Part shown: positions 1 through 64,000 of the stretch, piece by piece
Numbering within the stretch: position 1 is the first letter of the stretch
Layout of the letters: each line of letters starts with the position of its first letter
Origin: Amphiscolops sp. MND2022
Taxonomy: Eukaryota
Direction: 5' to 3'
Assembly (NCBI GenBank): GCA_964187785.1
Contig: OZ076409.1
Location: 50,966,001 to 51,030,000 of the forward strand
Length of the DNA stretch: 64,000 bases
Notes under the pieces: generated by a model
Told to the model about the DNA's origin: nothing
Database searches by the model: none
Seen by the model: only the letters and a program-made list of their open reading frames with translations
Made by a program: the position numbers and the translations under genes

Positions 1-1322
1 TTGTCCGGACCGTTCCCACTACTTGCATTTTTCAATGCAGAGGAGACTTCTTCCTGGGTGATTTCCAAAGAATCAAGGCCGTTTTCAACAGGTTGCTCGA
101 ATACTTTCTGTTTGCTGGATTTGTTATAGACTGAAACAAAATACAAATTGAACAAATTTGCAACTTGATCGTATCCACTGGTTGTGGTATCGTCCCATGT
201 CACCTCCAGGGGAATGTCAGTACAATTTGACAGGCTTTTTATTAGCTTGTAGCACATGTTGAGACCAGTTTTGTTGTGAGATGTGAATGCCTCTAAGAAG
301 ACGACTGTATCTAATTCAAGTGATATTGATAGCTTTTCTCGAAGACTGGATTCTACTCGATTCATGTCCTTTCTCTTTTGTAGAGTTCGAAGCTGGTTCA
401 ATAGGTGAATGCTGTGGGAGGAATAGTAAGGGGGGTATTATTGCCTGCGGGAACGTTTTTTAGGAATGAATTGATTAAGAATAGAGAAGAAATTAAAAAG
501 CCAGTTTCGAATAAAAGTTTCATTCTGTGGAAGAACGTAAGAGAAGAAGTTTTGTGCGAAGGATAGACGAAGAGATTCAACATTTGCCTGAGAGAAACTG
601 TATTGTTGGACTTTACCAGTGATAGGTGAGACAGATTTTAGCAAGGAGGCATTGGTTGTCACACAGATACAACGATGATCAGAGAAATAATTGTTGTTCA
701 CTTCACGGATCTGGCTTTTATTTGTGTTTGTAACCACTAAATCCAAGAGGGAACCTGATTTATGTGTGGGTTCATTAACAAGCTGCAGTAATGAATGTTT
801 GAAGAGATAAGAGCAAAAATCGGAACCGTCATATTCGGGAGCGGTGATACTTTCCCAATCTATATTCGGGTAATTGAAATCTCCAAAAATTATCAATTGA
901 TCAAGGGTTTTTGCATGGCATCTCAACACATCAAAAACTTTCAGAATACATGCTTCTGTTAGCCTGTATGGGCTTTTCTCAGGTGGGTTGTAGTATACAG
1001 CTAATCGTATAGTGGAGGATATGGTGCTAACTCTACAAGCAAGAGCGAAATCAACATTGAGGTTTATTTCTTCGCACATAAGATAGTTTTTGGCCAAAAT
1101 AAGAACACCTCCATGGGAACCATATTGGCGGTCGGCTCTTGCAACCACAACGTAATTGGTATCGAGAAATGGATTTTTAACGTTACAGTCAAACCAAGTT
1201 TCAGATACACAGATGATATCAGCGTTGTAAAAGAATGCAAGGTTTAAAAAGAGAAGACGCCTTTGAACTGATAGGAGACTCAGCATGTTGCCGTATAGAA
1301 TAGAAAGTTCAATTGATTGCCA
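1..1322 (-). pseudogene. LINE ORF2 N-terminus (apurinic-like endonuclease), disrupted by a stop at ~438
   Basis: APE catalytic motifs SETW, GDFN, LD and SDH. Confidence 0.8.
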
Positions 1323-2082
1323 CTCCAGTTTGACTTCAACCTCGTCTTTATAGAGTTTCAATCCTCGGATTTTGAGTCGTTTCTTGTCTGTTCCTGATTT
1401 CAAAAATTCAAAACGTTTGGCGAGCAATTTCTGCTCAATTTCTTGATCTTTGGGAGAGAGATCATATGTAACTAGAAAACCACACTGCTTGAAAAATTTA
1501 TTTTTGTTGGCAGCCCCAACTACTTTTCGGACATCCCAAGGGTTACTAAGTTCAACAATTTTTGTTCTTTTGCGATCTGTTCTGAAAGCACCTTTCCGGT
1601 AAACGTCCCGTATTTCAACGGGCTCGCCCAGGTTCTCAAGAATTTGTTCACTTTAACTTTATCTGCCATTGATCTTTCAAGTTTTTAAAGGTCACTGTTC
1701 TGCTCTGGTACACAAGAGACACGAATTTTGTTTCTATAAGAAATATCAGAGAATTTGTACTAATCTTAACTGTTGGGGCAATTGAAGATTCGTTGTCCAG
1801 ATCTGTCATGGGCTGTGGGGACGACAGTGTTTGTTCAGATACAGCTTTTTCTAGGGTAACTTTGATCTCAGCAATGTCATTTGCTATCAGACATAGTGAT
1901 TTGTTCCTGAGTTGAGCGATTGCTTCTCGTAGAATGCACACTAGAGTGTCTTTTTTGGTTTTGGCTAGAAACTTCTGTACATCTTGATCACCGCTTTCCA
2001 GCAACTCAGAGATTGTGCGATAGTAGTTGGTGTCACAGGAACCCAGTCTTGATCGTTGTTCAGGGTCTACTTCAGTAGTCAT
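1323..2082 (-). pseudogene. LINE ORF1, frameshifted
   Basis: ORF 1648..2082 plus the continuation EIRDVYRKGAF...RTKIVELSNPWDVRK...LKIRGLKLY. The second copy at 29.3 kb has 10 extra bases that this copy lacks. Confidence 0.7.
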
Positions 2083-2756
2083 ATCACCGGAAACTATTTA
2101 ATAAGTTTATCACAACAATTAGGCTCCAGACACGTCCAGTACGTCCAGACAGGTAAGAATCAATGAGACAGAACCAAGGGCTGATGGATATATATTCATC
2201 AAAAGTTTTTGAATTCCATTCTGTTAAGATAACTTACTGTCTTTTTCACATGCTCGAGTTGTGATAATATTCAATTTTCACACCCAAAATCGATTGTTGT
2301 AAATGCGGTCTGCAATAGGGTGCTGTTACTAATTGAATGGAATTTGATTACTCCACGAGGGTTCTACTTTGGAGGTTTGAGGGAAGCTGGTTTTGAGAAC
2401 GCTAAAAAACATCCAAAACGAACCATGGACAATTTTGTCCTGAGTTATGCCTTCCGGTTTTTAGGAATTGAGCCGTATACTACTACTATTCCACTCTTTT
2501 GCCAATTAGTAAACATGGTAAACTCAAATGATTAGTCTCACGATTTAAAACACCTGATTAGTGACTAACAACTTGAGAAAGCTACACAACTGAGCAGTCA
2601 CCACAAATGGCTGATTCCCGAAGCGTCTAAATTTTGTCAGCTAGTCATCGCGTTGACATATAATTATTGAACGCTTCTGATTGGTGAAAATTGAATGAGG
2701 AATGAAGAAATTTTGAATTTGTGTGCTGCACAACGGCGAACTAATTACGATTACAA

Positions 2757-2879
2757 AGTCAGCTATGTTCGCATAACCCTAGTGCCCCAAATGCAGGAGC
2801 GGAGCGACGTGCTATATGACTATGCCTCAATGTTGCTACTTGGCGAAGGGAGCGAAGCAACCGAGCCATACAACAAATA
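2757..2879 (+). repeat. Short dispersed repeat with GCGAAG(C) motifs, copy 1
   Basis: agtcagctatgttc...ctagtgccc...aatgcaggagc...tgcctcaatgttgctacttggcgaagggagcgaag also occurs at ~30462 and ~52128. Confidence 0.8.
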
Positions 2880-2914
2880 TGATAACCTGAAAATAATCGC
2901 TGCCATGGAATTCT

Positions 2915-3486
2915 TGTTGGAAACGAAATTTTTGAAGCATGTCCCAGAGTAAAGAAACATCTTGAACGAAATTTTTAAACAAAAGTTTCAGTCAAAAGGA
3001 AGAAAGTTAGACCCGAAAATACCAAAAAGCATTTTGGAGCTACTATATATAAAACATTCTGCTGATATTCGTTGAATGATATAATTTTACACTCTGTTTG
3101 ATGCCCTATTTATTGAATAATACTTTTTGATTCATTAAAACTGCTACGCGTTGCTGGGCAGCCAATCAAATTCTTATGGTTGACTTCTTCATTGACAAGA
3201 CATTGATTTTACGTTGAATCTCTCAAAAGTTTCACTGCAATTGTTTGTCAATATTTCCTTTGCTCAAGCCAAAGTGGCTTCTTGAACCAGAGAATTACAA
3301 TAATTGGACAAGTCTTTTTATAATAATTGTTTTATCTCACAAATTGTGAGTGGTCCGTCGACAGAGAAGGTTCGTTAGCTCTAGAATATCGATTTTTGAA
3401 GACATTGCTTGGTACATTACCGAGATTTGAAGGTTTGAAATTCAAACAAAAACTCTTTTTGAGCAATCCTAAAGAATCATTGTACA
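2915..3486 (+). repeat. BEL 5' LTR
   Basis: TGTTGGAAAC...TTGTACA. Near-identical to 28626-29197 (three substitutions noticed). Confidence 0.97.
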
Positions 3487-3491
3487 TTTAT

Positions 3492-3510
3492 TGGTCCTTA
3501 ACGACCCGGA
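3492..3510 (+). promoter_or_regulatory. BEL primer binding site (tRNA-Tyr-like, imperfect)
   Basis: TGGTCCTTAACGACCCGGA lies 5 nt after the LTR and resembles the TGGTCCTTCGAGCCGGA PBS common in BEL elements. Confidence 0.65.
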
Positions 3511-3655
3511 CACTGAAGTTCCAGGACACGAAACTATCTACGCAATTTTTACTGAAAGACGAAGTCTATCAAATATTCCAGATATTGCAAATTCGGCGAA
3601 CTTTGAAAGTCCTTTTATCGAAATTATTAGTTGACGACATTTTAATATCAAATTG

Positions 3656-4270
3656 ATGGTGTATATCGTTGGTGCTAGTTCTTTGAAGCACGCAATCGAA
3701 AATCTTCCCCCTAGAGAAAAACGTGTTGTTGCAAAATTCGTCACAGCAGTCTCATCATTGAGTTTAAATCCCAATACTTCTCCCAAAAGGCCTCTTATCA
3801 ACCTCTCTCACCTATTGGAACGAGGGTACTAACGTCAAAAAACAAATTTAGTGATTTGGCACGACGTTATCAATAACAGCCTCACCAAACATAAGTCTAA
3901 TTCTTACACTGGTCTCAAAGGAAGTCAACTCGCGTCAATTTTGCTAACATACAAGGAACGAATAGCAGCTATTGTGTATTGCCAAAGGTTCGGAGCGCCC
4001 CAAATCTTCGAAGCTTTACCGTCAACCAATATTGTGGTCATCAGAGTTACAAAAAACTTGATTTCACGTCGCAGACAACAGGATAACTTACTCTTACATC
4101 AATATTTGCAGCTACATCAAGAAGGATCGCTGGAGATTCGTTCCTTACAGCTTGTTTTGAAGTACTCCACCAATTTGAAAGCCCTCTTGCAGAATACAAG
4201 GCGGCCGAGGAAACGACTTTCGCAGAAAAAACGGCGATTCCTTCTGAAAAAATCGTCTAAAACTGATTAG
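3656..4270 (+). pseudogene. Extra ORF upstream of BEL gag, SGNH/GDSL-hydrolase-like, one in-frame stop
   Basis: MVYIVGASSL...AVSSLSLN...GY*RQKTNLVIWHDVINNS...YLQLHQ, followed by a basic NLS-like tail (RRPRKRLSQKKRR). The stop is TAA at 3830-3832. Confidence 0.55.
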
Positions 4271-4484
4271 GTTAGAATTAATTCGCGTCTGGTTGTTAGA
4301 ATTAGTGTAACCTACAGACGTGTTCTCGTCGTGGGTTTATCTGATTCTAAATTTAGGTCAGTGGATCTAGTGTAGCCTACTGACGTGATCTCGTCGTGGG
4401 CTTATCTGAAGCTACTGCATAAGGACCTTTTTAGCTTATCAGTTGTTATCTTTCCGTAAAGAATAAAAAAACCGGCTCATTCCG

Positions 4485-7400
4485 ATGAATGAGGAACCCG
4501 CTGCGGAAAAACTGGACTTGAAACAAAAAATTAAGGTGCAAGGAGGCCACGAAGGAGCCTTTACGCGTCTAGAAAACCGTTTAGACACGTTAGTAAATGC
4601 AGGTATTAATAATGAGGACCAGCTTTGTGAAGCTGAAGCTGTTCTTTCTAACATGAAAACGAAAGCAACAGATATTCATCGTTGGAATTTGGAAATTCAA
4701 CTAGAAACTGAAGATGATGCTAAGTTTATCGCCGAGGTAGATAATGCTACTGAGTTTGACATACGCAGTGGCATTGCAATTGCTAGATTAACCGCTTTAA
4801 TCGAAAATTACAAAAAAAAGGTTAGAATTGAGTGATCCTACCACTTTGCGAAGAAGTTCTTCACCAAGGAGTGCCGGGGGTAAGCTCCGCTTGCCAAAGT
4901 TGAACTTGCCAACTTTCAGTGGATCGTACACTTAGTGGATGTCATTCTTTGATCTATTCAACGCGGCAGTGAACTCTAATACACAATTGAGTGACTCTGA
5001 AAAGCTCAATTATCTGCGCGCTTGCTTGAAAGGTGACGCTGCCAAATTGATTTGCTCGGTTTCAATAACTGATGCCAATTACGCTATTGCTCTGGGCTTA
5101 CTGACCGATAGATACGCCAACAAACGTAGCATCGTACAAGCTCATCTCCAATCAATTTTGTCTCAATACTCAATGAAAGTTGAATCTGCAAGCGGCCTCA
5201 GAAAACTGTTGGAAGTCACAAATGAGCATCTTAGATCCTTGAAAGAACTCGGGCAACCCACCGATCAATGGGATTCGCTCCTCGTGTTTTGGCTTTCAGA
5301 AAAAATGGATCCCGAGTCTCGCAAGCAATGGCAACTTGCGCATCCAGGGTTCGAACTTCTGACCTGGGATCAATTAGCACAGTTTCTCAATACAAGAAGT
5401 CGAGCACTAGAGTCGAGTGGATCAAAGCCAGTTTCCCAACAAGCAGGCAATCAGAATGTACGCGAGAGACAAGCGCAGGTTTACACTGCCTCTGTATCGT
5501 GTATAGATGGATGCAATGAAGAACACAAGTTACACGAGTGTCAGAAATTCAAAACTCTTTTAATACCGGAACGCTTTAATGTTGTGAAAACCAAACGTGG
5601 ATGCTATAATTGTCTTCAACTTGGCCACAATGTCAGTAAATGTCCCTCTAAGTTTACATGTAGAGAGTGCAGACAGAAACATCATACCTTGTTGCATCGC
5701 CCTTCTCAAGTGAAAACTACTTCCGTCGAGGTTCAAGAGACTTCGCAAGAAATTCATGCTACCTCCGTCGTAGAAACAGTTTCAAATGTCCAATGTGGAG
5801 CTGTCAGTCTGAAGAAAACTGTTCTTTTATCAACAGCATATGTCATGATCAAGGATGCCAATGGCACTCCACTGACTCTCCGAGCTATGCTTGACTCTGG
5901 ATCACAAGCTAGCTTTATTAGTGAAAGTAGAGCCAATGCTTCAAAAGTAAAAGTTCTTGGAGATTCAATCAGTATAACGCCGTTTGGATCATCATCTTCA
6001 CAAAAAACGAAAGGAGTTTTGTCAACTGTCCTAAATGATGCAGTTCATGTCGATCTTCACGTTGTTCCCAAGATTTCAAATCTTGACCCCCTCAAAAGGT
6101 GATGACTCCAACGCTGGAAAGCGTCAAAAATCTCAAGTTAGCTGATCCAAACTTCAATTCCCCAGGACGAATTGATATTTTGCTTGGAGCAGATGTTCTG
6201 GAAGATGTGATGAAAGAAGGAAAGTTCAAAGAGAAGGGGCTACACATCCGAAACTCAATTTTTGGGTGGATTGTCTCTGGGATTGTTCAACAGAGTTATG
6301 AAAGCAACACAAACAACATGGTTCATGTTAACAAAGTCGACATCACCCAATTTTAGGAACTTGAAAACGTACCTGAAGAAAAACATTTGACTAAATCAGA
6401 ACGGGAATGCGTTGAGCATTTCGATCGTACAACGAAGCGGAACAATGATGGAAGGTTCATCGTTGAGATGCCAATGAAATCTTGTGGACCCACCTTGGGA
6501 TCAAGCAAAGCTATCGCAATGCGCCGATTTCTCAATCTCGAGAAGAAACTAAACAATGACTTATCACTAAAGGAGCGATACTCTTCGTTCATCCAAGAAT
6601 TCAGTGATCTTGGACATTTAGAAAAGGTGCCGGACGATCAATTGGATAATCCAAGAAACTTCTACTTGCCGCATCATTGCGTGACAAAGGAAGACAGCTC
6701 CACCACAAAACTTCGCGTTGTCTTCGATGCTATTGCGAAAACTACCACCGGCTACTCGCTCAATCATTGTTTGTTAGTTGGACCGAAATGTCAAGACGAT
6801 TTGTTTAACATTTTAATCAGGTTTCGCATGTTCAAAATTGCAATGTCAGCAGATGTGGCGAAAATGTACCGCCAAGTTGAACTCTCTCTTGAAGATCGTG
6901 ATTTGCACAGAATTCTATGGCGCAAGAATCCGACAGAACCAATTTTGACGTATTGAATGACTCGAGTAACTTATGGTGTTGCAAGTTCTTCCTTTCATGC
7001 CGTCAGATCACTTCTAGATTGTGCCAAGTTCCCGAACACACCCGAAATGGTGAAAGAAGCCATTGAACGCGACTTCTATGTCGATGATATTCTCACTGGT
7101 GCAAAAAATTTGGAAGAGGCGAAATTATTACAGACAGGTCTCATTGAGACCCTGAAACAAGGACAATTTGATCTACGTAAATGGACATGCAGTGATCCCC
7201 GACTAACCCAAGGCCTTCCTCCTGAATATCGCGTGGCAAGCGAAAACTTTCAATTTCTGAATGAGAACCACACCATCAAGACACTTGGAATTGTCTGGAG
7301 TCCCATCAAGGACAAATTCACATTCACCGTTAAACACCTGAAGTTGGACTTAACCGAAAAGCTTACGAAAAGACGAATCCTGAGCAATATTGCTAAGGGT

Positions 7401-8592
7401 TTTGATCCCCTTGGTTGGCTTTCACCGGTCATCTTGCAATTGAAGCAGCTAATGCAGGAAGTCTGGAAGTGCAAAACTGATTGGGATGCCCTCCTTCCTT
7501 CTGACATTGCGAAGTTTTATTGCCAATGGAGGTCAAAATTGATGATTCTGAATGAAATTGCGATTGATCGACTCGCTCTTTGCAATGAGCAATTTGATGA
7601 AGTCAATCTACACCTCTTTTGCGACGCCTCGGATAGGGTTATGCAGCCTGTGTTTATGTTGTTTCTTGTGACACACAAGGTAACATCAAATCCAGCCTAC
7701 TGACTGGTAAATCAAAGGTTTCCCCGTTGAAAACTCAATCCATTCCTCGACTTGAACTGTGCGCTGCACTATTAGGGGTGAATCTTTTGGACGCCGTAGT
7801 TAAAAGTCTTTCAAAGCTGAAGATGAAAATTCAGTCAAAACACGCATGGACAGACTCAACAATTGTTTTAGCTTGGCTTTTGAATGAGCCTAGTCAATGG
7901 TCCACCTTCGTGGCGAATAGGATTTCTAAAATTCAGGAACATGCGGATCTTACTTGGCGACATGTACCAAGTGAAGATAACGCAGCTGATGCTGCATCCA
8001 GAGGAATTGACCCTCATGCGCTGAAGGATCATTTGCTTTGGTGGTCTGGTCCTCAGTGGTTGGTCACCAACAAGTTTCCAGAACAGCGTCGGTATTGCGA
8101 GACAAAAGAAGAATTGAAACGCGTAGATCACAAGGTAAAACAGATTGACCCTAATCAAATGGTACTAACCGTAACAGAGTCAAAGAATGCGAAGATGAAT
8201 TTTGATTTGACGAAACAAAATTCCTTCGAAAAGTCACTGAGAGTTGTTGCAAATGTTAAGCGAGCACTTTCCCGGTTCAAAGGAGAAGATAAAAAATTTC
8301 CAAGTTACATAACATCTGATGAAAGGACTGAATCGCTGTTCATCCTACTACGACAGGAACAAGGCTTGTTCTACAAGGATGAGGTATCAACTTTGAAGAC
8401 CAAGAGCCAAGTGGACAAAACCAGTAGGATTTTAAAGCTCTACCCTTTTCTTCATGGAAATGTTTTGTGCGTGGGTGGACGTCTCGTGCATGCGAATTTA
8501 CCCGACGAGGCGAAGCACCAAAGAATTGTTCCTCCTGAGAGTCAACTTGCTCGATTAATCATCGCTAACGCCCATGAAAAAACCCTGCATGG
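4485..8592 (+). pseudogene. BEL gag-pol, 5' part (gag, Zn knuckles, protease, RT, RNase H, start of integrase Zn finger), with several stops and frameshifts
   Basis: LPKLNLPTFSG gag motif, CYNCLQLGHNVSKC and CRECRQKHHTLLH knuckles, LDSGSQ protease, YVDD RT, CDAS/PRLEL/WTDS/NAAD RNase H, HEKTLHG. Confidence 0.95.
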
Positions 8593-8939
8593 TAAAGTAC
8601 TTGGTTGTGGTTGGTATTTTAGTTATATGAGGAATTGAATCTTTTACTGATGTTACGATTAGTACTTTAAGAGACACTAATAGAGCTGCAGTTATTAGGT
8701 CTTAGAGGGAAGACAACTAATGGGTGAAGAGTCAATTCAAGTTGTGTTCTAAATGAAGGGTTATAGTATTGAATATAAATTAGTTACATCGATTTATGGT
8801 ATTGAATATAAAGTGGTTACATCAATTATTTTACATCTAGAATATAAATGGAGTACAATTATAATTTTACAGTCTAGACATACACGGGGCGGGGGGATAA
8901 ATATAATTTATAGTATAGCATCAATCATGGTATATCATC
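8593..8939 (-). repeat. 3' LTR of giant element
   Basis: Matches 27060-27406 with one mismatch seen (taatGggt vs taatCggt). Contains short internal gtattgaatataaa..gttacatc repeats. Confidence 0.96.
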
Positions 8940-10228
8940 CGACCGGGTTTTGAAATTAAAAATGAAAGTAAACTGTGGTGTTAAGTTTAAGATTGATTAG
9001 GGTATATTCAAAAGTTGAGGTGTTGTAAAAATTGTCGGAGATTGGTTTAATGTAGAATACGAGAAAATCTAGAGAGGAAATATGGAATTTGGTTAAAAAT
9101 GAAATTTGGTATTTGCTGAAAAAAAAATTTTTTATCTCGAGAAAAAGTTGTCTTGAAATTGTCTTGAAAGTTGTCTTCGTGTTGTATCTTTCCTTACGTG
9201 AGTTGCGTGCAAGATTGGGAAGCGAAATGTTTTCAGATATTAGGTAATTTTGATCAATAAGTTAAAGAATTTATTTAGAGTTTTTAAAATAAGAATTTGT
9301 TTAGAGTTGCTTTTACGTTCATGTTGGTGATGGGTATGAAATTTCACATAAGATTTATTTTGGTATTGAATTCGTTCAAAATTTCTTATGTTTATTTCTT
9401 CCGAGGCGGCAAAAGATTTGAGTGGCAGGTAGGAGTGTGACAGAAAAAATTTTGACAAGATTTTGGCAGCCTGATTGACAGAGAAGTTCAACATTTAAAA
9501 CAAAAGATTCTTAGTTGTTTGTTAACTAAGCGTTGATCTTTTGAGTCTTGGCTTGTGAGCAACGAAAATGAAATTGTAGAACTTCAAAACAAGGCGGCGT
9601 GATCAGATCAAAGTTGGCCGCGAAAACAAATCTATGTGAGTCAACATTTGTTCAAATTTAGATCATGTGGCAGGTCATTTCACACATTTTTTTCAATAAA
9701 CAATATTTTTGAGCAAAGGAATTCAGTTGCAGAATTGGCAAAGAATAAAGAGTTTGTCAGTGAGGTGAGTGTGTTTGAATATGTGAATTGGGAAGAGTAG
9801 GGAAAAAAGAGGAGATTTTTTAGAACCGAAGTTATAGAGGAGTAAAGTTAAAAATGTTTTTGGGAGAAGGGTGAAAAACTGGAATTTAGTTGAAAAAAAT
9901 GTTTATTGAAGTGGAAGAAAATTGAATAGGAAAGGATAGCTCCACAATTTGGAAGAGAGTGGGTCGGAAGGGGCATGGGAATATGTAATTTAGAAAATTA
10001 TGTCCCGTAGAACCGAAGTTATAAGAGAAATTTATGAAAAATTTTTTTGAACACTTAAAAAAATTTTACATAATCATTAAAAAAGAAGTTGAAATGTTGA
10101 GAATAAAAAGGTGGGGGGGTGACAATCAATGTAGGTAAGAGGCGGGGTGAAATGTATGAAAACATCAAGAAGCATAGATAATTTTGAACAAAATGTACAA
10201 ATGAATTTAAAGAAACATGGATCAAAAT

Positions 10229-11146
10229 TCAATCGACATCGTTTAAAGAAGTTACTAAATTATCTAAATCATTTAAAGGAGTGGGGGATTGAGAGGGTGG
10301 TGTTACGGGTTCAATACGAATAGGAATTAATGCGGGGGAAAGAGGGAGTGGGGGTAAAGGAGAAGGACATGTATATTTTACTGGAACATGGGAACAATGG
10401 GGGGTAGCGCATTGAATGTAATTGTTATAGTTACAGCAATTATGAGAGGGGATTTGAATAGTTAATGGGGGTAAAGGTCTATGTGTGAAAGGAGGCGATT
10501 TAAATTTACGTAATTTTGAAGGGGGGAGTGTATTATTAATAATATCTAATTGGAGCGTAGTTTGATAAATGAGTTCATCTAAATGTTTTTCGTACAATTT
10601 GAGTGCGTCGATATATTGTGAAAGTTTCTGTTTATAGACCACTGTGTGGACCAGTCGACGGACAGGTGGACCGTTTCCATTTGAGAGCTGTGGAAGTTTT
10701 GGGTGCCGTGGTTTTTTGATTTGAAGATCGTTAGTTAATTGTCGAACAGCTGAATATTGTTGAAGATTGGGAGATGTTGCGACTGCATCTTGAGGGTGCA
10801 GGGGAAGAGTGGAGATTGGCAACAAAGTTGGATGTGGAAGAGAAAAAATCACGGGAATTGGAAGAGAAGGAGTTGTTGTCGCAAGAGAGCTGAGTGGCGG
10901 CTGAAGAGTTGTTGTGGTCACAAGAGAGCTGAGTGGTGGTTGAATAGTAGAAGTTGAAGAAACAGATGATGATGATGATGATGTCACAGACAAAGAAGTA
11001 TCTGATGATGAAACTACAGACGAAGAAGTATCCATGGTCGAGAGTGTGAATGTTGAAGAAGTAGAAGAGACAGGAAATGGCGTAAGAGAGTCAAGGAGTT
11101 GGTTAAGGAGAGGGTATGCCAAAGAAGAAGAAGGATAATCTGACAT
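10229..11146 (-). CDS. Accessory ORF of giant element, 305 aa, unknown function (S/T/P-rich, coiled coil, Cys/His cluster)
   Basis: Intact ATG-initiated ORF in the element's sense orientation. Helix KQKLSQYIDALKLYEKHLDEL and cluster HNCC-x7-C-x3-HC-x-H. Confidence 0.65.
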   Translation of the reverse strand: MSDYPSSSLAYPLLNQLLDSLTPFPVSSTSSTFTLSTMDTSSSVVSSSDTSLSVTSSSSSSVSSTSTIQPPLSSLVTTTTLQPPLSSLATTTPSLPIPVIFSLPHPTLLPISTLPLHPQDAVATSPNLQQYSAVRQLTNDLQIKKPRHPKLPQLSNGNGPPVRRLVHTVVYKQKLSQYIDALKLYEKHLDELIYQTTLQLDIINNTLPPSKLRKFKSPPFTHRPLPPLTIQIPSHNCCNYNNYIQCATPHCSHVPVKYTCPSPLPPLPLSPALIPIRIEPVTPPSQSPTPLNDLDNLVTSLNDVD

Positions 11147-11791
11147 GACTAAAACAAAATTTTTGTTGAATTATTTTGTATTTATTGTAGATACTAGAGA
11201 GCAGTTTAATATTGAGAAAGAAAATGTTGTGATGAAATTTATTGATTCCAGAAGATGAGTTGAAAATTAGGAAGAAAATTTGGAGTAGTAGTGAAGTTGA
11301 GAGATTTTGAAAAGTAAATGAGAAGAAGAAAATTTTAGAAAGGAAATTACTTTAAAAGTAATAAATTTAAAAGATAAAGAGCCTGTTGTCAAAATTCTTA
11401 AAGAAGAACGATCAAAAATGTCAAGTGAGAGTATTTAAATATAAAGAAATTAATAGGAAGAAGTGTCAAAGTGAAAGGAAAGTGGAGTGATATATGTAAA
11501 TGAGGAGGAAGGAAATGAAATTTTATGTATATATAATTAGGTATTATTGTCAAAGAAGATAAGATTGAGGAAGTGAAAAGAGTTATTGTTAAAGATTGAA
11601 AAAGAGTTGAGAAAAGTTTTGAGAGTATAAGATAAGAATCTTGGAGAAGAAAACGAATCATTAAACAAAAGAGGAGAAAAATGTTGGGAAATATAGGAAG
11701 GATTTTAATAGAAAAGGTGGGATTTCTTACCAAATGAGAGAATTACTGTAAGAGAAAGTAGACAGAAAAGAAACTCTGGAAAAGAAGAATG

Positions 11792-13441
11792 TTAAGATGA
11801 AGTCAATTGAGGAGGAGTTTCAAGTAAAACAAGTTTTTTGAGAAAATCATTAACATGAATTGTAGAAAGGGTCAAATTTTGGATATCTGAAGAATGAAGT
11901 TGAAGTAAAGATTGGAGAGTACGGAACGTGTCAAAAATGTGATTTAAAATAACAAATGGATCAGTATTAGGAGCAATTTCAACATGAGGGCGAAGAAGAG
12001 TGAGAATTTCGGAGACAAATTTATCTGTAGGACAAGAGAAGGAGTTGATACAAACATTAGGGTTTGTAGTCTGAAGCACATACGAATTTGATTGAGGAGG
12101 AATTGGTGGAGGAGGAGCCTGAGAAGATTCAGTTACTGTATTAGGAGGAGTATGTTTAGGAAGAGTTTGAAGAATTTCATCAGAGATATTTAAAGAGAAA
12201 TATTTATATTGTTTTTTCAAAATAAAGGAGGAGAGTTTTGCAATGATAAAATTAAGTTGTGCGAGAGAATAGTGTTTGTGAACAAGAGCTGTATATAAAG
12301 AGCGGGAGTGATCGTCAAGAGGTGTTTCAACTAATTTATTCATTTTAGGGAAGAAGTTAGGAACAGCGTTAGGAATATGAGTTGGGAGAAGAAAGTCATC
12401 ATTTACATTAAGAGCTTCTTGTGGAACAAACAACGGACGAGTAGGATCATGGTAAGAAGAAAGAATAAAATATTGTTTAACTGGATCATAGTTTCGAATC
12501 GTTCCAATAGTGAAGAGATGATTTAAAGAATAGTGAGAGTGGTAGGAAAACGGGGAGGTGAATTTGTGATTTTGAAAAATAAAATTTTGGGGATGTTTTT
12601 GTTCTAAAAACAGTTGGTAGGTTTGATGATGAAGTTTTTTAACAGAAGGAGTGGTGGTAATATCGTTTGGATTAGTATTTAAATCATACTGTGTTGGTTT
12701 AAGAAGATTGAATTGAAATTGGAAGAAACGAACACGATTATTTTGCCAAAAAGCAAGTTGTGGTAGGTTTTTGGAAGCATAGGCGACATAATGATCAAAA
12801 TTACGATCTTGAGGGAAGCGAAATTTATAAGTTGTGGGAGTCATATATAGTGAAGGAAGATTGGCTTTAAAATTGGGATGTGTGCGAAGAAATTCGTCAG
12901 TCATGGTATTAGATTGAGAAGGAGTTTTCAATGGGTGAAGGGTTGGAGGAAGGATGCCAGAGTCAATGAAGACGGGATCTTCAAGAATATTATATTTCTT
13001 TTTGTTGGGAATTTGATGATTGTCAACAGTAAAATGAAGGTTATTAGGAGGTGGGGTAGGAGAATGACGAGTTTTAAGATTTGTAGAAGATGATTTATTA
13101 AGAGATTGCGAAGTTGTAGAAGTACCATTTAAAGTGGGTTCTGGTGTGGGATTAGAATCAAGAGGAAGCGAGGAGTCAGTGACAAGAGGAAGATCGAGGG
13201 TACCAGATTTAAGAGAAAGGGGAGGTGACAATGAAACTATACTGGACAAGAGTTCTTCTTCAGCATTAACATTAGTCATTTTGAAATCACGAAGGGAGTT
13301 TAAGACAAAAGTTGAGTGCGAAACAAACGTACGTTGGATGAGTAGTTTGAAAAGGTATGTAGATGCAAAAGAGGATGTTATGAAATGTGAAAGATGAGTG
13401 ATTTTGGAGGAGAGAAGGAGAAGTGACCAAATGAAAGGCAA
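11792..13441 (-). CDS. Accessory ORF of giant element, up to 549 aa (first ATG gives MTNVNAEEE...), unknown function
   Basis: Long uninterrupted ORF in sense orientation downstream of env, with globular-looking central and C-terminal segments. Confidence 0.7.
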   Translation of the reverse strand: MPFIWSLLLLSSKITHLSHFITSSFASTYLFKLLIQRTFVSHSTFVLNSLRDFKMTNVNAEEELLSSIVSLSPPLSLKSGTLDLPLVTDSSLPLDSNPTPEPTLNGTSTTSQSLNKSSSTNLKTRHSPTPPPNNLHFTVDNHQIPNKKKYNILEDPVFIDSGILPPTLHPLKTPSQSNTMTDEFLRTHPNFKANLPSLYMTPTTYKFRFPQDRNFDHYVAYASKNLPQLAFWQNNRVRFFQFQFNLLKPTQYDLNTNPNDITTTPSVKKLHHQTYQLFLEQKHPQNFIFQNHKFTSPFSYHSHYSLNHLFTIGTIRNYDPVKQYFILSSYHDPTRPLFVPQEALNVNDDFLLPTHIPNAVPNFFPKMNKLVETPLDDHSRSLYTALVHKHYSLAQLNFIIAKLSSFILKKQYKYFSLNISDEILQTLPKHTPPNTVTESSQAPPPPIPPQSNSYVLQTTNPNVCINSFSCPTDKFVSEILTLLRPHVEIAPNTDPFVILNHIFDTFRTLQSLLQLHSSDIQNLTLSTIHVNDFLKKLVLLETPPQLTSS

Positions 13442-13593
13442 AAACGACTACAAATGAAATGGGAAAAAGGTAACGATATTTATAATTAGTATGTAAAGGA
13501 GGTAAAATATTAATATGTAAAATTGATTTGGAGGTAAGTGAATTAAAGTATTAAAATGCAGGATATGAATTGAAGAAATTAAGAAATGAAAAT

Positions 13594-16346
13594 TTATTCA
13601 GGAGGAAAACGGCAAGAAGAATAAACTTTGACAGGACTGTCAGAGGGGTCGAAAATATTATTAACAGAAGTTAAGGGGATGTCATTAGTTTTAATTGGTG
13701 GCGGAGTAGGGGGATAAAGTTTTGTAGATTGCCATAGGTTATGTATGGGGGAATCATTTGAAGAATTATCACAATTGGTGTCATCAGTAGGAGGAGAATT
13801 ATGTAAATATAAAGAGGAAGTTAATGAAGGTATTTGAGGAGGTCGAGGAGACAGATTATTATGAGATGAAAGGTGAGAATTATAATGTGGGGGTGGGAGT
13901 AAATGATCTTCAGTATTAGGGGAAGTAGAATGTGGAATAGGAGAAGAAATAGGTTTGCTTGGAGAAGAATTAGGTGAAAATCTTTGCATTGGAGTTTTGT
14001 TTTTTAAATTAAGGATTTTCGTTTTAATATTCGTATGGTATTTGGGTGGACGAGGTTTGGGACTAGAAGATAGAGTATGGGTCTTTGCCAAGGGGAGTGG
14101 GGGGAATCTGAATCGTTAGGATCTGATGGTGAATTGGATGATTTAATCATAGCAGTCATCATTGTTTGGGTAATGGTTCCAAAGAAACCAAAGCCTAAAG
14201 CAGTAAGTACAGAGATTTGTTTTTTAAGCAAATTTCGAACAGTAAATGAACGATAAATACTAAAGAGTGTATTGAAAGCAAATTGTAGGAAGAGAGCGGT
14301 AGAGAAATAATTTCCACATTGGGTTAAAATATAGCATGGGTAGCCAAAAAGTTTTATGAAAGCATCGGTGAACCAATCAGGTGAAAAAAATGGAGTTAAG
14401 TTAAACATATAGTCATGAAGACCAATTCGAAGTGAACGGTAAGGATTATCAGGAAATGAATTATTAGATTGTTGATTCATGAATTCATAGCTAATAGCTT
14501 TTCCAAGGAGTTGAAGAGTGTTGTCGGAGTGTTTAGTAAATAAAACACGATTCCAAAAATGTTTCAATTCTTTTTGAGAATAGATTCCAGCATCTTGAGC
14601 GGTAAAGGTGTTAGGACTAATAGCAGTTTGAATTTGAGTCGGTTCAAAAAGAAGAGGAGGATCTTTTTGAATAGGTTGTGGAGTTAAAACATAATATTGA
14701 TCAGTATCAGGGTCAAGAGATATTACATTTTGAGGATTATTTTCACAAGGAATTTGATTAGCATACTCAAAAGTTTGACGTGTAATAGGGTCAACATACA
14801 TGACGGTGTCAAGATAATTAACAGGAATTTTGTCATAGCATTGGTCTGCAATATAAAGAGGTGAAAGATGATGAGGGCAGTCGTATAGCCAGGCAGTAGA
14901 GCCTTCGACATATAAAAAGTTACTACGGTTTTGAGTTAAGAGAAAACCAGCAAGTTGTGGATTTTTTACGGACATGGCGAGAATAGTTAAAAGTTGAGTT
15001 CTTTCAACTTCACATATAGTATGGAGGGTGTTAAGTTCGGCAACAGACATGCTTTTAAATACATGATTTATAGAATAATCAATTTTTGTATTAATATGGG
15101 CTTCATAGTCAATAGTGGCAAAATTATTGGAGGAATTTAAAGCAGGAAAAAGAAATTTATTTTGGGTATGAATTAATTTTCCAGATATTAACTGGGTAGT
15201 AAGTTGATTATATTGTTCATTTTGCGGTAGTTGAAGAGGATTGGGTTTACCAGTTTGCATATTAAATCCTTCTTTATATGTTATAAAAAGATCAGGGTAT
15301 TGAGTAAGATGTAGAGGAGTCGGTTTATTACAAAACATTTTATTTTCAGGGAAAATTTCAAAACGAGAGAGACGGGTTTGAGATTTGGTATCATGATAAG
15401 GAGTATCGGTTGAAGTAGTGGAGGAGTGGTTATTAAAAAAGTGTTCGGTTTCAAGCCAATAGCGATTATTAAGTTTAGACATTCGGCCAATAAAGGAATG
15501 AATGGAAAATATTAAACAAAGGTCTTCAGGAAACCAAACAATGGTAAAAGGTGTTAATATAGTCGGTTTGCAAAAACCATCATCATGGAGGCAGGGTAAG
15601 GTATGTCCATGGTAAATAAGTTTGTTATCTTTATCATCATAAGTAATTTCAATTTCTTTAACAATGAGAGACCAACTATCTTTTTCGATAATATATTCAT
15701 AGCGATCCCAACAAACAGCTTTTTCTTTTAAGGTAGAATTTAAAACTAATTGGGAATTGCTTATCCGAGCAAAAGCACCATAGTGAAAGGTATTGAGTTT
15801 AGTAATACGAAAAGGAGGTTGTTTTGTTTCTAAAAGGCGTTGTTTTTGAATATCATTGAAAAATGTAAAAGAGTTGGAGTAATTAAAAGCATCAAGTTGA
15901 GGATTATTAGTACCATTTAAATGGCGAATAGCATGTTTACATTCGGTAGGATCAAGAGTACGGGGGCGTTCCATAGTATTTTGGTGATAATCTGTACGGT
16001 CATGGCGACGGTATTTGTAATCGGATTGGGCACAGACAAATTTTTCACGTTTAACATAGGCTTCACAAGTCCAGGCTTTAAGACGTTTAGCTTTAGCTCG
16101 AACAAAAACATCAACTATAGCACGAGTACTTTCAAAAGTAGAAGGAGATTGAGCACAAGGTTGGACTCTGGTAAGACTAAATTGTCTTAAATTGTGTTGT
16201 TTAGAACAGTCATAATGAGATACCAAGAGATCCGATATATGAGGATCGTTGGGATCCACATGATCAGGAGAGGTATTAATTTGGAAAGAAGCTAAGAATA
16301 AGGAGGAAAAGAAGTAAAAGAACGAGTGAAGAAAGGAAGAGAGCAT
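13594..16346 (-). CDS. env: Envelope glycoprotein, chuvirus-G / Tas-env / herpes gB-like (class III fusogen). 780-aa ORF with a probable frameshifted S/P-rich cytoplasmic tail (13594-14091)
   Basis: N-terminal signal peptide, then YDC...SLTRVQPC...C...C, CEVERTQLL...NPQLAGFLL, CYDKIPV...MYVDPITR...QIPC, GIYSQKEL. Multiple N-glycosylation sequons and C-terminal hydrophobic segments. Confidence 0.85.
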
Positions 16347-16347
16347 G

Positions 16348-17664
16348 TTAAAATTGTGCGGTATATTTTAAAAACGTTAGGGTATTAAGAAAAGTGATTG
16401 AACCGTGGAGAAGACGGAAGGGGGGATGGTCGCTGACAAAAAGGTTAAGATTTGTGGTAATAAATGGGTGAGGAAGGGATTTAAAATGAACTGTTGTATG
16501 TGAAGGAATAAGGTGGGGGCTTAAGTTATGGAATTTTACTGTAATTTCAAATTTGAGTTCTAAATTTGTATCTTCAAGACGAAGAAATTCTTTACGACGG
16601 CGTGCATCAGAAATGTGAGGATTTGAATTAAGTTTATGGGTTGCAAGGTAGAGAAAACGAGGGTCTTGGCGGGGGTGGTTAACAAGGGTGCTATTTACGA
16701 TTAGAGGGTAGTCGACACGATTAGGTGTAGGGGGAGTAGAGTATTGGTCAGTAGTAAGGTCAATATTAAGTATATGGCTGTCAGATGAAAGATTACTGGA
16801 GTTTTGAGAAGTGGGACGAGAGAAAAGGTGACCAGTGTGAGTATAAGAGGAAATAGAAGAGCGTTGAGAAAAGGCAGTGTCAATTCCGGAAGTTGGAGAA
16901 TTTGCTGTTAAAGATTCGGAAGAAAGAGATTGAGCGTGGTGACGTAAAAGAGAAGAGTTAGTGCTTGCAAGAGAAGGGGAAAGACGACGATTATTACGAA
17001 GGTTATATCTATGACGAAGAGGTGGGCGAAGAGTAGATTCGGAGGTATTGTCGAGTAGGTTATCTAAAGAAGAAGTGGTGTATTTAGAGGCGGAATTTGA
17101 AGGAGGGAGACGAGGATAGAGAAGAGAGCAAGTAGTTGAATCAACTTCGCTTAAATCAGATTTCTTTTGAAGAGAATCAAGGGATTCGAGAGCAGGAATT
17201 TTCAGTGGTTTAGTTAAGGGGAGTGAAGATTTAGAAGAAGTATGAGAACAAGGTGGAGGAATGGAAAAGGAATGATCTAATTGGGAACGTCTACGGAAAG
17301 ATTTTATGGAAGTAGGTATAAGAGTTGATTTGGGAATGTTTGGATTATTAATATTGCGTAGGAGAGTAGGATTAATATCACTAGGATCAGGGATATGAAA
17401 GGAAGGAGGGGGAGAATGGGCAGGGGTTATATCAAAAGGGAATTCAGTATCAGAAAGTGGGAGAGTTAAAGCAGTTTGAGTATGTTGAGGAACAGAAGTT
17501 TTAATAGGAGTGTGACTTGGAGTGTTAACAGGAGTGGTATCTAAAGAAGGGGTGATTGGTATTGGATTTAGGGGAGGTTGTTGAGGAGTTGGTAAAACAC
17601 TTTGTGATGAAGGTATAGTATCACTTGAAACAGAAGAAGAAGGTTGAGAGGAGGAATCAGACAA
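16348..17664 (-). CDS. Accessory ORF between pol and env, 438 aa (TTG start), S/P-rich N-terminus with a compact C-terminal domain
   Basis: Open frame ending 1 nt before the env ATG (TAA-C-ATG). Contains LYPRL and RYNLR motifs. Confidence 0.65.
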   Translation of the reverse strand: MSDSSSQPSSSVSSDTIPSSQSVLPTPQQPPLNPIPITPSLDTTPVNTPSHTPIKTSVPQHTQTALTLPLSDTEFPFDITPAHSPPPSFHIPDPSDINPTLLRNINNPNIPKSTLIPTSIKSFRRRSQLDHSFSIPPPCSHTSSKSSLPLTKPLKIPALESLDSLQKKSDLSEVDSTTCSLLYPRLPPSNSASKYTTSSLDNLLDNTSESTLRPPLRHRYNLRNNRRLSPSLASTNSSLLRHHAQSLSSESLTANSPTSGIDTAFSQRSSISSYTHTGHLFSRPTSQNSSNLSSDSHILNIDLTTDQYSTPPTPNRVDYPLIVNSTLVNHPRQDPRFLYLATHKLNSNPHISDARRRKEFLRLEDTNLELKFEITVKFHNLSPHLIPSHTTVHFKSLPHPFITTNLNLFVSDHPPFRLLHGSITFLNTLTFLKYTAQF

Positions 17665-18029
17665 AAATACAGTAAGATCCAGGATGGAAACAAAATGAAA
17701 GTTTATTGGGGTGGTTTTAGAAAATAGAAATTTGTGTGGTGTTAAAACAGAGAGGGTTAAATATGAAGGGATGGAGAAAGCTTATTATTGAGAGGAGAGG
17801 AGATATTGAAGAAAGGTTTGAGAAGATTTAAGACTTATTATTTTTTATGAAATCAAGTTTTTATTAGAGCAACCGTTCAGCTAAATTCAGCAATATAAAG
17901 TGAAGAAAGGTGCATAAGAGACAATTACTAATGACATTGTCATAATTAAATTGTCATTCGTCAGACTGTATTAGAAGTCTAGACTAACGTCAGTATGGAA
18001 GGGTAGGAAATGCAATTAAAATTGAATAT

Positions 18030-19812
18030 TTAATCAGGGGGGAAATTGATGTTTGGTTTGGTGGGATTATATTGTCGGGGGGGAAGTGAACGTAGATTAT
18101 AAGGAGAGTGAGGAGCTCGTGTGTAAGTAGTTTCATTTGGAGAATTAGGTATATCTAAAGGATCAAGTGAAGGAGATGAGGATGAAAGATTTGAAGAATC
18201 AGCAATACGAGGAAAGAATTGGGGGAAAGAATCATTTGAGGAATGGGAATAATAAATTGGATTAGGAAGCATTTCAGAGTCAGAGTCTTGAGAGTCAAAA
18301 GTAGTGTCAAGGGTATTGCGAAAAGAAGGAGAGGAGTGTAAAAAGTTTTCGTTAGTAGGAGTAGAAGGGGGAATATTATGTAAGTTATCTAGTGAAGAAG
18401 AATATCTGGAAAGGTTTTGATATGTAGGGATGGAAGTGGGGGAACTGTTATGTTTTTTATGATTCGAAGATGTAAGAGTTTGAGACTGATTTGAGGTTTG
18501 GAGTGGTTCTAAGGAGGAAAAGCGAGAAAAGGTATCTTGGTAAGATTCAGTATCAGGATTATTAATAAGAGAAGGAGTAGAGTAGTAATGTTTAATATAG
18601 GGAAAAATTATAGGTTCTTTGGGATAATATGGTAATAATATGATTTCGATGGGTTTGAAAGGTAGAGCCGTCTTGAGAAAGGAGTTCATATGTTACTTCA
18701 GAAAGATGGTTAATGATTTTATATGGGCCAATTCGAAGAGGTTTGAGCTTTTTTGAAAAGTTAACAGGTTTAAAATTAGTATGAATGACAAATGTATTAA
18801 GAGGTAATTGTTTTAGGTGAGTTGTTTCGAATGTAGAACTTTGAGAATTAAGTTTATGGTTTATATGACGATGGACAGTGGAATATATTTCTAACATTGC
18901 AGTCTCAGCTGCTAAAAGCCAGGAGGAGATAGGTTTTTCAAGAATTGAGTGAAAGAAGGGATTAAGATCGTGGGTGCTGTAATGGGAATGGGGGGGAAGA
19001 GATTCACAATAAGTTGCGATACAATTTTTTGAAGCATTACGAGGTAAGTTAAGAGAAAAGGTGAGAGGTATACGAGGATGAGTATGGAAAACAATCTGAT
19101 AAGGAGAAAGTTTAAGTTGAGAAAGAGGTGTCGTATTATGAGCATATGCATACATTTGTGTTTGAAATGACCAATTGGTAGGAGGATTTTGTAAAAAAAT
19201 TCGAAGATGAGTTCCAAGGTTTCGGTTTTGAACTTCAACTAGACCATTTGTCCAAGGAGAGTAAGGAGTTCGGGGTGAGTGATTAATATGAAAAAGAGAG
19301 CATAGATGAGCCATGTCTTGATTTATATATTCAGTACCTCGGTCTGTAACAAGATATTGAGGGGGACCAAATTTTGTGATCCAATGGTGGAGAAGAGTTT
19401 GAATAGCATATTTTGAAGTAATATGAGGAGCTGGGTTTGTAACGACAAAATGACTGAATGCATCTATGATGACAAAAATATAGGAGTTGTTTTGTGAAGA
19501 TGGAGAAATAGGGCCTTTAGTATCCATAGAAATCCGATAATTAAAGTGGGTAGCATTTTCATAAAAAGGAAGAGGAGGAGAAATGTTTTGGGGTTTAATA
19601 GGAAAATGCTTATTAGTTTGACATTCTATGCAGTCATGGATGAAAATTGAGAACCATAAAGGTAAATGAGGGATGAAATAAAATTGATTAAATGTCTTAA
19701 TTGAGAGTTTTTCACCGGAATGACCATGAGAATGTGTTTTACTAAATGCAGCATAGAAAAGTTTGAATGGTAGGCATATACGTGTTTGGTTAATAGAGGG
19801 TTGAGTTTTAAT
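18030..19812 (-). pseudogene. Integrase of giant element (HHCC, DDE, GPY/F, long S/P tail), two frameshifts
   Basis: HSHGH...DCIEC, MDTKGP, VTDRG, GLVEVQN, GPYKII. Shifts at ~19812 (T run) and ~18635. The tail ends PYNLRSLP. Confidence 0.9.
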
Positions 19813-22064
19813 AAAATTTCTTCAAAAACCCGAGAATTAGGAGTATAATATTGAATAAGATGAGAACTTGGATCAAAGTATAAATGTTGAAATTGTTTAT
19901 AATATGTATATAAAAAGGAGTTAGCTTTAATAACTGGAGTCAAGGAATGAGGTCTTTGTTTTTGTTTTAACCATTTAAATACTGTGGAAAGGACAGGATC
20001 ATCCTTTTGAGCTTGGAGTAAAATAGGTACTGTGAGAAACGTGTCAGAAGGAAGGAAGAAACTATCAAATGCTTTACGATGAGCAAAAAAGGAGGGGTCA
20101 AAAAATGGTAAAGATTGCGTGTGTGTGGTTTTTGGAGCAGTTTGAGTTATAGCATTATTTTCAATAGTACTATTAATAATAGGAGAGGAATTGGTAAAGT
20201 TGGTTATGATGTCTTGAGACAAATTGATATCATTGAAATAATGGTGTTGTATTTCGGTAAAAAGAGTGTGAAGTTCATGAGATGGTTGGGAATGCTGATG
20301 AGGAATACGTTTAAGAACAGGATCGTCCGTTTCGTATAAATCAGTTTCATTTAAAAGGGGGTTTTCTTGAAGTAAGGTTTTGACTTTATTTTTGACAGGT
20401 TTTTTGTATTTATTCAGGAATGAAGAAACAGATTGAAATGAAAAGGAATCTAAAGGAGTGTATTTAACAACATTGCCTTTATCTTGTATACGAAGTGTGA
20501 ATTGATCATCACCGTAATCAGCCAAGATTAGGTGTGAATCATTTTTTTGTGTAGGAAGAACATCTTCATGTTTTACGAGGTAGTGAATAGGTTGTAAAAT
20601 ATTGTTATTTTTAAGTTGAAGAAAATCAATATGAGGAGGAAGAGTTTTGTGTTGAAGTTGGCATGTTTGGGTATTAATAGTCGAAAAATCTCTACTAAGC
20701 ATATCTGCAACAGTAAGATTTGTACCAGCTGTGTGGATTATTTGTAAATTTGAAAATTTGGTTAATAACATTTGAGCTTTATATTGTCTAGGAGTTAGAT
20801 TACCTTTACGGGTGAAAAGGAAAAGAATAGGATTGTGATCTGTAAAAATAGTTATTGGAAATTTGGAGCCAATTATAATAAATTCATATTGAGAAAGGGC
20901 AAAGGTAATAGCGCAAAGTTCTCTATCATAGGTAGAAAGTTTTTGTTCTTGTGTTGTTAAAATACGAGAATTATAAGAAATTATTTGCATTTTATTTTTG
21001 GAGTTTGGTTGAAATAAAACTGCACCTAGGCCTATTAAAGAGGCATCGACAGTTATATAAAACGGATGAGTTGTATTTGGGATAGCAAGTTCTGCTTCTT
21101 TAGAAAGAGAAAGTTTGATTTGGTTAAAAAGTTTATCTAAATCGGGGGTCCATTCGAATGGAATATCATCATGGAGAAGAGTGTAAAAGGGTTTTAAAGA
21201 GATGTGTAATTTGTTGATGAACTTGGAGTAAAAATTCATTGATCCAATAAAGCGCATTAATTCAGTTTTTGAAGTAGGAGTTTTTAATTTGTGAAGAGCA
21301 TCAACTTTGGAAGAGATAGGTTTAATTGTATTATTACCGATTTCATGTCCAAGAAATTTGACGGTGAGGAGGATATAGAAAGATTTTTCAGGAGCAATTT
21401 TAAGATTATTTGTTTGACAAATTTGATGAAGTTGTTCAATTAAGGTTAACATATGTGGTTTTGTATGTGCGAGGAGAAGGATATCATCTATATAAACTAA
21501 TGCAAAACCTTGGTCAATAAGTTTTTGAAAGAATGAATACATTTGTTTGGTAAAGAAATTTGGTAAGCCTTTAAGGCCATAAAATCCACGGGTGAAAGCG
21601 TAAAGTTTGTCACCAGAAGAGAAACTTGTTAAAGTTATAGTTTCTTCATCTAAAGGAGCGTGGGCATAAGCGTACATAAGGTCAATAGCGGATTTGAATT
21701 TTTTGTTAGCACGTGCAAGTTGGGGGGCTAGTGGTTCAATAGGCCAAGATTCGAAAGATTGATCAGTGTTTGAATTAAGATGGCGTGCGTCTAAAACGAC
21801 TTTAATAGTATCTCCCTTAGGGATAATAATAAGGGGGTTTAAAAATGTAGTACCATAAATGGATTTGTCAGAATGAGTGGAACCAATTTGACGAATAATA
21901 TTGTGTTTTTCTAATTCATCAAGGAGTGTTTTTAATTTTTCTCTATAGTGAATAGGAACTTTGGTAGGTCTTTGAGTTTGAAGTTTAGCATTAGGTTTAA
22001 GACGAATTCTAAAAGGAGTAGCTATCCGGCCAACATCATTTTTATGTGTAGCGTAGCAGGATCG
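19813..22064 (-). CDS. pol: Reverse transcriptase + RNase H of giant element (in frame with gag-pro across one TAG)
   Basis: VLDARHLN, IDLMYAY, FYGLKGLPNFF, YIDD, VDAS, RELCAI, TDH, ADMLSR (Ty3/gypsy type). Confidence 0.93.
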
Positions 22065-25000
22065 CTATTTAACAAGAATGGAGCAAAGTTGTAAATATTC
22101 TTCATCAGTTACATCAGAGTATTGGAATTTAAATTTATGAAGGAATTGTTGAGTGTCTGGTGAATATGGTAATGATGGAAGAGGTCGGGTTAAAATTTGA
22201 GAAGGTTGCAAATTGTTTATTTCAATTTGAGGGTTTCGAAGAGAAGAACGTCGGCGAGGAGGTTTGGGTTCAGAAAGATCAGGATAATATGAATGAAATA
22301 CAGTGTGTATTAAAGAGTTAACATCATTAACTTTGTAATGAGTTGGTTGAATATTAGTGGCTGGAACTTCAATGTATCCAATAGATCCAGGGGCAAGAAT
22401 GGCAGAATGATGTGTGATATTTTGAATAATCACAGAACAACTGGAATGTTCGGTATTAGTATTTTGATATACTTGGAGGAAATTAAAGGTGGAGTTGAAG
22501 CGTGTGTTAAAAAATGGATGGGGTGTGGAAGGAAATATAACTTCATTATCGGAAGTTTTAAATGTTAAAGGAAGTGTTGGTTGAATTGGAAAATGAATAA
22601 TTTGAGAAGCATTTGGTTTAAAATAAACTTTATTTTTAACATTGATGGTGTATATGTAAGAAAAATATGGATAATCTTTTTCTTTATGAGCCGTAAAAGG
22701 GAGAGTATTGACACGAGATTCATGTGGGGTATTGAATGTTAATGACATGCTTTCAATATTGAGGGTTTTAACATATTTTTCAAAGAAGGGAGTTCCAAGA
22801 ATATTATATTTAATATTTGCAACTGCAAAAGGAATAACAAGGGTACGAGTATTTCCTTGGAGGGAGGTATGAAGTGTAAGTATAAGATTATGGAGAATAG
22901 GTACTTCAGATTTATTGGCGACAGTTAAAGTTTTATATTCATTTTGAGATGGGGAGTGTTTTGAACATTTTAAAAAATGATCGGCTAAAATGGTGAAGGT
23001 GGGTAAATTTAAAACACAGATGGATGCTCCACTGTCAAGTAAGAATAATAGTTCTAATTTAGAGGGAATAGAGGTATCTTCCTTGGGTTTAAAAAGAAAT
23101 AAATTAACAAACCAAGTGGAAGGTGTGAGAGCATTAGCATGTTCAGTAGAAGGTGAAGAAGATTGGGGGAATGGAGGATTAGGGTGGTACATGTTTATTT
23201 CAAAATGAGTTTGTGAAGGGGAGTTGCTTTGAATGGGTGGTGTAGACGGATGTGTAAGATTTAAGGAAGGTTTATATTGAGATGGGGAGGGGTGATTTGA
23301 ATTTGAATGAGATCGGCTACGATAACGATCATGGCGTGGTTTAGAAGGAGGACGATAAGGAGAAGTGTATCTGTTAAAAGTAGAAGTATTAAAGTTGGAG
23401 CCACGTTCACGAGAACGGGGATAATATTTAGATGGACTACGAGAAGAATTGGAGTTATAATATGTTCGTGAAGAAGAATATGGTTTAGAATTTTGATGGT
23501 AATGTTTGTCATATCTAGATCTATCACGATTATGAGATGGGGAATATGTACGAGAGGATGTTTTATAGTTGTATCTAGAGCGTGAATGTGAACGTGAATT
23601 AGAACGAGAATGGTAGCGATTGTCGTAGCGATTGTCGCGAGAGGATTTGCGAGATTGATTACTATAACTTCGACTACGGTATCGAGGATAACGAGATTTA
23701 TTTGAAGGAGTTTTAAAATGTTGATAAAAGGTAGGAGTTGGAGATCGAGATTGTGGTTTTGATTCTTTGAGTAAATTAAGGCGACGAAAGCAAGTTGAGA
23801 CAGAGTGATTATTTTTATGGCAAAAAGAACAATATTTTTTAAATTGAGGTTTGGATTTATTGTTCGGATCAATGACTTGAACGTGTGGAGGTTCTGAAGG
23901 AGGATCTTGAATATTTGTATTTTGTTGAAAAGTGGTAGATAAATTGTTTATTTCAAGTGAAAGTTCTTGAGTTTTAATTTTTTCAAGAGTGATATCTTCG
24001 GAATCGACCATATTGACAAGAGAGTGAAAAGGAATTGACGGTTCTAAAGAACTGGAAACATGTTTAACTTGGCGTTTGTTGGCAAAGTCTTTTAGTTTTT
24101 TTGGGAGACCACGAGTGAAAATTTCATTGCATTTAAGGTTAATAGTGGACGGATATTCATTGTACCATCCTTGTTTAACAAGTGTTTCGACTTTAAGAGC
24201 AAAGTGACGGACATTTTCATTATCTTTTTTAACAAGGGAGAGAGCTTCAATTTGAGCATGGTATGCATGTTTTTGAGAATAAAATTGTTTCTTAAAAATT
24301 TGGAGGAAAGATGACCAATCATCTTTATAAACTTGGGGGAGGCGATCAAACCAATTAGAAGCAGTTCCTGTAAGGGAACAGTATAAGAGAGACATTCGAC
24401 GAGAATGCCAGGTTAAATATGAGTGAATATCAGTAGGTTGAGGACCAAGTTGAAATGTTACTCGAGCACTAAGATGTGCCAAAAATTTTTCAGGAGGATA
24501 AGTATGGTCAAGGCCATCAAATAGTTTAATGGGATCAGAAAGAGCGGCAAAAGGGACGGAAGGGGTTGTGGGAAAAGGAAGAGATGGCTGAAGAGAAGAG
24601 TTGAAAGGTATTGTTGAAGTGGACAGAGTAGGTTGAGGGGGGTTAGGAGGAGGTTGGTGAGAATTAGTGGGGAAATTTTGAAAAGCTGGATGAAGAGAAA
24701 CATAAGGATTATATGAAGTGGGTTGTGTATTAGAAGAAGAAGTTTGGGTAATAGAAGAGATTGGAGGATGTGGAGGAAAAGATTGATTATGAAGAGTATT
24801 ATTGAAAGAAAGAGGAATGGGGGGTAATGTGGGAATGGAGGAGGTAGAGAGTGAAACTGAGTTGGGGGGAACAGTAGGTGGAGTATTAGAAGGTGTGTTA
24901 TATTGATTCGGAGAGTTGGAAGGAGAGAGGTTTTCATTATTTAAGGTGACTTGAGAAGTAGAAGTAGGATTATGTTGATTGTTAAGAGAGATGGGATTTA

Positions 25001-25934
25001 TTAAAGCATTTGAAGATGAAGGAAGAGTTTGAATAGAGATGTTGGAAGTTGTATCAGTTGAGGGAGGTAGGTATGATTGTTGAGTATAAGGACGAATAGG
25101 AGAGGGAAGGTTAAGACTTTTATTAAGACTATTGGGGTCATAGGCAAGATATTGAAAATGAGAGGATGGGAAATCAAGGAGATTATAATACTGTTTGTGA
25201 TGGTTATCAGAATTAATAATAAAAGGTAAAAGTTCATCTGAAGAAAACTGTTGAGGAAAATTTATACATGCATCTTGGAACTTTGAGTGCCAAACGAGTT
25301 GGTAGTTGTGTCTAAAAATTTTTCGGAGGAAGAGAGAATAAATTTGAATTTGTTCTTTGGTTTTTGTATTGAGGGTAAGATTTTGAAAGAATTGATATTG
25401 AAAATGGTGAATTTGAAGAATATCAGTTGTGAGCCAATGATGAGGATTATTTTCAATAGTTCTAAATTGTTCAATATTAGAAAGATTGAAAAGGGATTCC
25501 TTTTGAAGAAGGTCCTGTATGGAAGAAGGATTAAAAACATGTTTGGTTAAAAGGTTATTGTTTTCTTGAAGATGATTGAGGAATGTGGTAAAGACTTTAG
25601 CGATAGGGATGTAAATATTATTAGGGTAGATGTTTTTACGAAATGTATCGGAGCGATTTTTGAGAGAAGTGAAGGGAATAGAAAATGGGGGTTCTTCAGA
25701 ATTTAGAACTAGAGAATGGGTTTCAATATAATATAAATATGAATCATGGTGTTCACGAATAAGAGGAGCTGTATATATATCTTCAGGGTAGGTTTCAAAA
25801 GAAAGAGGAGTGGTGGAATTGTAAATGAGATTGTTAAGAAATTGAGTGAGGGTTTGTGAAACATCACGGGTAATACGTTGAGTGGTATTGAAAACAAAGG
25901 GGAGAGGGATAAGAGGTTCAATTGGATCAGTCAT
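22065..25934 (-). CDS. gag: Gag-protease polyprotein of giant element, 1289 aa
   Basis: ~300-aa N-terminal extension, P/S/T/N linker, capsid-like FDG...LTGTASNWF...WSSFLQIFKKQF, CX2CX4HX4C knuckle (CSFCHKNNHSVSTC), RS-rich tract, LLDSGAS protease. Confidence 0.93.
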   Translation of the reverse strand: MTDPIEPLIPLPFVFNTTQRITRDVSQTLTQFLNNLIYNSTTPLSFETYPEDIYTAPLIREHHDSYLYYIETHSLVLNSEEPPFSIPFTSLKNRSDTFRKNIYPNNIYIPIAKVFTTFLNHLQENNNLLTKHVFNPSSIQDLLQKESLFNLSNIEQFRTIENNPHHWLTTDILQIHHFQYQFFQNLTLNTKTKEQIQIYSLFLRKIFRHNYQLVWHSKFQDACINFPQQFSSDELLPFIINSDNHHKQYYNLLDFPSSHFQYLAYDPNSLNKSLNLPSPIRPYTQQSYLPPSTDTTSNISIQTLPSSSNALINPISLNNQHNPTSTSQVTLNNENLSPSNSPNQYNTPSNTPPTVPPNSVSLSTSSIPTLPPIPLSFNNTLHNQSFPPHPPISSITQTSSSNTQPTSYNPYVSLHPAFQNFPTNSHQPPPNPPQPTLSTSTIPFNSSLQPSLPFPTTPSVPFAALSDPIKLFDGLDHTYPPEKFLAHLSARVTFQLGPQPTDIHSYLTWHSRRMSLLYCSLTGTASNWFDRLPQVYKDDWSSFLQIFKKQFYSQKHAYHAQIEALSLVKKDNENVRHFALKVETLVKQGWYNEYPSTINLKCNEIFTRGLPKKLKDFANKRQVKHVSSSLEPSIPFHSLVNMVDSEDITLEKIKTQELSLEINNLSTTFQQNTNIQDPPSEPPHVQVIDPNNKSKPQFKKYCSFCHKNNHSVSTCFRRLNLLKESKPQSRSPTPTFYQHFKTPSNKSRYPRYRSRSYSNQSRKSSRDNRYDNRYHSRSNSRSHSRSRYNYKTSSRTYSPSHNRDRSRYDKHYHQNSKPYSSSRTYYNSNSSRSPSKYYPRSRERGSNFNTSTFNRYTSPYRPPSKPRHDRYRSRSHSNSNHPSPSQYKPSLNLTHPSTPPIQSNSPSQTHFEINMYHPNPPFPQSSSPSTEHANALTPSTWFVNLFLFKPKEDTSIPSKLELLFLLDSGASICVLNLPTFTILADHFLKCSKHSPSQNEYKTLTVANKSEVPILHNLILTLHTSLQGNTRTLVIPFAVANIKYNILGTPFFEKYVKTLNIESMSLTFNTPHESRVNTLPFTAHKEKDYPYFSYIYTINVKNKVYFKPNASQIIHFPIQPTLPLTFKTSDNEVIFPSTPHPFFNTRFNSTFNFLQVYQNTNTEHSSCSVIIQNITHHSAILAPGSIGYIEVPATNIQPTHYKVNDVNSLIHTVFHSYYPDLSEPKPPRRRSSLRNPQIEINNLQPSQILTRPLPSLPYSPDTQQFLHKFKFQYSDVTDEEYLQLCSILVK

Positions 25935-26170
25935 TAGGAGTGTCTATGAGGAAAATAATGTAACCAAATCCAATCCATAATAATATCAGGGTGAATTGAC
26001 GGTTCAATTGGGAGAGGGAAGAAATACCGATGAATTATTTGGAAAAGGGCAAAATAAAATGAAGAGAGAAACGAATGAAAGTATGTGGGTATTATAATAA
26101 GAAAAAGGGAAATGAAGACAAGTTGAAAAAGAGCGATGAAGGGGTTATGGTGAAGAAAAAGGAGGTTCAT
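25934..26170 (-). CDS. Small hydrophobic leader ORF (78 aa) whose stop overlaps the gag start (TAATG)
   Basis: ATG-initiated with two hydrophobic stretches. The minus strand reads ...tcc TAA TG act. Confidence 0.4.
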   Translation of the reverse strand: MNLLFLHHNPFIALFQLVFISLFLIIIPTYFHSFLSSFYFALFQIIHRYFFPLPIEPSIHPDIIMDWIWLHYFPHRHS

Positions 26171-26679
26171 ATAAAGATGGAGGAGAAAAGAAGGAAAGTG
26201 ATAAAAGGAAAAAAAAGGAAATAAGGGGAAGTAGAAAGGGGAGAAGGGAGAAGGAGACAGAAAGTTAAGAAGAAGGGGAATTAGTGAAAAAGGGATGTAA
26301 CAATTTTTTCAATGAGGAGCATTAAAAAAACAAGCATTGCAAAAATGTAGGAAACGAAAAGGATGATAGTGGCGAGGTTTTCAGTGAGAAACATTAAAAA
26401 AGATTATGTTCGATATTGGTCAAAAACATGGGGAATGAAAGGAAGAATAAATTTGTCAAGAAGAAGAAGAACAATGGCACAGAGACCAAGAAAGTAAAAA
26501 AGTATTAGGCAAATACAAACAGAGTCATTGAGGGAAGGCATAAAAAGTTTTTGGAAAAGATGAAAATGGAGAGATGTTGAAAATAAGAAAGGAAATGATA
26601 TAAAATGAAAGGAGAAGGGTTGAAAAGGTGGAGCCGTTAGAGGCGAACTAAGATACAAGGAGTTAAGGGGAAAAGGAAA

Positions 26680-26980
26680 TGTACCAGCGAAAAGCTGAAT
26701 CACAAAGGTGATTAGTACAGAAGGCGAGATTGTACCAGCACGGAGCTGAATCACAAAAGGTGATTAGTACAGAAGGGGAGATTGTACCAGCACGGAGCTG
26801 AATGACAAAAGGTGATTAGTACAGAAAGAATAGTGTACCAGCAAAAAGCTGAATCACATGAAAGTGATTAGTACAGAAAGAAATGTACCGACTACTAGGT
26901 CGAACCACGGAAGGTGATTAGTACAGAAGACTTCAGATTTGTACCGACAATGAGTCGAATCACGTTGTGTGATTAGTACA
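26680..26980 (-). ncRNA. Array of six three-way-junction RNA modules in the 5' leader of the giant element
   Basis: Sense unit UGUAC-U-AAUCAC-loop-GUGAUU-CAGC-loop-GCUG-GUACA. CAGC/GCUG changes to CGAC/GUCG compensatorily. Loops and linkers vary. Confidence 0.75.
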
Positions 26981-27044
26981 GAAAGTTTGTTTGAAAGAAA
27001 AATGAGAAAAAGAAAAAAGTGTTTTAGGAAAAGGAAAGAAGTGA

Positions 27045-27057
27045 GCTGGTCGCACCA
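27045..27057 (-). promoter_or_regulatory. Primer binding site of giant element (tRNA not identified)
   Basis: The sense strand reads LTR ...GTACTTTA-AC-TGGTGCGACCAGC. Confidence 0.65.
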
Positions 27058-27059
27058 GT

Positions 27060-27406
27060 TAAAGTACTTGGTTGTGGTTGGTATTTTAGTTATATGAGGA
27101 ATTGAATCTTTTACTGATGTTACGATTAGTACTTTAAGAGACACTAATAGAGCTGCAGTTATTAGGTCTTAGAGGGAAGACAACTAATCGGTGAAGAGTC
27201 AATTCAAGTTGTGTTCTAAATGAAGGGTTATAGTATTGAATATAAATTAGTTACATCGATTTATGGTATTGAATATAAAGTGGTTACATCAATTATTTTA
27301 CATCTAGAATATAAATGGAGTACAATTATAATTTTACAGTCTAGACATACACGGGGCGGGGGGATAAATATAATTTATAGTATAGCATCAATCATGGTAT
27401 ATCATC
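27060..27406 (-). repeat. 5' LTR of giant element
   Basis: Direct repeat of 8593-8939, adjacent to the PBS. Confidence 0.96.
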
Positions 27407-28513
27407 GGTGGTACCAACCAAGTCCTGGCACAAATCAGAACAAACTTTTGGATCCCAGCCAGTCGTGGAAAAATCAGAAAATTCATTCTCAATTGTGTGA
27501 AGTGTAGCCGGTTTACAGCAAAAGCCAACATGCCCCTTATGGGTGACCTTCCCAAATCGCGCATAGACGTGCCAACAAAAGCCTTTCAAGATGTGGGAAG
27601 AGACTTTGGAGGTCCCTTTTTTTGTAAGGGAATTCATACAAAATCAATAAAGGCATACCTCGCTCTTTTCGTCTGCTTCGCTAGTCGCGCAGTGCACCTC
27701 GAAGCAGTTTCTGATTTAACAACACAAGCTTGTATCGCTGCTCTACGCCGTTTTACTGCCAGGCGAGGATGCTCAGCTATGATTTACACTGACAATGGAT
27801 CAAATTTCGCAGGTACAAAAACTGAAATTTAATCGTTACAGAATATTTTGAAAAATGAGCACGCAGACTCCTTTCAAGCCGAAGCTGCCAATTTGAACAT
27901 GAAATGGAATCTTATACCGCCACGTGCTCCTCATTTCGGAGGGCTTTGGGAGGCCTCAATTAAAAGTGCCAAATGCCATTTGAGGAGAGTTATGGGGAAC
28001 AATGTGCTCACTTTTGAGGAATTAACAACATTGTTTTGCCAAATCGAATGGGTCCTGAACTCAAGACCTATTGGCGTCCTGTCAGAAGATCCAAAGGATC
28101 CCAAGCATTTAACACCGGCACACCTTTGTTGTGGTGGAAACTTAGAAGCTTTCCCAATGAAAACATCTAGCGTACCAGATGATATCAAAAAATGTTCTCC
28201 ACAAAAACGTTGGATTTTTTTGCAAAATCTCATAGGTAGTTTTTGGAAGCGATGGACAAAAGAATACGTTTCCTCATTGCAAGAACGTGTAAAATGGAAA
28301 AGTGAAAACGAAAATTTAGGAATCGGTGATCTTGTATATTTGACCGATGATAATGTTGCTCCGCTCCAGTGGCCTCTCGGTCGTATAACGTATGTATATA
28401 GCGGACCCGACAAATTCGTAGGCGTTGTAAAAGTAAAAACTTCAAACGGTGTTTTTAACAGACCAGTAGCCAAACTACGGAAGCTTCCCTTACTGAATGA
28501 CAGTTTGGAGTAG
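27407..28513 (+). pseudogene. BEL integrase, 3' part
   Basis: GTNQVLAQIRTNFWI...CVKC, DFGGP, TDNGSNF, PHFGGLWE, FWKRWTKEY, WPLGRI. One internal stop at ~27830. Confidence 0.95.
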
Positions 28514-28625
28514 ATCTCAAACACGTTGGAGCATTGATACATTTTATGGAACTATTGCTGAGTGATCAACAGTTATTGAAGAATCTTCCTATTTGATTTA
28601 CTGGGCGAAATCAAGGCGGCCGGTA

Positions 28626-29197
28626 TGTTGGAAACGAAATTTTTGAAGCATGTCCCAGAGTAAAGAAACATCTTGAACGAAATTTTTAAACAAGAGTTTC
28701 AGTCAAAAGGAAGAAAGTTAGACCCGAAAATACCAAAAAGCATTTTGGAGCTACTATATATAAAACATTCTGCTGATATTCGTTAAATGATATAATTTTA
28801 CACTCTGTTTGATGCCCTATTTATTGAATAATACTCTTTGATTCATTAAAACTGCTACGCGTTGCTGGGCAGCCAATCAAATTCTTATGGTTGACTTCTT
28901 CATTGACAAGACATTGATTTTACGTTGAATCTCTCAAAAGTTTCACTGCAATTGTTTGTCAATATTTCCTTTGCTCAAGCCAAAGTGGCTTCTTGAACCA
29001 GAGAATTACAATAATTGGACAAGTCTTTTTATAATAATTGTTTTATCTCACAAATTGTGAGTGGTCCGTCGACAGAGAAGGTTCGTTAGCTCTAGAATAT
29101 CGATTTTTGAAGACATTGCTTGGTACATTACCGAGATTTGAAGGTTTGAAATTCAAACAAAAACTCTTTTTGAGCAATCCTAAAGAATCATTGTACA
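28626..29197 (+). repeat. BEL 3' LTR
   Basis: Copy of 2915-3486, preceded by purine-rich AAGGCGGCCGGTA and followed by TSD ATTCT. Confidence 0.97.
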
Positions 29198-29238
29198 ATT
29201 CTTTCGACGTTTTGAATTCTTTGAAATTTTTTGACGTT

Positions 29239-29682
29239 TGTTCAACTTCAACTTTCTCTGCCATTGATCTTTCAATTTTTTAAAAGTCACTGTTCTGCTC
29301 TGGTACACAAGAGACACGAATTTCGTTTCTATAAGAAATATCAGAAGATTTCAGAGAATTTGTACTAATCTTAACTGTTGGGGCAATTGAAGATTCGTTG
29401 TCCAGATGTCATGGGCTGTGGGGACGACAGTGTTTGTTCAGATACAGCTTTTTCTAGGGTAACTTTGAAAAAACTGATTGGAGAAGGTTAGTCAAGTTGC
29501 TCCAGTTGTGAAAATTATTTTCATTTTTAATCAGGTTGTGGAGTTTGTATAGTATGAAGAGAATCACCGGCATTTTGAATTCTACCTCAAAATTTTGACC
29601 CCAACATGGTACAAATTTACAACTAACTGCTAAGAAGTATCGCTTCCTAAAAAACTCAACGAATTTGAAATGATATCGTTTT
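29239..29682. other. Chimeric duplicate: LINE ORF1 fragment (like 1644-1866) joined to a copy of the LARS exon/intron junction (32599-32811)
   Basis: Direct sequence identity to both sources. The junction is in a shared TTGAAAA. Confidence 0.9.
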
Positions 29683-30352
29683 GATATATAGTTAAGTTTT
29701 CGACGCTCTGCATAGTCTCCAGCACAAATACCGGATTTGAAAGGATGTTCGTTTGGGTCAACACTTGTTCCTCTGAGGCTTTCAAATCTGTGATCAGGGA
29801 AGGGCAATCAATAATTGATGAACCAATTAATTGCAATAATTGACTTTCAATAATTGAATTGGCATTGTTTCCAAATGCAATTAATTGATTGGTACTTGAC
29901 AATAATTGCAATAATTGGAACCCAGTTTTAACTCGTTTTCAGGTAGTTTTGTCTAAAAAACTGCAAGATATTTGCATAAAATACTTTGAAAAAGCCTTGT
30001 GGTGCTTTTTGCTCTCCTCTCTAAGCTGTTTTTTGGAAACACCATCTCGAGGAGGTAAACGTCAGAGGTCATCTGTCAGTGCAATTATCAACAAGCGTAT
30101 TGAGATGTTGTCATTGAAAAAAGACCGAAACGCGACAGAAAAGCGAGTTAGATCGACGACTGCGTTCCATTTGCACAAAATTAGACGAAGGTAATGTTAA
30201 GGCCGGAATCAGAATGGCAGTAGGCGACAAGATTGCAGATTTCACGGTCGACAACTACGCTGCCCTCAAGCTGAAACATCCGCAAAGGAATTGAAGCAGC
30301 TCTAGCATTGTATGGGAAAGAGTGATCAAACGTCGTAGCTCTAATTGCGGAC

Positions 30353-30702
30353 GGGTGGGCGGAAATAGGTCGAAGGAACGTGATCGAAAATCAGAGTTAG
30401 TCCACAGGTCGACAATACCAAATTTTTGAATGGGATCGAAACAACTCGGTTCGAAATTTTTATAACGTAGTCAGATATGTTCACATACCCCTAGTGCCCT
30501 GAATGCAGGAGCGAAGCGAAGCGGAGCGACGTGCCATATGGCCATGCCTCAATGTTGCTACTTGGCGAAGGGAGCGAAGCGACCGAGCCATACAACAAAT
30601 ACGATAAAATTCGACCGCATTCCATTCGATCCCTGTAATTCTATCAAAAGGTTCGACCTCAGTCCTTTCGACCAGAAAAATTCGACCTATTTACAGCCAC
30701 CC
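30353..30702. mobile_element. Mutator-like MITE nested in the hAT
   Basis: Imperfect TIRs GGGTGG..G.AAATAGGTCGAA and a 9-bp TSD ATTGCGGAC (30344-30352 / 30703-30711). Confidence 0.85.
30462..30600 (+). repeat. GCGAAGC-motif dispersed repeat, copy 2
   Basis: Similar to 2757-2879 and 52128-52240. Confidence 0.8.
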
Positions 30703-31995
30703 ATTGCGGACGATTGTGAACTCAACAAAGCAATAAGCGATCAAACAAATAAACCTTTGATAGGATGTGCGTCCCATCGGCTTGCACTTGCTGTCAACAC
30801 TTGCTGGAGAAATGGAAAATGGTATCATGAAAATTTTGGAAGGCCGAGAAAATGAGATGAAGATGACCGAAATAGTTCAATGTGGACGCTTGAAGATAGT
30901 GGAGGATGATGACTCGGATTCTGTCACTGAAGAGAATGGGGATGATTTCGCTCCAGCTGTGCTACAAAAACGGCGGAAGAGGGGCAGAGATTCAATTTAC
31001 ATGAATTGTCAGTTTTTGCAACCGACTTCGAATTTAATCGAGGATTGTTCAGTATGGCAGGTTACACTTATAGTGATTATCGACAACGAATTCCCCCCGA
31101 GCCTCTCGAAGAACAGTTTTTTCCGAAAGCCAACGCTCAATTCTGGAACATTGATACTGTTGTTGATGTGTTGAATGAGTGATCCTAATTTCAGTCTGAG
31201 ACATCTTGTTTTTTTCCCAATTAATTGCAATAATTGATTATATTGATTGGTTTGGTCTCCAAATATCAATTATTAATTGGTTAAATTTTTTCAGACCAAT
31301 TAATTGCAATGAAAAATTGCCCATCCCTGTCTGTGATCATCTTATACTGTATCAAAAAATTGTCCTTATTCCATTAGTGCTATATCAAATTTGATCATCA
31401 AAAAGCATAGAATCTGAATTGTTGTGTTGAGATATTTTGTCTCAACTCCGTAATAAATAGTTAATGTATTTAGGTCACTGTAATTACAGTGACGGTATTT
31501 TCACAATCTTCGCGATGACGATCAATTATATTCGGTTTCGACTGATTCTTGCAACATATGTTTTAAGACTTTGATAGTCAATGCAATTGATTCATAACAA
31601 CGTCTATTTTTCGCAGCAGCTGAGCTTCAAATACTAAAGAATCATCTTCAATACAAAATTTAGTCTATTGTGTCAGATTATTGAGAGAGAGAGAGAAAAG
31701 ACTTTATTCTCTTACGAGACTACCAAACATTTTTAACAAACACTTCTGCTGTATTTGCAAACATTACAAGAACAACAAATTGAATAGGAACATACATTAT
31801 CCATTTGAAAATTTTTCGCCAAAAGAAACTTTTTAAAGATTTTGATATTTTCAGTGTTAAACCCATCTACTATACTGTGGCGGAACAGATAATTAGCCAT
31901 TTCAGCAGATCTTATGTAGAAAGATTTCTGATGACTTAAGGTTGCGTAGCCACAATTTATTGCGTAGCCCAATATTGATGTTATCCTTTCAGAAC

Positions 31996-34900
31996 ATGGT
32001 TGTTAAAACATCTTTGGAAAGAAAAAGCACTGGGAAATTAGAAACCCTACTGGAAATTGAAGAGAAAATTCAGAAACAATGGATTGATTGCAAGATTTTT
32101 CAAATCGATGCTCCAAATGACGGCAGCAAAGAGCGAGAAAAGCCAAAGTATATGTGCACATTTCCATATCCTTACATGAATGGGGTTCTCCATCTTGGGC
32201 ATGCATTCACTGTTTCAAAATGCGAATTTGCTGCCGGCTTTGAGAGGCTTCTTGGAAAGAACGTTCTTTATCCTTTTGGATTTCACTGCACAGGAATGCC
32301 GATCAAAGCTTGCGCTGATAAGCTGGTCAAGGAAATGGAAATGTATGGCAATCCCCCTGTGTTTCCCCAAGTTGTAGCTGAAAAAGTGACCGAAAAGGAC
32401 ACAGAAGCGGCCATTGCAAATGTTGGCAAGGCGAAAAAGAGCAAAGTTGCAGCTAAAACTGGTGGTGTCAAATACCAGTGGCAAATAATGAAAGCAATTG
32501 GAATTCCCGAGCATGAAATTCCGAAATTTGCCGACGCCAGTTACTGGTTAAGCTATTTTCCACCAATAGCAATGCGCGATCTCACCAGAATGGGCTTGAA
32601 AACTGATTGGAGAAGGTTAGTCAAGTTGCTCCAGTTGTGAAAATTATTTTCATTTTTAATCAGGTTGTGGAGTTTGTATAGTATGAAGAGAATCACCGGC
32701 ATTTTGAATTCTACCTCAAAATTTTGACCCCAACATGGTACAAATTTACAACTAACTGCTAAGAAGTATCGCTTCCTAAAAAACTCAACGAATTTGAAAT
32801 GATATCGTTTTATATGTGTGTATTTGTCTTGTTATAGATTGCGTGAAATTGTGAAAATTCACGGGATCTTATGAATAATAGCCCCCAGACAGTCATATGG
32901 AAAATATCTATTTGCATGATGTCAGATTTGCCGCTTGTAACAAACTGAAAGTTTGAACTTTAGGCGATAGCGTCACAAATAAATTGCAACGAACCTTGAT
33001 TTTTTGTCATTGAATTCTGTTCAGGAAAAACATTTTTAGTTGTAACAATTGATTTTTTCAAAGTATCGTTCTATTTTTACTCGTGAAGTCAGCTTGCACT
33101 TTGGTTTTTGCATGATTATTTTTTTTAAATTATTTCGTTTATTTTAATTTCAGAATTTGGCTTTTTTTCGTAAAACACCAAATTGGCCTACCCCGATAAG
33201 CTGGAGAAACCTAATAGAGAAATTAATTGTCGTTTAGAAAATTGAGGTGTAACCGTGTTGTTTTGCTAGCTTCAATGTTTCAAAATGTTTAGGTCTTTCA
33301 TAACAACTGAGGTGAACCCGTACTATGACAGCTTTGTGCGATGGCAGTTCTTGAAGCTACAGGAAAAAGGAAAAATCAAGTTTGGTAAACGTTATACTGT
33401 CTTTTCTCCCAAAGATCAGCAACCATGCATGGACCACGACCGTCAAACTGGTGAAGGTGTTGGCCCACTGGAGTACACGTTGATCAAAATTGAAATTATT
33501 GATCCTGTTCCACAGATAGTTGAGAAAAAAGGATCTTCACAGAAAGTCTTTCTAGTTGCTGCAACTCTGAGACCCGAGACTATGTATGGACAAACCAACT
33601 GTTGGGTGCATCCTGATATCAAATACATCGCGTACGAAACAAAAACGAAAGAAATTTGGATTAGTACTGCTAGATCGGCTAGAAATATGGCGTATCAAGA
33701 GTTTTTCAAAAGTGTCCAAGTTGACAAAATCTGTGACATTAAAGGATCAGATATCATTGGAATGGCTATCAAAGCGCCTCTTGCTACATACTCGAAAGTT
33801 TATATCCTGCCAATGTTGACTATAAAAGAGGATAAAGGAACAGGTGTTGTTACAAGCGTGCCTTCCGACTCGCCTGACGATTATATGGCTCTGAATGATT
33901 TGAAGAAAAAAGCTGCGTTCAGACAGAAGTACAATTTGAGTGATGAGAAAGTGCTTCCGTTTGACCCTGTTCCTCTTATTGAAATCCCAGGATTTGGAGA
34001 CTTGGCAGCCGTGACATTGTGCGAGAAAATGAAGATCCAGTCTCAGAATGACAGTGAAAAGTTGGCCGAAGCTAAGAAAGAAGTATACATGAAAGGGTTC
34101 TACGAAGGTGTGATGAAAGTGGGCAAATATTCGGGCACCAGTGTGCAACAAGCGAAGAAACTTGTTCAACAACAAATGATGGATGAAAATTTAGCTGTGA
34201 AGTATATGGAATGTGAAAGCACTGTTATTTCACGTTCCAACGATATTTGCGTTGTTGCTCTGTGTGATCAATGGTATCTAGACTATGGAGAAGAAAAATG
34301 GAAAGAAAGAGTTCTCAAAGAATGTTTGCCTCAAGTGAATGTATATTCAAGTGAAGTTTATAACAATTTTGTCCAAACCCTGGATTGGCTGCAAGAACAT
34401 GCATGTTGTAGAACTTATGGTCTCGGCTCGAGGTTGCCTTGGGACGAAACATGGTTGATTGAATCACTGTCGGACTCGACAATCTATAATGCTTATTACG
34501 CAGTTGCTCACTTACTACAGAGTGACCTTCATGGTTCCAAATCCGGCCTTTTGAACATTGAACCTGAACAAATGACCACCGAAATCTGGGATTATATATT
34601 TTTGAAAGATGCTCCGTTTCCATCAAAAAGTAAAATTGAGAAAACTAAACTGGAGAAAATGAAGTCAGAGTTCCGATATTGGTACCCGGTAGACATGCGA
34701 GCATCTGGTAAAGATCTTATCCCGAATCACTTGACTTATTACCTGTACAACCATGTCGCAATTTGGGAAGATGAGCCGAACTTGTGGCCGAAAAGTATCC
34801 ATGCTAACGGTCATCTGTTGCTTAACAACGAAAAAATGTCGAAACAAACAGGAAACTTTCTGACGCTGAGTGAAAGCATCAAGAAGTTCTCGGCTGATGG

Positions 34901-36368
34901 TATGCGCTTGGCACTTGCCGATGCTGGAGATAATATTGAAGACGCAAACTTTTTGGAGAAGGTTAGCCGAAAAACAATAGCTCATGAAAATTTTCCTAAG
35001 CTAAAAATTGAAAAGATTAATAAAAAATGATGGTAAATTTTGCCCGTGAAAAATCTGTGGGTTTTGTGATTCCAGAATCTTTTTTCGTTGCAGGTAGCTG
35101 ACACGGCAATTTTGAGATTGTATACTTTCGTGGATTGGGTCAGAGAAGTTCTAGAAGACGAAGAAGATTACGGCCGAGAAGGAGCTTCAGATGAGCTTTT
35201 TTGTGATAAAGTCTTCACTGCTGAAATGGACAGTTTGATTGAACAAACCAAAGAACATTACGTGAAAATGAACTACAAAGATGCCTTGAGAACTTCTTTC
35301 TTTGAGTTCCAAGCCTGTAGAGACCGCTACAGAGAACTTAGTCTTGGCAAGTTGCATAAAGGTCTGATTCGCAAATTCATCAGAAACCAGGTACTAATTC
35401 TGTCACCTATCTGTCCTCACATTTGTGAATACATTTGGTCATTTATTGGTGAGCAAGGGTCAATTTTGAATGCTCTATGGCCCGAAGTTGGTGCTGTAGA
35501 TGAGACTATCATCAAAAGTTGTCAATATTTGCTTGACGCAGCTCACGATTTTCGTCTGTGGCATAACACTCAGTCAAACCCGAAGCCCGCCAAAGGTGAA
35601 AAGGGTGCTCCTCCGAAATTGACTTTGTCGCATGGAATTGTCCATGTGGCTGAGAGATACCCTGACTGGCAAGATCAAATTATCACTGCTTTGAAGGAAT
35701 TGTACGTTGGAAACAAAAATGAATTCCCACCTAACAATGTGATAGCCGATAAAGTCAAAAAGTTGGGACTGAATCAGCGCTACGTTAAGAAGAGTATGCC
35801 ATTTGCACAAAAAATCAAAACCGATGTCTTGACTATTGGATCCTCAGTTTTTGAACAATCAAGCTTGTTTTCGGAAATTGAAGTACTGAATGAAAACAAA
35901 GAATATCTGAAACAAACCCTGAACTTGGAAGATATTGAAATAATTGCCGCAAGAGATTCAAAACTGGAGAAAATCCGAGATGAATGCTGTCCTTTGAAAC
36001 CGATGGCTGACTTCTATACAGCCCCGAATGTAATGGTTGAGTTTGTCAACCCTCAGCCCTGTAGCGGATATTTTACCGCCAAACTTCCAATTTACGATGG
36101 GGATGACATGAAAAAGGTCAAACGCAGGTTGATGAGAATCTGCAAAATCAAAAATGAGTCATCCCTTGCTCTGTATCGATATGAAGACGCGGTAATGGGC
36201 CCCCTAACACTGCCTTCGTTCGATGAACCTTTGAAAGGAAAGCTGAAATGTGAGGAGGGAATTGTCTTTGCCCTGGATGTTGACAAGAATTCTGTAAATA
36301 TATCGAATGGTGACGGCGCCAAATATTGTATAAATAATTTGTTGGTCTATTGTGTTGATAACAATTGA
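31996..36368 (+). CDS. LARS1: Cytosolic leucyl-tRNA synthetase. Coding exons 31996-32615, 33293-34961, 35094-36368 (1187 aa)
   Basis: [13 protein letters not shown] (HIGH), DWRRSFITT restored across intron 1, ATLRPET and [16 protein letters not shown] editing domain, KMSKQ, metazoan-type C-terminal extension. GT-AG introns keep the frame. Confidence 0.97.
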
Positions 36369-36862
36369 TTTATCATGATTTTTGCTTCTATGCCGTAAAA
36401 TTGAAGTTTCAAATCAGGTCTTTATCGAGTTTATAGATGGAGGCTGTAATTGTGTGGAAGCTAGAAAAAGTACCATTCAAGGGCCAACAACTGCTCAAGG
36501 TTGTAGAATGAGAATTAGTCAGCTCGTTCTAATTGATTCTCAGAAAAATCCAGATGTAGAATATGATTAAAACACTAATTGATTAAAACAAACTTTTTTT
36601 CGCTGAATGTTGCTCTGATAACTCGGGACGGAGGACATCTCAATTCTTAATTAGCGTGTTTTCCATCAGATGGAAGTGAGCAAAAATCTCTCTCTTTTTC
36701 CCAAAAAGAGCGCACTATAGTAGTGACTTTTTTCTTTTCAAGACCGACGAACTAACAGATTTCATAAGTTTTATGAGCTGTTGCTCAGTAACTTGTAACT
36801 TCTACCGCGACTTGGCAGAGAAGTTAATCCGAATTTTTTCAGGTCTGAGAAGCTGAGGGACG

Positions 36863-38561
36863 TGGGTTTGAGTCTCGCAATTGACGAAATTTTTTTATGC
36901 TTGTCGTTTCGGCGTTGAGACCTTTTTCGTCTCCAAAGGTGCCCATTTTCAATTTTGACTATATTTTGCAACAAATAGGATTTTCAAAAAGCCCAAAAGT
37001 CCCCTTTGTACAATTTTCGGCGTTGTGAGATTTTTCAAAATGAATATTTTTCGCATTCGAATTTTGTTTTTTTTTTTCATGACCGACGTTTTTTTCTATG
37101 CGACGTTTGTAATCGAAGCCCCTCGATTTTTATTGGAAACAAAAAGTTTTGTAAGCATAGGAGACTCCTTAGGAGTTTCGGCATTATGCGATATTTTCCC
37201 TCAATTTTTCGTTTTTGAGAGGTTTTCGCATCGAAGCTTCAGGAAAAGCAAATCAAATCGAAGCTTCAGGAAAAGCATGGTTTTTTCATGTAAAACGTCT
37301 CCAACAATATTAGCACAATTTATGATTATTTTTATGAGATTAGTTTTATGATTCTTCTACAATCAGTTCTGTAGTCAAGCTGTGCATTGCTTTTGTACTA
37401 TGCGTGTTTTCTAGAAAAGAAACTAAGATTTTCCATTGGGCCTGATTGAAGTTCTGTATAAAATTGTTTCTGAAAGTCTTCAAAATGTATTCTGCATTCA
37501 TTTGAAATATATATTTCAAGAAAATTGCATATCTAGGCCCAAATGTATTATGATGCTATGAAAATTTGCTTCATGCTTGTCTATCGTAACATATGTTCAA
37601 TTTTTCGAATATTTTCCTCATCTTCGTCGGAATTGCCCGAGAACTCCTTCACTAAGTCGCCCTTGCCGATTCGAATGGCACCTCTTTCCTCCGATTCCAA
37701 CCGAGCTCGTAAAGGGTTTGAGTCTCGCAATTGACCAAATTTTTTTATGCTTGTTTCGGCGTTGAGACCTTTTTCGTCTCCAAAGGTGCCCATTTTCAAT
37801 TTTTACTATATTTTGCAACAAATAGGATTTTCAAAAAGCCCAAAAGTCCCCTTTGTACAATTTTCGGCGTTGTGAGATTTTTCAAAATGAATATTTTTCG
37901 CATTCGAATTTTGTTTTTTTTTCATGACCGACGTTTTTTTCTATGCGACGTTTGTAATCGAAGCCCCTCGATTTTTATTGGAAAGAAAAAGTTTTGTAAG
38001 CATAGGAGAGTCCTTAGGAGTTTCGGCATTATGCGATATTTTCCCTCAATTTTTCGTTTTTGAGAGGTTTTCGCATCGAAGCTTCAGGAAAAGCAAATCA
38101 AATCGAAGCTTCAGGAAAAGCATGGTTTTTTCATGTAAAACGTCTCCAACAATATTAGCACAATTTATGATTATTTTTATGATATTAGTTTTATGATTCT
38201 TCTACAATCAGTTCTGTAGTCAAGCTGTGCATTGCTTTTGTACTATGCGTGTTTTCTAGAAAAGAAACTAAGATTTTCCATTGGGCCTGATTGAAGTTCT
38301 GTATAAAATTGTTTCCGAAAGTCTTCAAAAATGTATTCTGCATTCATTTGAAATATATATTTCAAGAAAATTGCATATCTAGGCCCAAATGTATTATGAT
38401 GCTATGAAAATTCGCTTCATGCTTGTCTATCGTAACATATGTTCAATTTTTCGAATATTTTCCTCATCTTCTTCGTCGGAATCGCCCGAGAACTCCTTCA
38501 CTAAGTCGCCCTTGCCGATTCGAATGGCACCTCTTTCCTCCGATTCCAACCGAGCTCGTAA
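36863..38561. repeat. Tandem duplication, two ~850-bp units (36863-37713, 37714-38561)
   Basis: Both units begin gggtttgagtctcgcaattgac and end ccgagctcgtaaa. Few substitutions and indels. Confidence 0.92.
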
Positions 38562-41500
38562 AAGCTTCAAATTATCTGATTCCATGTCACCAATCTTCAT
38601 GTTCTCCATCAGAAATGCTCGATACACTCTCTGAATAATAAAATGATTGGTTGAAACCAGTGTGAAAATCTGTTCAGTAGAAACAATCTATTTTCACCCA
38701 AATTTTGAGAAAAGAAATGAAAATTGGAGAAAAATGCTGTGAAGGTATACAGCATCGTCAGTTCTTATTCGATATATCGCTTTTGCTATATTAGCCCGAG
38801 CATTCTGAAATCAAGTGAGTTTTGTCAGTGAGAAAATGTTAGTTCCTAAACAATCATCTTTAAAAAATATAAAAGTTATTGTAAGTCTTGTTCCTGTGTT
38901 AACATATATGGGTATTGTATACGCAAAAGTGTCGTCATTTTGAATGTTCTTGGAAACATTTTTAGTCGGCGCTTCATGAAGTGAAACGCGACTATTATAG
39001 TGACTTTCTTTTTTCAATCCACACGAACTGATCAAAAAAGTTCTAGAAGTTCTACAAAATATTATTGCACCAAATTGCACCATTTGGCCTAGTGAACTGA
39101 ACCAAAAAGGTTTTTTCTGTTTTCCCGCGTAACATACCATACCGGGCGAGACCAAATGGTCCCCCTTTCAATCTTTTTCGACACTGCGAGACTTTTTTTC
39201 GGAAAAATTTTTTGCCAAAAGGGTCCCCCTTCAATTTTTTTGCTGTTTTGCGACAGAATGGATGTTGAAAAATCCCAAAGGGTCCCCCCTTTCAGTTTTT
39301 CTGCATTGTGAGACTTTTAAAAATTTTTTTCTCTCCAAAGGGTCCCCCTTTCAATTTCTTTGATATTTTACAACAGAATGGGTGTTTAAAAATCCCGAAG
39401 GGTCCCCCGTTTCTGTTTTTCGGCACTGTCAGACTTTTTTCGAGAATTTGTTTTTCGCCAAAGGGTCCCCCCTTCAACTACGACGAAAACGTTGTCAATT
39501 TCAGAAGTGCCCCCTCGAGGCGCGCCACTCGGTCCACTTTTTTGGTTTCTCGATTTTCGAGTACTGTAAACTGACACTTGGAAGTCCTTTTGCTATTTTT
39601 GAGCCTTGGATACGGCGCCGACTTGGGCCGGTCCCGGCGTGTTCGACTTCATGTTAAACCACGGTGCATTGTTATTTTCCGCCCATATTTCATATGGGAA
39701 AGGAAAATACCTAAATGAAACGGTTTTTTTACAAAATTTGTCAAGCACCAAATTTATATTTAATTAAGGGTGTTACCCATAGAATTCAACTCACATAAAT
39801 TTAGCTTCCTGTGATTTGTATTTATGGAGATTTCTGGACATTTTTTAGCTGACCCCATAATGAGCCCAAAAAGAGAATTTGCAACAATTTCCAATTTTTT
39901 ACGTTTTAATGCATTATTTGTCGAGCTTTCGATAGAATTCGTGGATTAAAATGTTGAAAACGCTCAACATGGCACTAGTACGTTGTCCAGTAGGCTTTTC
40001 CGAAGAGTTTATTGCAGTTTTTGAAAAGAAAAATGTCTCAAATTGGCACCGAAAATGACAAAAAACCTTAAAAATTCTAATTTTCAATGTTTTCATGCAT
40101 TTTTGGTAAATTTTCCACAGACTTCGCGGATTGGAATGTTTAAAACGTTCATCAAGGTAAAAATTCGTTGTCCAGTAGTCTTTTATGAAAAGATAATTGC
40201 AGTTTTGTATGCAAAATGTCATTAACTGACACCGAATCTGACAAAACTTCGAAACATTTCCAATTTTCAAAATTTTCATGCATTTTTCCCAAATTTTTGA
40301 CAAACTTTGTGGATTGGAATGTTCTAAAGGGTTTAAAAAAGTTGGTTGTCCAGTAGTCTCTAATGAAGAGATAATTGCAATGTTCGGAATGAAAATGTCT
40401 CAAATTGACACAGAAAATGACAAAAAACCCAAAAATTCACAATTGTCAAAGATTTTATGCATTTTCCGAAATTTCGACAGACTTCATTATTCGGAACGTT
40501 GAATTGGGTCGAAGAGGAAAGAATATTTTGTCCAGTATGGTTAGAGAAAGACATAATTTCGAAATATTCCGGTTTTCACCATTTTGTTAAATTTTTGTTA
40601 AAATATCGATCGACTTCGTGGACTAAAACGTTTAAACGCCTAAGGTATGGGCGAAATTGTTGTTTGGGTGAGTTTTCCTCATTAGATAAGTTCAATTTGT
40701 GAAAAAAAATGCCAGAATTGTTCCTGAATTGTCGAAAAATTTGAAATTTTTGTCGCTTTTGATTCACTTTCTGTTCATTTTCCGAGAGTTTTCGTTCTAA
40801 GTTCCCATACAACCAACTCAATATCGAACGAACGAGCTATGCATTACAATTTTCGAAGAGAACATTGCAGTGTTCTGCTTCGAAAACACTTCAGAATGAC
40901 TCCAAACGGTCGAAAAATTTCAACATCTTCGTTTTTGTGCAACTTGTAGACTTTTTGAATCGTTTTGGAATCAGAATGATAGCAAACGTTCAACAAAGTC
41001 TGAACGCATAATCCATTAGGCTTTTAAAGAAATATTTGCAGACTTCGGTTGAAAAACGACTGAAAATTGACCGCAAAAAATATTTAAAAGGTTGAAATTC
41101 TTGTCGACATGACACTTTCAGTGAATTTTTATTGGACAAATTCGGTAAATAAAAGCTTCGAAAAGCTCCAGATGATAACACTAGATCAGAAGCACGTTTT
41201 TTAAAGAATTGCTTTTTTCTTGGTCCTCAGAGTGACCCAAAGATTCAAAAAATTGAGAATTTTCAATTTTTTAAACATTTTTAAGCAGTTTTTTGTTCAA
41301 CTTCCTTCCATAAAATGGTTTGAAAAACTCAACAATGACTAACCCGAGTATCTCCAGTACCCAGTTTTGAAGAAATAACTGCTTTTTTTTGTTGGAATTG
41401 GCCTCAAAAACACCCAAAAATTCTTGAAACAACAAAAAGCCACGTTCTTGAAAAACTAATCCAAATTTTTGTTCAAACCACGAAAGTTTTTGAAGAATAG

Positions 41501-44500
41501 AACTTCCAATGACCTGAACGTAAAAACAGAAAGGTATTCAAAACTCGATTGGGAAAAAAATGGGATGAAGTTCATCGAGTTTACAACAAAGGTGTCAACA
41601 TTCCCAATTTTTATTTTTGACCACATAGTCCCAATTTTGGACCCTTTCCAAAAATTTAGTTCCATCAGAAACACCATAGGCTCAGGATGAAACCTGTGGC
41701 TACCGGCAGTGTTTCGAAAAGATATCAGACAAGTTTATTTGCACATTCAAAAATTTTGCTTGAAAACGTAATTTTTGACCTCATTTGTCAAATATTTAAT
41801 ATTCAAAAACCTCCAAGCAAAATCACTAGATATGGAGTACACCTTCCAAAGGAAAATGGTTCGAACTATTTCGTAGGTTAGAATGTTGTAAACTTTCAAC
41901 AACAGCTAAACTCGGTGTCCAGTAGGCTTAATTTTGCAGAGACATCTGTAGATTCATGTTAAAAAACTTCCTCAAATTGACCCCAAAGTTGTCAAACCTA
42001 TTTCCAATTTTTGACACAACTGGTGAAACTATATGCAATAATTTAACAAACCGGGATCGCTCAACTTTCCAAAATTTACAAAGGACAAATTTACCATTTT
42101 CTCAGTGCCAAAAATTACCTCAAGAAGTACACCTGAGACTAGGAAACCACTTTTTGCTCAACGGGAATCACAAAAACTCCAATTTTTCCTTTTTTTCCGG
42201 TAAAATTCTATGATGGCGAAAGTGTTTCAGGTCTCAAAACTACCTTTCTCAAGCCGAAATCAGCTATGAAAGCACGGGGTACACTTTGGCCAAATAAAAG
42301 TTTCGGAAAGACGCACAGAGTCGAAAAACTGAAAGGGGGTAATTTCTACAATCAATAAGAAACCTCGCCAGTTCCATATGATCAAAAGAAACAAGGAAGT
42401 CACCCTCAAGACTCGGGAAACTTATTTTCTTTACAAAAAACCTCAGAAACTAAAAATTAAAAGTTTTCCGAAATGTCCAATATAAATTTTCTCCTTTCCG
42501 CCGTAAGTCGCAAAGTGACGAAAAAACGAAAAGTGGCCAGCTGTCGCAGAAATAATGAATTAGGGGTTTCCTTTAAAATGGGCTAAGATGAATCAAAGCT
42601 TTCTCATCTTCGAACTTCATTGCATTTTTATAGTGCATTGGCTATTTTTGAGCCTCAACTTTATGTAGTTGTAGAACAGTTTGGGGCGGAAAAATATCTC
42701 GCTGCTCAGCGGGCGTCTTGTTTTATATCCCTTCACACGACGTCATTAAATGAAAATTAGACGCGTTTCTTATATCAATTACTGTGAAAATCCTGGGTGA
42801 ATATTCTTGACAAAAACCATGCATTTTAAAGAAATTGTAAAAATTCGTGTTTCAACCTTGAGAAGGCTATTAATGGAGTTGATTTGAACGACATTCAACT
42901 GTACGCTCATTCGTTTGTTCACGTAATCCAATAACTGATCCACGATTGAATGGTACCAGTCCTGAAACAGAAATTTTTCCAGAGCACACATAAACACGCT
43001 ACGTATTTTAGTTTTCGACATGTATGGGCTAAATGTGATAGTTTCAAACCAACTGAAATTTAAGGTCATGGTTGGCACTTACTGCAAAGATTTCCTCAAT
43101 CAGAACATCATTTTTGACGTTTTCTCGAATCGCAGCTATGTTGTTGCGTACGAAGTCAATGTAAGGTGTTGAAATGTCATATTCGTCTGTTTGAACCTGA
43201 AACAGAAATGAAATACCAAATGATTTGTTCGGACGTTTGAATAATCTGAAAAAAAATTCATGATGAAAGTATACAGAAGAAAGAACAACACACAAAAAGG
43301 ATTCAGATTGGTTGAATGTCAACTATTTGAATAAAGTTTAGATTCCATCCGTATTCGATCATTTAAAAGGTACAGTACATCAACTTATGCGCTGAGCGTC
43401 GTTATCAACCAATTAAAACTGCTTATTTGCTCTTAATTCAATTTTGATCGGTGCATTAAGTGAATTCTCAGGCGCAGAAAGGAGCCTTCAGATATTCTGT
43501 TTTGAGCAGGTTTCGACAAAATTGTCTCAATTTCAGATTCTATGATTTCCGCAGGTTGTCTACAACCCAATGGTAAAATTTTTACTGATAAATTTTTTGA
43601 TGTCTTGAGAAAATTGAACCTGAAATTGCCCGCGGATGATTTTTGAATCACAGTACTGAAGTTGATGAGAGTAGATAAGGACTCACATCGGGATCTGTGG
43701 TTAGCCACTTAGTTAGCCAAAGAGGAGCAGTTTCAGTGATGGATAGCATCTTCTGTTGCTCCTGTTGGTGTTTCTGTTTCTCCTTGGCCTTGGCCTTGTT
43801 ACCGTCAGGCAAGTCTTCGTCCTTCTTGGACCCAACTGAGTTGGTCACTTTCTGAAACACGTGTTCCTTCGTTTAAACACAAATCAATTAATATGTGCGA
43901 TATAACCAACTGGAATGCTGGATTGGAAACGTTATTGACGGAATATGTTTCTGCGAATTGAAAACTTGAAAACGAAGCAAAAGGAACACTGCTAATTTAT
44001 TAGTTTCGTTATCATAGTACTTACTATAGACAATTGGTTGTGATGCTAACGGAGTAACGCTGGGAGACCTCCGTTGGCTTAACCTAAACCATTGCATTGG
44101 TGTATGGTTGTTGTATTTCTAAGCTAGGTTAAGATAAGAGAGAACGTTAAAAGATTATCTGTATTTTGTATATCTAGCTCGTACCAAAACTATACGATGA
44201 ATGTATACAAAATATAAATCTATAGTTTCAAGTTTGTTTGTAAACAACTTGTTGAGTGGTCTAGAATTCTAAAGATCAGTAGAGGTCATTCGGAATCAAC
44301 ACCGTATAACATTTCCTCCTCTCTCTCCGAGCTTCCTTTAGTTGAATGCCGACGTTCCGGGGAGATTGTTTCGTCGGGCTTGTGTGTGATCATTGGTCGA
44401 GGGGCTTCTTTGCGGGAGTTCCAGTTCGAACCTGTAACAAATTAAATATTGTTTATCCCCAAAAAGTTCCAGTATATGGTATGCAACCGTATCTATTCGG

Positions 44501-47500
44501 TTTGTTTGTTTCGGTTGGATCGCCGTATTTTATTTTCAATGTTCTCACCGTGTGAGATTTCGCCGTCGGTGTGGATTTGGATCACGTCCTCTTCTGGGTT
44601 GGTTTGTATCGGCTCGTACCGACCTCCCCGTCCCGATGTGTCATAGCTTCCGTTGCCGGTTTCTTCCGGCATTTCTTCATCATCATCATCGTCTTCGGAT
44701 TCCGACATGCTCGTCTTACGGTTTTCGACGATTTTTAGCTTGCCGTTTAGGATGTCGCGCAGTATCTCATCCCATCGGCCGTACTTTCCGTCCAGCCCTC
44801 TCAGGCAATGTCAATTTTTCGGTGTGATTTCGGCATTTACTAATGCCGTATCTTTTCGGCTCTACTTCTTGGTCTGAAACAAAGGTCCCGAAATAAATTT
44901 TCGGTGTATTATTTTACCCGTATTTGTTTTTACGGTATTTTCGGTTCCGTCAATTGCGGTTTGTATTGGAATTTTCCTTCTAGTGATTTTTTGTTGTGGT
45001 TTTTTTCTACAAAGGAAAAAGGGTAGCTAACCGAATTTTTCTTTTTCGGTGACTTTGGGCCTTCATTGGCTTGTTTCTCTTCGGCCTTGGTCCTTGCCAT
45101 GACCATGTGATTGGTGATCTCGCCATCCGCATCGCGACCCACATATATCGGGACCTTTGGTTTGTTTGGTGCTGAAATAGATATTTCTGACCAATCCGAT
45201 AAATATGTTTTCCCGTCTTTAATTATGTTAGTTAGTTCGGTTCTCGGTTTTCTACCGTGGTGTAGTTCAAATGGTGTTCTTTTCAGTCCGGTATGTATTG
45301 TGAAACGCATTACCCGAAGTGCTCGGTTCACACTTTCGGTTAAATCCGTCCCTTCTAGGTTTGCTAGCATTAAGTTTTTTAAAGTTTGTATCGCTCTTTC
45401 GACTACTCCGTTTCCCGTTATGTAGTCGGGGTGTACAGTATTCGATTTCTATGTTCCGGTTTTTACAAAATTCTTTGTATTCTTTTGATATAAAGGCTCC
45501 TCCTTTATCTGATTTGATCTTTTCCGGTATTCCGTAAAGATTGAATTTATTCGTTAGGAAGTTCAAAACTTCCTTTGTTCCGGCGGTTTAACATCTTTTT
45601 ACTGTATGCCATTTGCTAAAACGGTCTACCGCTATTAAAATTTGGACGTCTCCGTTTATTCGTTTGTTATATAATTTACCGGTAAAGTCGATTTGTATTT
45701 CTTGACCCGGTTCGGTTAAATTTTTCAATTTTCCGTAATGATTATTTGGCAATTGATATTTCAAATTTTTACCTGATGCAGGGCAGGCGATGCAGTCCTT
45801 GACTTTGTTTTCAATATCCCGGTTGATGTCCGGTCACCAAAAGATTTTTGTTTCCGCTGTCATCTTCGTCATACCGGCGTGACCGAAATGCAGGATATCT
45901 AGTAGTCGTCTTCGTAGGTCTACCGGAACTACAATTTTGTCGTCCATGAACACAAATCCCCACCGGATAGAGAGTTTATCGAATACCGGTCTGTATCCGT
46001 CCGGGGTTGTGTCTCTATCTTCCCGTCTCATGCTTGCTCTGACTCTTGTGAGTTCGGGATCGATGGCGGTCTTTGAAATTAGTGTTTTTAGATCCAGCAT
46101 AAATTCAAATTCGGCTTTCTTTATTGTGTCTTCGGTTATCTTTTTGTTTCCGGATAACTTTCCCACAATATGATTTATCTGGATGTAGTGTGCTTCCTTT
46201 GCGTCTGTATTGAACTTGTTTAGGTCGACTATCGGTAGATTGTCTCCTTTCATAATGACGCTGTCCTCTTCGGTTTCGGGTTGTTCGCGTTCAATTTCGC
46301 CTTCTTACGGATTTTCCTCGGGTTTCTTCGGTTAATGGTTGGAATCCTCCCCCAACCTATTCGACCTCTGCAGTAGCTCCGCGTCTATCTCTGCAATCTC
46401 CTCTCTGCTACGCTTATTTGGGCGAGTAGGTGCGAAGATTCTCCACTGTGTATGTGGGTCGTATCTTCTTATCAATGTTCCCGGCTTTGATGGGGCATTC
46501 CTCAGTTCGACCAGTCTGTGGGTTTCCGGGCTTTTATATCTTCTCCGTATAGTTTCATAATTTCTCGTGTCGCGCCCCAGTGGTAGAAATTTTCTCTGTT
46601 CATGTCGGTAATTTCCGAATTTGTATTAAGTAATTTCTTCTTTTGAATGGTGTTCGAGTGCTGTTTCAATTTGCAGCTTGATTTTGACGCGCTAATTTCG
46701 GACTGCCCGGATGTTTTTTTCACACTTCGGTTTCTTTTGTTCACGCCGCTTTTGTTCTGGAATGTTCTATTCAATTGTGATTGGTGCACGCAATTCTCAT
46801 TTTGTTCTTCGGATGTATCGTTCTTTGTCTCGGTTGTTGCTTTCTCGCGTTTTGATTGGTCGGCGAATATTGGTCCGTTTTTTATGTTCAGTTTTGCTTG
46901 TTCGGATAGTATGTTAATTACGAATTCCTCATCGTAGTTATCTTCCGGTGCGGCTCCCCCTGCGGGATTTCTACTAAGATAATCTGTAAATTTCAAATTG
47001 CTTCCTGCAATATGCTGTATTGCAATGTCAAAATGTGCAAGCCGGTCTAACCACCGAGTTAATCTTGCACTATATTGTTTGTTGCATCGGTTTCGTTTTA
47101 TTAGAGGTTCCAGTGCTTGGTGTTTCGTATATAAATATACTTTCTTTCCGTAAAGGTAGAATCGGAATTTTTCTAATCCCCAAACTACTGCTAGTAGTTC
47201 TAATTCACCGATTGAATAATTTTTTTCGGTATCGTTCAAATATCTGCTACCGTACGCGATCGGTTTTATGTTCCCATCGTCCTGCTTTTGCCAAAATAAT
47301 TTTAGGTCTTTTGTATTTTCCGGTGCTTTCAATTTTAATATGGCTTCCACTTTTTCATCATTTGGTTTTATTCCATTTTCATTGATTTCATGTCCGAGCC
47401 ATTTTGTTTTTTCATGAAGAATTCGAATTTCTTTTTACTTGCTCTGTATCCGGCTTTCTCCAGATTATCTAGGACATCGAAGAGCTATTTCTCGTGATCT

Positions 47501-50500
47501 TGTTTATTCCCCCGTGTTACTACGATTATGTCATCCAAACATGCCGGTGTGCAATATTCGAGTTTTCGGTCAATTTTTTCTTGGAAAATGGTGGGTATAT
47601 CGGCGAGTCCGTAAACCCCTTTTTTGAATCTGTAATATCCGCTGAAATTCCCTCCGGTTAGTGCGAAAACACACTGTCGGCTTGTTTCTTCTGACAGTTT
47701 CATTTGTCCGTATGCATAGTCCAAATCGATCTTTGATAGGAATAGTTGTACTGTCCGGTCACGTGTAATTTCTACCGAAATTTGATTTAGTAAGTTTTCC
47801 ATATTCGGCATATGTGGTCTCATTTTGATGCAGCTATCGTTAAGTTTCCGAGAGTCGAGTGCGATTTTTACTGATTTATCGCTTTTTATTGTGATTACTA
47901 CCGGCGACACAAAACAATCTTCGTCCACATCGTTGATTTTTTCTAGGTGTCCGGTGCGAATTAGTTTTTCTAATTCTTTTCCGACATCTTCCTGTAGATG
48001 TAGCGGTACTGGTCTTGCCTTTTGTTTAACTGGGTGGTGTCCCGGTTTGAGTTGGATTTTTACTTCGGTATCTTTTATTGTTTCGTTATTTTCAAACAAG
48101 TCTCGGAATATTCCGAATATTCTCTTTCTCTGATTGGCTGTTCTCGGCCAATTGTATTTTCCCGATTGTGAGTTTGAATGTTTTCATCCAATCCATACGC
48201 AATAGGGGTGTAATGTCTGTTCTTTCGGTCATCAGAATTTCCATCTTTTGTTTGTTGTTTTTGTACTCGATTTTCACCGGGATCTTTCCCCGAAATTTTA
48301 CTTCGTTTTTATTTACGTCTTGGTATCGGTTTGTCACTTTTTGGATTTCGGTTAGTTTCATTATTCGTTGGTCCGGTGGCATTATTGATATTGGGGATCC
48401 GGTGTCGATTATGAATTCTTTTATTATTCCGTTGATTTTCACTGTCGCTGTGTAGTGTTTGTTTGTTTCTTCAATTTTCTTGATTTCTTTTGTGTTGTAT
48501 GTCTTCTCCTGATTCGCATGATGATTCGTTCGATTCATTTGTTTCATCTTCGGTTAGTCTTTTCACAGTTCGGCTGCTATTAATTTTCTGTCTGCATGCT
48601 TTCGCGTAGTGTCCTTTCTTTCCGCATTTGTTACAGTTCACTTCGGTTGCAGGACATTTATGCAGTGGTGTCCAGTTCGGAGCACTACAGTATCTGCACG
48701 GTCGGTTATTGAAATTTTTGTTCTTCGGTTTCGTTCCGTATCTTTCCATTCTCTGTATTGGTTCTTCTTTTATTATGTGTTTTTCTTTCGTTGATATCAG
48801 AGCTTCAGGAATTGTGTTCTTTTTGTTTTTCTTTTCATTTGTGTTTTGTTTTATTAGTTCGATTACCTTCTTCATTTCCAAGGTTTTTTCTTTCATTATT
48901 TTGTCCCGTAGTTTTTTATCGGTGATTGCGTCATGTACTTCGATATTAGCAGTTCTTCAGCCGAGATCGTGTTGAAGTTGCATTCTTTTTCGATTTCACT
49001 TAATCGTCTCCAGAATTCTTCCGGTGTCTCATCTTCGGTCTGTTTTGCCCAGAAGAAATCTCCTCGGTTATGTAAGCGTTCCGTTTCGGCATGTAGAACT
49101 CGGTGAATAACCGGATCAAATCCAGTATTTTGATGCTGTCGGGTTCCGTTTTGTATTCGGCCCTAGTTATCTGGTAGAGTGCTTTCGGTCCCACACCCCA
49201 TATAAAGTGTTCCTGTACGGTTTGTTCTTTTCCGGACCAATTGGTTATTTCTTCTCCTTTCATTAGTGGAGTGATGTCTAATTTATGTTCCCGTTTGCAA
49301 AATTGCCGGAATCTTCCTAACCATTGTCTCGGTGTGAAGACCGGGTTTCCGTCCGTAGCTTTTGCTTCTAGGTTCGGTACTGTGTTTCGTTCAGCCATGT
49401 TAATAAAAGTCCGTTGTAATTTCGTTAAAAATTGGCTGACTGCGCCATGTTGTATTTCTAAGCTAGGTTAAGATAATAGAGAACGTTAAAAGATTATCTG
49501 TATTTTGTATATCTAGCTCGTACCAAAACTATACGATTAATGTATACAAAATATAAATCTATAGTTTCAAGTTGGTTTGTAAACAACTTGTTGAGTGGTC
49601 TAGAGTTCTAAAGATCAGTAGAGGTCATTCGGAATCAACACCGTATAACTGGTCACCTGGCATCAATATATATAGACACAAATTTCAAAAATGCCCTCTT
49701 TCGAATTCATCATTCTCACCAGAAAAAATCTATTTGAACAAATTTTCTGTAGCAGCTTCTTGATGCTAAATTAAGCCAGAGGATAGTATCACCCAAGGTT
49801 GTGCGGTCATGAAGTTCCATCAATGATTGATGGCTCGCTAGATCTTGAGCCCTATGATGGCCCATCAATGGGCCTCCGTGGAACATCTATGATTTATGGA
49901 CCATTATCCATGGTTATTAATAAATGATGAATGCTTATAATCAACTCTTATAATCACCTCATGATCCATGAAATCAACTCTAAATGATACACCAAAGGTC
50001 AAATAATTGTTTTATGTCATATTGAACGCGAACAGCGTCCCAAATAGTTCAAAATTGCTCTCACATACAAAACTGAAGATCTGTGGTTTTTAGGTTAAGA
50101 GTTGTTTAAACTGCTGACTTTTTTGCATGTACTTTTAATGTTGCCAGCAACTTTTATTATGATTATCTAAAACTCTTATGGAAATTTTCATGGGAAAATA
50201 TTTCCCTGTTGTATTTGACTTCAACCAAGCTGCTTGAAAGATTTATCAAAGTTTCCGAGGCAATTTGGAGACTTGAAGTTTCGCAGGTTTCATTAAGAAG
50301 CAACTCTAATTTTAAAAGAAAATTAGTTGCTATCAGATTTACCGCTAACTAAATGCAAAATAACTAAATGCAGTCGGTAATAAACTGCATATTAGCGTCA
50401 AGTTTAGCGTGCTTTTTGAGAGGCCATGATCACATCAGGTGAAGAGTTGAAAAAACAAAGTGTGAATACAAAATGATCGTGTCGGTAATGAAGTGGGAAT

Positions 50501-53500
50501 TATTTTCAAATTTAATTACAGTAGTCAAAAATGTAGTGTCTATCTTCAAGATTTACCACCGCAATTTTACCGATTATTTTTAGGTTTGTAAAATATACTC
50601 TGCATGCAGGCCTGCAGCATGTAAAAAGTTCCAGAAGTGCCGACTAGGAAAATTTTAAATTAATTTATTGGGTACCATAAATTGTAAGCCTTATCATTAT
50701 AGCCGTACCAGAAAGAACGAAGAAGGAGCTTTTCGGCTCTTCGGAAGTCCTCGTCCTGAGAACGAACATGCTGCGTAAGCAGCTGATAGTGTCAATGGAG
50801 AAAAATTGAGCCAGCAAGGCAAAACAACATTCCACTACCACGCGATTATTCACCCATTACGTAGTTTTTGGTCAATAAAAAAGATCGAAAACGTGTTTTT
50901 TGTCTCTCATGGAGTTATTACATTACATCACAAAATATGTTTTAACTTAACTTGGTCTGTAGTTTCAATATTCTCCTTTACCAAAGTTGCTGGTTTTATC
51001 TGGGAGTGAAATCAAGAACAATTGATCTCATGTTCGGAGATACGATTGACACCTTGAGAGGAAGTTTAATCCGTGTTATAAGTGACCTAAAAATACAATT
51101 GAAATTTTAAGCATATGTTCAAAAAATTGTTCAAAACAGCTTGCTCAAAAGGAAACTTTTAAACAGCTTAAAATATGGCGCACTAATTCTTCAAAAAGTC
51201 AGTCTTTTTCAATATGAATATATGTTACAAAATTACAAAGCTGTTGTTTTTGTCGTTAACTTCTGTGGAAAAACTTATTTTTTTGGGATAGTTTAGCAAA
51301 CCGGCAGAATTATATCGAAATTGAAGTCGTTTGAAATTCGGTTTGTAGAGTTCGAAAAAGACTAAATCTAAGTGTAATGCAATAATTAAATCCATGACCT
51401 ACCAAAATGTAGTCGTAGAACTATTAAACTGGCCTACCCCGCTGTCAATTCAATCTTTTCTAAGAATCAGAGACTTTGGTCATGCCTTTTCCTCCAAATT
51501 CAGCTCGAACTCTTCTTCAAAGGAATGGAAAAAACTAAGATTGAGATTCTTTGGTAAAATCGGACGATAATGAAACCTACGACACATCAAAATTTGAGAT
51601 TTAATGCTGTTTAAGAACTGACCGATTTCAGATTTAAGGTGAAGGAGTAAATGCTATAGATGAATGTAGTTTTGACATCAAACTTTGATATCTCGTCCAA
51701 CTGTTCATTGAGAGCCCCGTCAAACTAAAATAGACAAGAAACAATCTTCTTGGTTAGATACTAAACAGAAATATTTTTGCAAATTTTTCATGTTTTTGTA
51801 AAATAAACAAGACACACGCTGAACACCGAGATACCCTCCGCTCTGAATTATTCTACCGTCAACATACTTTTAAGGCTCAAATTTAGCAAATACACTACGA
51901 AACTAGCACAAAAAGTTCATAACGTTTTTTTCGATACGAAAACTAGATATCCCATAAAATAGCCAAGTGTTTTTTGCTCAACTTTGTGACTATTCACGTC
52001 TACATATAGTATAAAATATTCGAAAAAAGGGGAACGTCATACAGACATAATGTAATACGCATCTAATTTTCAAACAATAGAATTCACTAAGCTGAAAACG
52101 CGTGTTTGATTTTGTCGGAACTATTATTATAACGTAGTCAGCTATGTTTACATACGCCTAGTGCCCTAAATGCAGGAGCGAAGCGAGGCGAGGTGCCATA
52201 TGGCCATGCCTCAATGTTGCTACTTGGCGAAGGGAGCGAAGAAAGGAACGAAAATGCGTAAACCGGTCAAAAGCTTAGTTTTACATTTCTGGGACATTGG
52301 GACACTTTTCATCCTGGGCACTTTTTTCAGAAACGCTCAAGTAAGTCGATAATTACATAGGTTTCGAAGCTTGGTAGTTTTTTTAATACTGTGGGAAAAG
52401 CTCTAACTTTTCGTTTGGAAATAGAGTTGCGTCTGAGAGAATAGTTTTCCTATTCCATTTAGAAACAATTTCCAGACATTCCAATTCATTGAAACTTAAG
52501 CTCTTCAGAGATAGTATAGTATAAACATTATGGTGCGTTTATTGGAAGTTCGAACCCAAATTCAGGAGCACTCACAATCTGATGGATAAGTATGAGGAAA
52601 GTTTCCAGTCCTTGTCCAACAAAATTTGCCACTTTGAGTTTTTTCTGCAACAAAACATTGTGTGAAAATTTCATGGTTTCTTGAAACAAATCTAAGTTCT
52701 CCGCATTTTTGATGAACTTACGTATTGTTTTGTCGGGGGCATTTCCTTCATCTGAAACGTATAACAGGTTAAACATTGTTCATATTAATTTGGAGCATTG
52801 TTGCTTCGAAAACTGTAAGTAAAAATGCTAAACGTCACAAGATAATTCCAACATGAAACTAATTTGTTTCAGTACAATACCATGGCGAAGTTCTTTAGAC
52901 ACTTCACGCAAAATTTTTCATTTCCTTTTTAGTATTTCTACGTAAGCTGAAATGTCGTGGAAGCCGTAAATATGATGTTGTTTACCACACATATTCGTCA
53001 ATCTGTTTTTTTCACCAATTCTGATTGGCTACTCTAGAATCTTTAGCTATTTATCTAATTCTCCTAGATGCGAGGCCGCGCTGTAATGAGAAGCGAACGA
53101 ATGTTTGCTATTCGTACACCGAGAGCTTCATGTGCATCCAAATACCAATACATAATGTCAAATGCGCTTGTTCTTTTGTTCAAGCAGAAAAGCTTATCGT
53201 CCGAGAAGAATCAAAGGCGTTCTTAACTGGTACAGTAAATAATTGTGTGCTGCATACAGTCCTGTGATAGACGAATGGAACCCTTAATTGATAATAAAGT
53301 TTGGAACAACTAATTTTTCTGCCGATATCTCTGAAACTTTTAATATTCCTGAGAAACGCTTTTTATAAAAGTTTCTCGAAATTTAAACTTGTTTACATCC
53401 GTGTTTAAAACTTTTGTGAAAAAACTTGCGGAATTTAGCTCTCAATACCTCTTTATGTAATATATGGTTTGCAAACCAAGTTTCATTTTTTGTCCAATTT

Positions 53501-56500
53501 ACAAACAATTTTGATTACACTTTGTTTATCACTGCGTTCATCGCTGTCCACTGATTGCACTGTCAAAAGTTGAGGCACTAAGTATTTACACGTCCGAAGA
53601 AAGACAAAATTCTCCACTGAAATTATCCTGCAGAATATTGTCTTTCTCCATGGTACATTTATTAGGATTGGGTAAAGATTTGAGGCTTGTAGATTTGTGT
53701 TCATCTTTTTACGTGTACACTCAAGGGTACCAAAAATTTTCGAGTGTGATTAGTTCATGAAAGTATATTATTGCGAACGAGCGCAAATTTTCCAGAGAGT
53801 GAGCAAAAACCTCTAATTTTGCATAATCTGTAGAGGCGTTTGCATTATAGCATCTTCGAGATCGAATTTTAAAAAAACTTTTAGAAAATCAGATTCTACT
53901 CTAGGTAAACATTACTGTCGAATGCAAACCGTTTTGCTGTTGTGATCATGGAAATGTTTGTCGATCTAGATTTCACTCAAAAGTAACACAGTTTTGCTTA
54001 ATTTATGTCATGTTTTCATGCAATTATATGAATCGATTGATGAAATTGTATATTATCGCATGATGGGATTGATTAAGGATATCTGACTAGATGTTTAAAT
54101 GGTTTACAAAAATCTCTGTACCACTTATGCGCTTCAGCCGAAGAAAACAGATGGGGCCATAAATTGTGAAGCCGTTGGTGCCACGGACGCTTATCTAATC
54201 CAAGAGCTGATCTTCAGCTATATAATTAACCAGTCAATATGTTGGGAATAAACTTACCAGCTTGTTGAGAATTTGATTCAGCCTCAAATTTCCAATCTAA
54301 AACAAACTCGAATTCAATTGACCTTAAACAATTTTATTCAATGAAGCAACTCAGAAAATCAAATACTCATGAACCCAGTGCTCTAAACAATGCTATGCTT
54401 TCCGATTGGAGTTGGAATTCAAATTCATAAATTAAAATTATCAATGATGAGATTCCCAAAACTTTTAAATCATAGATGGCTCATGCCACAGATGTTATAC
54501 GTGTACTACATGGAAACTTGTTTTGTCTCTAGTGAATAAAACCGTAAAAGTTTTTAAACTCCATTTTTCTCACTTTCAAGTGTTCTCTGCATTTATAGCA
54601 AGCTATGGAAATAACAACGTATTATCGTTTGGTTGGAATTCTGAGAAGTTGCTCAAGTTTTTCAAGTGCTGGGGAGATTAGAATGCATCACATGTTTCAC
54701 AAATTGAACAGTGCAGAACGGATAATTTATATTTCATGGTCCGCGCACCATTTGCGGAAAATATTACGATTCTGCAGCTGAAAATTATTTTTCTATCTCG
54801 ACTTTTTCCGTTGCTTTTGAAGCTCTATTCGTATACGTTATAACTACCAAAACAATTCTCCTGATCAATTTAAGCGCAAAGTTACAGTTGTTCCAATTTT
54901 TCTGCGAAAAAACGAATTTTTATTCAAGGTTTAAGTTATTTTTGTGTCCGAAACTACTTTAGAGTTGCCAGCCTCTTATAATTTCAATTTCTAGTCAAGA
55001 AAATGCCGGAGCTTGGTCAAAATCCTTGATAGAATGCAACATTCTACCAAAGTATCCAAGCCATCCAGTAACCTCACCGTATTTCCAAATTGAAATTCAA
55101 GATTCGGTACAGATAGTATTTCACTGAAGAACTAACGAATGATAATTAACAAATGAAAGATTTTGTCAAGATGCACGAGACAAGATCTAGGAGCTTGTCT
55201 AAAAATCTCAGATTTCAGGAATTTCCACGATTTTGGGAAGGTTTCCAAGAAGTCAGATTCGAGGAAAGCAAGAACTCTAAATAGTAACTTTTTCCTCATG
55301 AAGTCTCGACTTTTTCGATTAGATTATTTTTCTGCATTTGTTTCCCAACTGTCTTATTTGACAGAAGCAATCAAGCTGAAGCTTTAGATCGCAATCTTGT
55401 TATTTGCATCTTAGAACTTGAACAAATCAGAGCTACTGATAATAGATAGAGCTTCTTCATACATCAGTTAGTTGTTGGTTACATTCAATCTCTGTAATTC
55501 GAAACCTTCGTTGCACACTTTTATCCGTTCAAGTTATTTTGCACGAGCTTGAAATATTTGATCGTAATACTTCACTGAATCAAACTCTTTTTGCCTATAT
55601 GTAAAGGTCAGTTGAACGTTGAAGGGTAGAAAACGCATTTTTTCTATAAAGTATAGGTCGTAGATATAAAGAAGGAAATAGACGTAATGAAAAAGATTTT
55701 CCATGGATTTCCCAAAAAATGATTTACTGGTATCCTATGAGCAATTTTTTTAGTCAGCGAGTCACATACAAGTATGTTGGCACTGTGTGTTTCTTGTGCC
55801 CTACGATTCATTTTCAGGGCACTTCGCAAGTTTTTATTTGATGTCGTCTACAAAACTTCATTTTGGATTTGTTTTGATTTGAGTTTGAAATGAAAATTTG
55901 GAACAATTTACTAAAGTCGTGTAAAATACCTCATTACTCATCAGTCAAGTACCCCTTCAATCAGGAGTTTGACATCGCTAATTTTTCCGCTAATCGATAA
56001 ACCGCCAAAATAAAAATCGCTATTTCGCTGGAAAAGTTGTTCTCCAAACTAATGAATGTTTGACTTCAAGTATCTTTCAAAATTGAATGATGAACCTAAT
56101 TGAATTTTGCAAGAAAAACTGGTATTTTTTGTACTGTTTGAGTGTCACAAGAGTGGGCATTATCTTGGACATTCTAAAAATTACCACTCATTTGAATCCC
56201 TATTGAAATAGGTGAAAATTTCTTGGGCGGCGCTAATTAGCGGTGTCAAAACGTGGCCTTCAATTGACACTTCACTCCAAGCTCGTTCAAAACCCGTAGG
56301 TAATCCAACTAGTTATTATCTGATACTGGGCGCAACAATTGGACAGAAATGTCGGATCAACAAACAGACGACGTGGGCCCAATATTGATTGAACCCAATG
56401 CTTCGGCAGAGTGGGAACATAGCCTGTGTGACTGCTGCAAGCGACCTGATTGGTGTGTCATAGGATGTTGCATGCCAGGCAGGGATCATTGACGGTGATT

Positions 56501-59500
56501 AGACCGCTTGAAATTTTCCCACTTATCACTTACAACCTTTAACTTCATTCAACTTATCGTTAAAATGGTGTCGCTTAAGAATTATTGTTGACTTCCGGAA
56601 AACATTAATTAGATGAATGAAAAGTTGAACTTTTTCCGAAAACAAAACAATTGTTTTAAAATTTTACTTTCTCTGAAAAAGCTTCTTTCTGAGGTTTGTT
56701 GCGGTTCTTTGTACTCTGCATTCAGAAATCAGACGTCACTGTACAAATTCTGGGTAAAAGTCTGTGTAAAATTCTACTTTTTCTTGCTTCACTTAGTAAG
56801 AGTTGGTGACAATTTGAATCGGTAGCTGATCAAAGGAAAGCGCAAAAATTTGGATCCACTGACGCTTGCTCCGTGTTTTTTGAGAACTATGCCTCTTACG
56901 CCTATGGTAGCACTTGCAAGTAAATAACAGGTCGCTGAAACAGTTACATCACATAATGTGACCCTAGTCGAGGTTACATTTCAATCATAGCAGTATCTCG
57001 CACCGAACGAGTTCAATTCAAGCATCGAAATTTGCAACCTCGTTATATTATTGTGATATCATTACCTTAAATGAATACATAACGATTGAAATCAATGAAT
57101 TTGTTAACTCTAATGGCTGCTCCAGATACTCATCTCAAATGAATGTCCAGAATGTATGAACTAAAAAATTGGAAACAACAGATTGTTTCTTGCCTGTTAC
57201 ACCTTTCAACTATGAAAACAAACAAGCCGGGACCGGCCCAAGTCGGCGCCATATGTAAAACTCAAGAATAGCAAAAAGAATCTGTGCTGCTTTAAGAGTC
57301 TTTTAGTTTTAGTTGGTGGTCTATTCTCTAGATGTTACAGAGCTAAGTTATCAGAAGGATGCTAGCTAGCTGGTTGACTCTACTAAAGCTAGGAGGTCTG
57401 AAAAGAGGAATAAAAGGAGGTCGACTAAACGCTGATTATTAGTTTTCTCTCTCTGAAGGAGTAGAGTTTTACAGTCAATCAATATTAAATAAATGTACAT
57501 TTTAGAACATTCTAGAAACATCTAAATACTATTGGTTATTAATGTAGGTCAGTACATCCATCCCGGTTTCTAAATAAATTAAAATTTTACATTATGTCAA
57601 ATGAATGAAACAGTGGAAAAATTTTTTGTTTAAATGTTTTTAGCGTTTCAGCTAGTTCAAATTTTATTTTGATGGATGATTGGCAGAGGTCTCGTTTAGG
57701 TTGGTGAGAGTTCGACTCAATGGTAGACCTCGAGTTGTCTATCAAAATATGTGACAACTTCATTAGACCTCTTATGTGCGACTATAGTTCAAAGGTTTCA
57801 AAGTGGTCTGTTTCACTATGCTTTCGGGCCTACGTTTTTGAACTGGTAGCGGCCCAGTTCTATGCCTTTGTTGAAGCTATTGAATTGGCCTCGCAATTGA
57901 CAAATCGTGAGCAAACATCATTTGAGTTAAAGGTCAAAGAGTCAAGGAGAATTGTTGTTAAAAAAATTTTGCATCAAGTATGAAAACTGTCTGAAAAGAT
58001 TTCAGGTTGTTTCCAACCTTGGCGGGTTTGTTATATAACAAATGTTGAACTCTTTGAGAAAGTGGGCTTCTCATTATTCGAATTGAAATTGAACANNNNN
58101 NNNNNNNNNNNNNNNNNNNNNNNNNNNNNNNNNNNNNNNNNNNNNNNNNNNNNNNNNNNNNNNNNNNNNNNNNNNNNNNNNNNNNNNNNNNNNNNNNNNN
58201 NNNNNNNNNNNNNNNNNNNNNNNNNNNNNNNNNNNNNNNNNNNNNNNNNNNNNNNNNNNNNNNNNNNNNNNNNNNNNNNNNNNNNNNNNNNNNNNGGAAC
58301 AAATTTCGTACCTTTGATTGAAATCTCCAACTTTTGACTTGACCATTCTTAGTCGGTTAAAAGAGCCCGACTTTTACAGTCACTCGATTTTTTTAAGATA
58401 GACTCGAAGCGACGAACGTTAAAATTAACGTTCAACTACTAATTACGGTACTAAACTGCTGGACCGGCAAACGGGGAGCGCATTTAGGATAGTGCAAAGG
58501 GTCCCCCTTTCAGTTACTCCATTTTTATCGTAAGATACAAAACCGGACGAGACTATAGGGTCCCCCCTCTGAGTTTTTTTTCGGCACTCTGCGACTTTTT
58601 TTCGAATTTTTTTGTCTCCAAAGGGTCCCCCTTCAAGTTTTTTGATATTTTACAGTAAATTGAAGTTTCAAATAGCCCAAAGGGTCTCCCCTTTCAAGTT
58701 TTTTGGCACGATGAGACTGGCTCAAAATTCTTTTCGATTTTTCGTTTTTTTTTCTCGAATATTTTTTTAAATATCTCGAAATGGCCCCCCTTCATTTTTT
58801 AAAAATATTTTGTAATGTTAATAGATACTAAACAATCCCAAAGGGTCCCCTCTTTTAGATTTTTCGGCACTATGAGACTGTTCAAAATTGTCATTTTTCG
58901 TCTGAAGTTAGGTTTTCTCAGTATATATTTACCAATAATTTTTCCAAAACTGTCCGAGCCTTAGATATGGCGCCGACTTTAGACGTTCCCGTCTTGTTTT
59001 TGTTAAAACGTCTCCTGTAGACTTTACACGTTCATCTCTCAAGAAAACTTTTTCAGAAATAGTGTAAATATGAAAGTTCAAGAACAGTGTCAAGGCTATA
59101 AAAAAGGTCGATGAGCTCATCTTTTAACCAGTAGTTTTGAGATATTCAATAGTTATAATCGAAAAAAACCAAAGTTCCTCGAAATATCATGTGATATAAC
59201 TGTTTAAGTTTTATGCGATTTCGAAACCAAAAAATATCGTGTAATTCTGATCAAAATCTGAGAAATTTTTGATCTTGCATTTTTTTGTCAAATGTATGTC
59301 GCAAGAAAAGTATTAGAGTTTTCGCCTGCGATACTTGCTGTCTTAATGTTTTTGATACCATAGTTCATTTCGAACCCCTCTGAAACCCATTGTTCTTTAG
59401 CCATGTTCTTGTTGAAGGACTCGGTGATGCTCTTCTCAGTGAGGGCCATATACTGAATAACAGTGGGTACGATAAGGCCACAAAGCTCTTTGTGAAAGCT

Positions 59501-62020
59501 ACAATCCATCATTAGCTCTGCAATGACAAGAAATCATGATTTAGTTGCATGCGTAACTTGGCCTATTTCTGACACAAATTAGATTAATATGTCATCCTCC
59601 GATATTCGGATGTCCTGAAAATCTAGTTGATGATGTCAATTTCGGGGTTCAGAATGAAAATATTGGAATGAAAATCAAGTTGGTATTTGTCTTCTTTTGG
59701 TGAGTGAACTTTGCTGCAAAATTCAGCCAACAATTTCAAGAACGATTTATGGTTTTTAGAAAAAGACATGCCTCCAAAAACACGTCCTGAACTCTTTTTT
59801 GGTTCACTTTTCTCATTGAAATGTCGAAGCTCATGAAAACGGAAATGTTCGTTAACACTCACTGCTCTCTGTGAAATAGGTGTTGAGAATCTGGTGGATT
59901 TCGAAAACCTCCCACGAGTCGATGGGCAATAGCTGGAAGAAGTCGTTCAGACGACTGAACATGAGATAGCACAAGGTGTCCAGATACAGTTTCAGAAATT
60001 CCGGAAAGGAAGAGAAGCTCTAGAAAGAAAAGATTATTCAATTGATCAAGAATTCACTTTTATCACAACTACAAAGCATATCCAATATGAGCTATCAAGT
60101 TCTTCTCTAAAAAACAAATGCCCGTTTCAAGACTATTTCTAGCGTTGGACGATTCTGTAAAGTTGGGCTTCACTGAAAATGAATTCAAGTCAAAATAATT
60201 TTTCGGATAATTTGTCATACAGTCACGGTCTCCGAGATTTGTGATGGTATCGTAAACTGCTGTTCTCAGTTCGTTCAAAACTTGTAAAAGTTCAGTTGAT
60301 ACATATGCTTACTTGATGGAAATATAACTCTGTCGTCTGCAAGTGTGAAATCATTATACTCAGGAACTGCTTCAATTCGCCGATGAGGAAAGGAATATCC
60401 AACCCTGAAATTATATTTTGTGAGAATGAGACAATGCAATTCAAAAGTATCGTCTTTCTTCTATTTCAAGGGACGCTCCGAATGTAAGACACCCTCGAAA
60501 TTTTCACAGCTCGCTCCAATATTAACTAATACAACAACCTGCCCCCTTTAAACCCCCGAACATAACATAATTTTTGTTGTCATTGTCACTTGTGAGTCGA
60601 CTGTCGAAACTCATTAAAATGTAAATTTTCGATTGACCTACACCTCTTGTCCGAAGAAAGCATATAAAGTTTGAATATTGTATCTGTTATTAAAAACCGA
60701 AACTCTTGAACTCTTGAACTTTCCTCAATCATAGAATGTGAGACACGCCCGAATGGAAGACATATGTTTATACGAGGTAATTTGGAAAATCATTGGGAAA
60801 GTTCCAGTTCTTCACGATCACAATTCACTACAGTTGTTAGCATCGACGTTGTAAGCTCTCATCAAAGTCAGTGCTATTTTTATTAACCGGCTCTGTTCAT
60901 GTTCTGAGTGATATCTTGAGAATTGCCCATGAGATTCTTGTAGTCCTTGATAGCTGCTTTCGTCATGCACTTCTCAACCATCATTCTCACAACGGGTGAC
61001 ATCATTTCTTCCGACATCGAAGACTTTTTATTTCCATTTTTTTGACCATTTTCCACATGTGCTCGCGACACAATCAAGTCGGCATAAGGTTGGTCAGAGA
61101 CCTAAAACGAAGAACTTTGGATCTAATGTCAAGATCTGTTGCAAATAAGGCCATATTTTTGAGTTACAATTTTTATTCCTGCTTAAAACATAATAAAGGT
61201 AGCCATTAAGACGCTACTCTTTGATAATGTATCGCCTTTTTGTGGAATATGAATCGTTTTTACCTACCTTTGTCACGTCCAAAGGATTGGTTTCTTCCAT
61301 GATCTATAATTTAAAAGTATGAAATTTATAAAAGCAAAAAGCAGCCATTAAAAGAAATTTCTGAAGTGTAACTTTGAGATGACTCACTCTTTCCAGGAAG
61401 GCAAAGCATGATTCGATGAGACCTTGTGGTTTACCAAAAGGATAAGACGTCCTGAAATGTTTTTCAAATTATCTTCTTCGATCTCAAATCTAATTCCAAT
61501 TCTTCCTTACCGTTAGTTTATAATTAGTACAAATCGCTCAATTAAGTAAAAAGAGATATTAAAATTATACAAGAAATTAAAGGGAAATTTTTCAAGAAAG
61601 ATGCTTGACGCACGCGTTTTTTTTGTTTTATCATTGAAAGTTGGTACTCTGTTCCGTTCTGCAGGTTTCTTGAGTACAAGTTTCGCTAATATAGATATTC
61701 AAAAAAAATATAGGCGTCTTGGAGTGGTGAAAAACTCGGATGTTGCAAGTTATAATTATAACTTAAGGTCCATAAGGTCAATAGGTCAACTTGTTTCAAG
61801 ATCTATTGTTTGCTATATTTGCCAAACTAACGTGAATGTTGAAATTTTGTTGAGAAGAAATGAAACCAAGACATGAATTAAGGTTTCTTCGATTGCGGTT
61901 TCGATGTCATCTACTGGCACTTTCTTTATCGGCCCCTTCACTAGAGCAGCTATGTTTAGTTTCACCTCGGGATAAAAGCAGTCAAACTCATCCGATGTGA
62001 AGAATCCCAAGAAATCAGAT
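38427..62020 (-). CDS. CADPS: Divergent CAPS/UNC-31 (calcium-dependent secretion activator) gene, 3' part, many exons. Exons seen: 61388-61451, 61268-61303, 60888-61101, ~59330-59517, 43687-43851, 43083-43196, 42857-42961, 38427-38630
   Basis: Spliced peptides match remembered CAPS motifs in order: YPFGKPQGL..LER (FPFGRPEGAL), VEKCMTKAAIKDY (IRKCLEQAALVNY), PTVIQYMALTEKSI (PLVVRYVDLMESSI), YIDFVR..IEEIFADWY (YVTFVR..IERLFDQWY), RVYRAF...RLESEE...DSDEEDEE. The last four exons are phase-0 with GT-AG. The intermediate exons and the 5' end are unresolved. Confidence 0.8.
38961..39643 (+). mobile_element. Non-autonomous Helentron-like (HINE/DINE-type) element with internal minisatellite
   Basis: T-run + AGTCGGCGC at one end. 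The inverted GCGCCGACT is followed by a GC hairpin (gccggtcccggc) and TT at the other end. Internal AAAGGGTCCCCC tandem units. Confidence 0.6.
39900..40640. repeat. Degenerate ~180-bp tandem repeat
   Basis: ttgtccagta recurs at ~39983, 40168, 40346 and 40528 with similar flanks. More diverged units continue to ~42 kb. Confidence 0.65.
44109..49649 (-). mobile_element. Decayed full-length Ty3/gypsy LTR retrotransposon (5.5 kb) in a CADPS intron
   Basis: ~203-bp LTRs at 44109-44311 and 49448-49649 (4 substitutions seen). TGGT on both flanks. tRNA-Ser-type PBS TGGCGCAGTC (next to 49447) and PPT at 44312-44328. Gag knuckle CNKCGKKGHYAKAC, IDTGSP, LDD RT, RNase H and integrase fragments. Confidence 0.95.
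44430..49398 (-). pseudogene. gypsy gag-pol, multiply frameshifted and partly deleted
   Basis: Fragments in ORFs 49000..49398, 48471..48896, 48092..48547, 47485..48099, 46502..47350, 45834..46253, 45267..45566 and 44930..45370. Confidence 0.9.
52128..52240 (+). repeat. GCGAAGC-motif dispersed repeat, copy 3 (truncated)
   Basis: Similar to the copies at 2757 and 30462. Confidence 0.8.
56349..56478 (+). CDS. Probable first coding exon of a PLAC8/cornifelin-family protein, antisense within a CADPS intron
   Basis: MSDQQTDDVGPILIEPNASAEWEHSLCDCCKRPDWCVIGCCMP fits the W-x-x-x-L-C-D-C-C...C...G-C-C-x-P start of PLAC8 domains. Downstream exons were not resolved. Confidence 0.55.
57220..57275 (-). 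repeat. End fragment of the Helentron-like family
   Basis: acaagccgggaccggcccaagtcggcgcc is the reverse complement of the 39612-39643 end. Confidence 0.7.
58096..58295. other. Assembly gap (200 N)
   Basis: Run of N. Confidence 1.
58349..58998 (+). mobile_element. Helentron-like non-autonomous element, related copy
   Basis: AAAGGGTCCCC units. End gagccttagatatggcgccgactttagacgttcccgtcttgtt. Confidence 0.6.
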
Positions 62021-62506
62021 CTACAGAAAACCAAACCTTAGCTGCCGAAATTTGAATCTCGCACATCTTTTTATTTCGTTATTTAATTGATTCGGGAATG
62101 CAGGTTATCCCCATTGAGGAAAATCGCTACAAGAGGTGCAGATCCAACAATTTCATTGAATCTTGAGTGTTATCTAAGTGTAACTAACGTGCTCGATGTT
62201 GCCATTCCTGGTAGCCTGAAATGACAACGAATGTGTAATTCCTCTCACGATATTTGTGGGAAAAAACGTAACATATGAATTAAAAAACCGTGGAGGCTAT
62301 AGGTGTTATACGGTTCATCCGTTAGATTGACCTTTACCGCACTTCGGTCTACGCACATAGACTAAAGTTACGAGTTGTTGGTACACAAACTCAGAAAACA
62401 ATCTAAATTACATATATACATTATAGCGATTTTTTATGATACAATACAGTTGCTACAATACAAACCTTACATTTTATACTCTTTTTATACCTTAGTCCTA
62501 GAATAC

Positions 62507-63085
62507 AACAAGCTGGGAACGGAACAAGTCGGCGCCATATCTAAGGCTCAAAAATAGCAAAAGGACTTCAATGTGTCACGTATTCTCTTCTACAGTACCC
62601 GCGTGAGAAAAAATTGAAAAAATCCAATTTTTATTGAATTTTTTTCGATTTTTTTTCTCGAATTTTTCTCTCGACTTTTATTTCGAAATTTTTTCGAATT
62701 TTTTTTGGTCTCCGGTAAATCGCATAGTGCCGAAAAATGTAAAAGGGGGCCTTTGGGAGTTTTGAACATCCATTTTTTTGCAAAATAGAAAAAAAAATGA
62801 AAGGGGGACCCTTTGGAGACATTTAAAAAATTTGCGAAAAAAAGTCTCACAAAGCCGAAAAAATCTGCACAAAAATTTTTGGTCATGTGCGGGACTCGAA
62901 CCCACGTCCGTCTGCTTGGCAGACATCAAAAGCTATCCTAATTAACCTCTATGCTAAGTGGCAGTAGAAGTTACAAGTGTGGCAGTTAGTGGACGCAGCT
63001 TATAAAGCTTATGAAATCTGTCACTTTGTTGGTCTTAAAAAAGTCACTGCAATGGTCTGCGATTTCTACGAAAAGCGCCGACTAA
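62507..63085 (-). mobile_element. Helentron-like non-autonomous element, reverse orientation
   Basis: Inverted AGTCGGCGC (62527-62535) / GCGCCGACT (63075-63083). Shares internal sequence with 36700-36900 and 38961-39643. Confidence 0.6.
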
Positions 63086-64000
63086 CAATAACTCCACTCT
63101 AATAGACTTTACTTCAGTTTCACAATAGCTACGGAATGAAACATGAGATTTTCATCAAGCTTTTCATTAGTTGAGACTATAGTCTGGTGGGTTTTCTTTT
63201 GGTGGGTTTTCTCGTTTTTTGGATTTCCTCGTTCTGAAGTTTCTCCATTTTAGGAACTTGTTCTTTCTGATGCTTTGCTACCTTCCATTTTGTTCATTCT
63301 GATTGCGCCATGCTCTATCGTAGCGAAAGTAATAATAGAATATAGCTTGTAACAATGTATTGTAACTCGTATTGTACTCAAATGAATTCTATACGTTAAT
63401 GGATAATACGATATACATGTACAAGCGTATGTAATGAACATAAAGGTTTACGGGTACTTAGCTGTCTGGAGGTTGTGTGACCTCTACGGTCTTACTCAAG
63501 TTTTACATGATGTATTATGATACATCATGTCACAACGCGAAACTTAGTAAAGTCCATAGAGTTCTAATGAGGGTTTTGAATGGTAATAAAAACAAGGTAA
63601 ATCAAAATCTTGTTTATCTCTTTGTCTCTTTGTTGTTTTTAACCAATTACTTTGGTATCCGAATTAGCCATATTTCATGATACTCATTATTTTTCCGACA
63701 TGAAATCTACAAATTTCTAAATATTCTTCAACAATCTAGATATATTTCAAAAATCCTTGAATCATTTTGCAACAAAATCGATAGAAACAAACTGGATTTA
63801 CCACGCAACACACCCAAAGTCAAAACGTGCCAAAAAACCTGAATGACGGAATTATTGACACCAACTTACTTGATGCCATTAAATGAAGACGAAGTGCAGA
63901 CAAAAGCATAATGCAGCAGGGAGGGATCGATCATTTCACCTTCGACTGCTTTCTTCACAAGGGTTTTCAAGTAGACAAAGTGCTTTTCTGTTGACCTGAT

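Follow-up and report, generated by a model that had tools for sequence, protein, structure and literature searches.

An 18.8-kb insertion in the genome of Amphiscolops sp. MND2022 is most probably a recently inserted endogenous member of the env-bearing, retrovirus-like Ty3/gypsy (Metaviridae) elements, with a complex gene set in which a gene termed X lies between pol and env and two further genes, Y and the less certain Z, follow env. It was analyzed within a stretch of 64,000 nucleotides (assembly GCA_964187785.1, contig OZ076409.1, positions 50,966,001 to 51,030,000), referred to here as the window. All long ORFs of the element are on the minus strand, where stop codons would be expected about every 20 codons at this base composition by our own arithmetic. 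The features are listed in Table 1.

Table 1. Features of the LTR element, with positions counted from the first nucleotide of the window
Feature	Position	Strand	Description or basis
LTR element, whole	8593-27404	minus	18,812 bp, single element
Flanking 4 bp	8589-8592		ATGG; partner at 27405-27408 is TCGG
5' LTR	27060-27404	minus	345 bp, TG...TA termini
PBS TGGTGCGACCAGCTCA	27042-27057	minus	2 nt past 5' LTR; conserved
5' leader	25935-27041	minus	52-bp tandem repeat, about 5 copies at 26680-26928
gag-PR-RT-RH-IN polyprotein gene	18030-25934	minus	Pfam domains; omega 0.22
Branch-point-like TACTGAC, acceptor-like ...TAATACAG/TC (AG at 17967-17966), first mini-uORF ATG	17955-17995	minus	Candidate start of the X-env mRNA body
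ATG-free run	16347-17915	minus	About 1.57 kb, ends at env ATG
Gene X	16348-17682	minus	444 codons from conserved in-frame CTG; omega; family 2 homology
env	13594-16346	minus	PF24664 match; omega 0.16
Gene Y	11792-13279	minus	495 aa; omega; family 2 homology
Gene Z	10229-11146	minus	305 aa; omega 0.41
3' untranslated region	8938-10228	minus	ORF map, sibling comparison
3' LTR	8593-8937	minus	Repeat and alignment with 5' LTR

Boundaries and insertion

The ends of the element were set by comparison with 10 sibling copies. The span of 8593 to 27406 proposed in the first-pass annotation of this DNA held as a single 18.8-kb LTR element, with the right boundary moved 2 bp inward to 27404. A direct repeat of 300 nt (8593-8892 and 27060-27359) was 100% identical, and the full LTR alignment, 345 to 346 nt long, contained one mismatch; the true LTR is 345 bp, 5'-TGATATACC...GTACTTTA-3', with termini TG...TA instead of TG...CA. 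The insertion is young because its LTRs differ by 1 base in 345 bp, which bears out the recent insertion claimed earlier. The LTR ends and the PBS were kept in 11/11 copies, the PBS with 1 to 2 point differences in two of them, and its 12-nt tRNA-end complement has no entry in the PBS/tRNA table of PMC13524379. The sequence adjoining the 3' LTR (AAAACCCGGTCGGA) was conserved across copies, yet contains no purine-only tract that would correspond to a purine-only PPT. The target-site duplication of the window copy is imperfect (ATGG versus TCGG), and perfect 4-bp duplications were present in nine of the 10 siblings.

Copies, lesions, and selection

The genome contains at least 12 collinear copies, with LTR pairs spaced 18.41 to 18.55 kb apart (n = 12) and pairwise identities of 95.8 to 99.1%; all 40 LTR matches that were scored from 607 first-look candidates had 97 to 100% identity. 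The 10 siblings examined were all collinear from end to end, each with a single LTR pair, and retained the env/accessory block, whose loss in siblings had been named beforehand as grounds for rejecting the element, and in 11/11 copies gag, pol, and the PF24664-matching env lay within the same LTR pair. Set against the sibling frames, the window copy is interrupted by a TAG in frame between PR and RT and by single-nucleotide indels in the linker from RH to IN, in the IN tail, and in the 3' part of env, so that the one TAG and three single-base shifts counted in the first-pass annotation were reproduced. Its suggestion that intact siblings may exist found no example, none of the 11 copies examined having every frame open. 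Frameshifts accounted for 74 of the 91 counted lesions, a number inflated in part by indels specific to the reference copy, and some of them could be homopolymer assembly errors.

Purifying selection on the frames of the element is frame-specific. Pooled over 55 pairs of the 11 copies, which are pairwise comparisons and not independent of each other, omega was 0.16 for both env and Y, 0.17 for X, 0.22 for gag-pol, and 0.41 for Z, versus 0.71 to 2.58 in shifted frames. Two leader ORFs previously included in the gene set gave 0.54 and 0.44 versus 0.68 to 1.00 in shifted frames; without a clear coding signal, they are probably not genes. The remainder of that gene set, namely gag-pol, the region of a 438-aa ORF (X), env, and an ORF of about 500 aa (Y), was retained, with Z as its weaker member.

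The order pol-X-env is shared by two other families of this genome, here called families 2 and 3; family 2, the one in which Y was checked, also keeps Y downstream of env. The env of the family described here (family 1) is 51 to 53% identical to those of families 2 and 3, which share 77% with each other. Searches with each of the two sister env genes returned about 12,000 first-look candidates; the 50 best copies matched the query at 98 to 100% identity, and nearly all of them were open. The extra genes X and Y are real because their omega is 0.16 to 0.17 and each has a counterpart in a second family, with X retained in a third as well. The absence of Pfam matches to X, Y, and Z, and the state of Z, frequently interrupted (10 lesions across the 11 copies) and unconserved in family 2, would agree with passenger or decaying sequence that arose from a single capture event, the nesting of a second element, or an assembly error. 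Such an origin of the extra frames is highly improbable, since the 10/10 siblings are collinear with nine perfect 4-bp duplications, selection on X and Y is purifying and frame-specific, and X recurs in families 2 and 3 and Y in family 2 in the same order; for X and Y it is refuted by sibling collinearity, omega, and the family 2 homologues.

The gag-pol polyprotein

In the family, gag-pol forms a single frame of about 2,640 codons, and in one sibling it is open from gag to IN in one frame over at least 2,646 codons. Pfam matches were obtained for Retrotrans_gag, RVT_1, RT_RNaseH, Integrase_H2C2, rve, and SH3_Tf2-1; in the 2,646-aa sibling polyprotein, RVT_1 lies at 1414-1537, RT_RNaseH at 1627-1732, Integrase_H2C2 at 2068-2115, and rve at 2135-2232. 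A protease DSG motif is found upstream of RT, the RT motif is YIDD, and the 336-aa linker between RH and IN had no Pfam match. The domain order PR-RT-RNase H-IN, with the integrase after RT, is that of Ty3/gypsy (Metaviridae). In a similarity ranking among solved structures, which is not a tree, the best relative of the RT was the Ty3 RT 4ol8 (E 5.8e-34), followed by the 8r0s "Enzymatic polyprotein" (2.5e-22), which we take to be caulimovirus-type, foamy virus (1.1e-17), and RT/RNase H p80 chains, presumably MLV-type (6e-9 to 9e-9). By pol order, RT similarity, and the combination of LTRs, PBS, and short target duplication, the element is assigned to Ty3/gypsy (Metaviridae), and the gypsy-type pol recognized earlier was confirmed by Pfam and by an RT nearer to Ty3 than to foamy virus.

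In the window copy, the TAG (22065-22067) and two 1-nt indels, close to 19810 and 18630, break the gene into stop-delimited pieces of 1292 aa (gag-PR), 812 aa (RT-RH), and 409 aa (IN) with a 220-aa tail. Retroviruses employ readthrough and frameshift signals, and a TAG placed between PR and RT is what a reading of these interruptions as programmed recoding instead of damage would draw on. There is virtually no chance that it applies here, as the sibling mentioned above is open without a break from gag through IN (at least 2,646 codons), the TAG is private to the window copy with no stop at that position in the others, and the break points vary from copy to copy.

The envelope gene

The intact env frame encodes 923 aa, split in the window copy into 787 and 173 aa by a 1-nt deletion near 14091. 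It matched PF24664 Monjiviricetes_fusion (E 5.9e-27 / 3.6e-27), the sole Pfam family at E <= 0.05, and had no sequence match in PDB. The protein is laid out as a signal peptide, a cysteine-rich ectodomain with 14 conserved cysteines, and a long P/S-rich tail; it has a hydrophobic segment resembling a membrane anchor, for which the hydropathy threshold was reached only in the family 2 homologue, and no furin-type site was found. The chuvirus-type glycoprotein is described as structurally resembling herpesvirus gB (Chary & Hayashi, PMC13524379). On the strength of the PF24664 match, env is predicted to be the gene of a chuvirus/gB-like membrane-fusion glycoprotein, consistent with the class III-type env named in the first-pass annotation, and Env would let particles move from cell to cell.

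Gene X and its link to env

The stop-to-stop frame of X is 477 aa long, and the 438 aa given for it previously correspond to a gene-caller start in P0265. X contains no Met codon, and it is Met-less in 3/3 families. Its N-terminal half is disordered and S/T/P-rich, a basic RHRYNLR..RRLS motif is present, and the C-terminal domain is conserved; X as a whole has 35% identity to X of family 2 (E 2e-35). With a phospho-acceptor-rich disordered half, a basic motif, and a C-terminal domain predicted to fold, X is a candidate regulator analogous to Cer1 CERV or Rev.

A CTG start candidate is located at 17682-17680 in the context atcCTGg, and a CTG in frame, flanked by A at -3 and G at +4, was present in 11/11 copies and in families 2 and 3. 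Across this codon omega fell from 0.65 upstream to 0.13 to 0.14 downstream, comparable to a control across the Y ATG (0.78 before, 0.17 after), and in a 71%-identical relative the called protein starts exactly at the CTG codon. The chance that X starts at the conserved CUG, which would have a strong Kozak context, is judged to be about even. In the other reading considered, which is possible if somewhat doubtful, X has no CUG start and is the 3' exon of a spliced protein that takes its start codon and N-terminus from gag, as in Cer1 CERV, and the region is ATG-free only as the 5' leader of env. The post-pol ORF of Cer1 likewise has no start of its own (PMC10309623), X is Met-less in all three families, and pyrimidine-rich AG sites lie within its first 60 codons; against this, an in-frame stop precedes the conserved CTG by 8 codons in family 2 and 6 in family 3, family 2 has no AG between that stop and the CTG, by our own reading the candidate internal acceptors of family 1 fall in another codon phase than those of family 2, and the motif AT(C)CTGGAT is conserved as nucleotides while the surrounding protein sequence is not.

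The X region belongs to the element's longest ATG-free run, 1,566 to 1,593 nt in 10/11 copies, which terminates at the env ATG. In these 10 copies the run contained no ATG in any frame, versus 8.9 expected by composition and 6.8 by codon shuffling (P = 2e-4), and the window copy has a single private ATG at 16607-16605. Codon shuffling of the other genes of the element gave no ATG depletion. In families 2 and 3 the X region contained 2 of 10.1 and 3 of 10.9 expected ATGs (P = 0.06 to 0.09 under codon shuffling), all of them out of frame and opening only 1 to 17 codons.

These features suggest a bicistronic X-env mRNA resembling that of HIV vpu-env. Genomic RNA would give Gag-Pol, and a subgenomic RNA beginning at the acceptor-like site just past the pol stop would carry X and env; ribosomes bypassing the CUG could then scan about 1.3 kb that is AUG-free in all frames and reach the env AUG. 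Families 2 and 3 have comparable YAG/TC sites past their pol stops, and no convincing 5' splice donor was found in the 5' leader. Other mini-uORF ATGs are located at 17943, 17937, and 17915, and because families 1 and 2 have such small uORF ATGs between the acceptor-like site and the CTG, the X-env model also needs reinitiation. Translation of env by termination and reinitiation after X in place of leaky scanning would fit the single nucleotide between the X stop and the env start in 10/11 copies of family 1 (TAA C ATG). It is unlikely, given that the env of families 2 and 3 begins before X ends, with its ATG 58 nt upstream of the X stop, and that reinitiation needs no removal of ATGs from three frames over 1.3 kb, yet such removal was observed.

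Vpu is a protein of about 80 aa with a weak-context AUG start, unlike X with its 444 codons and putative CUG start. In HIV-1, the vpu ORF directly upstream of env shares one mRNA with it, env being reached by leaky scanning past the weak start (PMC2657110); the shared position of an accessory ORF before env is a functional parallel without homology, and a putative one here. In Cer1 of Caenorhabditis elegans, a start-less ORF after pol encodes CERV, a phospho-regulated regulatory protein made from a spliced subgenomic RNA and required for export of the genomic RNA (Sun et al. 2023, PMC10309623). The likeness to this Ty3/gypsy element is one of layout. Cer1 lacks env, and the N-terminus of CERV derives from gag exons; for X, the conserved CTG and the connection to env through ATG-free sequence suggest another way of starting.

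Genes Y and Z

The Y frame is 551 aa from stop to stop and 495 aa from its ATG, with omega of 0.08 to 0.20 and 43% identity to Y of family 2 (E 8e-67). It had no match in Pfam or PDB, the confidence of its structure models was too low for use, and 610 cluster representatives were related to it at E <= 1e-3; Y is the founding member of an unannotated protein family. Z, with a frame of 313 aa (305 aa from ATG), is S/T-rich with a Cys/His cluster near the C-terminus. Its omega of 0.41 compares with 0.81 and 0.95 in shifted frames, and the ORF occupying the corresponding position in family 2 shows no similarity to it; Z is the weakest gene call, less certain than X and Y. In sibling S1, Y is preceded by a 387-nt ATG-free leader, and the ATG of Z, 2 nt past TTTTGTTTTAG/, closes an ATG-free run of 515 nt. 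Each of the two would be read from the first AUG beyond its own AUG-free leader, so that they are probably expressed from separate spliced or internally started RNAs.

Comparison with known elements

Ty3/gypsy elements with a gB-type env ("ancient errantiviruses" with HSV/gB-type ENV) have been published for non-insect metazoans (Chary & Hayashi, eLife 2026, PMC13524379), and since they occur across metazoan phyla the premise of the first-pass annotation that env-bearing gypsy elements have only an F-type env is outdated. The element shares with them a Ty3/gypsy pol and a gB/chuvirus-like glycoprotein in one LTR element present in near-identical copies. The published elements are described with three ORFs (GAG, POL, and ENV), and the search for them capped the gap between POL and ENV at 1,000 nt and the total length at 10 kb; here, about 2 kb including X separate IN from env, Y and Z come after env, and the length is 18.8 kb. 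In the main text of that study "accessory" does not occur, and "additional ORF" occurs twice, neither time for extra genes of its elements.

Extra ORFs are known from other LTR elements, such as Cer1 with CERV (PMC10309623) and rotifer elements and Burro (PMC6431247). Size well above 10 kb is likewise shared with giant or extra-ORF LTR elements, among them foamy-like fish ERVs of up to 17 kb and the bdelloid rotifer elements and planarian Burro with captured ORFs (Arkhipova & Yushenova 2019, PMC6431247). The extras of Burro (BIR, BCL2-like, MATH, and others) lie inside one polyprotein, whereas those described here are separate frames with AUG-free leaders of their own and no Pfam match. Complex retroviruses are a functional class with selected accessory genes besides gag, pol, and env, and X and Y are such genes. 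The complex-retrovirus-like gene set claimed earlier stands as far as X and Y are selected and no match to the accessory set was found in the literature; its novelty is narrowed by the gB-env gypsy and extra-ORF LTR elements already known.

It is tentatively proposed, with some leaning to the contrary, that a gB/chuvirus-env metavirus clade in animals independently evolved a complex-retrovirus organization, with a CUG-read regulator X on an AUG-free bicistronic X-env mRNA and a widespread, undescribed Y family, and that it was recently active and makes up a large share of the 1.07-Gb genome. Env-bearing gypsy elements, recently shown to be ancient and widespread, have been catalogued as three-gene elements by a search blind to longer ones, and this family and its two sister families indicate that some of them hold further selected genes; length and gap filters in genome annotation conceal such elements. 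A start-less gene in an AUG-free env leader is a layout otherwise known from complex retroviruses and would make it possible to test whether retroviral gene expression strategies evolved convergently outside Retroviridae, and Y offers a new protein family to characterize.

Several other assignments were rejected. Insect errantiviruses (gypsy, ZAM, and Idefix) carry gag, pol, and env between LTRs as three ORFs in 7 to 8 kb, with env expressed from a subgenomic RNA; membership in this narrow group was set aside as their env is of the baculovirus F type and only PF24664 matched env here. Retroviridae, including spumaviruses, were rejected on foamy and MLV-type RT scores far below that of Ty3. Kuafuorterviruses have the RT motif IADD, VADD, or LADD and are mostly 5 to 6 kb long (Gong & Han 2024, PMC11673190), versus YIDD and 18.8 kb here, and Odin retrotransposons are described as having no env gene (Wang & Han 2022, PMC9040795), which the present element possesses. 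Mosquito BEL/Pao elements carry a chuvirus-derived glycoprotein (Dezordi et al. 2020, PMC7642597) and thus resemble this element in using a Jingchuvirales-type glycoprotein as env, but the pol here is Ty3/gypsy; Peptidase_A17 and related domains were found only in the flanking host element and not in the polyprotein. The element is nested inside the BEL/Pao integrase of that host element. The window also contains BEL/Pao, LINE, and LARS1 sequences, indicating an animal-type host genome.

Copies, age and damage of the element

The element is real, young and multi-copy. An LTR search of the 1.07-Gb assembly gave 607 first-look candidates; identity was 97-100% in each of the 40 matches that were scored. 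From 32 of these 40 matches, 16 LTR pairs were formed, 12 of them spaced 18.41-18.55 kb. Copies that are rearranged or carry insertions were also seen, with LTR pairs 22.5 kb and 34.8 kb apart (C5:72843366-72866205 and C1405:285338-320480, contigs of the same assembly) and an inverted pair 3.9 kb apart (C6:881673-885913).

Ten siblings, each fetched as two halves, form with the window copy the basis of the 11-copy comparisons (family 1). All ten were collinear with the window copy, and the 11 copies were 95.8-99.1% identical to each other. The two LTRs of one copy differed at 0-4 of ~345 positions; alignment of both element ends in the window gave 1 mismatch in ~346 nt. Because the within-copy LTRs are nearly identical, the insertions are young, although the copies differ by 1-4%, and the copies must therefore have diverged while replicating. 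The first-pass annotation had proposed a young element and a search for siblings; its age call held, and the collinearity shows that the env and accessory block is not a one-off. The intact siblings it had thought possible did not appear, as none of the 11 copies examined had all frames open.

Lesions in the 11 copies, counted as in-frame stops and frameshifting indels against the sibling frames, numbered 14 in env, 6 in Y (495 aa) and 10 in Z (305 aa), the two genes 3' of env, 1 in X, the 444-codon gene between pol and env, and 60 in gag-pol. Indels near a poly-C tract that only the reference sibling carries push the gag-pol figure up. Of the 91 lesions, 74 are frameshifts, which could stem in part from assembly errors. 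The rate elsewhere predicts 9.2 lesions for X, so its frame is unusually well kept. The window copy carries 39 private substitutions in ~17.8 kb, plus four disabling lesions.

The sense strand of the element contains A 29.6, T 35.5, C 26.4 and G 8.4%, and a plus-strand GC skew of +0.3 to +0.6 is confined to exactly the element interval. Such a composition predicts a stop roughly once in 20 codons, and frames of 300-1,300 codons are therefore not due to chance. Sense-strand G is merely 8-10% in family 1 and in two sister families of the same genome (families 2 and 3), compared to 19-21% in flanks and neighbouring elements. G-to-A hypermutation as the source of the G poverty left no sign in 1,072 private substitutions, with rates per 1,000 source bases per copy of 4.9 for C>T, 4.0 for G>A, 3.4 for T>C and 1.3 for A>G.

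Gag-Pol and envelope protein

Pfam domains follow the order Retrotrans_gag, RVT_1, RT_RNaseH, Integrase_H2C2, rve and an SH3_Tf2-1 fragment, and the translation shows a CCHC knuckle, a DSG protease motif and YIDD. In one sibling, gag to IN can be read in one frame without a break for at least 2,646 codons, and in five others the frame stops at a TGA near element position 9370 (5'->3' on the minus strand, 27406 minus the window coordinate); the family thus encodes one Gag-Pol polyprotein of ~2,640 aa. Programmed readthrough or frameshifting in pol was rejected, since sibling comparison identified the TAG and the frame changes of the window copy as private damage. Two long alternative-frame ORFs inside gag, with dN/dS (omega) of 1.25-1.35 and no frame-specific constraint, were not counted as genes.

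Compared with solved structures, the RT-RH region matched Ty3 best (4ol8, E 5.8e-34), followed by an 'Enzymatic polyprotein' entry that we take to be caulimovirus-type (2.5e-22), foamy virus (1.1e-17) and RT/RNase H p80 chains, presumably MLV-type (6e-9 to 9e-9). Three stretches had no match: ~520 aa ahead of the capsid-like domain, the 336-aa linker from RNase H to IN, and ~220 aa past the IN SH3. The N-terminal 1,013 aa of gag had no PDB match in sequence/profile search.

Intact env encodes 923 aa with a match to PF24664 Monjiviricetes_fusion (E 3.6e-27). The protein has a signal sequence at its N-terminus, 14 ectodomain cysteines that are conserved and 10-13 sequons for N-glycosylation, as well as a long tail rich in P and S. 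One hydrophobic segment resembles a membrane anchor; only in the family-2 homologue does it exceed the hydropathy threshold. An R-x-K/R-R site is absent from env; its sequence (P0001) gave no PDB match and its profile chance-level PDB matches only. In the methods of Chary & Hayashi, the chuvirus-type glycoprotein is likened in structure to herpesvirus gB (PMC13524379).

Constraint on the accessory genes and their relatives

Pooled omega was 0.22 for gag-pol, 0.17 for X, 0.16 for env, 0.16 for Y and 0.41 for Z, compared to 0.71-2.58 for the same stretches read 1 or 2 bases out of frame (Nei-Gojobori, 55 pairs, 11 copies); the pairs are not independent and the values are hence descriptive, but the frames differ strongly and consistently. 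Omega fell to 0.08 in the Y core, and 56 control codons upstream of the Y ATG gave 0.78 with no frame preference. The extra ORFs of the first-pass annotation were in this way borne out as genes for X and Y and, less certainly, for Z, with the exception of two leader ORFs, whose omega of 0.54 and 0.44 against 0.68-1.00 out of frame indicates at most weak constraint and which were not counted as genes. X, Y and Z had no Pfam match.

The env protein search returned 87 proteins, all from ENA records, including clusters of 603 and 1,758 members at 52-53% identity. Both large clusters reside in the same genome and represent families 2 and 3, whose env proteins are 77% identical to each other. Genome searches with these two env sequences gave ~12,000 first-look candidates each; the best 50 matches per family were 98-100% identical to the query, with no internal stop in 49 and 48 of the 50. 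The sister families look younger and far more numerous than family 1 (loci e.g. C2:101954400-101963799 and C3:69916300-69918499).

Gene content of the sister families was read from short stretches of one copy per family. Family 2 carries a 418-codon X homologue past IN (35% identity over 392 aa, E 2e-35) and a 449-codon Y homologue past env (43% over 295 aa, E 8e-67); its ORF at the Z position, 150 codons from ATG, had no similarity to Z in BLASTP. X of family 3 has 420 codons. Three family-2 env copies exactly 18,204 bp apart (C9:7861239, 7879443 and 7897647, minus strand) suggest a unit length similar to that of family 1. A tandem array of elements with common LTRs would give such spacing.

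Searched against 1.84 billion representatives of 50% clusters, a Y profile matched 610 at E<=1e-3, 312 of them with E<=1e-10; most are fragments. No two of 64 Y members shared a Pfam family, and Y had no PDB match at E<=1 and its core chance-level PDB matches only; together, the breadth of the profile and the lack of a common Pfam family or PDB match indicate a sizeable, undescribed family. AlphaFold2 models were too poor for use, both for whole Y (mean pLDDT 37.0) and for the Y core (326 aa, 64 sequences; pLDDT 54.6, pTM 0.29). A wide VIA-align search with the poor-confidence core model gave none of 48,161 chains at Z>=5 (best Z 4.8, 41 residues, one helical hairpin), the ESM Atlas gave no usable match for the Y core or the C-terminal part of X, and a JGI metagenome scan with the Y alignment gave 218 pattern matches, none confirmed.

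A methionine-less gene in an ATG-free stretch before env

X lacks a Met codon in all 11 family-1 copies and in families 2 and 3, whereas 3.9 per X are expected from the 0.87% Met in the rest of the element. Ten of the 11 copies lack ATG in all three frames between element position ~9491 and the env ATG at ~11060. This run of 1,566-1,593 nt is by far the longest of the element and terminates exactly at the env start; 8.9 ATGs are expected in it by base composition (P 1.4e-4) and 6.8 by shuffling of X codons (P 2e-4). Codon shuffling revealed no ATG depletion in env, Y, Z and two pol segments. The matching stretches contain 2 ATGs versus 10.1 expected in family 2 and 3 versus 10.9 in family 3, all out of frame and open for just 1-17 codons; depletion under codon shuffling was weaker there (P 0.06-0.09, env's own ATG counted in).

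An in-frame CTG lies near the X 5' end in all three families, its context having A at position -3 and G at +4 (atcCTGgat, atcCTGgat and aatCTGgat in families 1, 2 and 3), preceded by an in-frame stop 33, 8 and 6 codons upstream, respectively. In family 1, omega was 0.65 with no frame preference before the CTG and 0.13 after it. The called protein of a 71%-identical relative begins at the position equivalent to this CTG. Between the pol stop and the CTG lie a pyrimidine-rich YAG/TC site in each family, with TACTGAC just upstream of it in family 1, and then 0-4 tiny uORFs.

From these signals, the body of a subgenomic RNA would start at the YAG/TC site past the pol stop, X translation would begin at the CUG, and ribosomes passing the CUG would reach the env AUG, the intervening 1.3 kb being kept AUG-free. 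Judged from sequence, the chances that X starts at the CUG are evenly balanced. By analogy, the same logic would apply as in the described HIV-1 vpu-env case, where env is reached past an upstream start (PMC2657110). The main rival, in which X would form the 3' half of a fusion protein made by splicing, is a possible though not a probable reading. Its precedent is Cer1, where a start-less ORF past pol supplies the 3' half of such a spliced protein and a regulatory accessory protein is proven (PMC10309623). The leader of the present element holds no GTRAG, and none of its 45 GT sites is convincing as a 5' splice donor. Under a CUG start and a spliced start alike, the AUG-free run argues that the X sequence belongs to the 5' leader of env.

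The Y ATG ends an ATG-free run of 387 nt in family 1 and of 345 nt in family 2, the longest of that locus, and the Z ATG ends one of 515 nt, 2 nt past TTTTGTTTTAG. These runs suggest separate RNAs for Y and Z.

Relation to described elements

Ty3/gypsy elements with gB-type env are published from many animal phyla, and the present element is like those described by Chary & Hayashi in pol type, env type and gag-pol-env inside one LTR pair, but unlike them in its length, its 2-kb X-bearing IN-env interval, and Y and Z (PMC13524379). As the pipeline described there allows a POL-ENV gap of <=1,000 nt and a region of <=10 kb, elements like this one would probably have escaped it. Extra ORFs and gigantism are known from LTR elements generally (PMC6431247). 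Kuafuortervirus was ruled out by the YIDD, not xADD, of the RT, an Odin-like element by the presence of env, and the BEL/Pao chuvirus-env type by different pol domains. Searches of the openly accessible literature brought up neither this gene set nor any member of Metaviridae in which a Met-less gene occupies an AUG-free leader of env. New beyond the first reading are the selection on X and Y and their conservation across families, the breadth of the Y family and, for X and env, the conserved CUG together with the AUG-free run.

Element ends, insertion site and neighbours

All long frames between the LTRs lie on the minus strand. Sibling flanks fixed the LTR termini as TGATATACC...GTACTTTA, 345 bp, in all 11 copies; the ends are TG...TA, not TG...CA. 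Perfect 4-bp target duplications flank nine of ten siblings, and the one without any is a possible recombinant. In the window copy the duplication is imperfect, the flanks matching at 2 of 4 bases; the 2 bases adjoining its 5' LTR equal the 2 bases internally preceding the 3' LTR. A PBS-like TGGTGCGACCAGCTCA, 2 nt past the 5' LTR, is conserved in all copies; the tRNA/PBS table of Chary & Hayashi (PMC13524379) does not list its 12-nt complement to a tRNA end. The target of the window copy was a BEL/Pao element, hit within its integrase gene; the integrase frame resumes on the far side of the insertion (..KTLHG / GTNQV..).

Features of the element and its surroundings in the window
Feature	Position	Strand	Remarks
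LINE-type fragment	438-2097	-	endonuclease domain Exo_endo_phos_2, E 1.3e-14
BEL/Pao target element	4936-8592 and 27405-28513	+	DUF1759 gag, Peptidase_A17, integrase, DUF5641
Flanks of window copy	8589-8592 / 27405-27408		ATGG / TCGG
Direct-repeat pair	8593-8892 / 27060-27359		single pair in direct-repeat search; 100% identity across 300 nt
Sequence abutting 3' LTR (..TTTCAAAACCCGGTCGGA)	8938-8962	-	conserved in 11/11 copies; not a purine-only polypurine tract
52-bp tandem repeat, 5' leader	26680-26928		~5 copies; each unit contains GTACTAAT and GTGATTC motifs
Host gene, cytoplasmic leucyl-tRNA synthetase, large exons	31897-36368	+	tRNA-synt_1, Anticodon_1, RBD_LARS1, ULD_3
Unrelated gypsy-like remnant	44930-49467	-	RT_RNaseH, Asp_protease_2

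The 52-bp leader repeat is reminiscent of the factor-binding sites that are repeated in the Drosophila gypsy leader. The gypsy-like remnant differs from the G-poor element in its sense strand, which is A-rich (41%) and has G and C in balance.

Follow-up and report, generated by a model that had tools for sequence, protein, structure and literature searches.

The locus analyzed here raises two questions, namely how an envelope gene of viral type came to reside in a retrotransposon of Amphiscolops sp. MND2022, and how such a gene might be expressed. We analyzed a 64,000-nt stretch of DNA, hereafter the window (contig OZ076409.1 of assembly GCA_964187785.1, forward-strand positions 50,966,001 to 51,030,000), in which an initial annotation made from the letters alone had noted an envelope resembling chuvirus G and herpesvirus gB, carried by a gypsy-type element.

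The carrier was found to be a Ty3/gypsy element of 18,812 bp on the minus strand (window positions 27404-8593), with a pair of 345-bp LTRs (5' LTR, 27060-27404; 3' LTR, 8593-8937; both minus strand) that differ by one mismatch. Searches with two diverged envelopes recovered three more families from the same genome, i.e., F2 (~18 kb, eight copies fetched), F3 (~12 kb, three copies) and F4 (~19 kb, three copies), in addition to the family of the window element, F1. All three have a pol homologous to that of F1 and an envelope belonging to Pfam family PF24664, and share its primer-binding site, 11 nt (27047-27057, minus strand) complementary to the CCA-extended 3' end of a host tRNA-Val(UAC). The usual LTR ends are TG...CA; those of the window element are TG...TA, and the 3' TA was present in 20 of 20 scored F1 copies. 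The LTRs of F2, F3 and F4, in contrast to those of F1 (window 8593 and 27060), end in CA. Just downstream of the primer site, the long leader contains tandem repeats of ~50 nt (26680-26985). No plain purine tract was seen in any family at the site preceding the 3' LTR (window 8938-8951). The stretch from 9000 to 27000 exhibits an extreme strand skew, with G accounting for only 7-11% of the coding strand.

The gag-pol gene (18030-25934, minus strand) encodes Gag (PF03732) with a zinc knuckle, protease (PR), reverse transcriptase (RT; PF00078, with a YIDD motif), RNase H (PF17917/PF17919) and integrase (IN; PF00665), which are in the order PR-RT-RNase H-IN and by Pfam of gypsy type. In unbroken F1 copies it forms a single ORF of ~2,635 aa, and in the window copy it is disrupted three times, by a stop at 22065-22067 and by frame breaks near 19800 and 18635. 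The gypsy element has inserted into a BEL/Pao element on the plus strand (2915-29203; LTRs 2915-3492 and 28626-29203, 99.1% identical), splitting its integrase ORF. This surrounding element has no env of its own here, and the Pao families PF05380, PF03564 and PF18701 were matched by the flanking element only. The initial annotation had placed env within the gypsy LTRs (27404-27060 and 8937-8593) and outside the BEL element, which was borne out; env also lies inside gypsy LTRs in sister copies at unrelated sites, and is not linked to a Pao-type pol within Pao LTRs. Elsewhere in the window are an intron-poor gene for cytoplasmic leucyl-tRNA synthetase (31897-36368, plus strand) and an ORF that by eye reads like a LINE-type endonuclease fragment (438-1652, minus strand). 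The mitochondrial code of the host, an animal, is of the invertebrate type as judged from codon contexts in COX1 (AGR = Ser, ATA = Met, TGA = Trp, AAA = Lys), which by the established code tables argues against cnidarians, ctenophores, tunicates, echinoderms and most flatworms.

The F1 sample consisted of the window copy and 20 fetched sister copies, ten of which were top-ranked on long contigs and ten picked for an open env. A 4-bp target duplication was present in 18 of 20 scored copies, the 21st having no 5' end, and LTR pairs were identical in ten of 20. Of the two copies without a 4-bp duplication, one is that of the window, where the duplication (27405-27408 and 8589-8592) is imperfect at two bases. 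These are identical to the two bases that precede the 3' LTR, which points to either an assembly artefact or an untrimmed end. Exact LTR-primer junctions numbered 250 for F1 and 1,813 for F2. All five frames of the element (gag-pol, ORF B, env, ORF C and ORF D, in that order in the unbroken layout) were open in 6/21 copies, a count that gives no rate since half of the copies had been picked for an open env. The window element belongs to a large Ty3/gypsy family and was inserted recently; the breaks in its env and gag-pol reflect either mutation or assembly error.

The main frame of env (14004-16346, minus strand; Met1 at 16346) comprises a signal peptide, a class III ectodomain with 14 conserved cysteines and a membrane anchor. 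The entire motif series named by the initial annotation was located in this frame, i.e., HYDC..FSLTRVQPC (residues 44-64), CEVERTQLL (445-453) and CYDKIPVNY..VDPITRQ..QIPC (503-534), together with NPQLAGFLL and GIYSQKEL. By hydropathy scan, the N-terminus is hydrophobic, in keeping with the signal peptide that had been claimed. The claimed hydrophobic anchors were found at residues 673-691 and 711-729 of unbroken sister copies, whereas those of the window copy itself fell below the hydropathy cut-off. The long P/S-rich cytoplasmic tail, with PPKY and PPHY, is present in a second frame (13594-14115, minus strand), and the frameshift suspected in this copy does exist, the reading frame breaking near 14082-14094, within the tail. 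Tail and env are continuous in many sister copies (916-923 aa), and many of 150 matches scored to env lie in open frames of >900 codons. The PPxY motifs, seen in the tails of F1 and F2 and absent from those of F3 and F4, may be chance occurrences in a proline-rich sequence. The 14 ectodomain cysteines were each retained in 27-30 of 30 aligned proteins, most of which are 20-30% identical.

By profile search, env matched PF24664 (Monjiviricetes_fusion) at E 5.7e-27 and 94.4 bits, against a cut-off of 27, and this was the sole Pfam family found in 29/29 aligned relatives. The best 10 of 30 Atlas matches were all clusters of viral fusion glycoproteins, with monjiviricete G followed by rhabdovirus G, gp64 and gB (score 0.94, 198/256 features, flagged by the tool as of low recognition value). 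The AlphaFold and Foldseek comparison that had been suggested was also run. The env model, built from an alignment of 31 sequences, is poor (pLDDT 42, pTM 0.29, C-terminal half unresolved). Among viral models, the leading Foldseek matches to this poor model were nevertheless the G proteins of xinmo-, qin- and chuviruses (identity 12-15%, E 1e-13 to 1e-11), and in the PDB the top place was taken by herpesvirus gB (E about 1e-5). With VIA, an independent aligner, ranks 1-4 went to HCMV and HSV gB (83-211 residues aligned at rmsd 3.5-12, Z 6.2-6.7) and rank 6 to rabies G; gB, rabies G and PH domains lead the structural matches (Z 5-6.7), which cover residues ~30-340 of the poor model. Given that TM-scores were 0.1-0.2 and all Z values <8, the fold match is to be read as a local, domain-level similarity of the N-terminal half that adds to the profile evidence. 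Neither env alone nor the env profile matched the PDB by sequence. A host membrane protein was considered and rejected, as no such match leads any env search. Profile, Atlas, Foldseek and VIA all point to the gB/chuvirus-G-like class III type first proposed for this protein, and we regard the fusogen class and its gypsy context as almost certain. The protein is predicted to act as the membrane fusogen of the element.

Three further ORFs, which the initial annotation did not note, accompany gag-pol and env. ORF B (16348-17682, minus strand) precedes env, and ORF C (11792-13279, minus strand; 495 aa in both F1 subfamilies) and ORF D (10229-11146, minus strand; 305 aa, about 300 aa across F1) follow it. 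None of the three matched a Pfam family. Comparison of the two subfamilies, F1a and F1b, at dS about 0.9-1.3 (about 0.9 for env) gave dN/dS values of 0.09 for gag-pol, 0.10 for ORF B, 0.07 for env, 0.05-0.06 for ORF C and 0.23-0.26 for ORF D. All five ORFs are under purifying selection. Homologues of ORF B (35% identity) and ORF C (43% over about 290 aa) are present in F2, and BLAST found no ORF D homologue there. In both F1a and F1b, the ATG of ORF D is preceded, at 2 nt, by a T-rich..AG that resembles a splice acceptor. A conserved stretch near residues 260-290 of ORF C may resemble a Tudor/SH3-like barrel. ORF C was also considered as a chuvirus nucleoprotein, an idea that found no support in Pfam, Atlas or the PDB, the last searched with an ORF C sequence profile.

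ORF B has 444 codons and contains no methionine, in F1 as in F2. Its predicted start is a CUG at 17682-17680 in the context ATC-CTG-GAT, with A at -3 and G at +4. The 9-mer ATCCTGGAT was found at the ORF B start, in frame, in 21/21 F1 and 8/8 F2 copies, where ~0.0006 occurrences are expected per 300 nt, and it occurs once per element in each of three F1/F2 elements scanned whole. It is absent from F3 and F4, neither of which has ORF B. In a further family, one decayed copy contains ATC-CTG-GAT and after it 1,585 nt without an ATG; of four decayed loci of that family, the motif is in this one only, another has TTG and internal ATGs, and another is without the region. The CTG is preceded by a stop at a distance of only 5-7 codons in F1b and F2. 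No stable hairpin was found downstream of the CUG. Readthrough or frameshifting from pol into ORF B was rejected, since stops lie between them in ORF B's own frame.

The N-terminal part of the ORF B protein is P/S-rich, and its C-terminal part is modelled as a helix pair and a small beta-sandwich of no known family. A matrix gene of negative-strand RNA viruses was considered for ORF B and found no support: the C-terminal model (pLDDT about 70 in the domain; 57 for the whole model) had a best Z of 4.8, to generic beta-sandwiches, and matched no viral protein below E 0.2. By Pfam for ORFs B-D and by the ORF B model, no neighbouring viral N, L or M gene of an endogenous chuvirus was recognized.

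Between the CTG and env, where 6.7-9.0 ATGs are expected over all frames, F1 has none in 11/21 copies and one in 10/21 (~1,340 nt), and F2 has two in 8/8 copies (~1,170 nt). Four such ATGs were checked, and the frames that begin there run for 1-16 codons. Under codon shuffling, the deficit had P values of 0.001 (F1a), <0.001 (F1b) and 0.068 (F2, where the env ATG was included in the count). Under a null that allowed synonymous changes only, P was 0.007 for F1b and not significant for F1a (0.34) and F2 (0.096). Other ORFs were at or above the null mean for ATG in 11/11 cases, and P/S-rich control stretches had 6-11 ATGs per kb. As copies within a family are not independent, the motif and ATG evidence amounts to three or four lineages. 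Between the ORF B stop and the env ATG lie 1 nt in F1a and a few nt in F1b; in F2 the ATG and the end of ORF B overlap. Upstream of the CUG, AUGs lie 220-280 nt away in F1 and 60-70 nt away in F2, and the scanned RNA must therefore begin close by. Taken together, the absence of methionine from ORF B, the conserved ATC-CTG-GAT and the near-absence of AUGs predict initiation at the CUG and leaky scanning to env on one mRNA, a route to which we give somewhat better than even chances from these sequence features. The same type of env is found in F3 and F4 without ORF B, which is therefore dispensable for env in general. A search of the literature outside subscription papers yielded reviews only and showed no report of non-AUG or leaky-scanning env expression in gypsy elements.

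The strongest competing explanation is that ORF B is a second exon with an AUG spliced in from upstream, that a separate mRNA, spliced or driven by an internal promoter, serves env, and that the interrupted palindrome ATCCTGGAT functions as a promoter or binds a protein rather than marking the start codon. In Drosophila gypsy, env is usually reached via splicing. Splicing is likewise the route to env in Tor3a (PMC4402516). Moreover, ORF D has its acceptor-like site, and the 9-mer reads ATCC-W-GGAT on both strands. However, inspection by eye showed no AG shortly before the CTG in F1, the synonymous differences that separate F1a from F1b set in directly after CTG-GAT, and in each of three families the motif is found in frame. 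Were env translated from an mRNA that skips ORF B, there would moreover be no cause for AUGs to be purged from that ORF. We therefore consider the spliced arrangement unlikely, at about one chance in four.

Our preferred reading, which we consider likely, is that the window element is a recent copy of a large Ty3/gypsy family in which a class III envelope, the predicted fusogen, is translated by leaky scanning through the CUG-started ORF B. According to this model, full-length RNA from the 5' LTR would yield Gag-Pol as a single polyprotein, and reverse transcription would be primed by tRNA-Val. A shorter RNA, probably driven by an internal promoter of the kind known from Oikopleura Tor4b, would begin in the gap between pol and ORF B and would be scanned. 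A minority of ribosomes would start at the CUG and produce protein B, and the remainder would cross 1.3 kb without an AUG and start at env, the ratio of B to Env thereby being fixed. ORF D would be expressed from a spliced RNA. Drosophila gypsy moves from soma to germ line by means of its F-type Env. By analogy, Env trimers on budded particles might fuse with neighbouring cells and carry the present element from soma to germ line.

Whether the family forms working infectious particles is, in our estimation, evenly balanced. One alternative is that env is kept for a non-infectious role, such as cell-cell fusion, intracellular budding or interference with related elements, with spread taking place within germ cells only. 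A sequence scan of env for R-x-K/R-R found no such canonical furin site, and herpesvirus gB requires partner glycoproteins; entry by gB-type elements is called unknown in PMC13524379. Against such a role, env dN/dS is 0.00-0.05 over residues 40-740, in places as strongly conserved as RT, and all four families keep env, two of them in hundreds to thousands of copies. We regard an exclusively non-infectious role as improbable.

With regard to the origin of env, identities of F1 to F2, F3 and F4 were 59, 32 and 31% for the env ectodomain, 72, 44 and 44% for RT-RNase H, and 66, 34 and 39% for integrase. The comparison of env and RT trees that had been suggested was made for the genome's own families only, and the unrooted trees of env, RT-RNase H and integrase, which at five taxa are small, all had the same topology. 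As env identity tracks pol identity over four families with matching trees, the sequences speak for a long joint descent of env and pol, which we hold to be very probable; a recent capture would not give parallel env-pol divergence. The new, independent capture by a Ty3/gypsy lineage proposed in the initial annotation is thus not supported, given this joint divergence and the prior publication of the pairing (PMC13524379). An env profile search returned 2,725 clusters at E 0.001, and in a wider env tree the F1/F2 and F3/F4 envelopes are separate, each with outside relatives. No related loci were found among viral and metagenome contigs. A recent capture from a chuvirus-like virus, for which the nearest named structural neighbours (xinmo-, qin- and chuvirus G) and the Monjiviricetes_fusion profile might speak, is very improbable and as to its recency already largely refuted, as the 12-15% identity to viral G is below the 20-29% found to 25 other relatives among the 2,725 clusters, env and pol diverge jointly, the two env pairs stand apart in the wider tree, and the pairing has been published as ancient (PMC13524379). 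The capture may instead be an ancient one, separate from the published gB-type lineages.

The other families have features of their own. On G000:C9 (7863156-7900160), three F2 env matches are spaced 18,204 bp apart and likely represent a head-to-tail array. If all of its 1,813 junctions belonged to full-length copies, F2 would occupy up to about 3% of the genome. The fetched F4 loci (L100-L108) have LTRs of ~2,075 bp, and 4.6 kb separate their pol from env, a gap in which there are several short ATG-started ORFs of no known family. In 3/3 fetched F4 copies, an ORF after env and within the LTRs encodes a coiled coil and a MATH (TRAF-like) domain (PF21355, E 7.7e-22; L101:6573-7343 on G000:C5), possibly a captured signalling modulator. 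In F3, env is followed by a coiled-coil-rich ORF of 505-519 aa (L092:6554-8125), unrelated to ORFs B-D.

The association of gB-type env with Ty3/gypsy elements has been described across animals by Chary and Hayashi (eLife 2026, PMC13524379), with 114 obtained via chuvirus-like BEL env baits, and the core of the finding is therefore known. As in their elements, we found a Ty3/gypsy pol, the order gag-pol-env, a gB-like class III env with conserved cysteines, a furin site that is not always kept, many near-identical copies, and an env that diverges with pol. Intact gag, pol and env of Ty3/gypsy type are present in several copies here, which agrees with what that study operationally terms HSV/gB-type errantiviruses. 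In contrast to those elements, the present one measures 18.8 kb, its gag and pol are fused, its pol and env are separated by 1.7 kb that include an entire gene, and two more ORFs follow env. The first filter of that study admitted gaps of 1,000 nt and 10 kb, and extension by hand went to 3-5 kb. Its text contains no match to "accessory", "splic" or "subgenomic", its element table does not contain our primer site, and xenacoelomorph terms have no match in the paper or its seven supplements. The expression of invertebrate gB-type envelopes, and their function without herpesvirus partner proteins, are stated there as open.

Other systems show partial likenesses. Anakin, a mosquito BEL/Pao element whose chuvirus-derived glycoprotein is tied phylogenetically to chuvirus EVEs (Dezordi et al., bioRxiv 10.1101/2020.02.15.950899), is also an LTR element carrying a chuvirus-G-like env; it differs in having a BEL/Pao rather than a Ty3/gypsy pol, and identity of env to viral G is 12-15% here. 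An internal promoter located between pol and env has been documented for the Oikopleura element Tor4b (Henriet et al., 2015, PMC4402516). In the available part of that report, however, no intervening CUG-started gene is described, and the Env of Tor elements is furin-cleaved with seven conserved cysteines. The expression strategy proposed here resembles ORFs I-II-III of rice tungro bacilliform virus, which has a non-AUG first ORF, long ORFs without internal AUGs and leaky scanning to a downstream gene (PMC5902531); the same review also names the dicistronic vpu/env mRNA of HIV and rev/env mRNA of SIV. That virus is a plant pararetrovirus whose pregenomic RNA is scanned after a shunt, and the likeness is a functional analogy, not homology.

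With the pairing of gB-type env and gypsy already known, what is new is the size of the element, its three accessory genes under selection and the putative CUG/leaky-scanning route to env. More tentatively, and with somewhat less than an even chance of being correct, the element may stand for a group of giant and complex retroviruses of invertebrates that carry a class III env and accessory genes, and in which env is translated from a bicistronic RNA by leaky scanning past a CUG-started, AUG-purged gene, analogous to HIV vpu/env and to tungroviruses. B would then be a partner in assembly whose amount relative to Env is fixed, and sister families would add cargo such as the TRAF-like MATH protein. 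If the predicted route to env is right, gene expression in the style of complex retroviruses would have evolved in Ty3/gypsy elements, with three accessory protein families without known fold or function. The family offers young, abundant copies and a sharp prediction on env translation, and such a layout would escape gene callers and surveys that depend on an ATG or on a short distance from pol to env.

Follow-up and report, generated by a model that had tools for sequence, protein, structure and literature searches.

The leader of an env-bearing Ty3/gypsy element of 18.8 kb in the genome of Amphiscolops sp. MND2022 (assembly GCA_964187785.1) contains a real, selected and structured repeat, an array of six tandem units of 40–42 nt that lies 77–377 nt after the tRNA-Met primer binding site (PBS). 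The element occupies positions 8593–27404 on the minus strand of the window, i.e. the whole stretch of 64,000 nucleotides that was analysed (contig OZ076409.1, 50,966,001 to 51,030,000), so that the RNA order of the array runs from 26980 to 26680 (Table 1). Judged from its sequence, the array best fits a repeated protein-binding site in the genomic RNA. With a probability of roughly 0.45, it may offer the element's own Gag a multivalent, family-specific platform for binding and would thus be a putative packaging signal. New here is a variant of retroelement leader RNA, in which sister clades carry different tandem modules in the equivalent place.

All features expected of a Ty3/gypsy element with env were found, namely an LTR pair, a PBS, gag, the order RT, RNase H and integrase, and an env-like ORF. 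A single mismatch between the 5' and the 3' LTR indicates a young insertion. Its target looks like a Bel/Pao-like element as read from the flanking frames, a family name that we presume to apply, and no clear target-site duplication was seen at the window insertion. The LTR (27060–27404) ends in TA instead of CA and has a palindromic octamer near the U5 end. From its G1–C72 pair, the primer tRNA-Met(CAU) is presumably of the elongator type. Three small hydrophobic upstream ORFs (uORFs; 25934–26541) precede gag, the last of them overlapping, in stop–start fashion, the likely gag AUG; small ORFs of a similar kind exist in clade C (see below) and in other tRNA-Met-primed families, and they recall small membrane or fusion proteins reportedly described for non-env retrotransposons. 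For the accessory ORFs of 477 and 551 aa, searches of Pfam, Atlas and PDB sequences yielded no usable match; the domains conserved in all three clades cover 11792–13447 and 16348–16780. YNLR motifs, which we take to resemble the chromatin-binding motif of foamy-virus Gag, are present in the 477-aa ORF (16348–17781) and in the post-integrase frame (18030–18692). Strand skew is very strong between 8900 and 27000, with a GC skew of +0.3 to +0.66 on the plus strand, and the RNA is accordingly G-poor and C/U-rich.

Table 1. Features of the window element and arrays of its two sister clades; positions refer to the window unless a locus is named.
Feature	Position	Strand	Remarks
5' LTR	27060..27404	-	starts with TG
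Primer binding site	27046..27057	-	12 nt complementary to the 3' end of genomic tRNA-Met(CAU) with G1–C72 pair
Unit 1 (RNA order)	26940..26980	-	stem 3 CGAC/GUCG; 63 bits
Unit 2	26884..26925	-	stem 3 CGAC/GUCG; U–G wobble in stem 2
Unit 3	26834..26875	-	stem 3 CAGC/GCUG
Unit 4	26783..26823	-	C–C mismatch private to window insertion
Unit 5	26731..26771	-	stem 3 CAGC/GCUG
Unit 6	26680..26719	-	stem 3 CAGC/GCUG
Upstream ORF 1, 45 aa, hydrophobic	26404..26541	-	AUG is the first one after the array
Upstream ORF 2, 37 aa, hydrophobic	26281..26394	-	
Upstream ORF 3, 78 aa	25934..26170	-	stop overlaps likely gag AUG (UAAUG)
Gag–protease frame	22065..25934	-	PF03732; one CCHC zinc knuckle, then Arg/Ser/Tyr-rich tract (candidate RNA binder)
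RT, RNase H, integrase in Ty3/gypsy order	18592..22064	-	Pfam; reading frame broken in window copy
Accessory ORF, 477 aa	16348..17781	-	C-terminal domain common to all three clades
Env-like ORF	14004..16367	-	PF24664, viral fusion glycoprotein
Accessory ORF, 551 aa	11792..13447	-	kept in all three clades
3' LTR	8593..8937	-	one mismatch to 5' LTR
Clade B array	L208:2407-2740, also L201-L212		unrelated in sequence to window unit
Clade C array	L215:3595-3860, also L216-L224		

A first-pass annotation of the window had reported six modules just downstream of the PBS. Their starts (in plus-strand coordinates) and their position were confirmed, and the switch of the last stem between CGAC/GUCG and CAGC/GCUG, the unit with GUGGUU and the C–C mismatch are all as described there. 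The proposed fold, consisting of a closing stem, an unpaired U and two hairpins, was recovered by a minimum-energy model for five of the six isolated sense units, the exception being the unit with the C–C mismatch. This mismatch is missing from all 29 other close copies, and in all young multi-copy subfamilies the U–G wobble of unit 2 is the most frequent pair. The sense array as a whole folds with z = -7.1, and none of 100 shuffles was as good. A model built from 70 of 126 eligible natural units matches the six window units at 50–63 bits, with no match above 14 bits elsewhere in the 64-kb window and none elsewhere in the 18.8-kb element; the array with its six strong matches occurs once per element and only after the PBS.

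For a family-wide view, 565 units were parsed from 111 leaders, which fall into 44 subfamilies by LTR identity (median 68%). The hammerhead core motif CUGANGA is absent from all 565 units on either strand, in line with the earlier statement that hammerhead core nucleotides are lacking, and Rfam gave no match at gathering score for the window array or two sister loci. A Pol III B-box pattern, as expected of a tRNA-derived repeat, is present in only 10 of the 565 units. No extra complementarity to the primer tRNA outside the PBS, akin to the boxes of Ty1 and Ty3, was found, as 183 of 200 shuffles gave an equally good or better duplex.

Covariation was assessed with one leader per subfamily, comprising 205 distinct units. 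Five pairs covary, i.e. pairs 3 and 6 of stem 2 and pairs 2, 3 and 4 of stem 3, each unmatched in 2000 shuffles, a significance that is overstated, given that any one compensatory change probably goes back to one or a few events: parsing relied on anchors, unit types are inherited, and perhaps five independent double changes lie behind the signal. Watson–Crick counts at the five pairs, relative to the shuffled mean, are 145/102, 116/88, 163/97, 175/109 and 170/137. The covariation score amounts to 0.209, versus 0.129 in shuffled and at most 0.069 in slid alignments, and 94.9% of the alignment cells pair (90.8% shuffled, at most 45% slid). The number of pairs with double changes (6 vs 4.4 shuffled, with 59 of 500 shuffles as high) is not significant. 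Counted by subfamilies, stem 3 appears as CGAC/GUCG (36), CAGC/GCUG (26), CGAU/AUCG (10), CGAC/GUUG (9) and CAAC/GUUG (6), and stem 2 as AAUC/GAUU, AAUC/GGUU or AACC/GGUU, with G–U intermediates between stem types. Among subfamilies with at least four copies, shared and hence inherited variants number 2 in stems and 12 in loops, compared with 22 and 13, respectively, for singletons (Fisher p=0.004). Both the covariation of stems 2 and 3 and this depletion of inherited stem variants support selection on base pairing of a single strand, as had been proposed from the window alone.

As the closing stem is invariant and therefore lacks covariation, the three-way junction of the first-pass annotation is likely rather than proven, the alternative being a register-shifted chain of hairpins. 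Within the array, base pairs of the closing stem can alternatively form across adjacent units, and such inter-unit pairing around one very large junction is what the energy model favours: this closed wheel is assigned -85.1 kcal/mol, compared with -70.7 kcal/mol for six separate junctions and -69.1 kcal/mol for the open chain. The wheel is presumably a model artefact, because it would join about 18 stems at one junction in which six bases are unpaired. The arms at the array ends are kept like the inner ones (36/42 and 32/42 vs 131/170 and 132/170), which favours self-contained units; the outer pair fits the inter-unit register slightly better (131/155 vs 122/155).

The antisense strand folds as well as the sense strand (z = -7.2). 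A cue to the strand comes from wobble pairs: all three subfamilies with at least five comparable copies have one U–G and no A–C among their commonest pairs, but in an older unit type C–A recurs at the wobble position with 12 subfamily counts versus 21 for U–G. The free variation that the first-pass annotation ascribed to the linkers was not borne out, since UUC, the three unpaired bases before each unit, is 84–91% conserved; this implies that sequence is read as well as shape. Loops contain just 7–8% G, and U is the one unpaired junction base that is conserved. The 5' arm is invariant and reads UACUAAY, a motif similar to a branch point that the earlier inspection had missed.

Within the clade, the array is an ancient feature. 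In the searched genome of 1.07 Gb in 1929 contigs, unit patterns gave 911 and 1451 matches versus 0 and 7 for reversed controls. For a choice of loci blind to the array, a pattern of LTR end plus PBS was used, which has 273 matches, and 70 loci were examined (one being the window element and two overlapping). At least three units are present in 63 of these, two units in one, a single unit in another and none in five; of the array-less loci, two carry distinct internal deletions, one shows a tRNA read-through, one retains a single unit and one has an old array that has decayed. It had been suggested that absence of the array from intact active copies would speak against the proposal, and the array, with 4–6 units, is present in each of the 12 copies checked whose gag-pol frame of 2637–2640 aa is uninterrupted. 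Likewise, all 30 close loci examined out of 41 matching loci, the window copy included, have six units. Across the family, arrays comprise about 3 to 8 units, and older subfamilies have a common ordered array of about seven unit types.

Outside the clade, the unit was not detected in 27 loci of other tRNA-Met-primed families of the same genome (best E 2.3), and the sole strong match in the scan of tRNA-Met-primed loci, L161, is a copy from the clade itself. A scan of public metagenomes gave no matches, and a viral scan gave 14 single matches, none in arrays and none with the unit fold. Array-less copies each have a different junction, none seen twice in these small samples. At five loci (L174, L225, L226, L232 and L233) primer-tRNA sequence lengthens the PBS, which is fused to a distant or foreign site, probably as a result of errors in reverse transcription. 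Five others (L242, L243, L123, L131 and L246) are decayed copies with local tandem amplification of LTR–PBS–array blocks. Loci with repeated PBS-plus-array blocks are such local duplications in decayed copies and give no indication as to non-autonomous mobility.

Among RT relatives, 593 matches in several lineages were obtained, none of them named among the 120 matches listed; the genome of the window contains no close copy of P0048, the nearest outside relative. Two sister clades, B and C, reside in this genome with 67–75% RT identity and the same gene layout, including gag-pol, env, the two accessory ORFs and one knuckle with an RS tract. The window-type unit is missing from both clades (best E 0.07), with a weak model match (E 0.13–0.2) at the end of the clade C array. 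At the same place in the leader, however, other tandem hairpin modules are found, i.e. a clade-specific replacement, albeit with weaker support than for the window array. In clade B (RT 67–73%), all 11 leaders recovered have 5–7 tandem hairpins after the PBS, whose closing stems are ACCG/CGGU or ACUG/CAGU; the internal loop is fixed, a U–G pair on the sense strand is constant, and three different upper stems occur. In clade C (RT 74–75%), at least four bulged hairpins follow the PBS in nine of ten copies with long gag-pol; these have a 6-nt 3' bulge and a lower stem CUGAC/GUCAG or CCAAC/GUUGG, which is a compensated change. One clade C copy, L218, has a long gag-pol frame yet no array, and four further array-less copies, from 4 of 9 matches, differ from one another in their junctions. 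Neither sister array stands out by its stability (z = 0.4 and 0.0).

How could such an array be used? Position, single occurrence per element genome and replacement between clades suggest a reader encoded by the element, because a factor of the host would be expected to meet one common motif in every clade. Gag would be the default reader, with an accessory protein as the main rival. As in retroviral Psi, the array is found once, 3' of the PBS, and its secondary structure is conserved, with compensatory changes that concern stems 2 and 3 (the closing stem being invariant); conserved exposed guanosines for zinc-knuckle binding were not found. In this packaging reading, action as RNA rather than DNA, the junction topology, the binder and the function are what we infer. 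The array would likely fold in the genomic RNA, where each unit could present one fixed surface made up of the invariant closing stem, the bulged U, the junction pairs and the preceding UUC, with loops and outer pairs as spacers. Several bound Gag molecules may then nucleate assembly on array RNA and might also slow scanning toward the upstream ORFs and gag. Sister clades would avoid cross-packaging through their different repeated modules. Zinc knuckles usually contact an exposed G, according to the sections considered of PMC7599994. The G-poor loops argue against such classical knuckle-G recognition, so that the RS tract or another part of Gag would have to read the junction. It also speaks against packaging that the knuckles of the three clades are similar though the modules differ. 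A wider scenario, possible but rather doubtful, is that co-resident giant env-bearing gypsy clades tag their genomic RNA with different tandem structural barcodes, each read by a co-evolving protein of the same element. Three-way junctions, internal-loop hairpins or bulged hairpins would, equally tentatively, serve as modules of a self-recognition code against cross-packaging.

Less probable than recognition by Gag, a site similar to RRE or TAR would have the 477-aa or 551-aa protein multimerise on the RNA for export or stability of the unspliced genome or for activation of transcription. Both accessory ORFs are kept in the three clades at 32–43% identity and diverge more than RT, as the partner of a changing RNA module might, but Gag diverges to a similar degree (56–61% in the core, about 40% in the N-terminal part). 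The array is near the 5' end, and the modules of clades B and C are bulged or internal-loop hairpins, the shape of TAR- and CTE-type sites. Against this role, neither ORF could be assigned to an RNA-binding family or fold by the sequence searches mentioned above.

The UACUAAY motif raises the improbable alternative of a site for a host splicing factor or STAR protein, in which the fold masks or displays a branch point or a binding site for SF1 or QKI and thereby controls splicing, trans-splicing or nuclear fate. ACUAAY is contained in 490 of 565 units and occurs in six copies within 600 nt after the PBS versus four in the next 6000 nt, conservation extends into the unpaired upstream UUC, and tandem UACUAAC repeats of the lncRNA Gomafu are bound by SF1 (PMC8005942, in the part considered). 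Yet ACUAAY is missing from the first 600 nt of both sister leaders tested, the motif is predicted to be paired except for one U, and only units of the CAGC type offer an AG at the distance of a branch point.

Control of translation, with the array as an IRES-like or scanning-control element for the three uORFs and gag, appears a little more improbable still. Although uORF1 comes immediately after the array, whose linkers are pyrimidine-rich and which has no coding AUG before it, and gag follows three uORFs with a stop–start overlap, an IRES is not needed so close to the presumed cap, the copy number varies from about 3 to 8, and no Rfam IRES was matched.

That the repeats are double-stranded DNA sites, i.e. 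insulators or enhancers with an incidental fold, seems very unlikely. Tandem 5' UTR repeats are present in 19 of 49 Drosophila LTR elements and some of these bind host proteins as DNA, as stated in the part covered of PMC8872304, and strand-symmetric folding together with an invariant 5' arm would fit a sequence motif. A duplex, however, requires no compensatory changes at five pairs of stems 2 and 3, nor loops of variable length next to fixed stems. Neutral slippage duplication of a palindrome-rich unit, for which the recent gain and loss of units (close copies have 5 to 8) could be invoked, is hardly credible and largely refuted by covariation, stem-biased purifying selection and maintenance of the array across 44 subfamilies at 68% median LTR identity.

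Packaging signals of Ty3/gypsy elements are poorly defined, and the known retroviral ones are single complex folds. Hence, a repeated unit of 40 nt, for which sister clades within the same genome supply three natural alternatives, offers a small testable system for self-RNA recognition and specificity change. Moreover, other LTR elements have tandem repeats in the 5' UTR that have until now been interpreted as DNA insulators and deserve re-examination as RNA structures.

Several known systems invite comparison. HIV RRE and TAR as well as the MPMV CTE are structured cis-acting RNAs with repeated protein sites in complex retroelements with accessory ORFs, to which the window array has no sequence or Rfam match. 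Among the Drosophila elements gypsy, ZAM, Tirant and accord, several bear env. Like the window element, these four belong to Ty3/gypsy and have tandem repeats between PBS and gag; they are described as DNA insulator, enhancer or RpL22 sites, secondary structure is never mentioned in the article concerned (PMC8872304), and the window stems, in contrast, covary. Two articles that treat env-bearing gypsy elements, PMC13524379 (in which UTR and stem-loop have 0 occurrences) and PMC4402516, contain no leader arrays in the parts covered, and no published description of such an array was found in a search of mainly open-access main texts. Gomafu/MIAT shares the tandem UACUAAY motifs but is a host lncRNA (PMC8005942, same part), whereas the window motif is predicted to be paired inside a fold and sister clades lack it. 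The closest parallels come from retroviruses, whose core packaging signals sit in the leader (here and below, PMC7599994 in the sections considered). MoMuLV SL-C and SL-D are similar stem-loops in tandem within a packaging signal, but they are two hairpins with conserved GACG loops, whereas in the window array the loops vary and the junction is conserved. The RSV muPsi and the HIV-1 Psi-CES are three-way junctions in leader RNA bound by NC, a structure that is predicted here as well, and RSV also has three upstream ORFs like the window element with its CCHC zinc knuckle. Each of these retroviral signals is one unique fold that offers exposed G or A contacts, whereas the window array repeats a 40-nt module about 3–8 times, with one unpaired junction U and G-poor loops.
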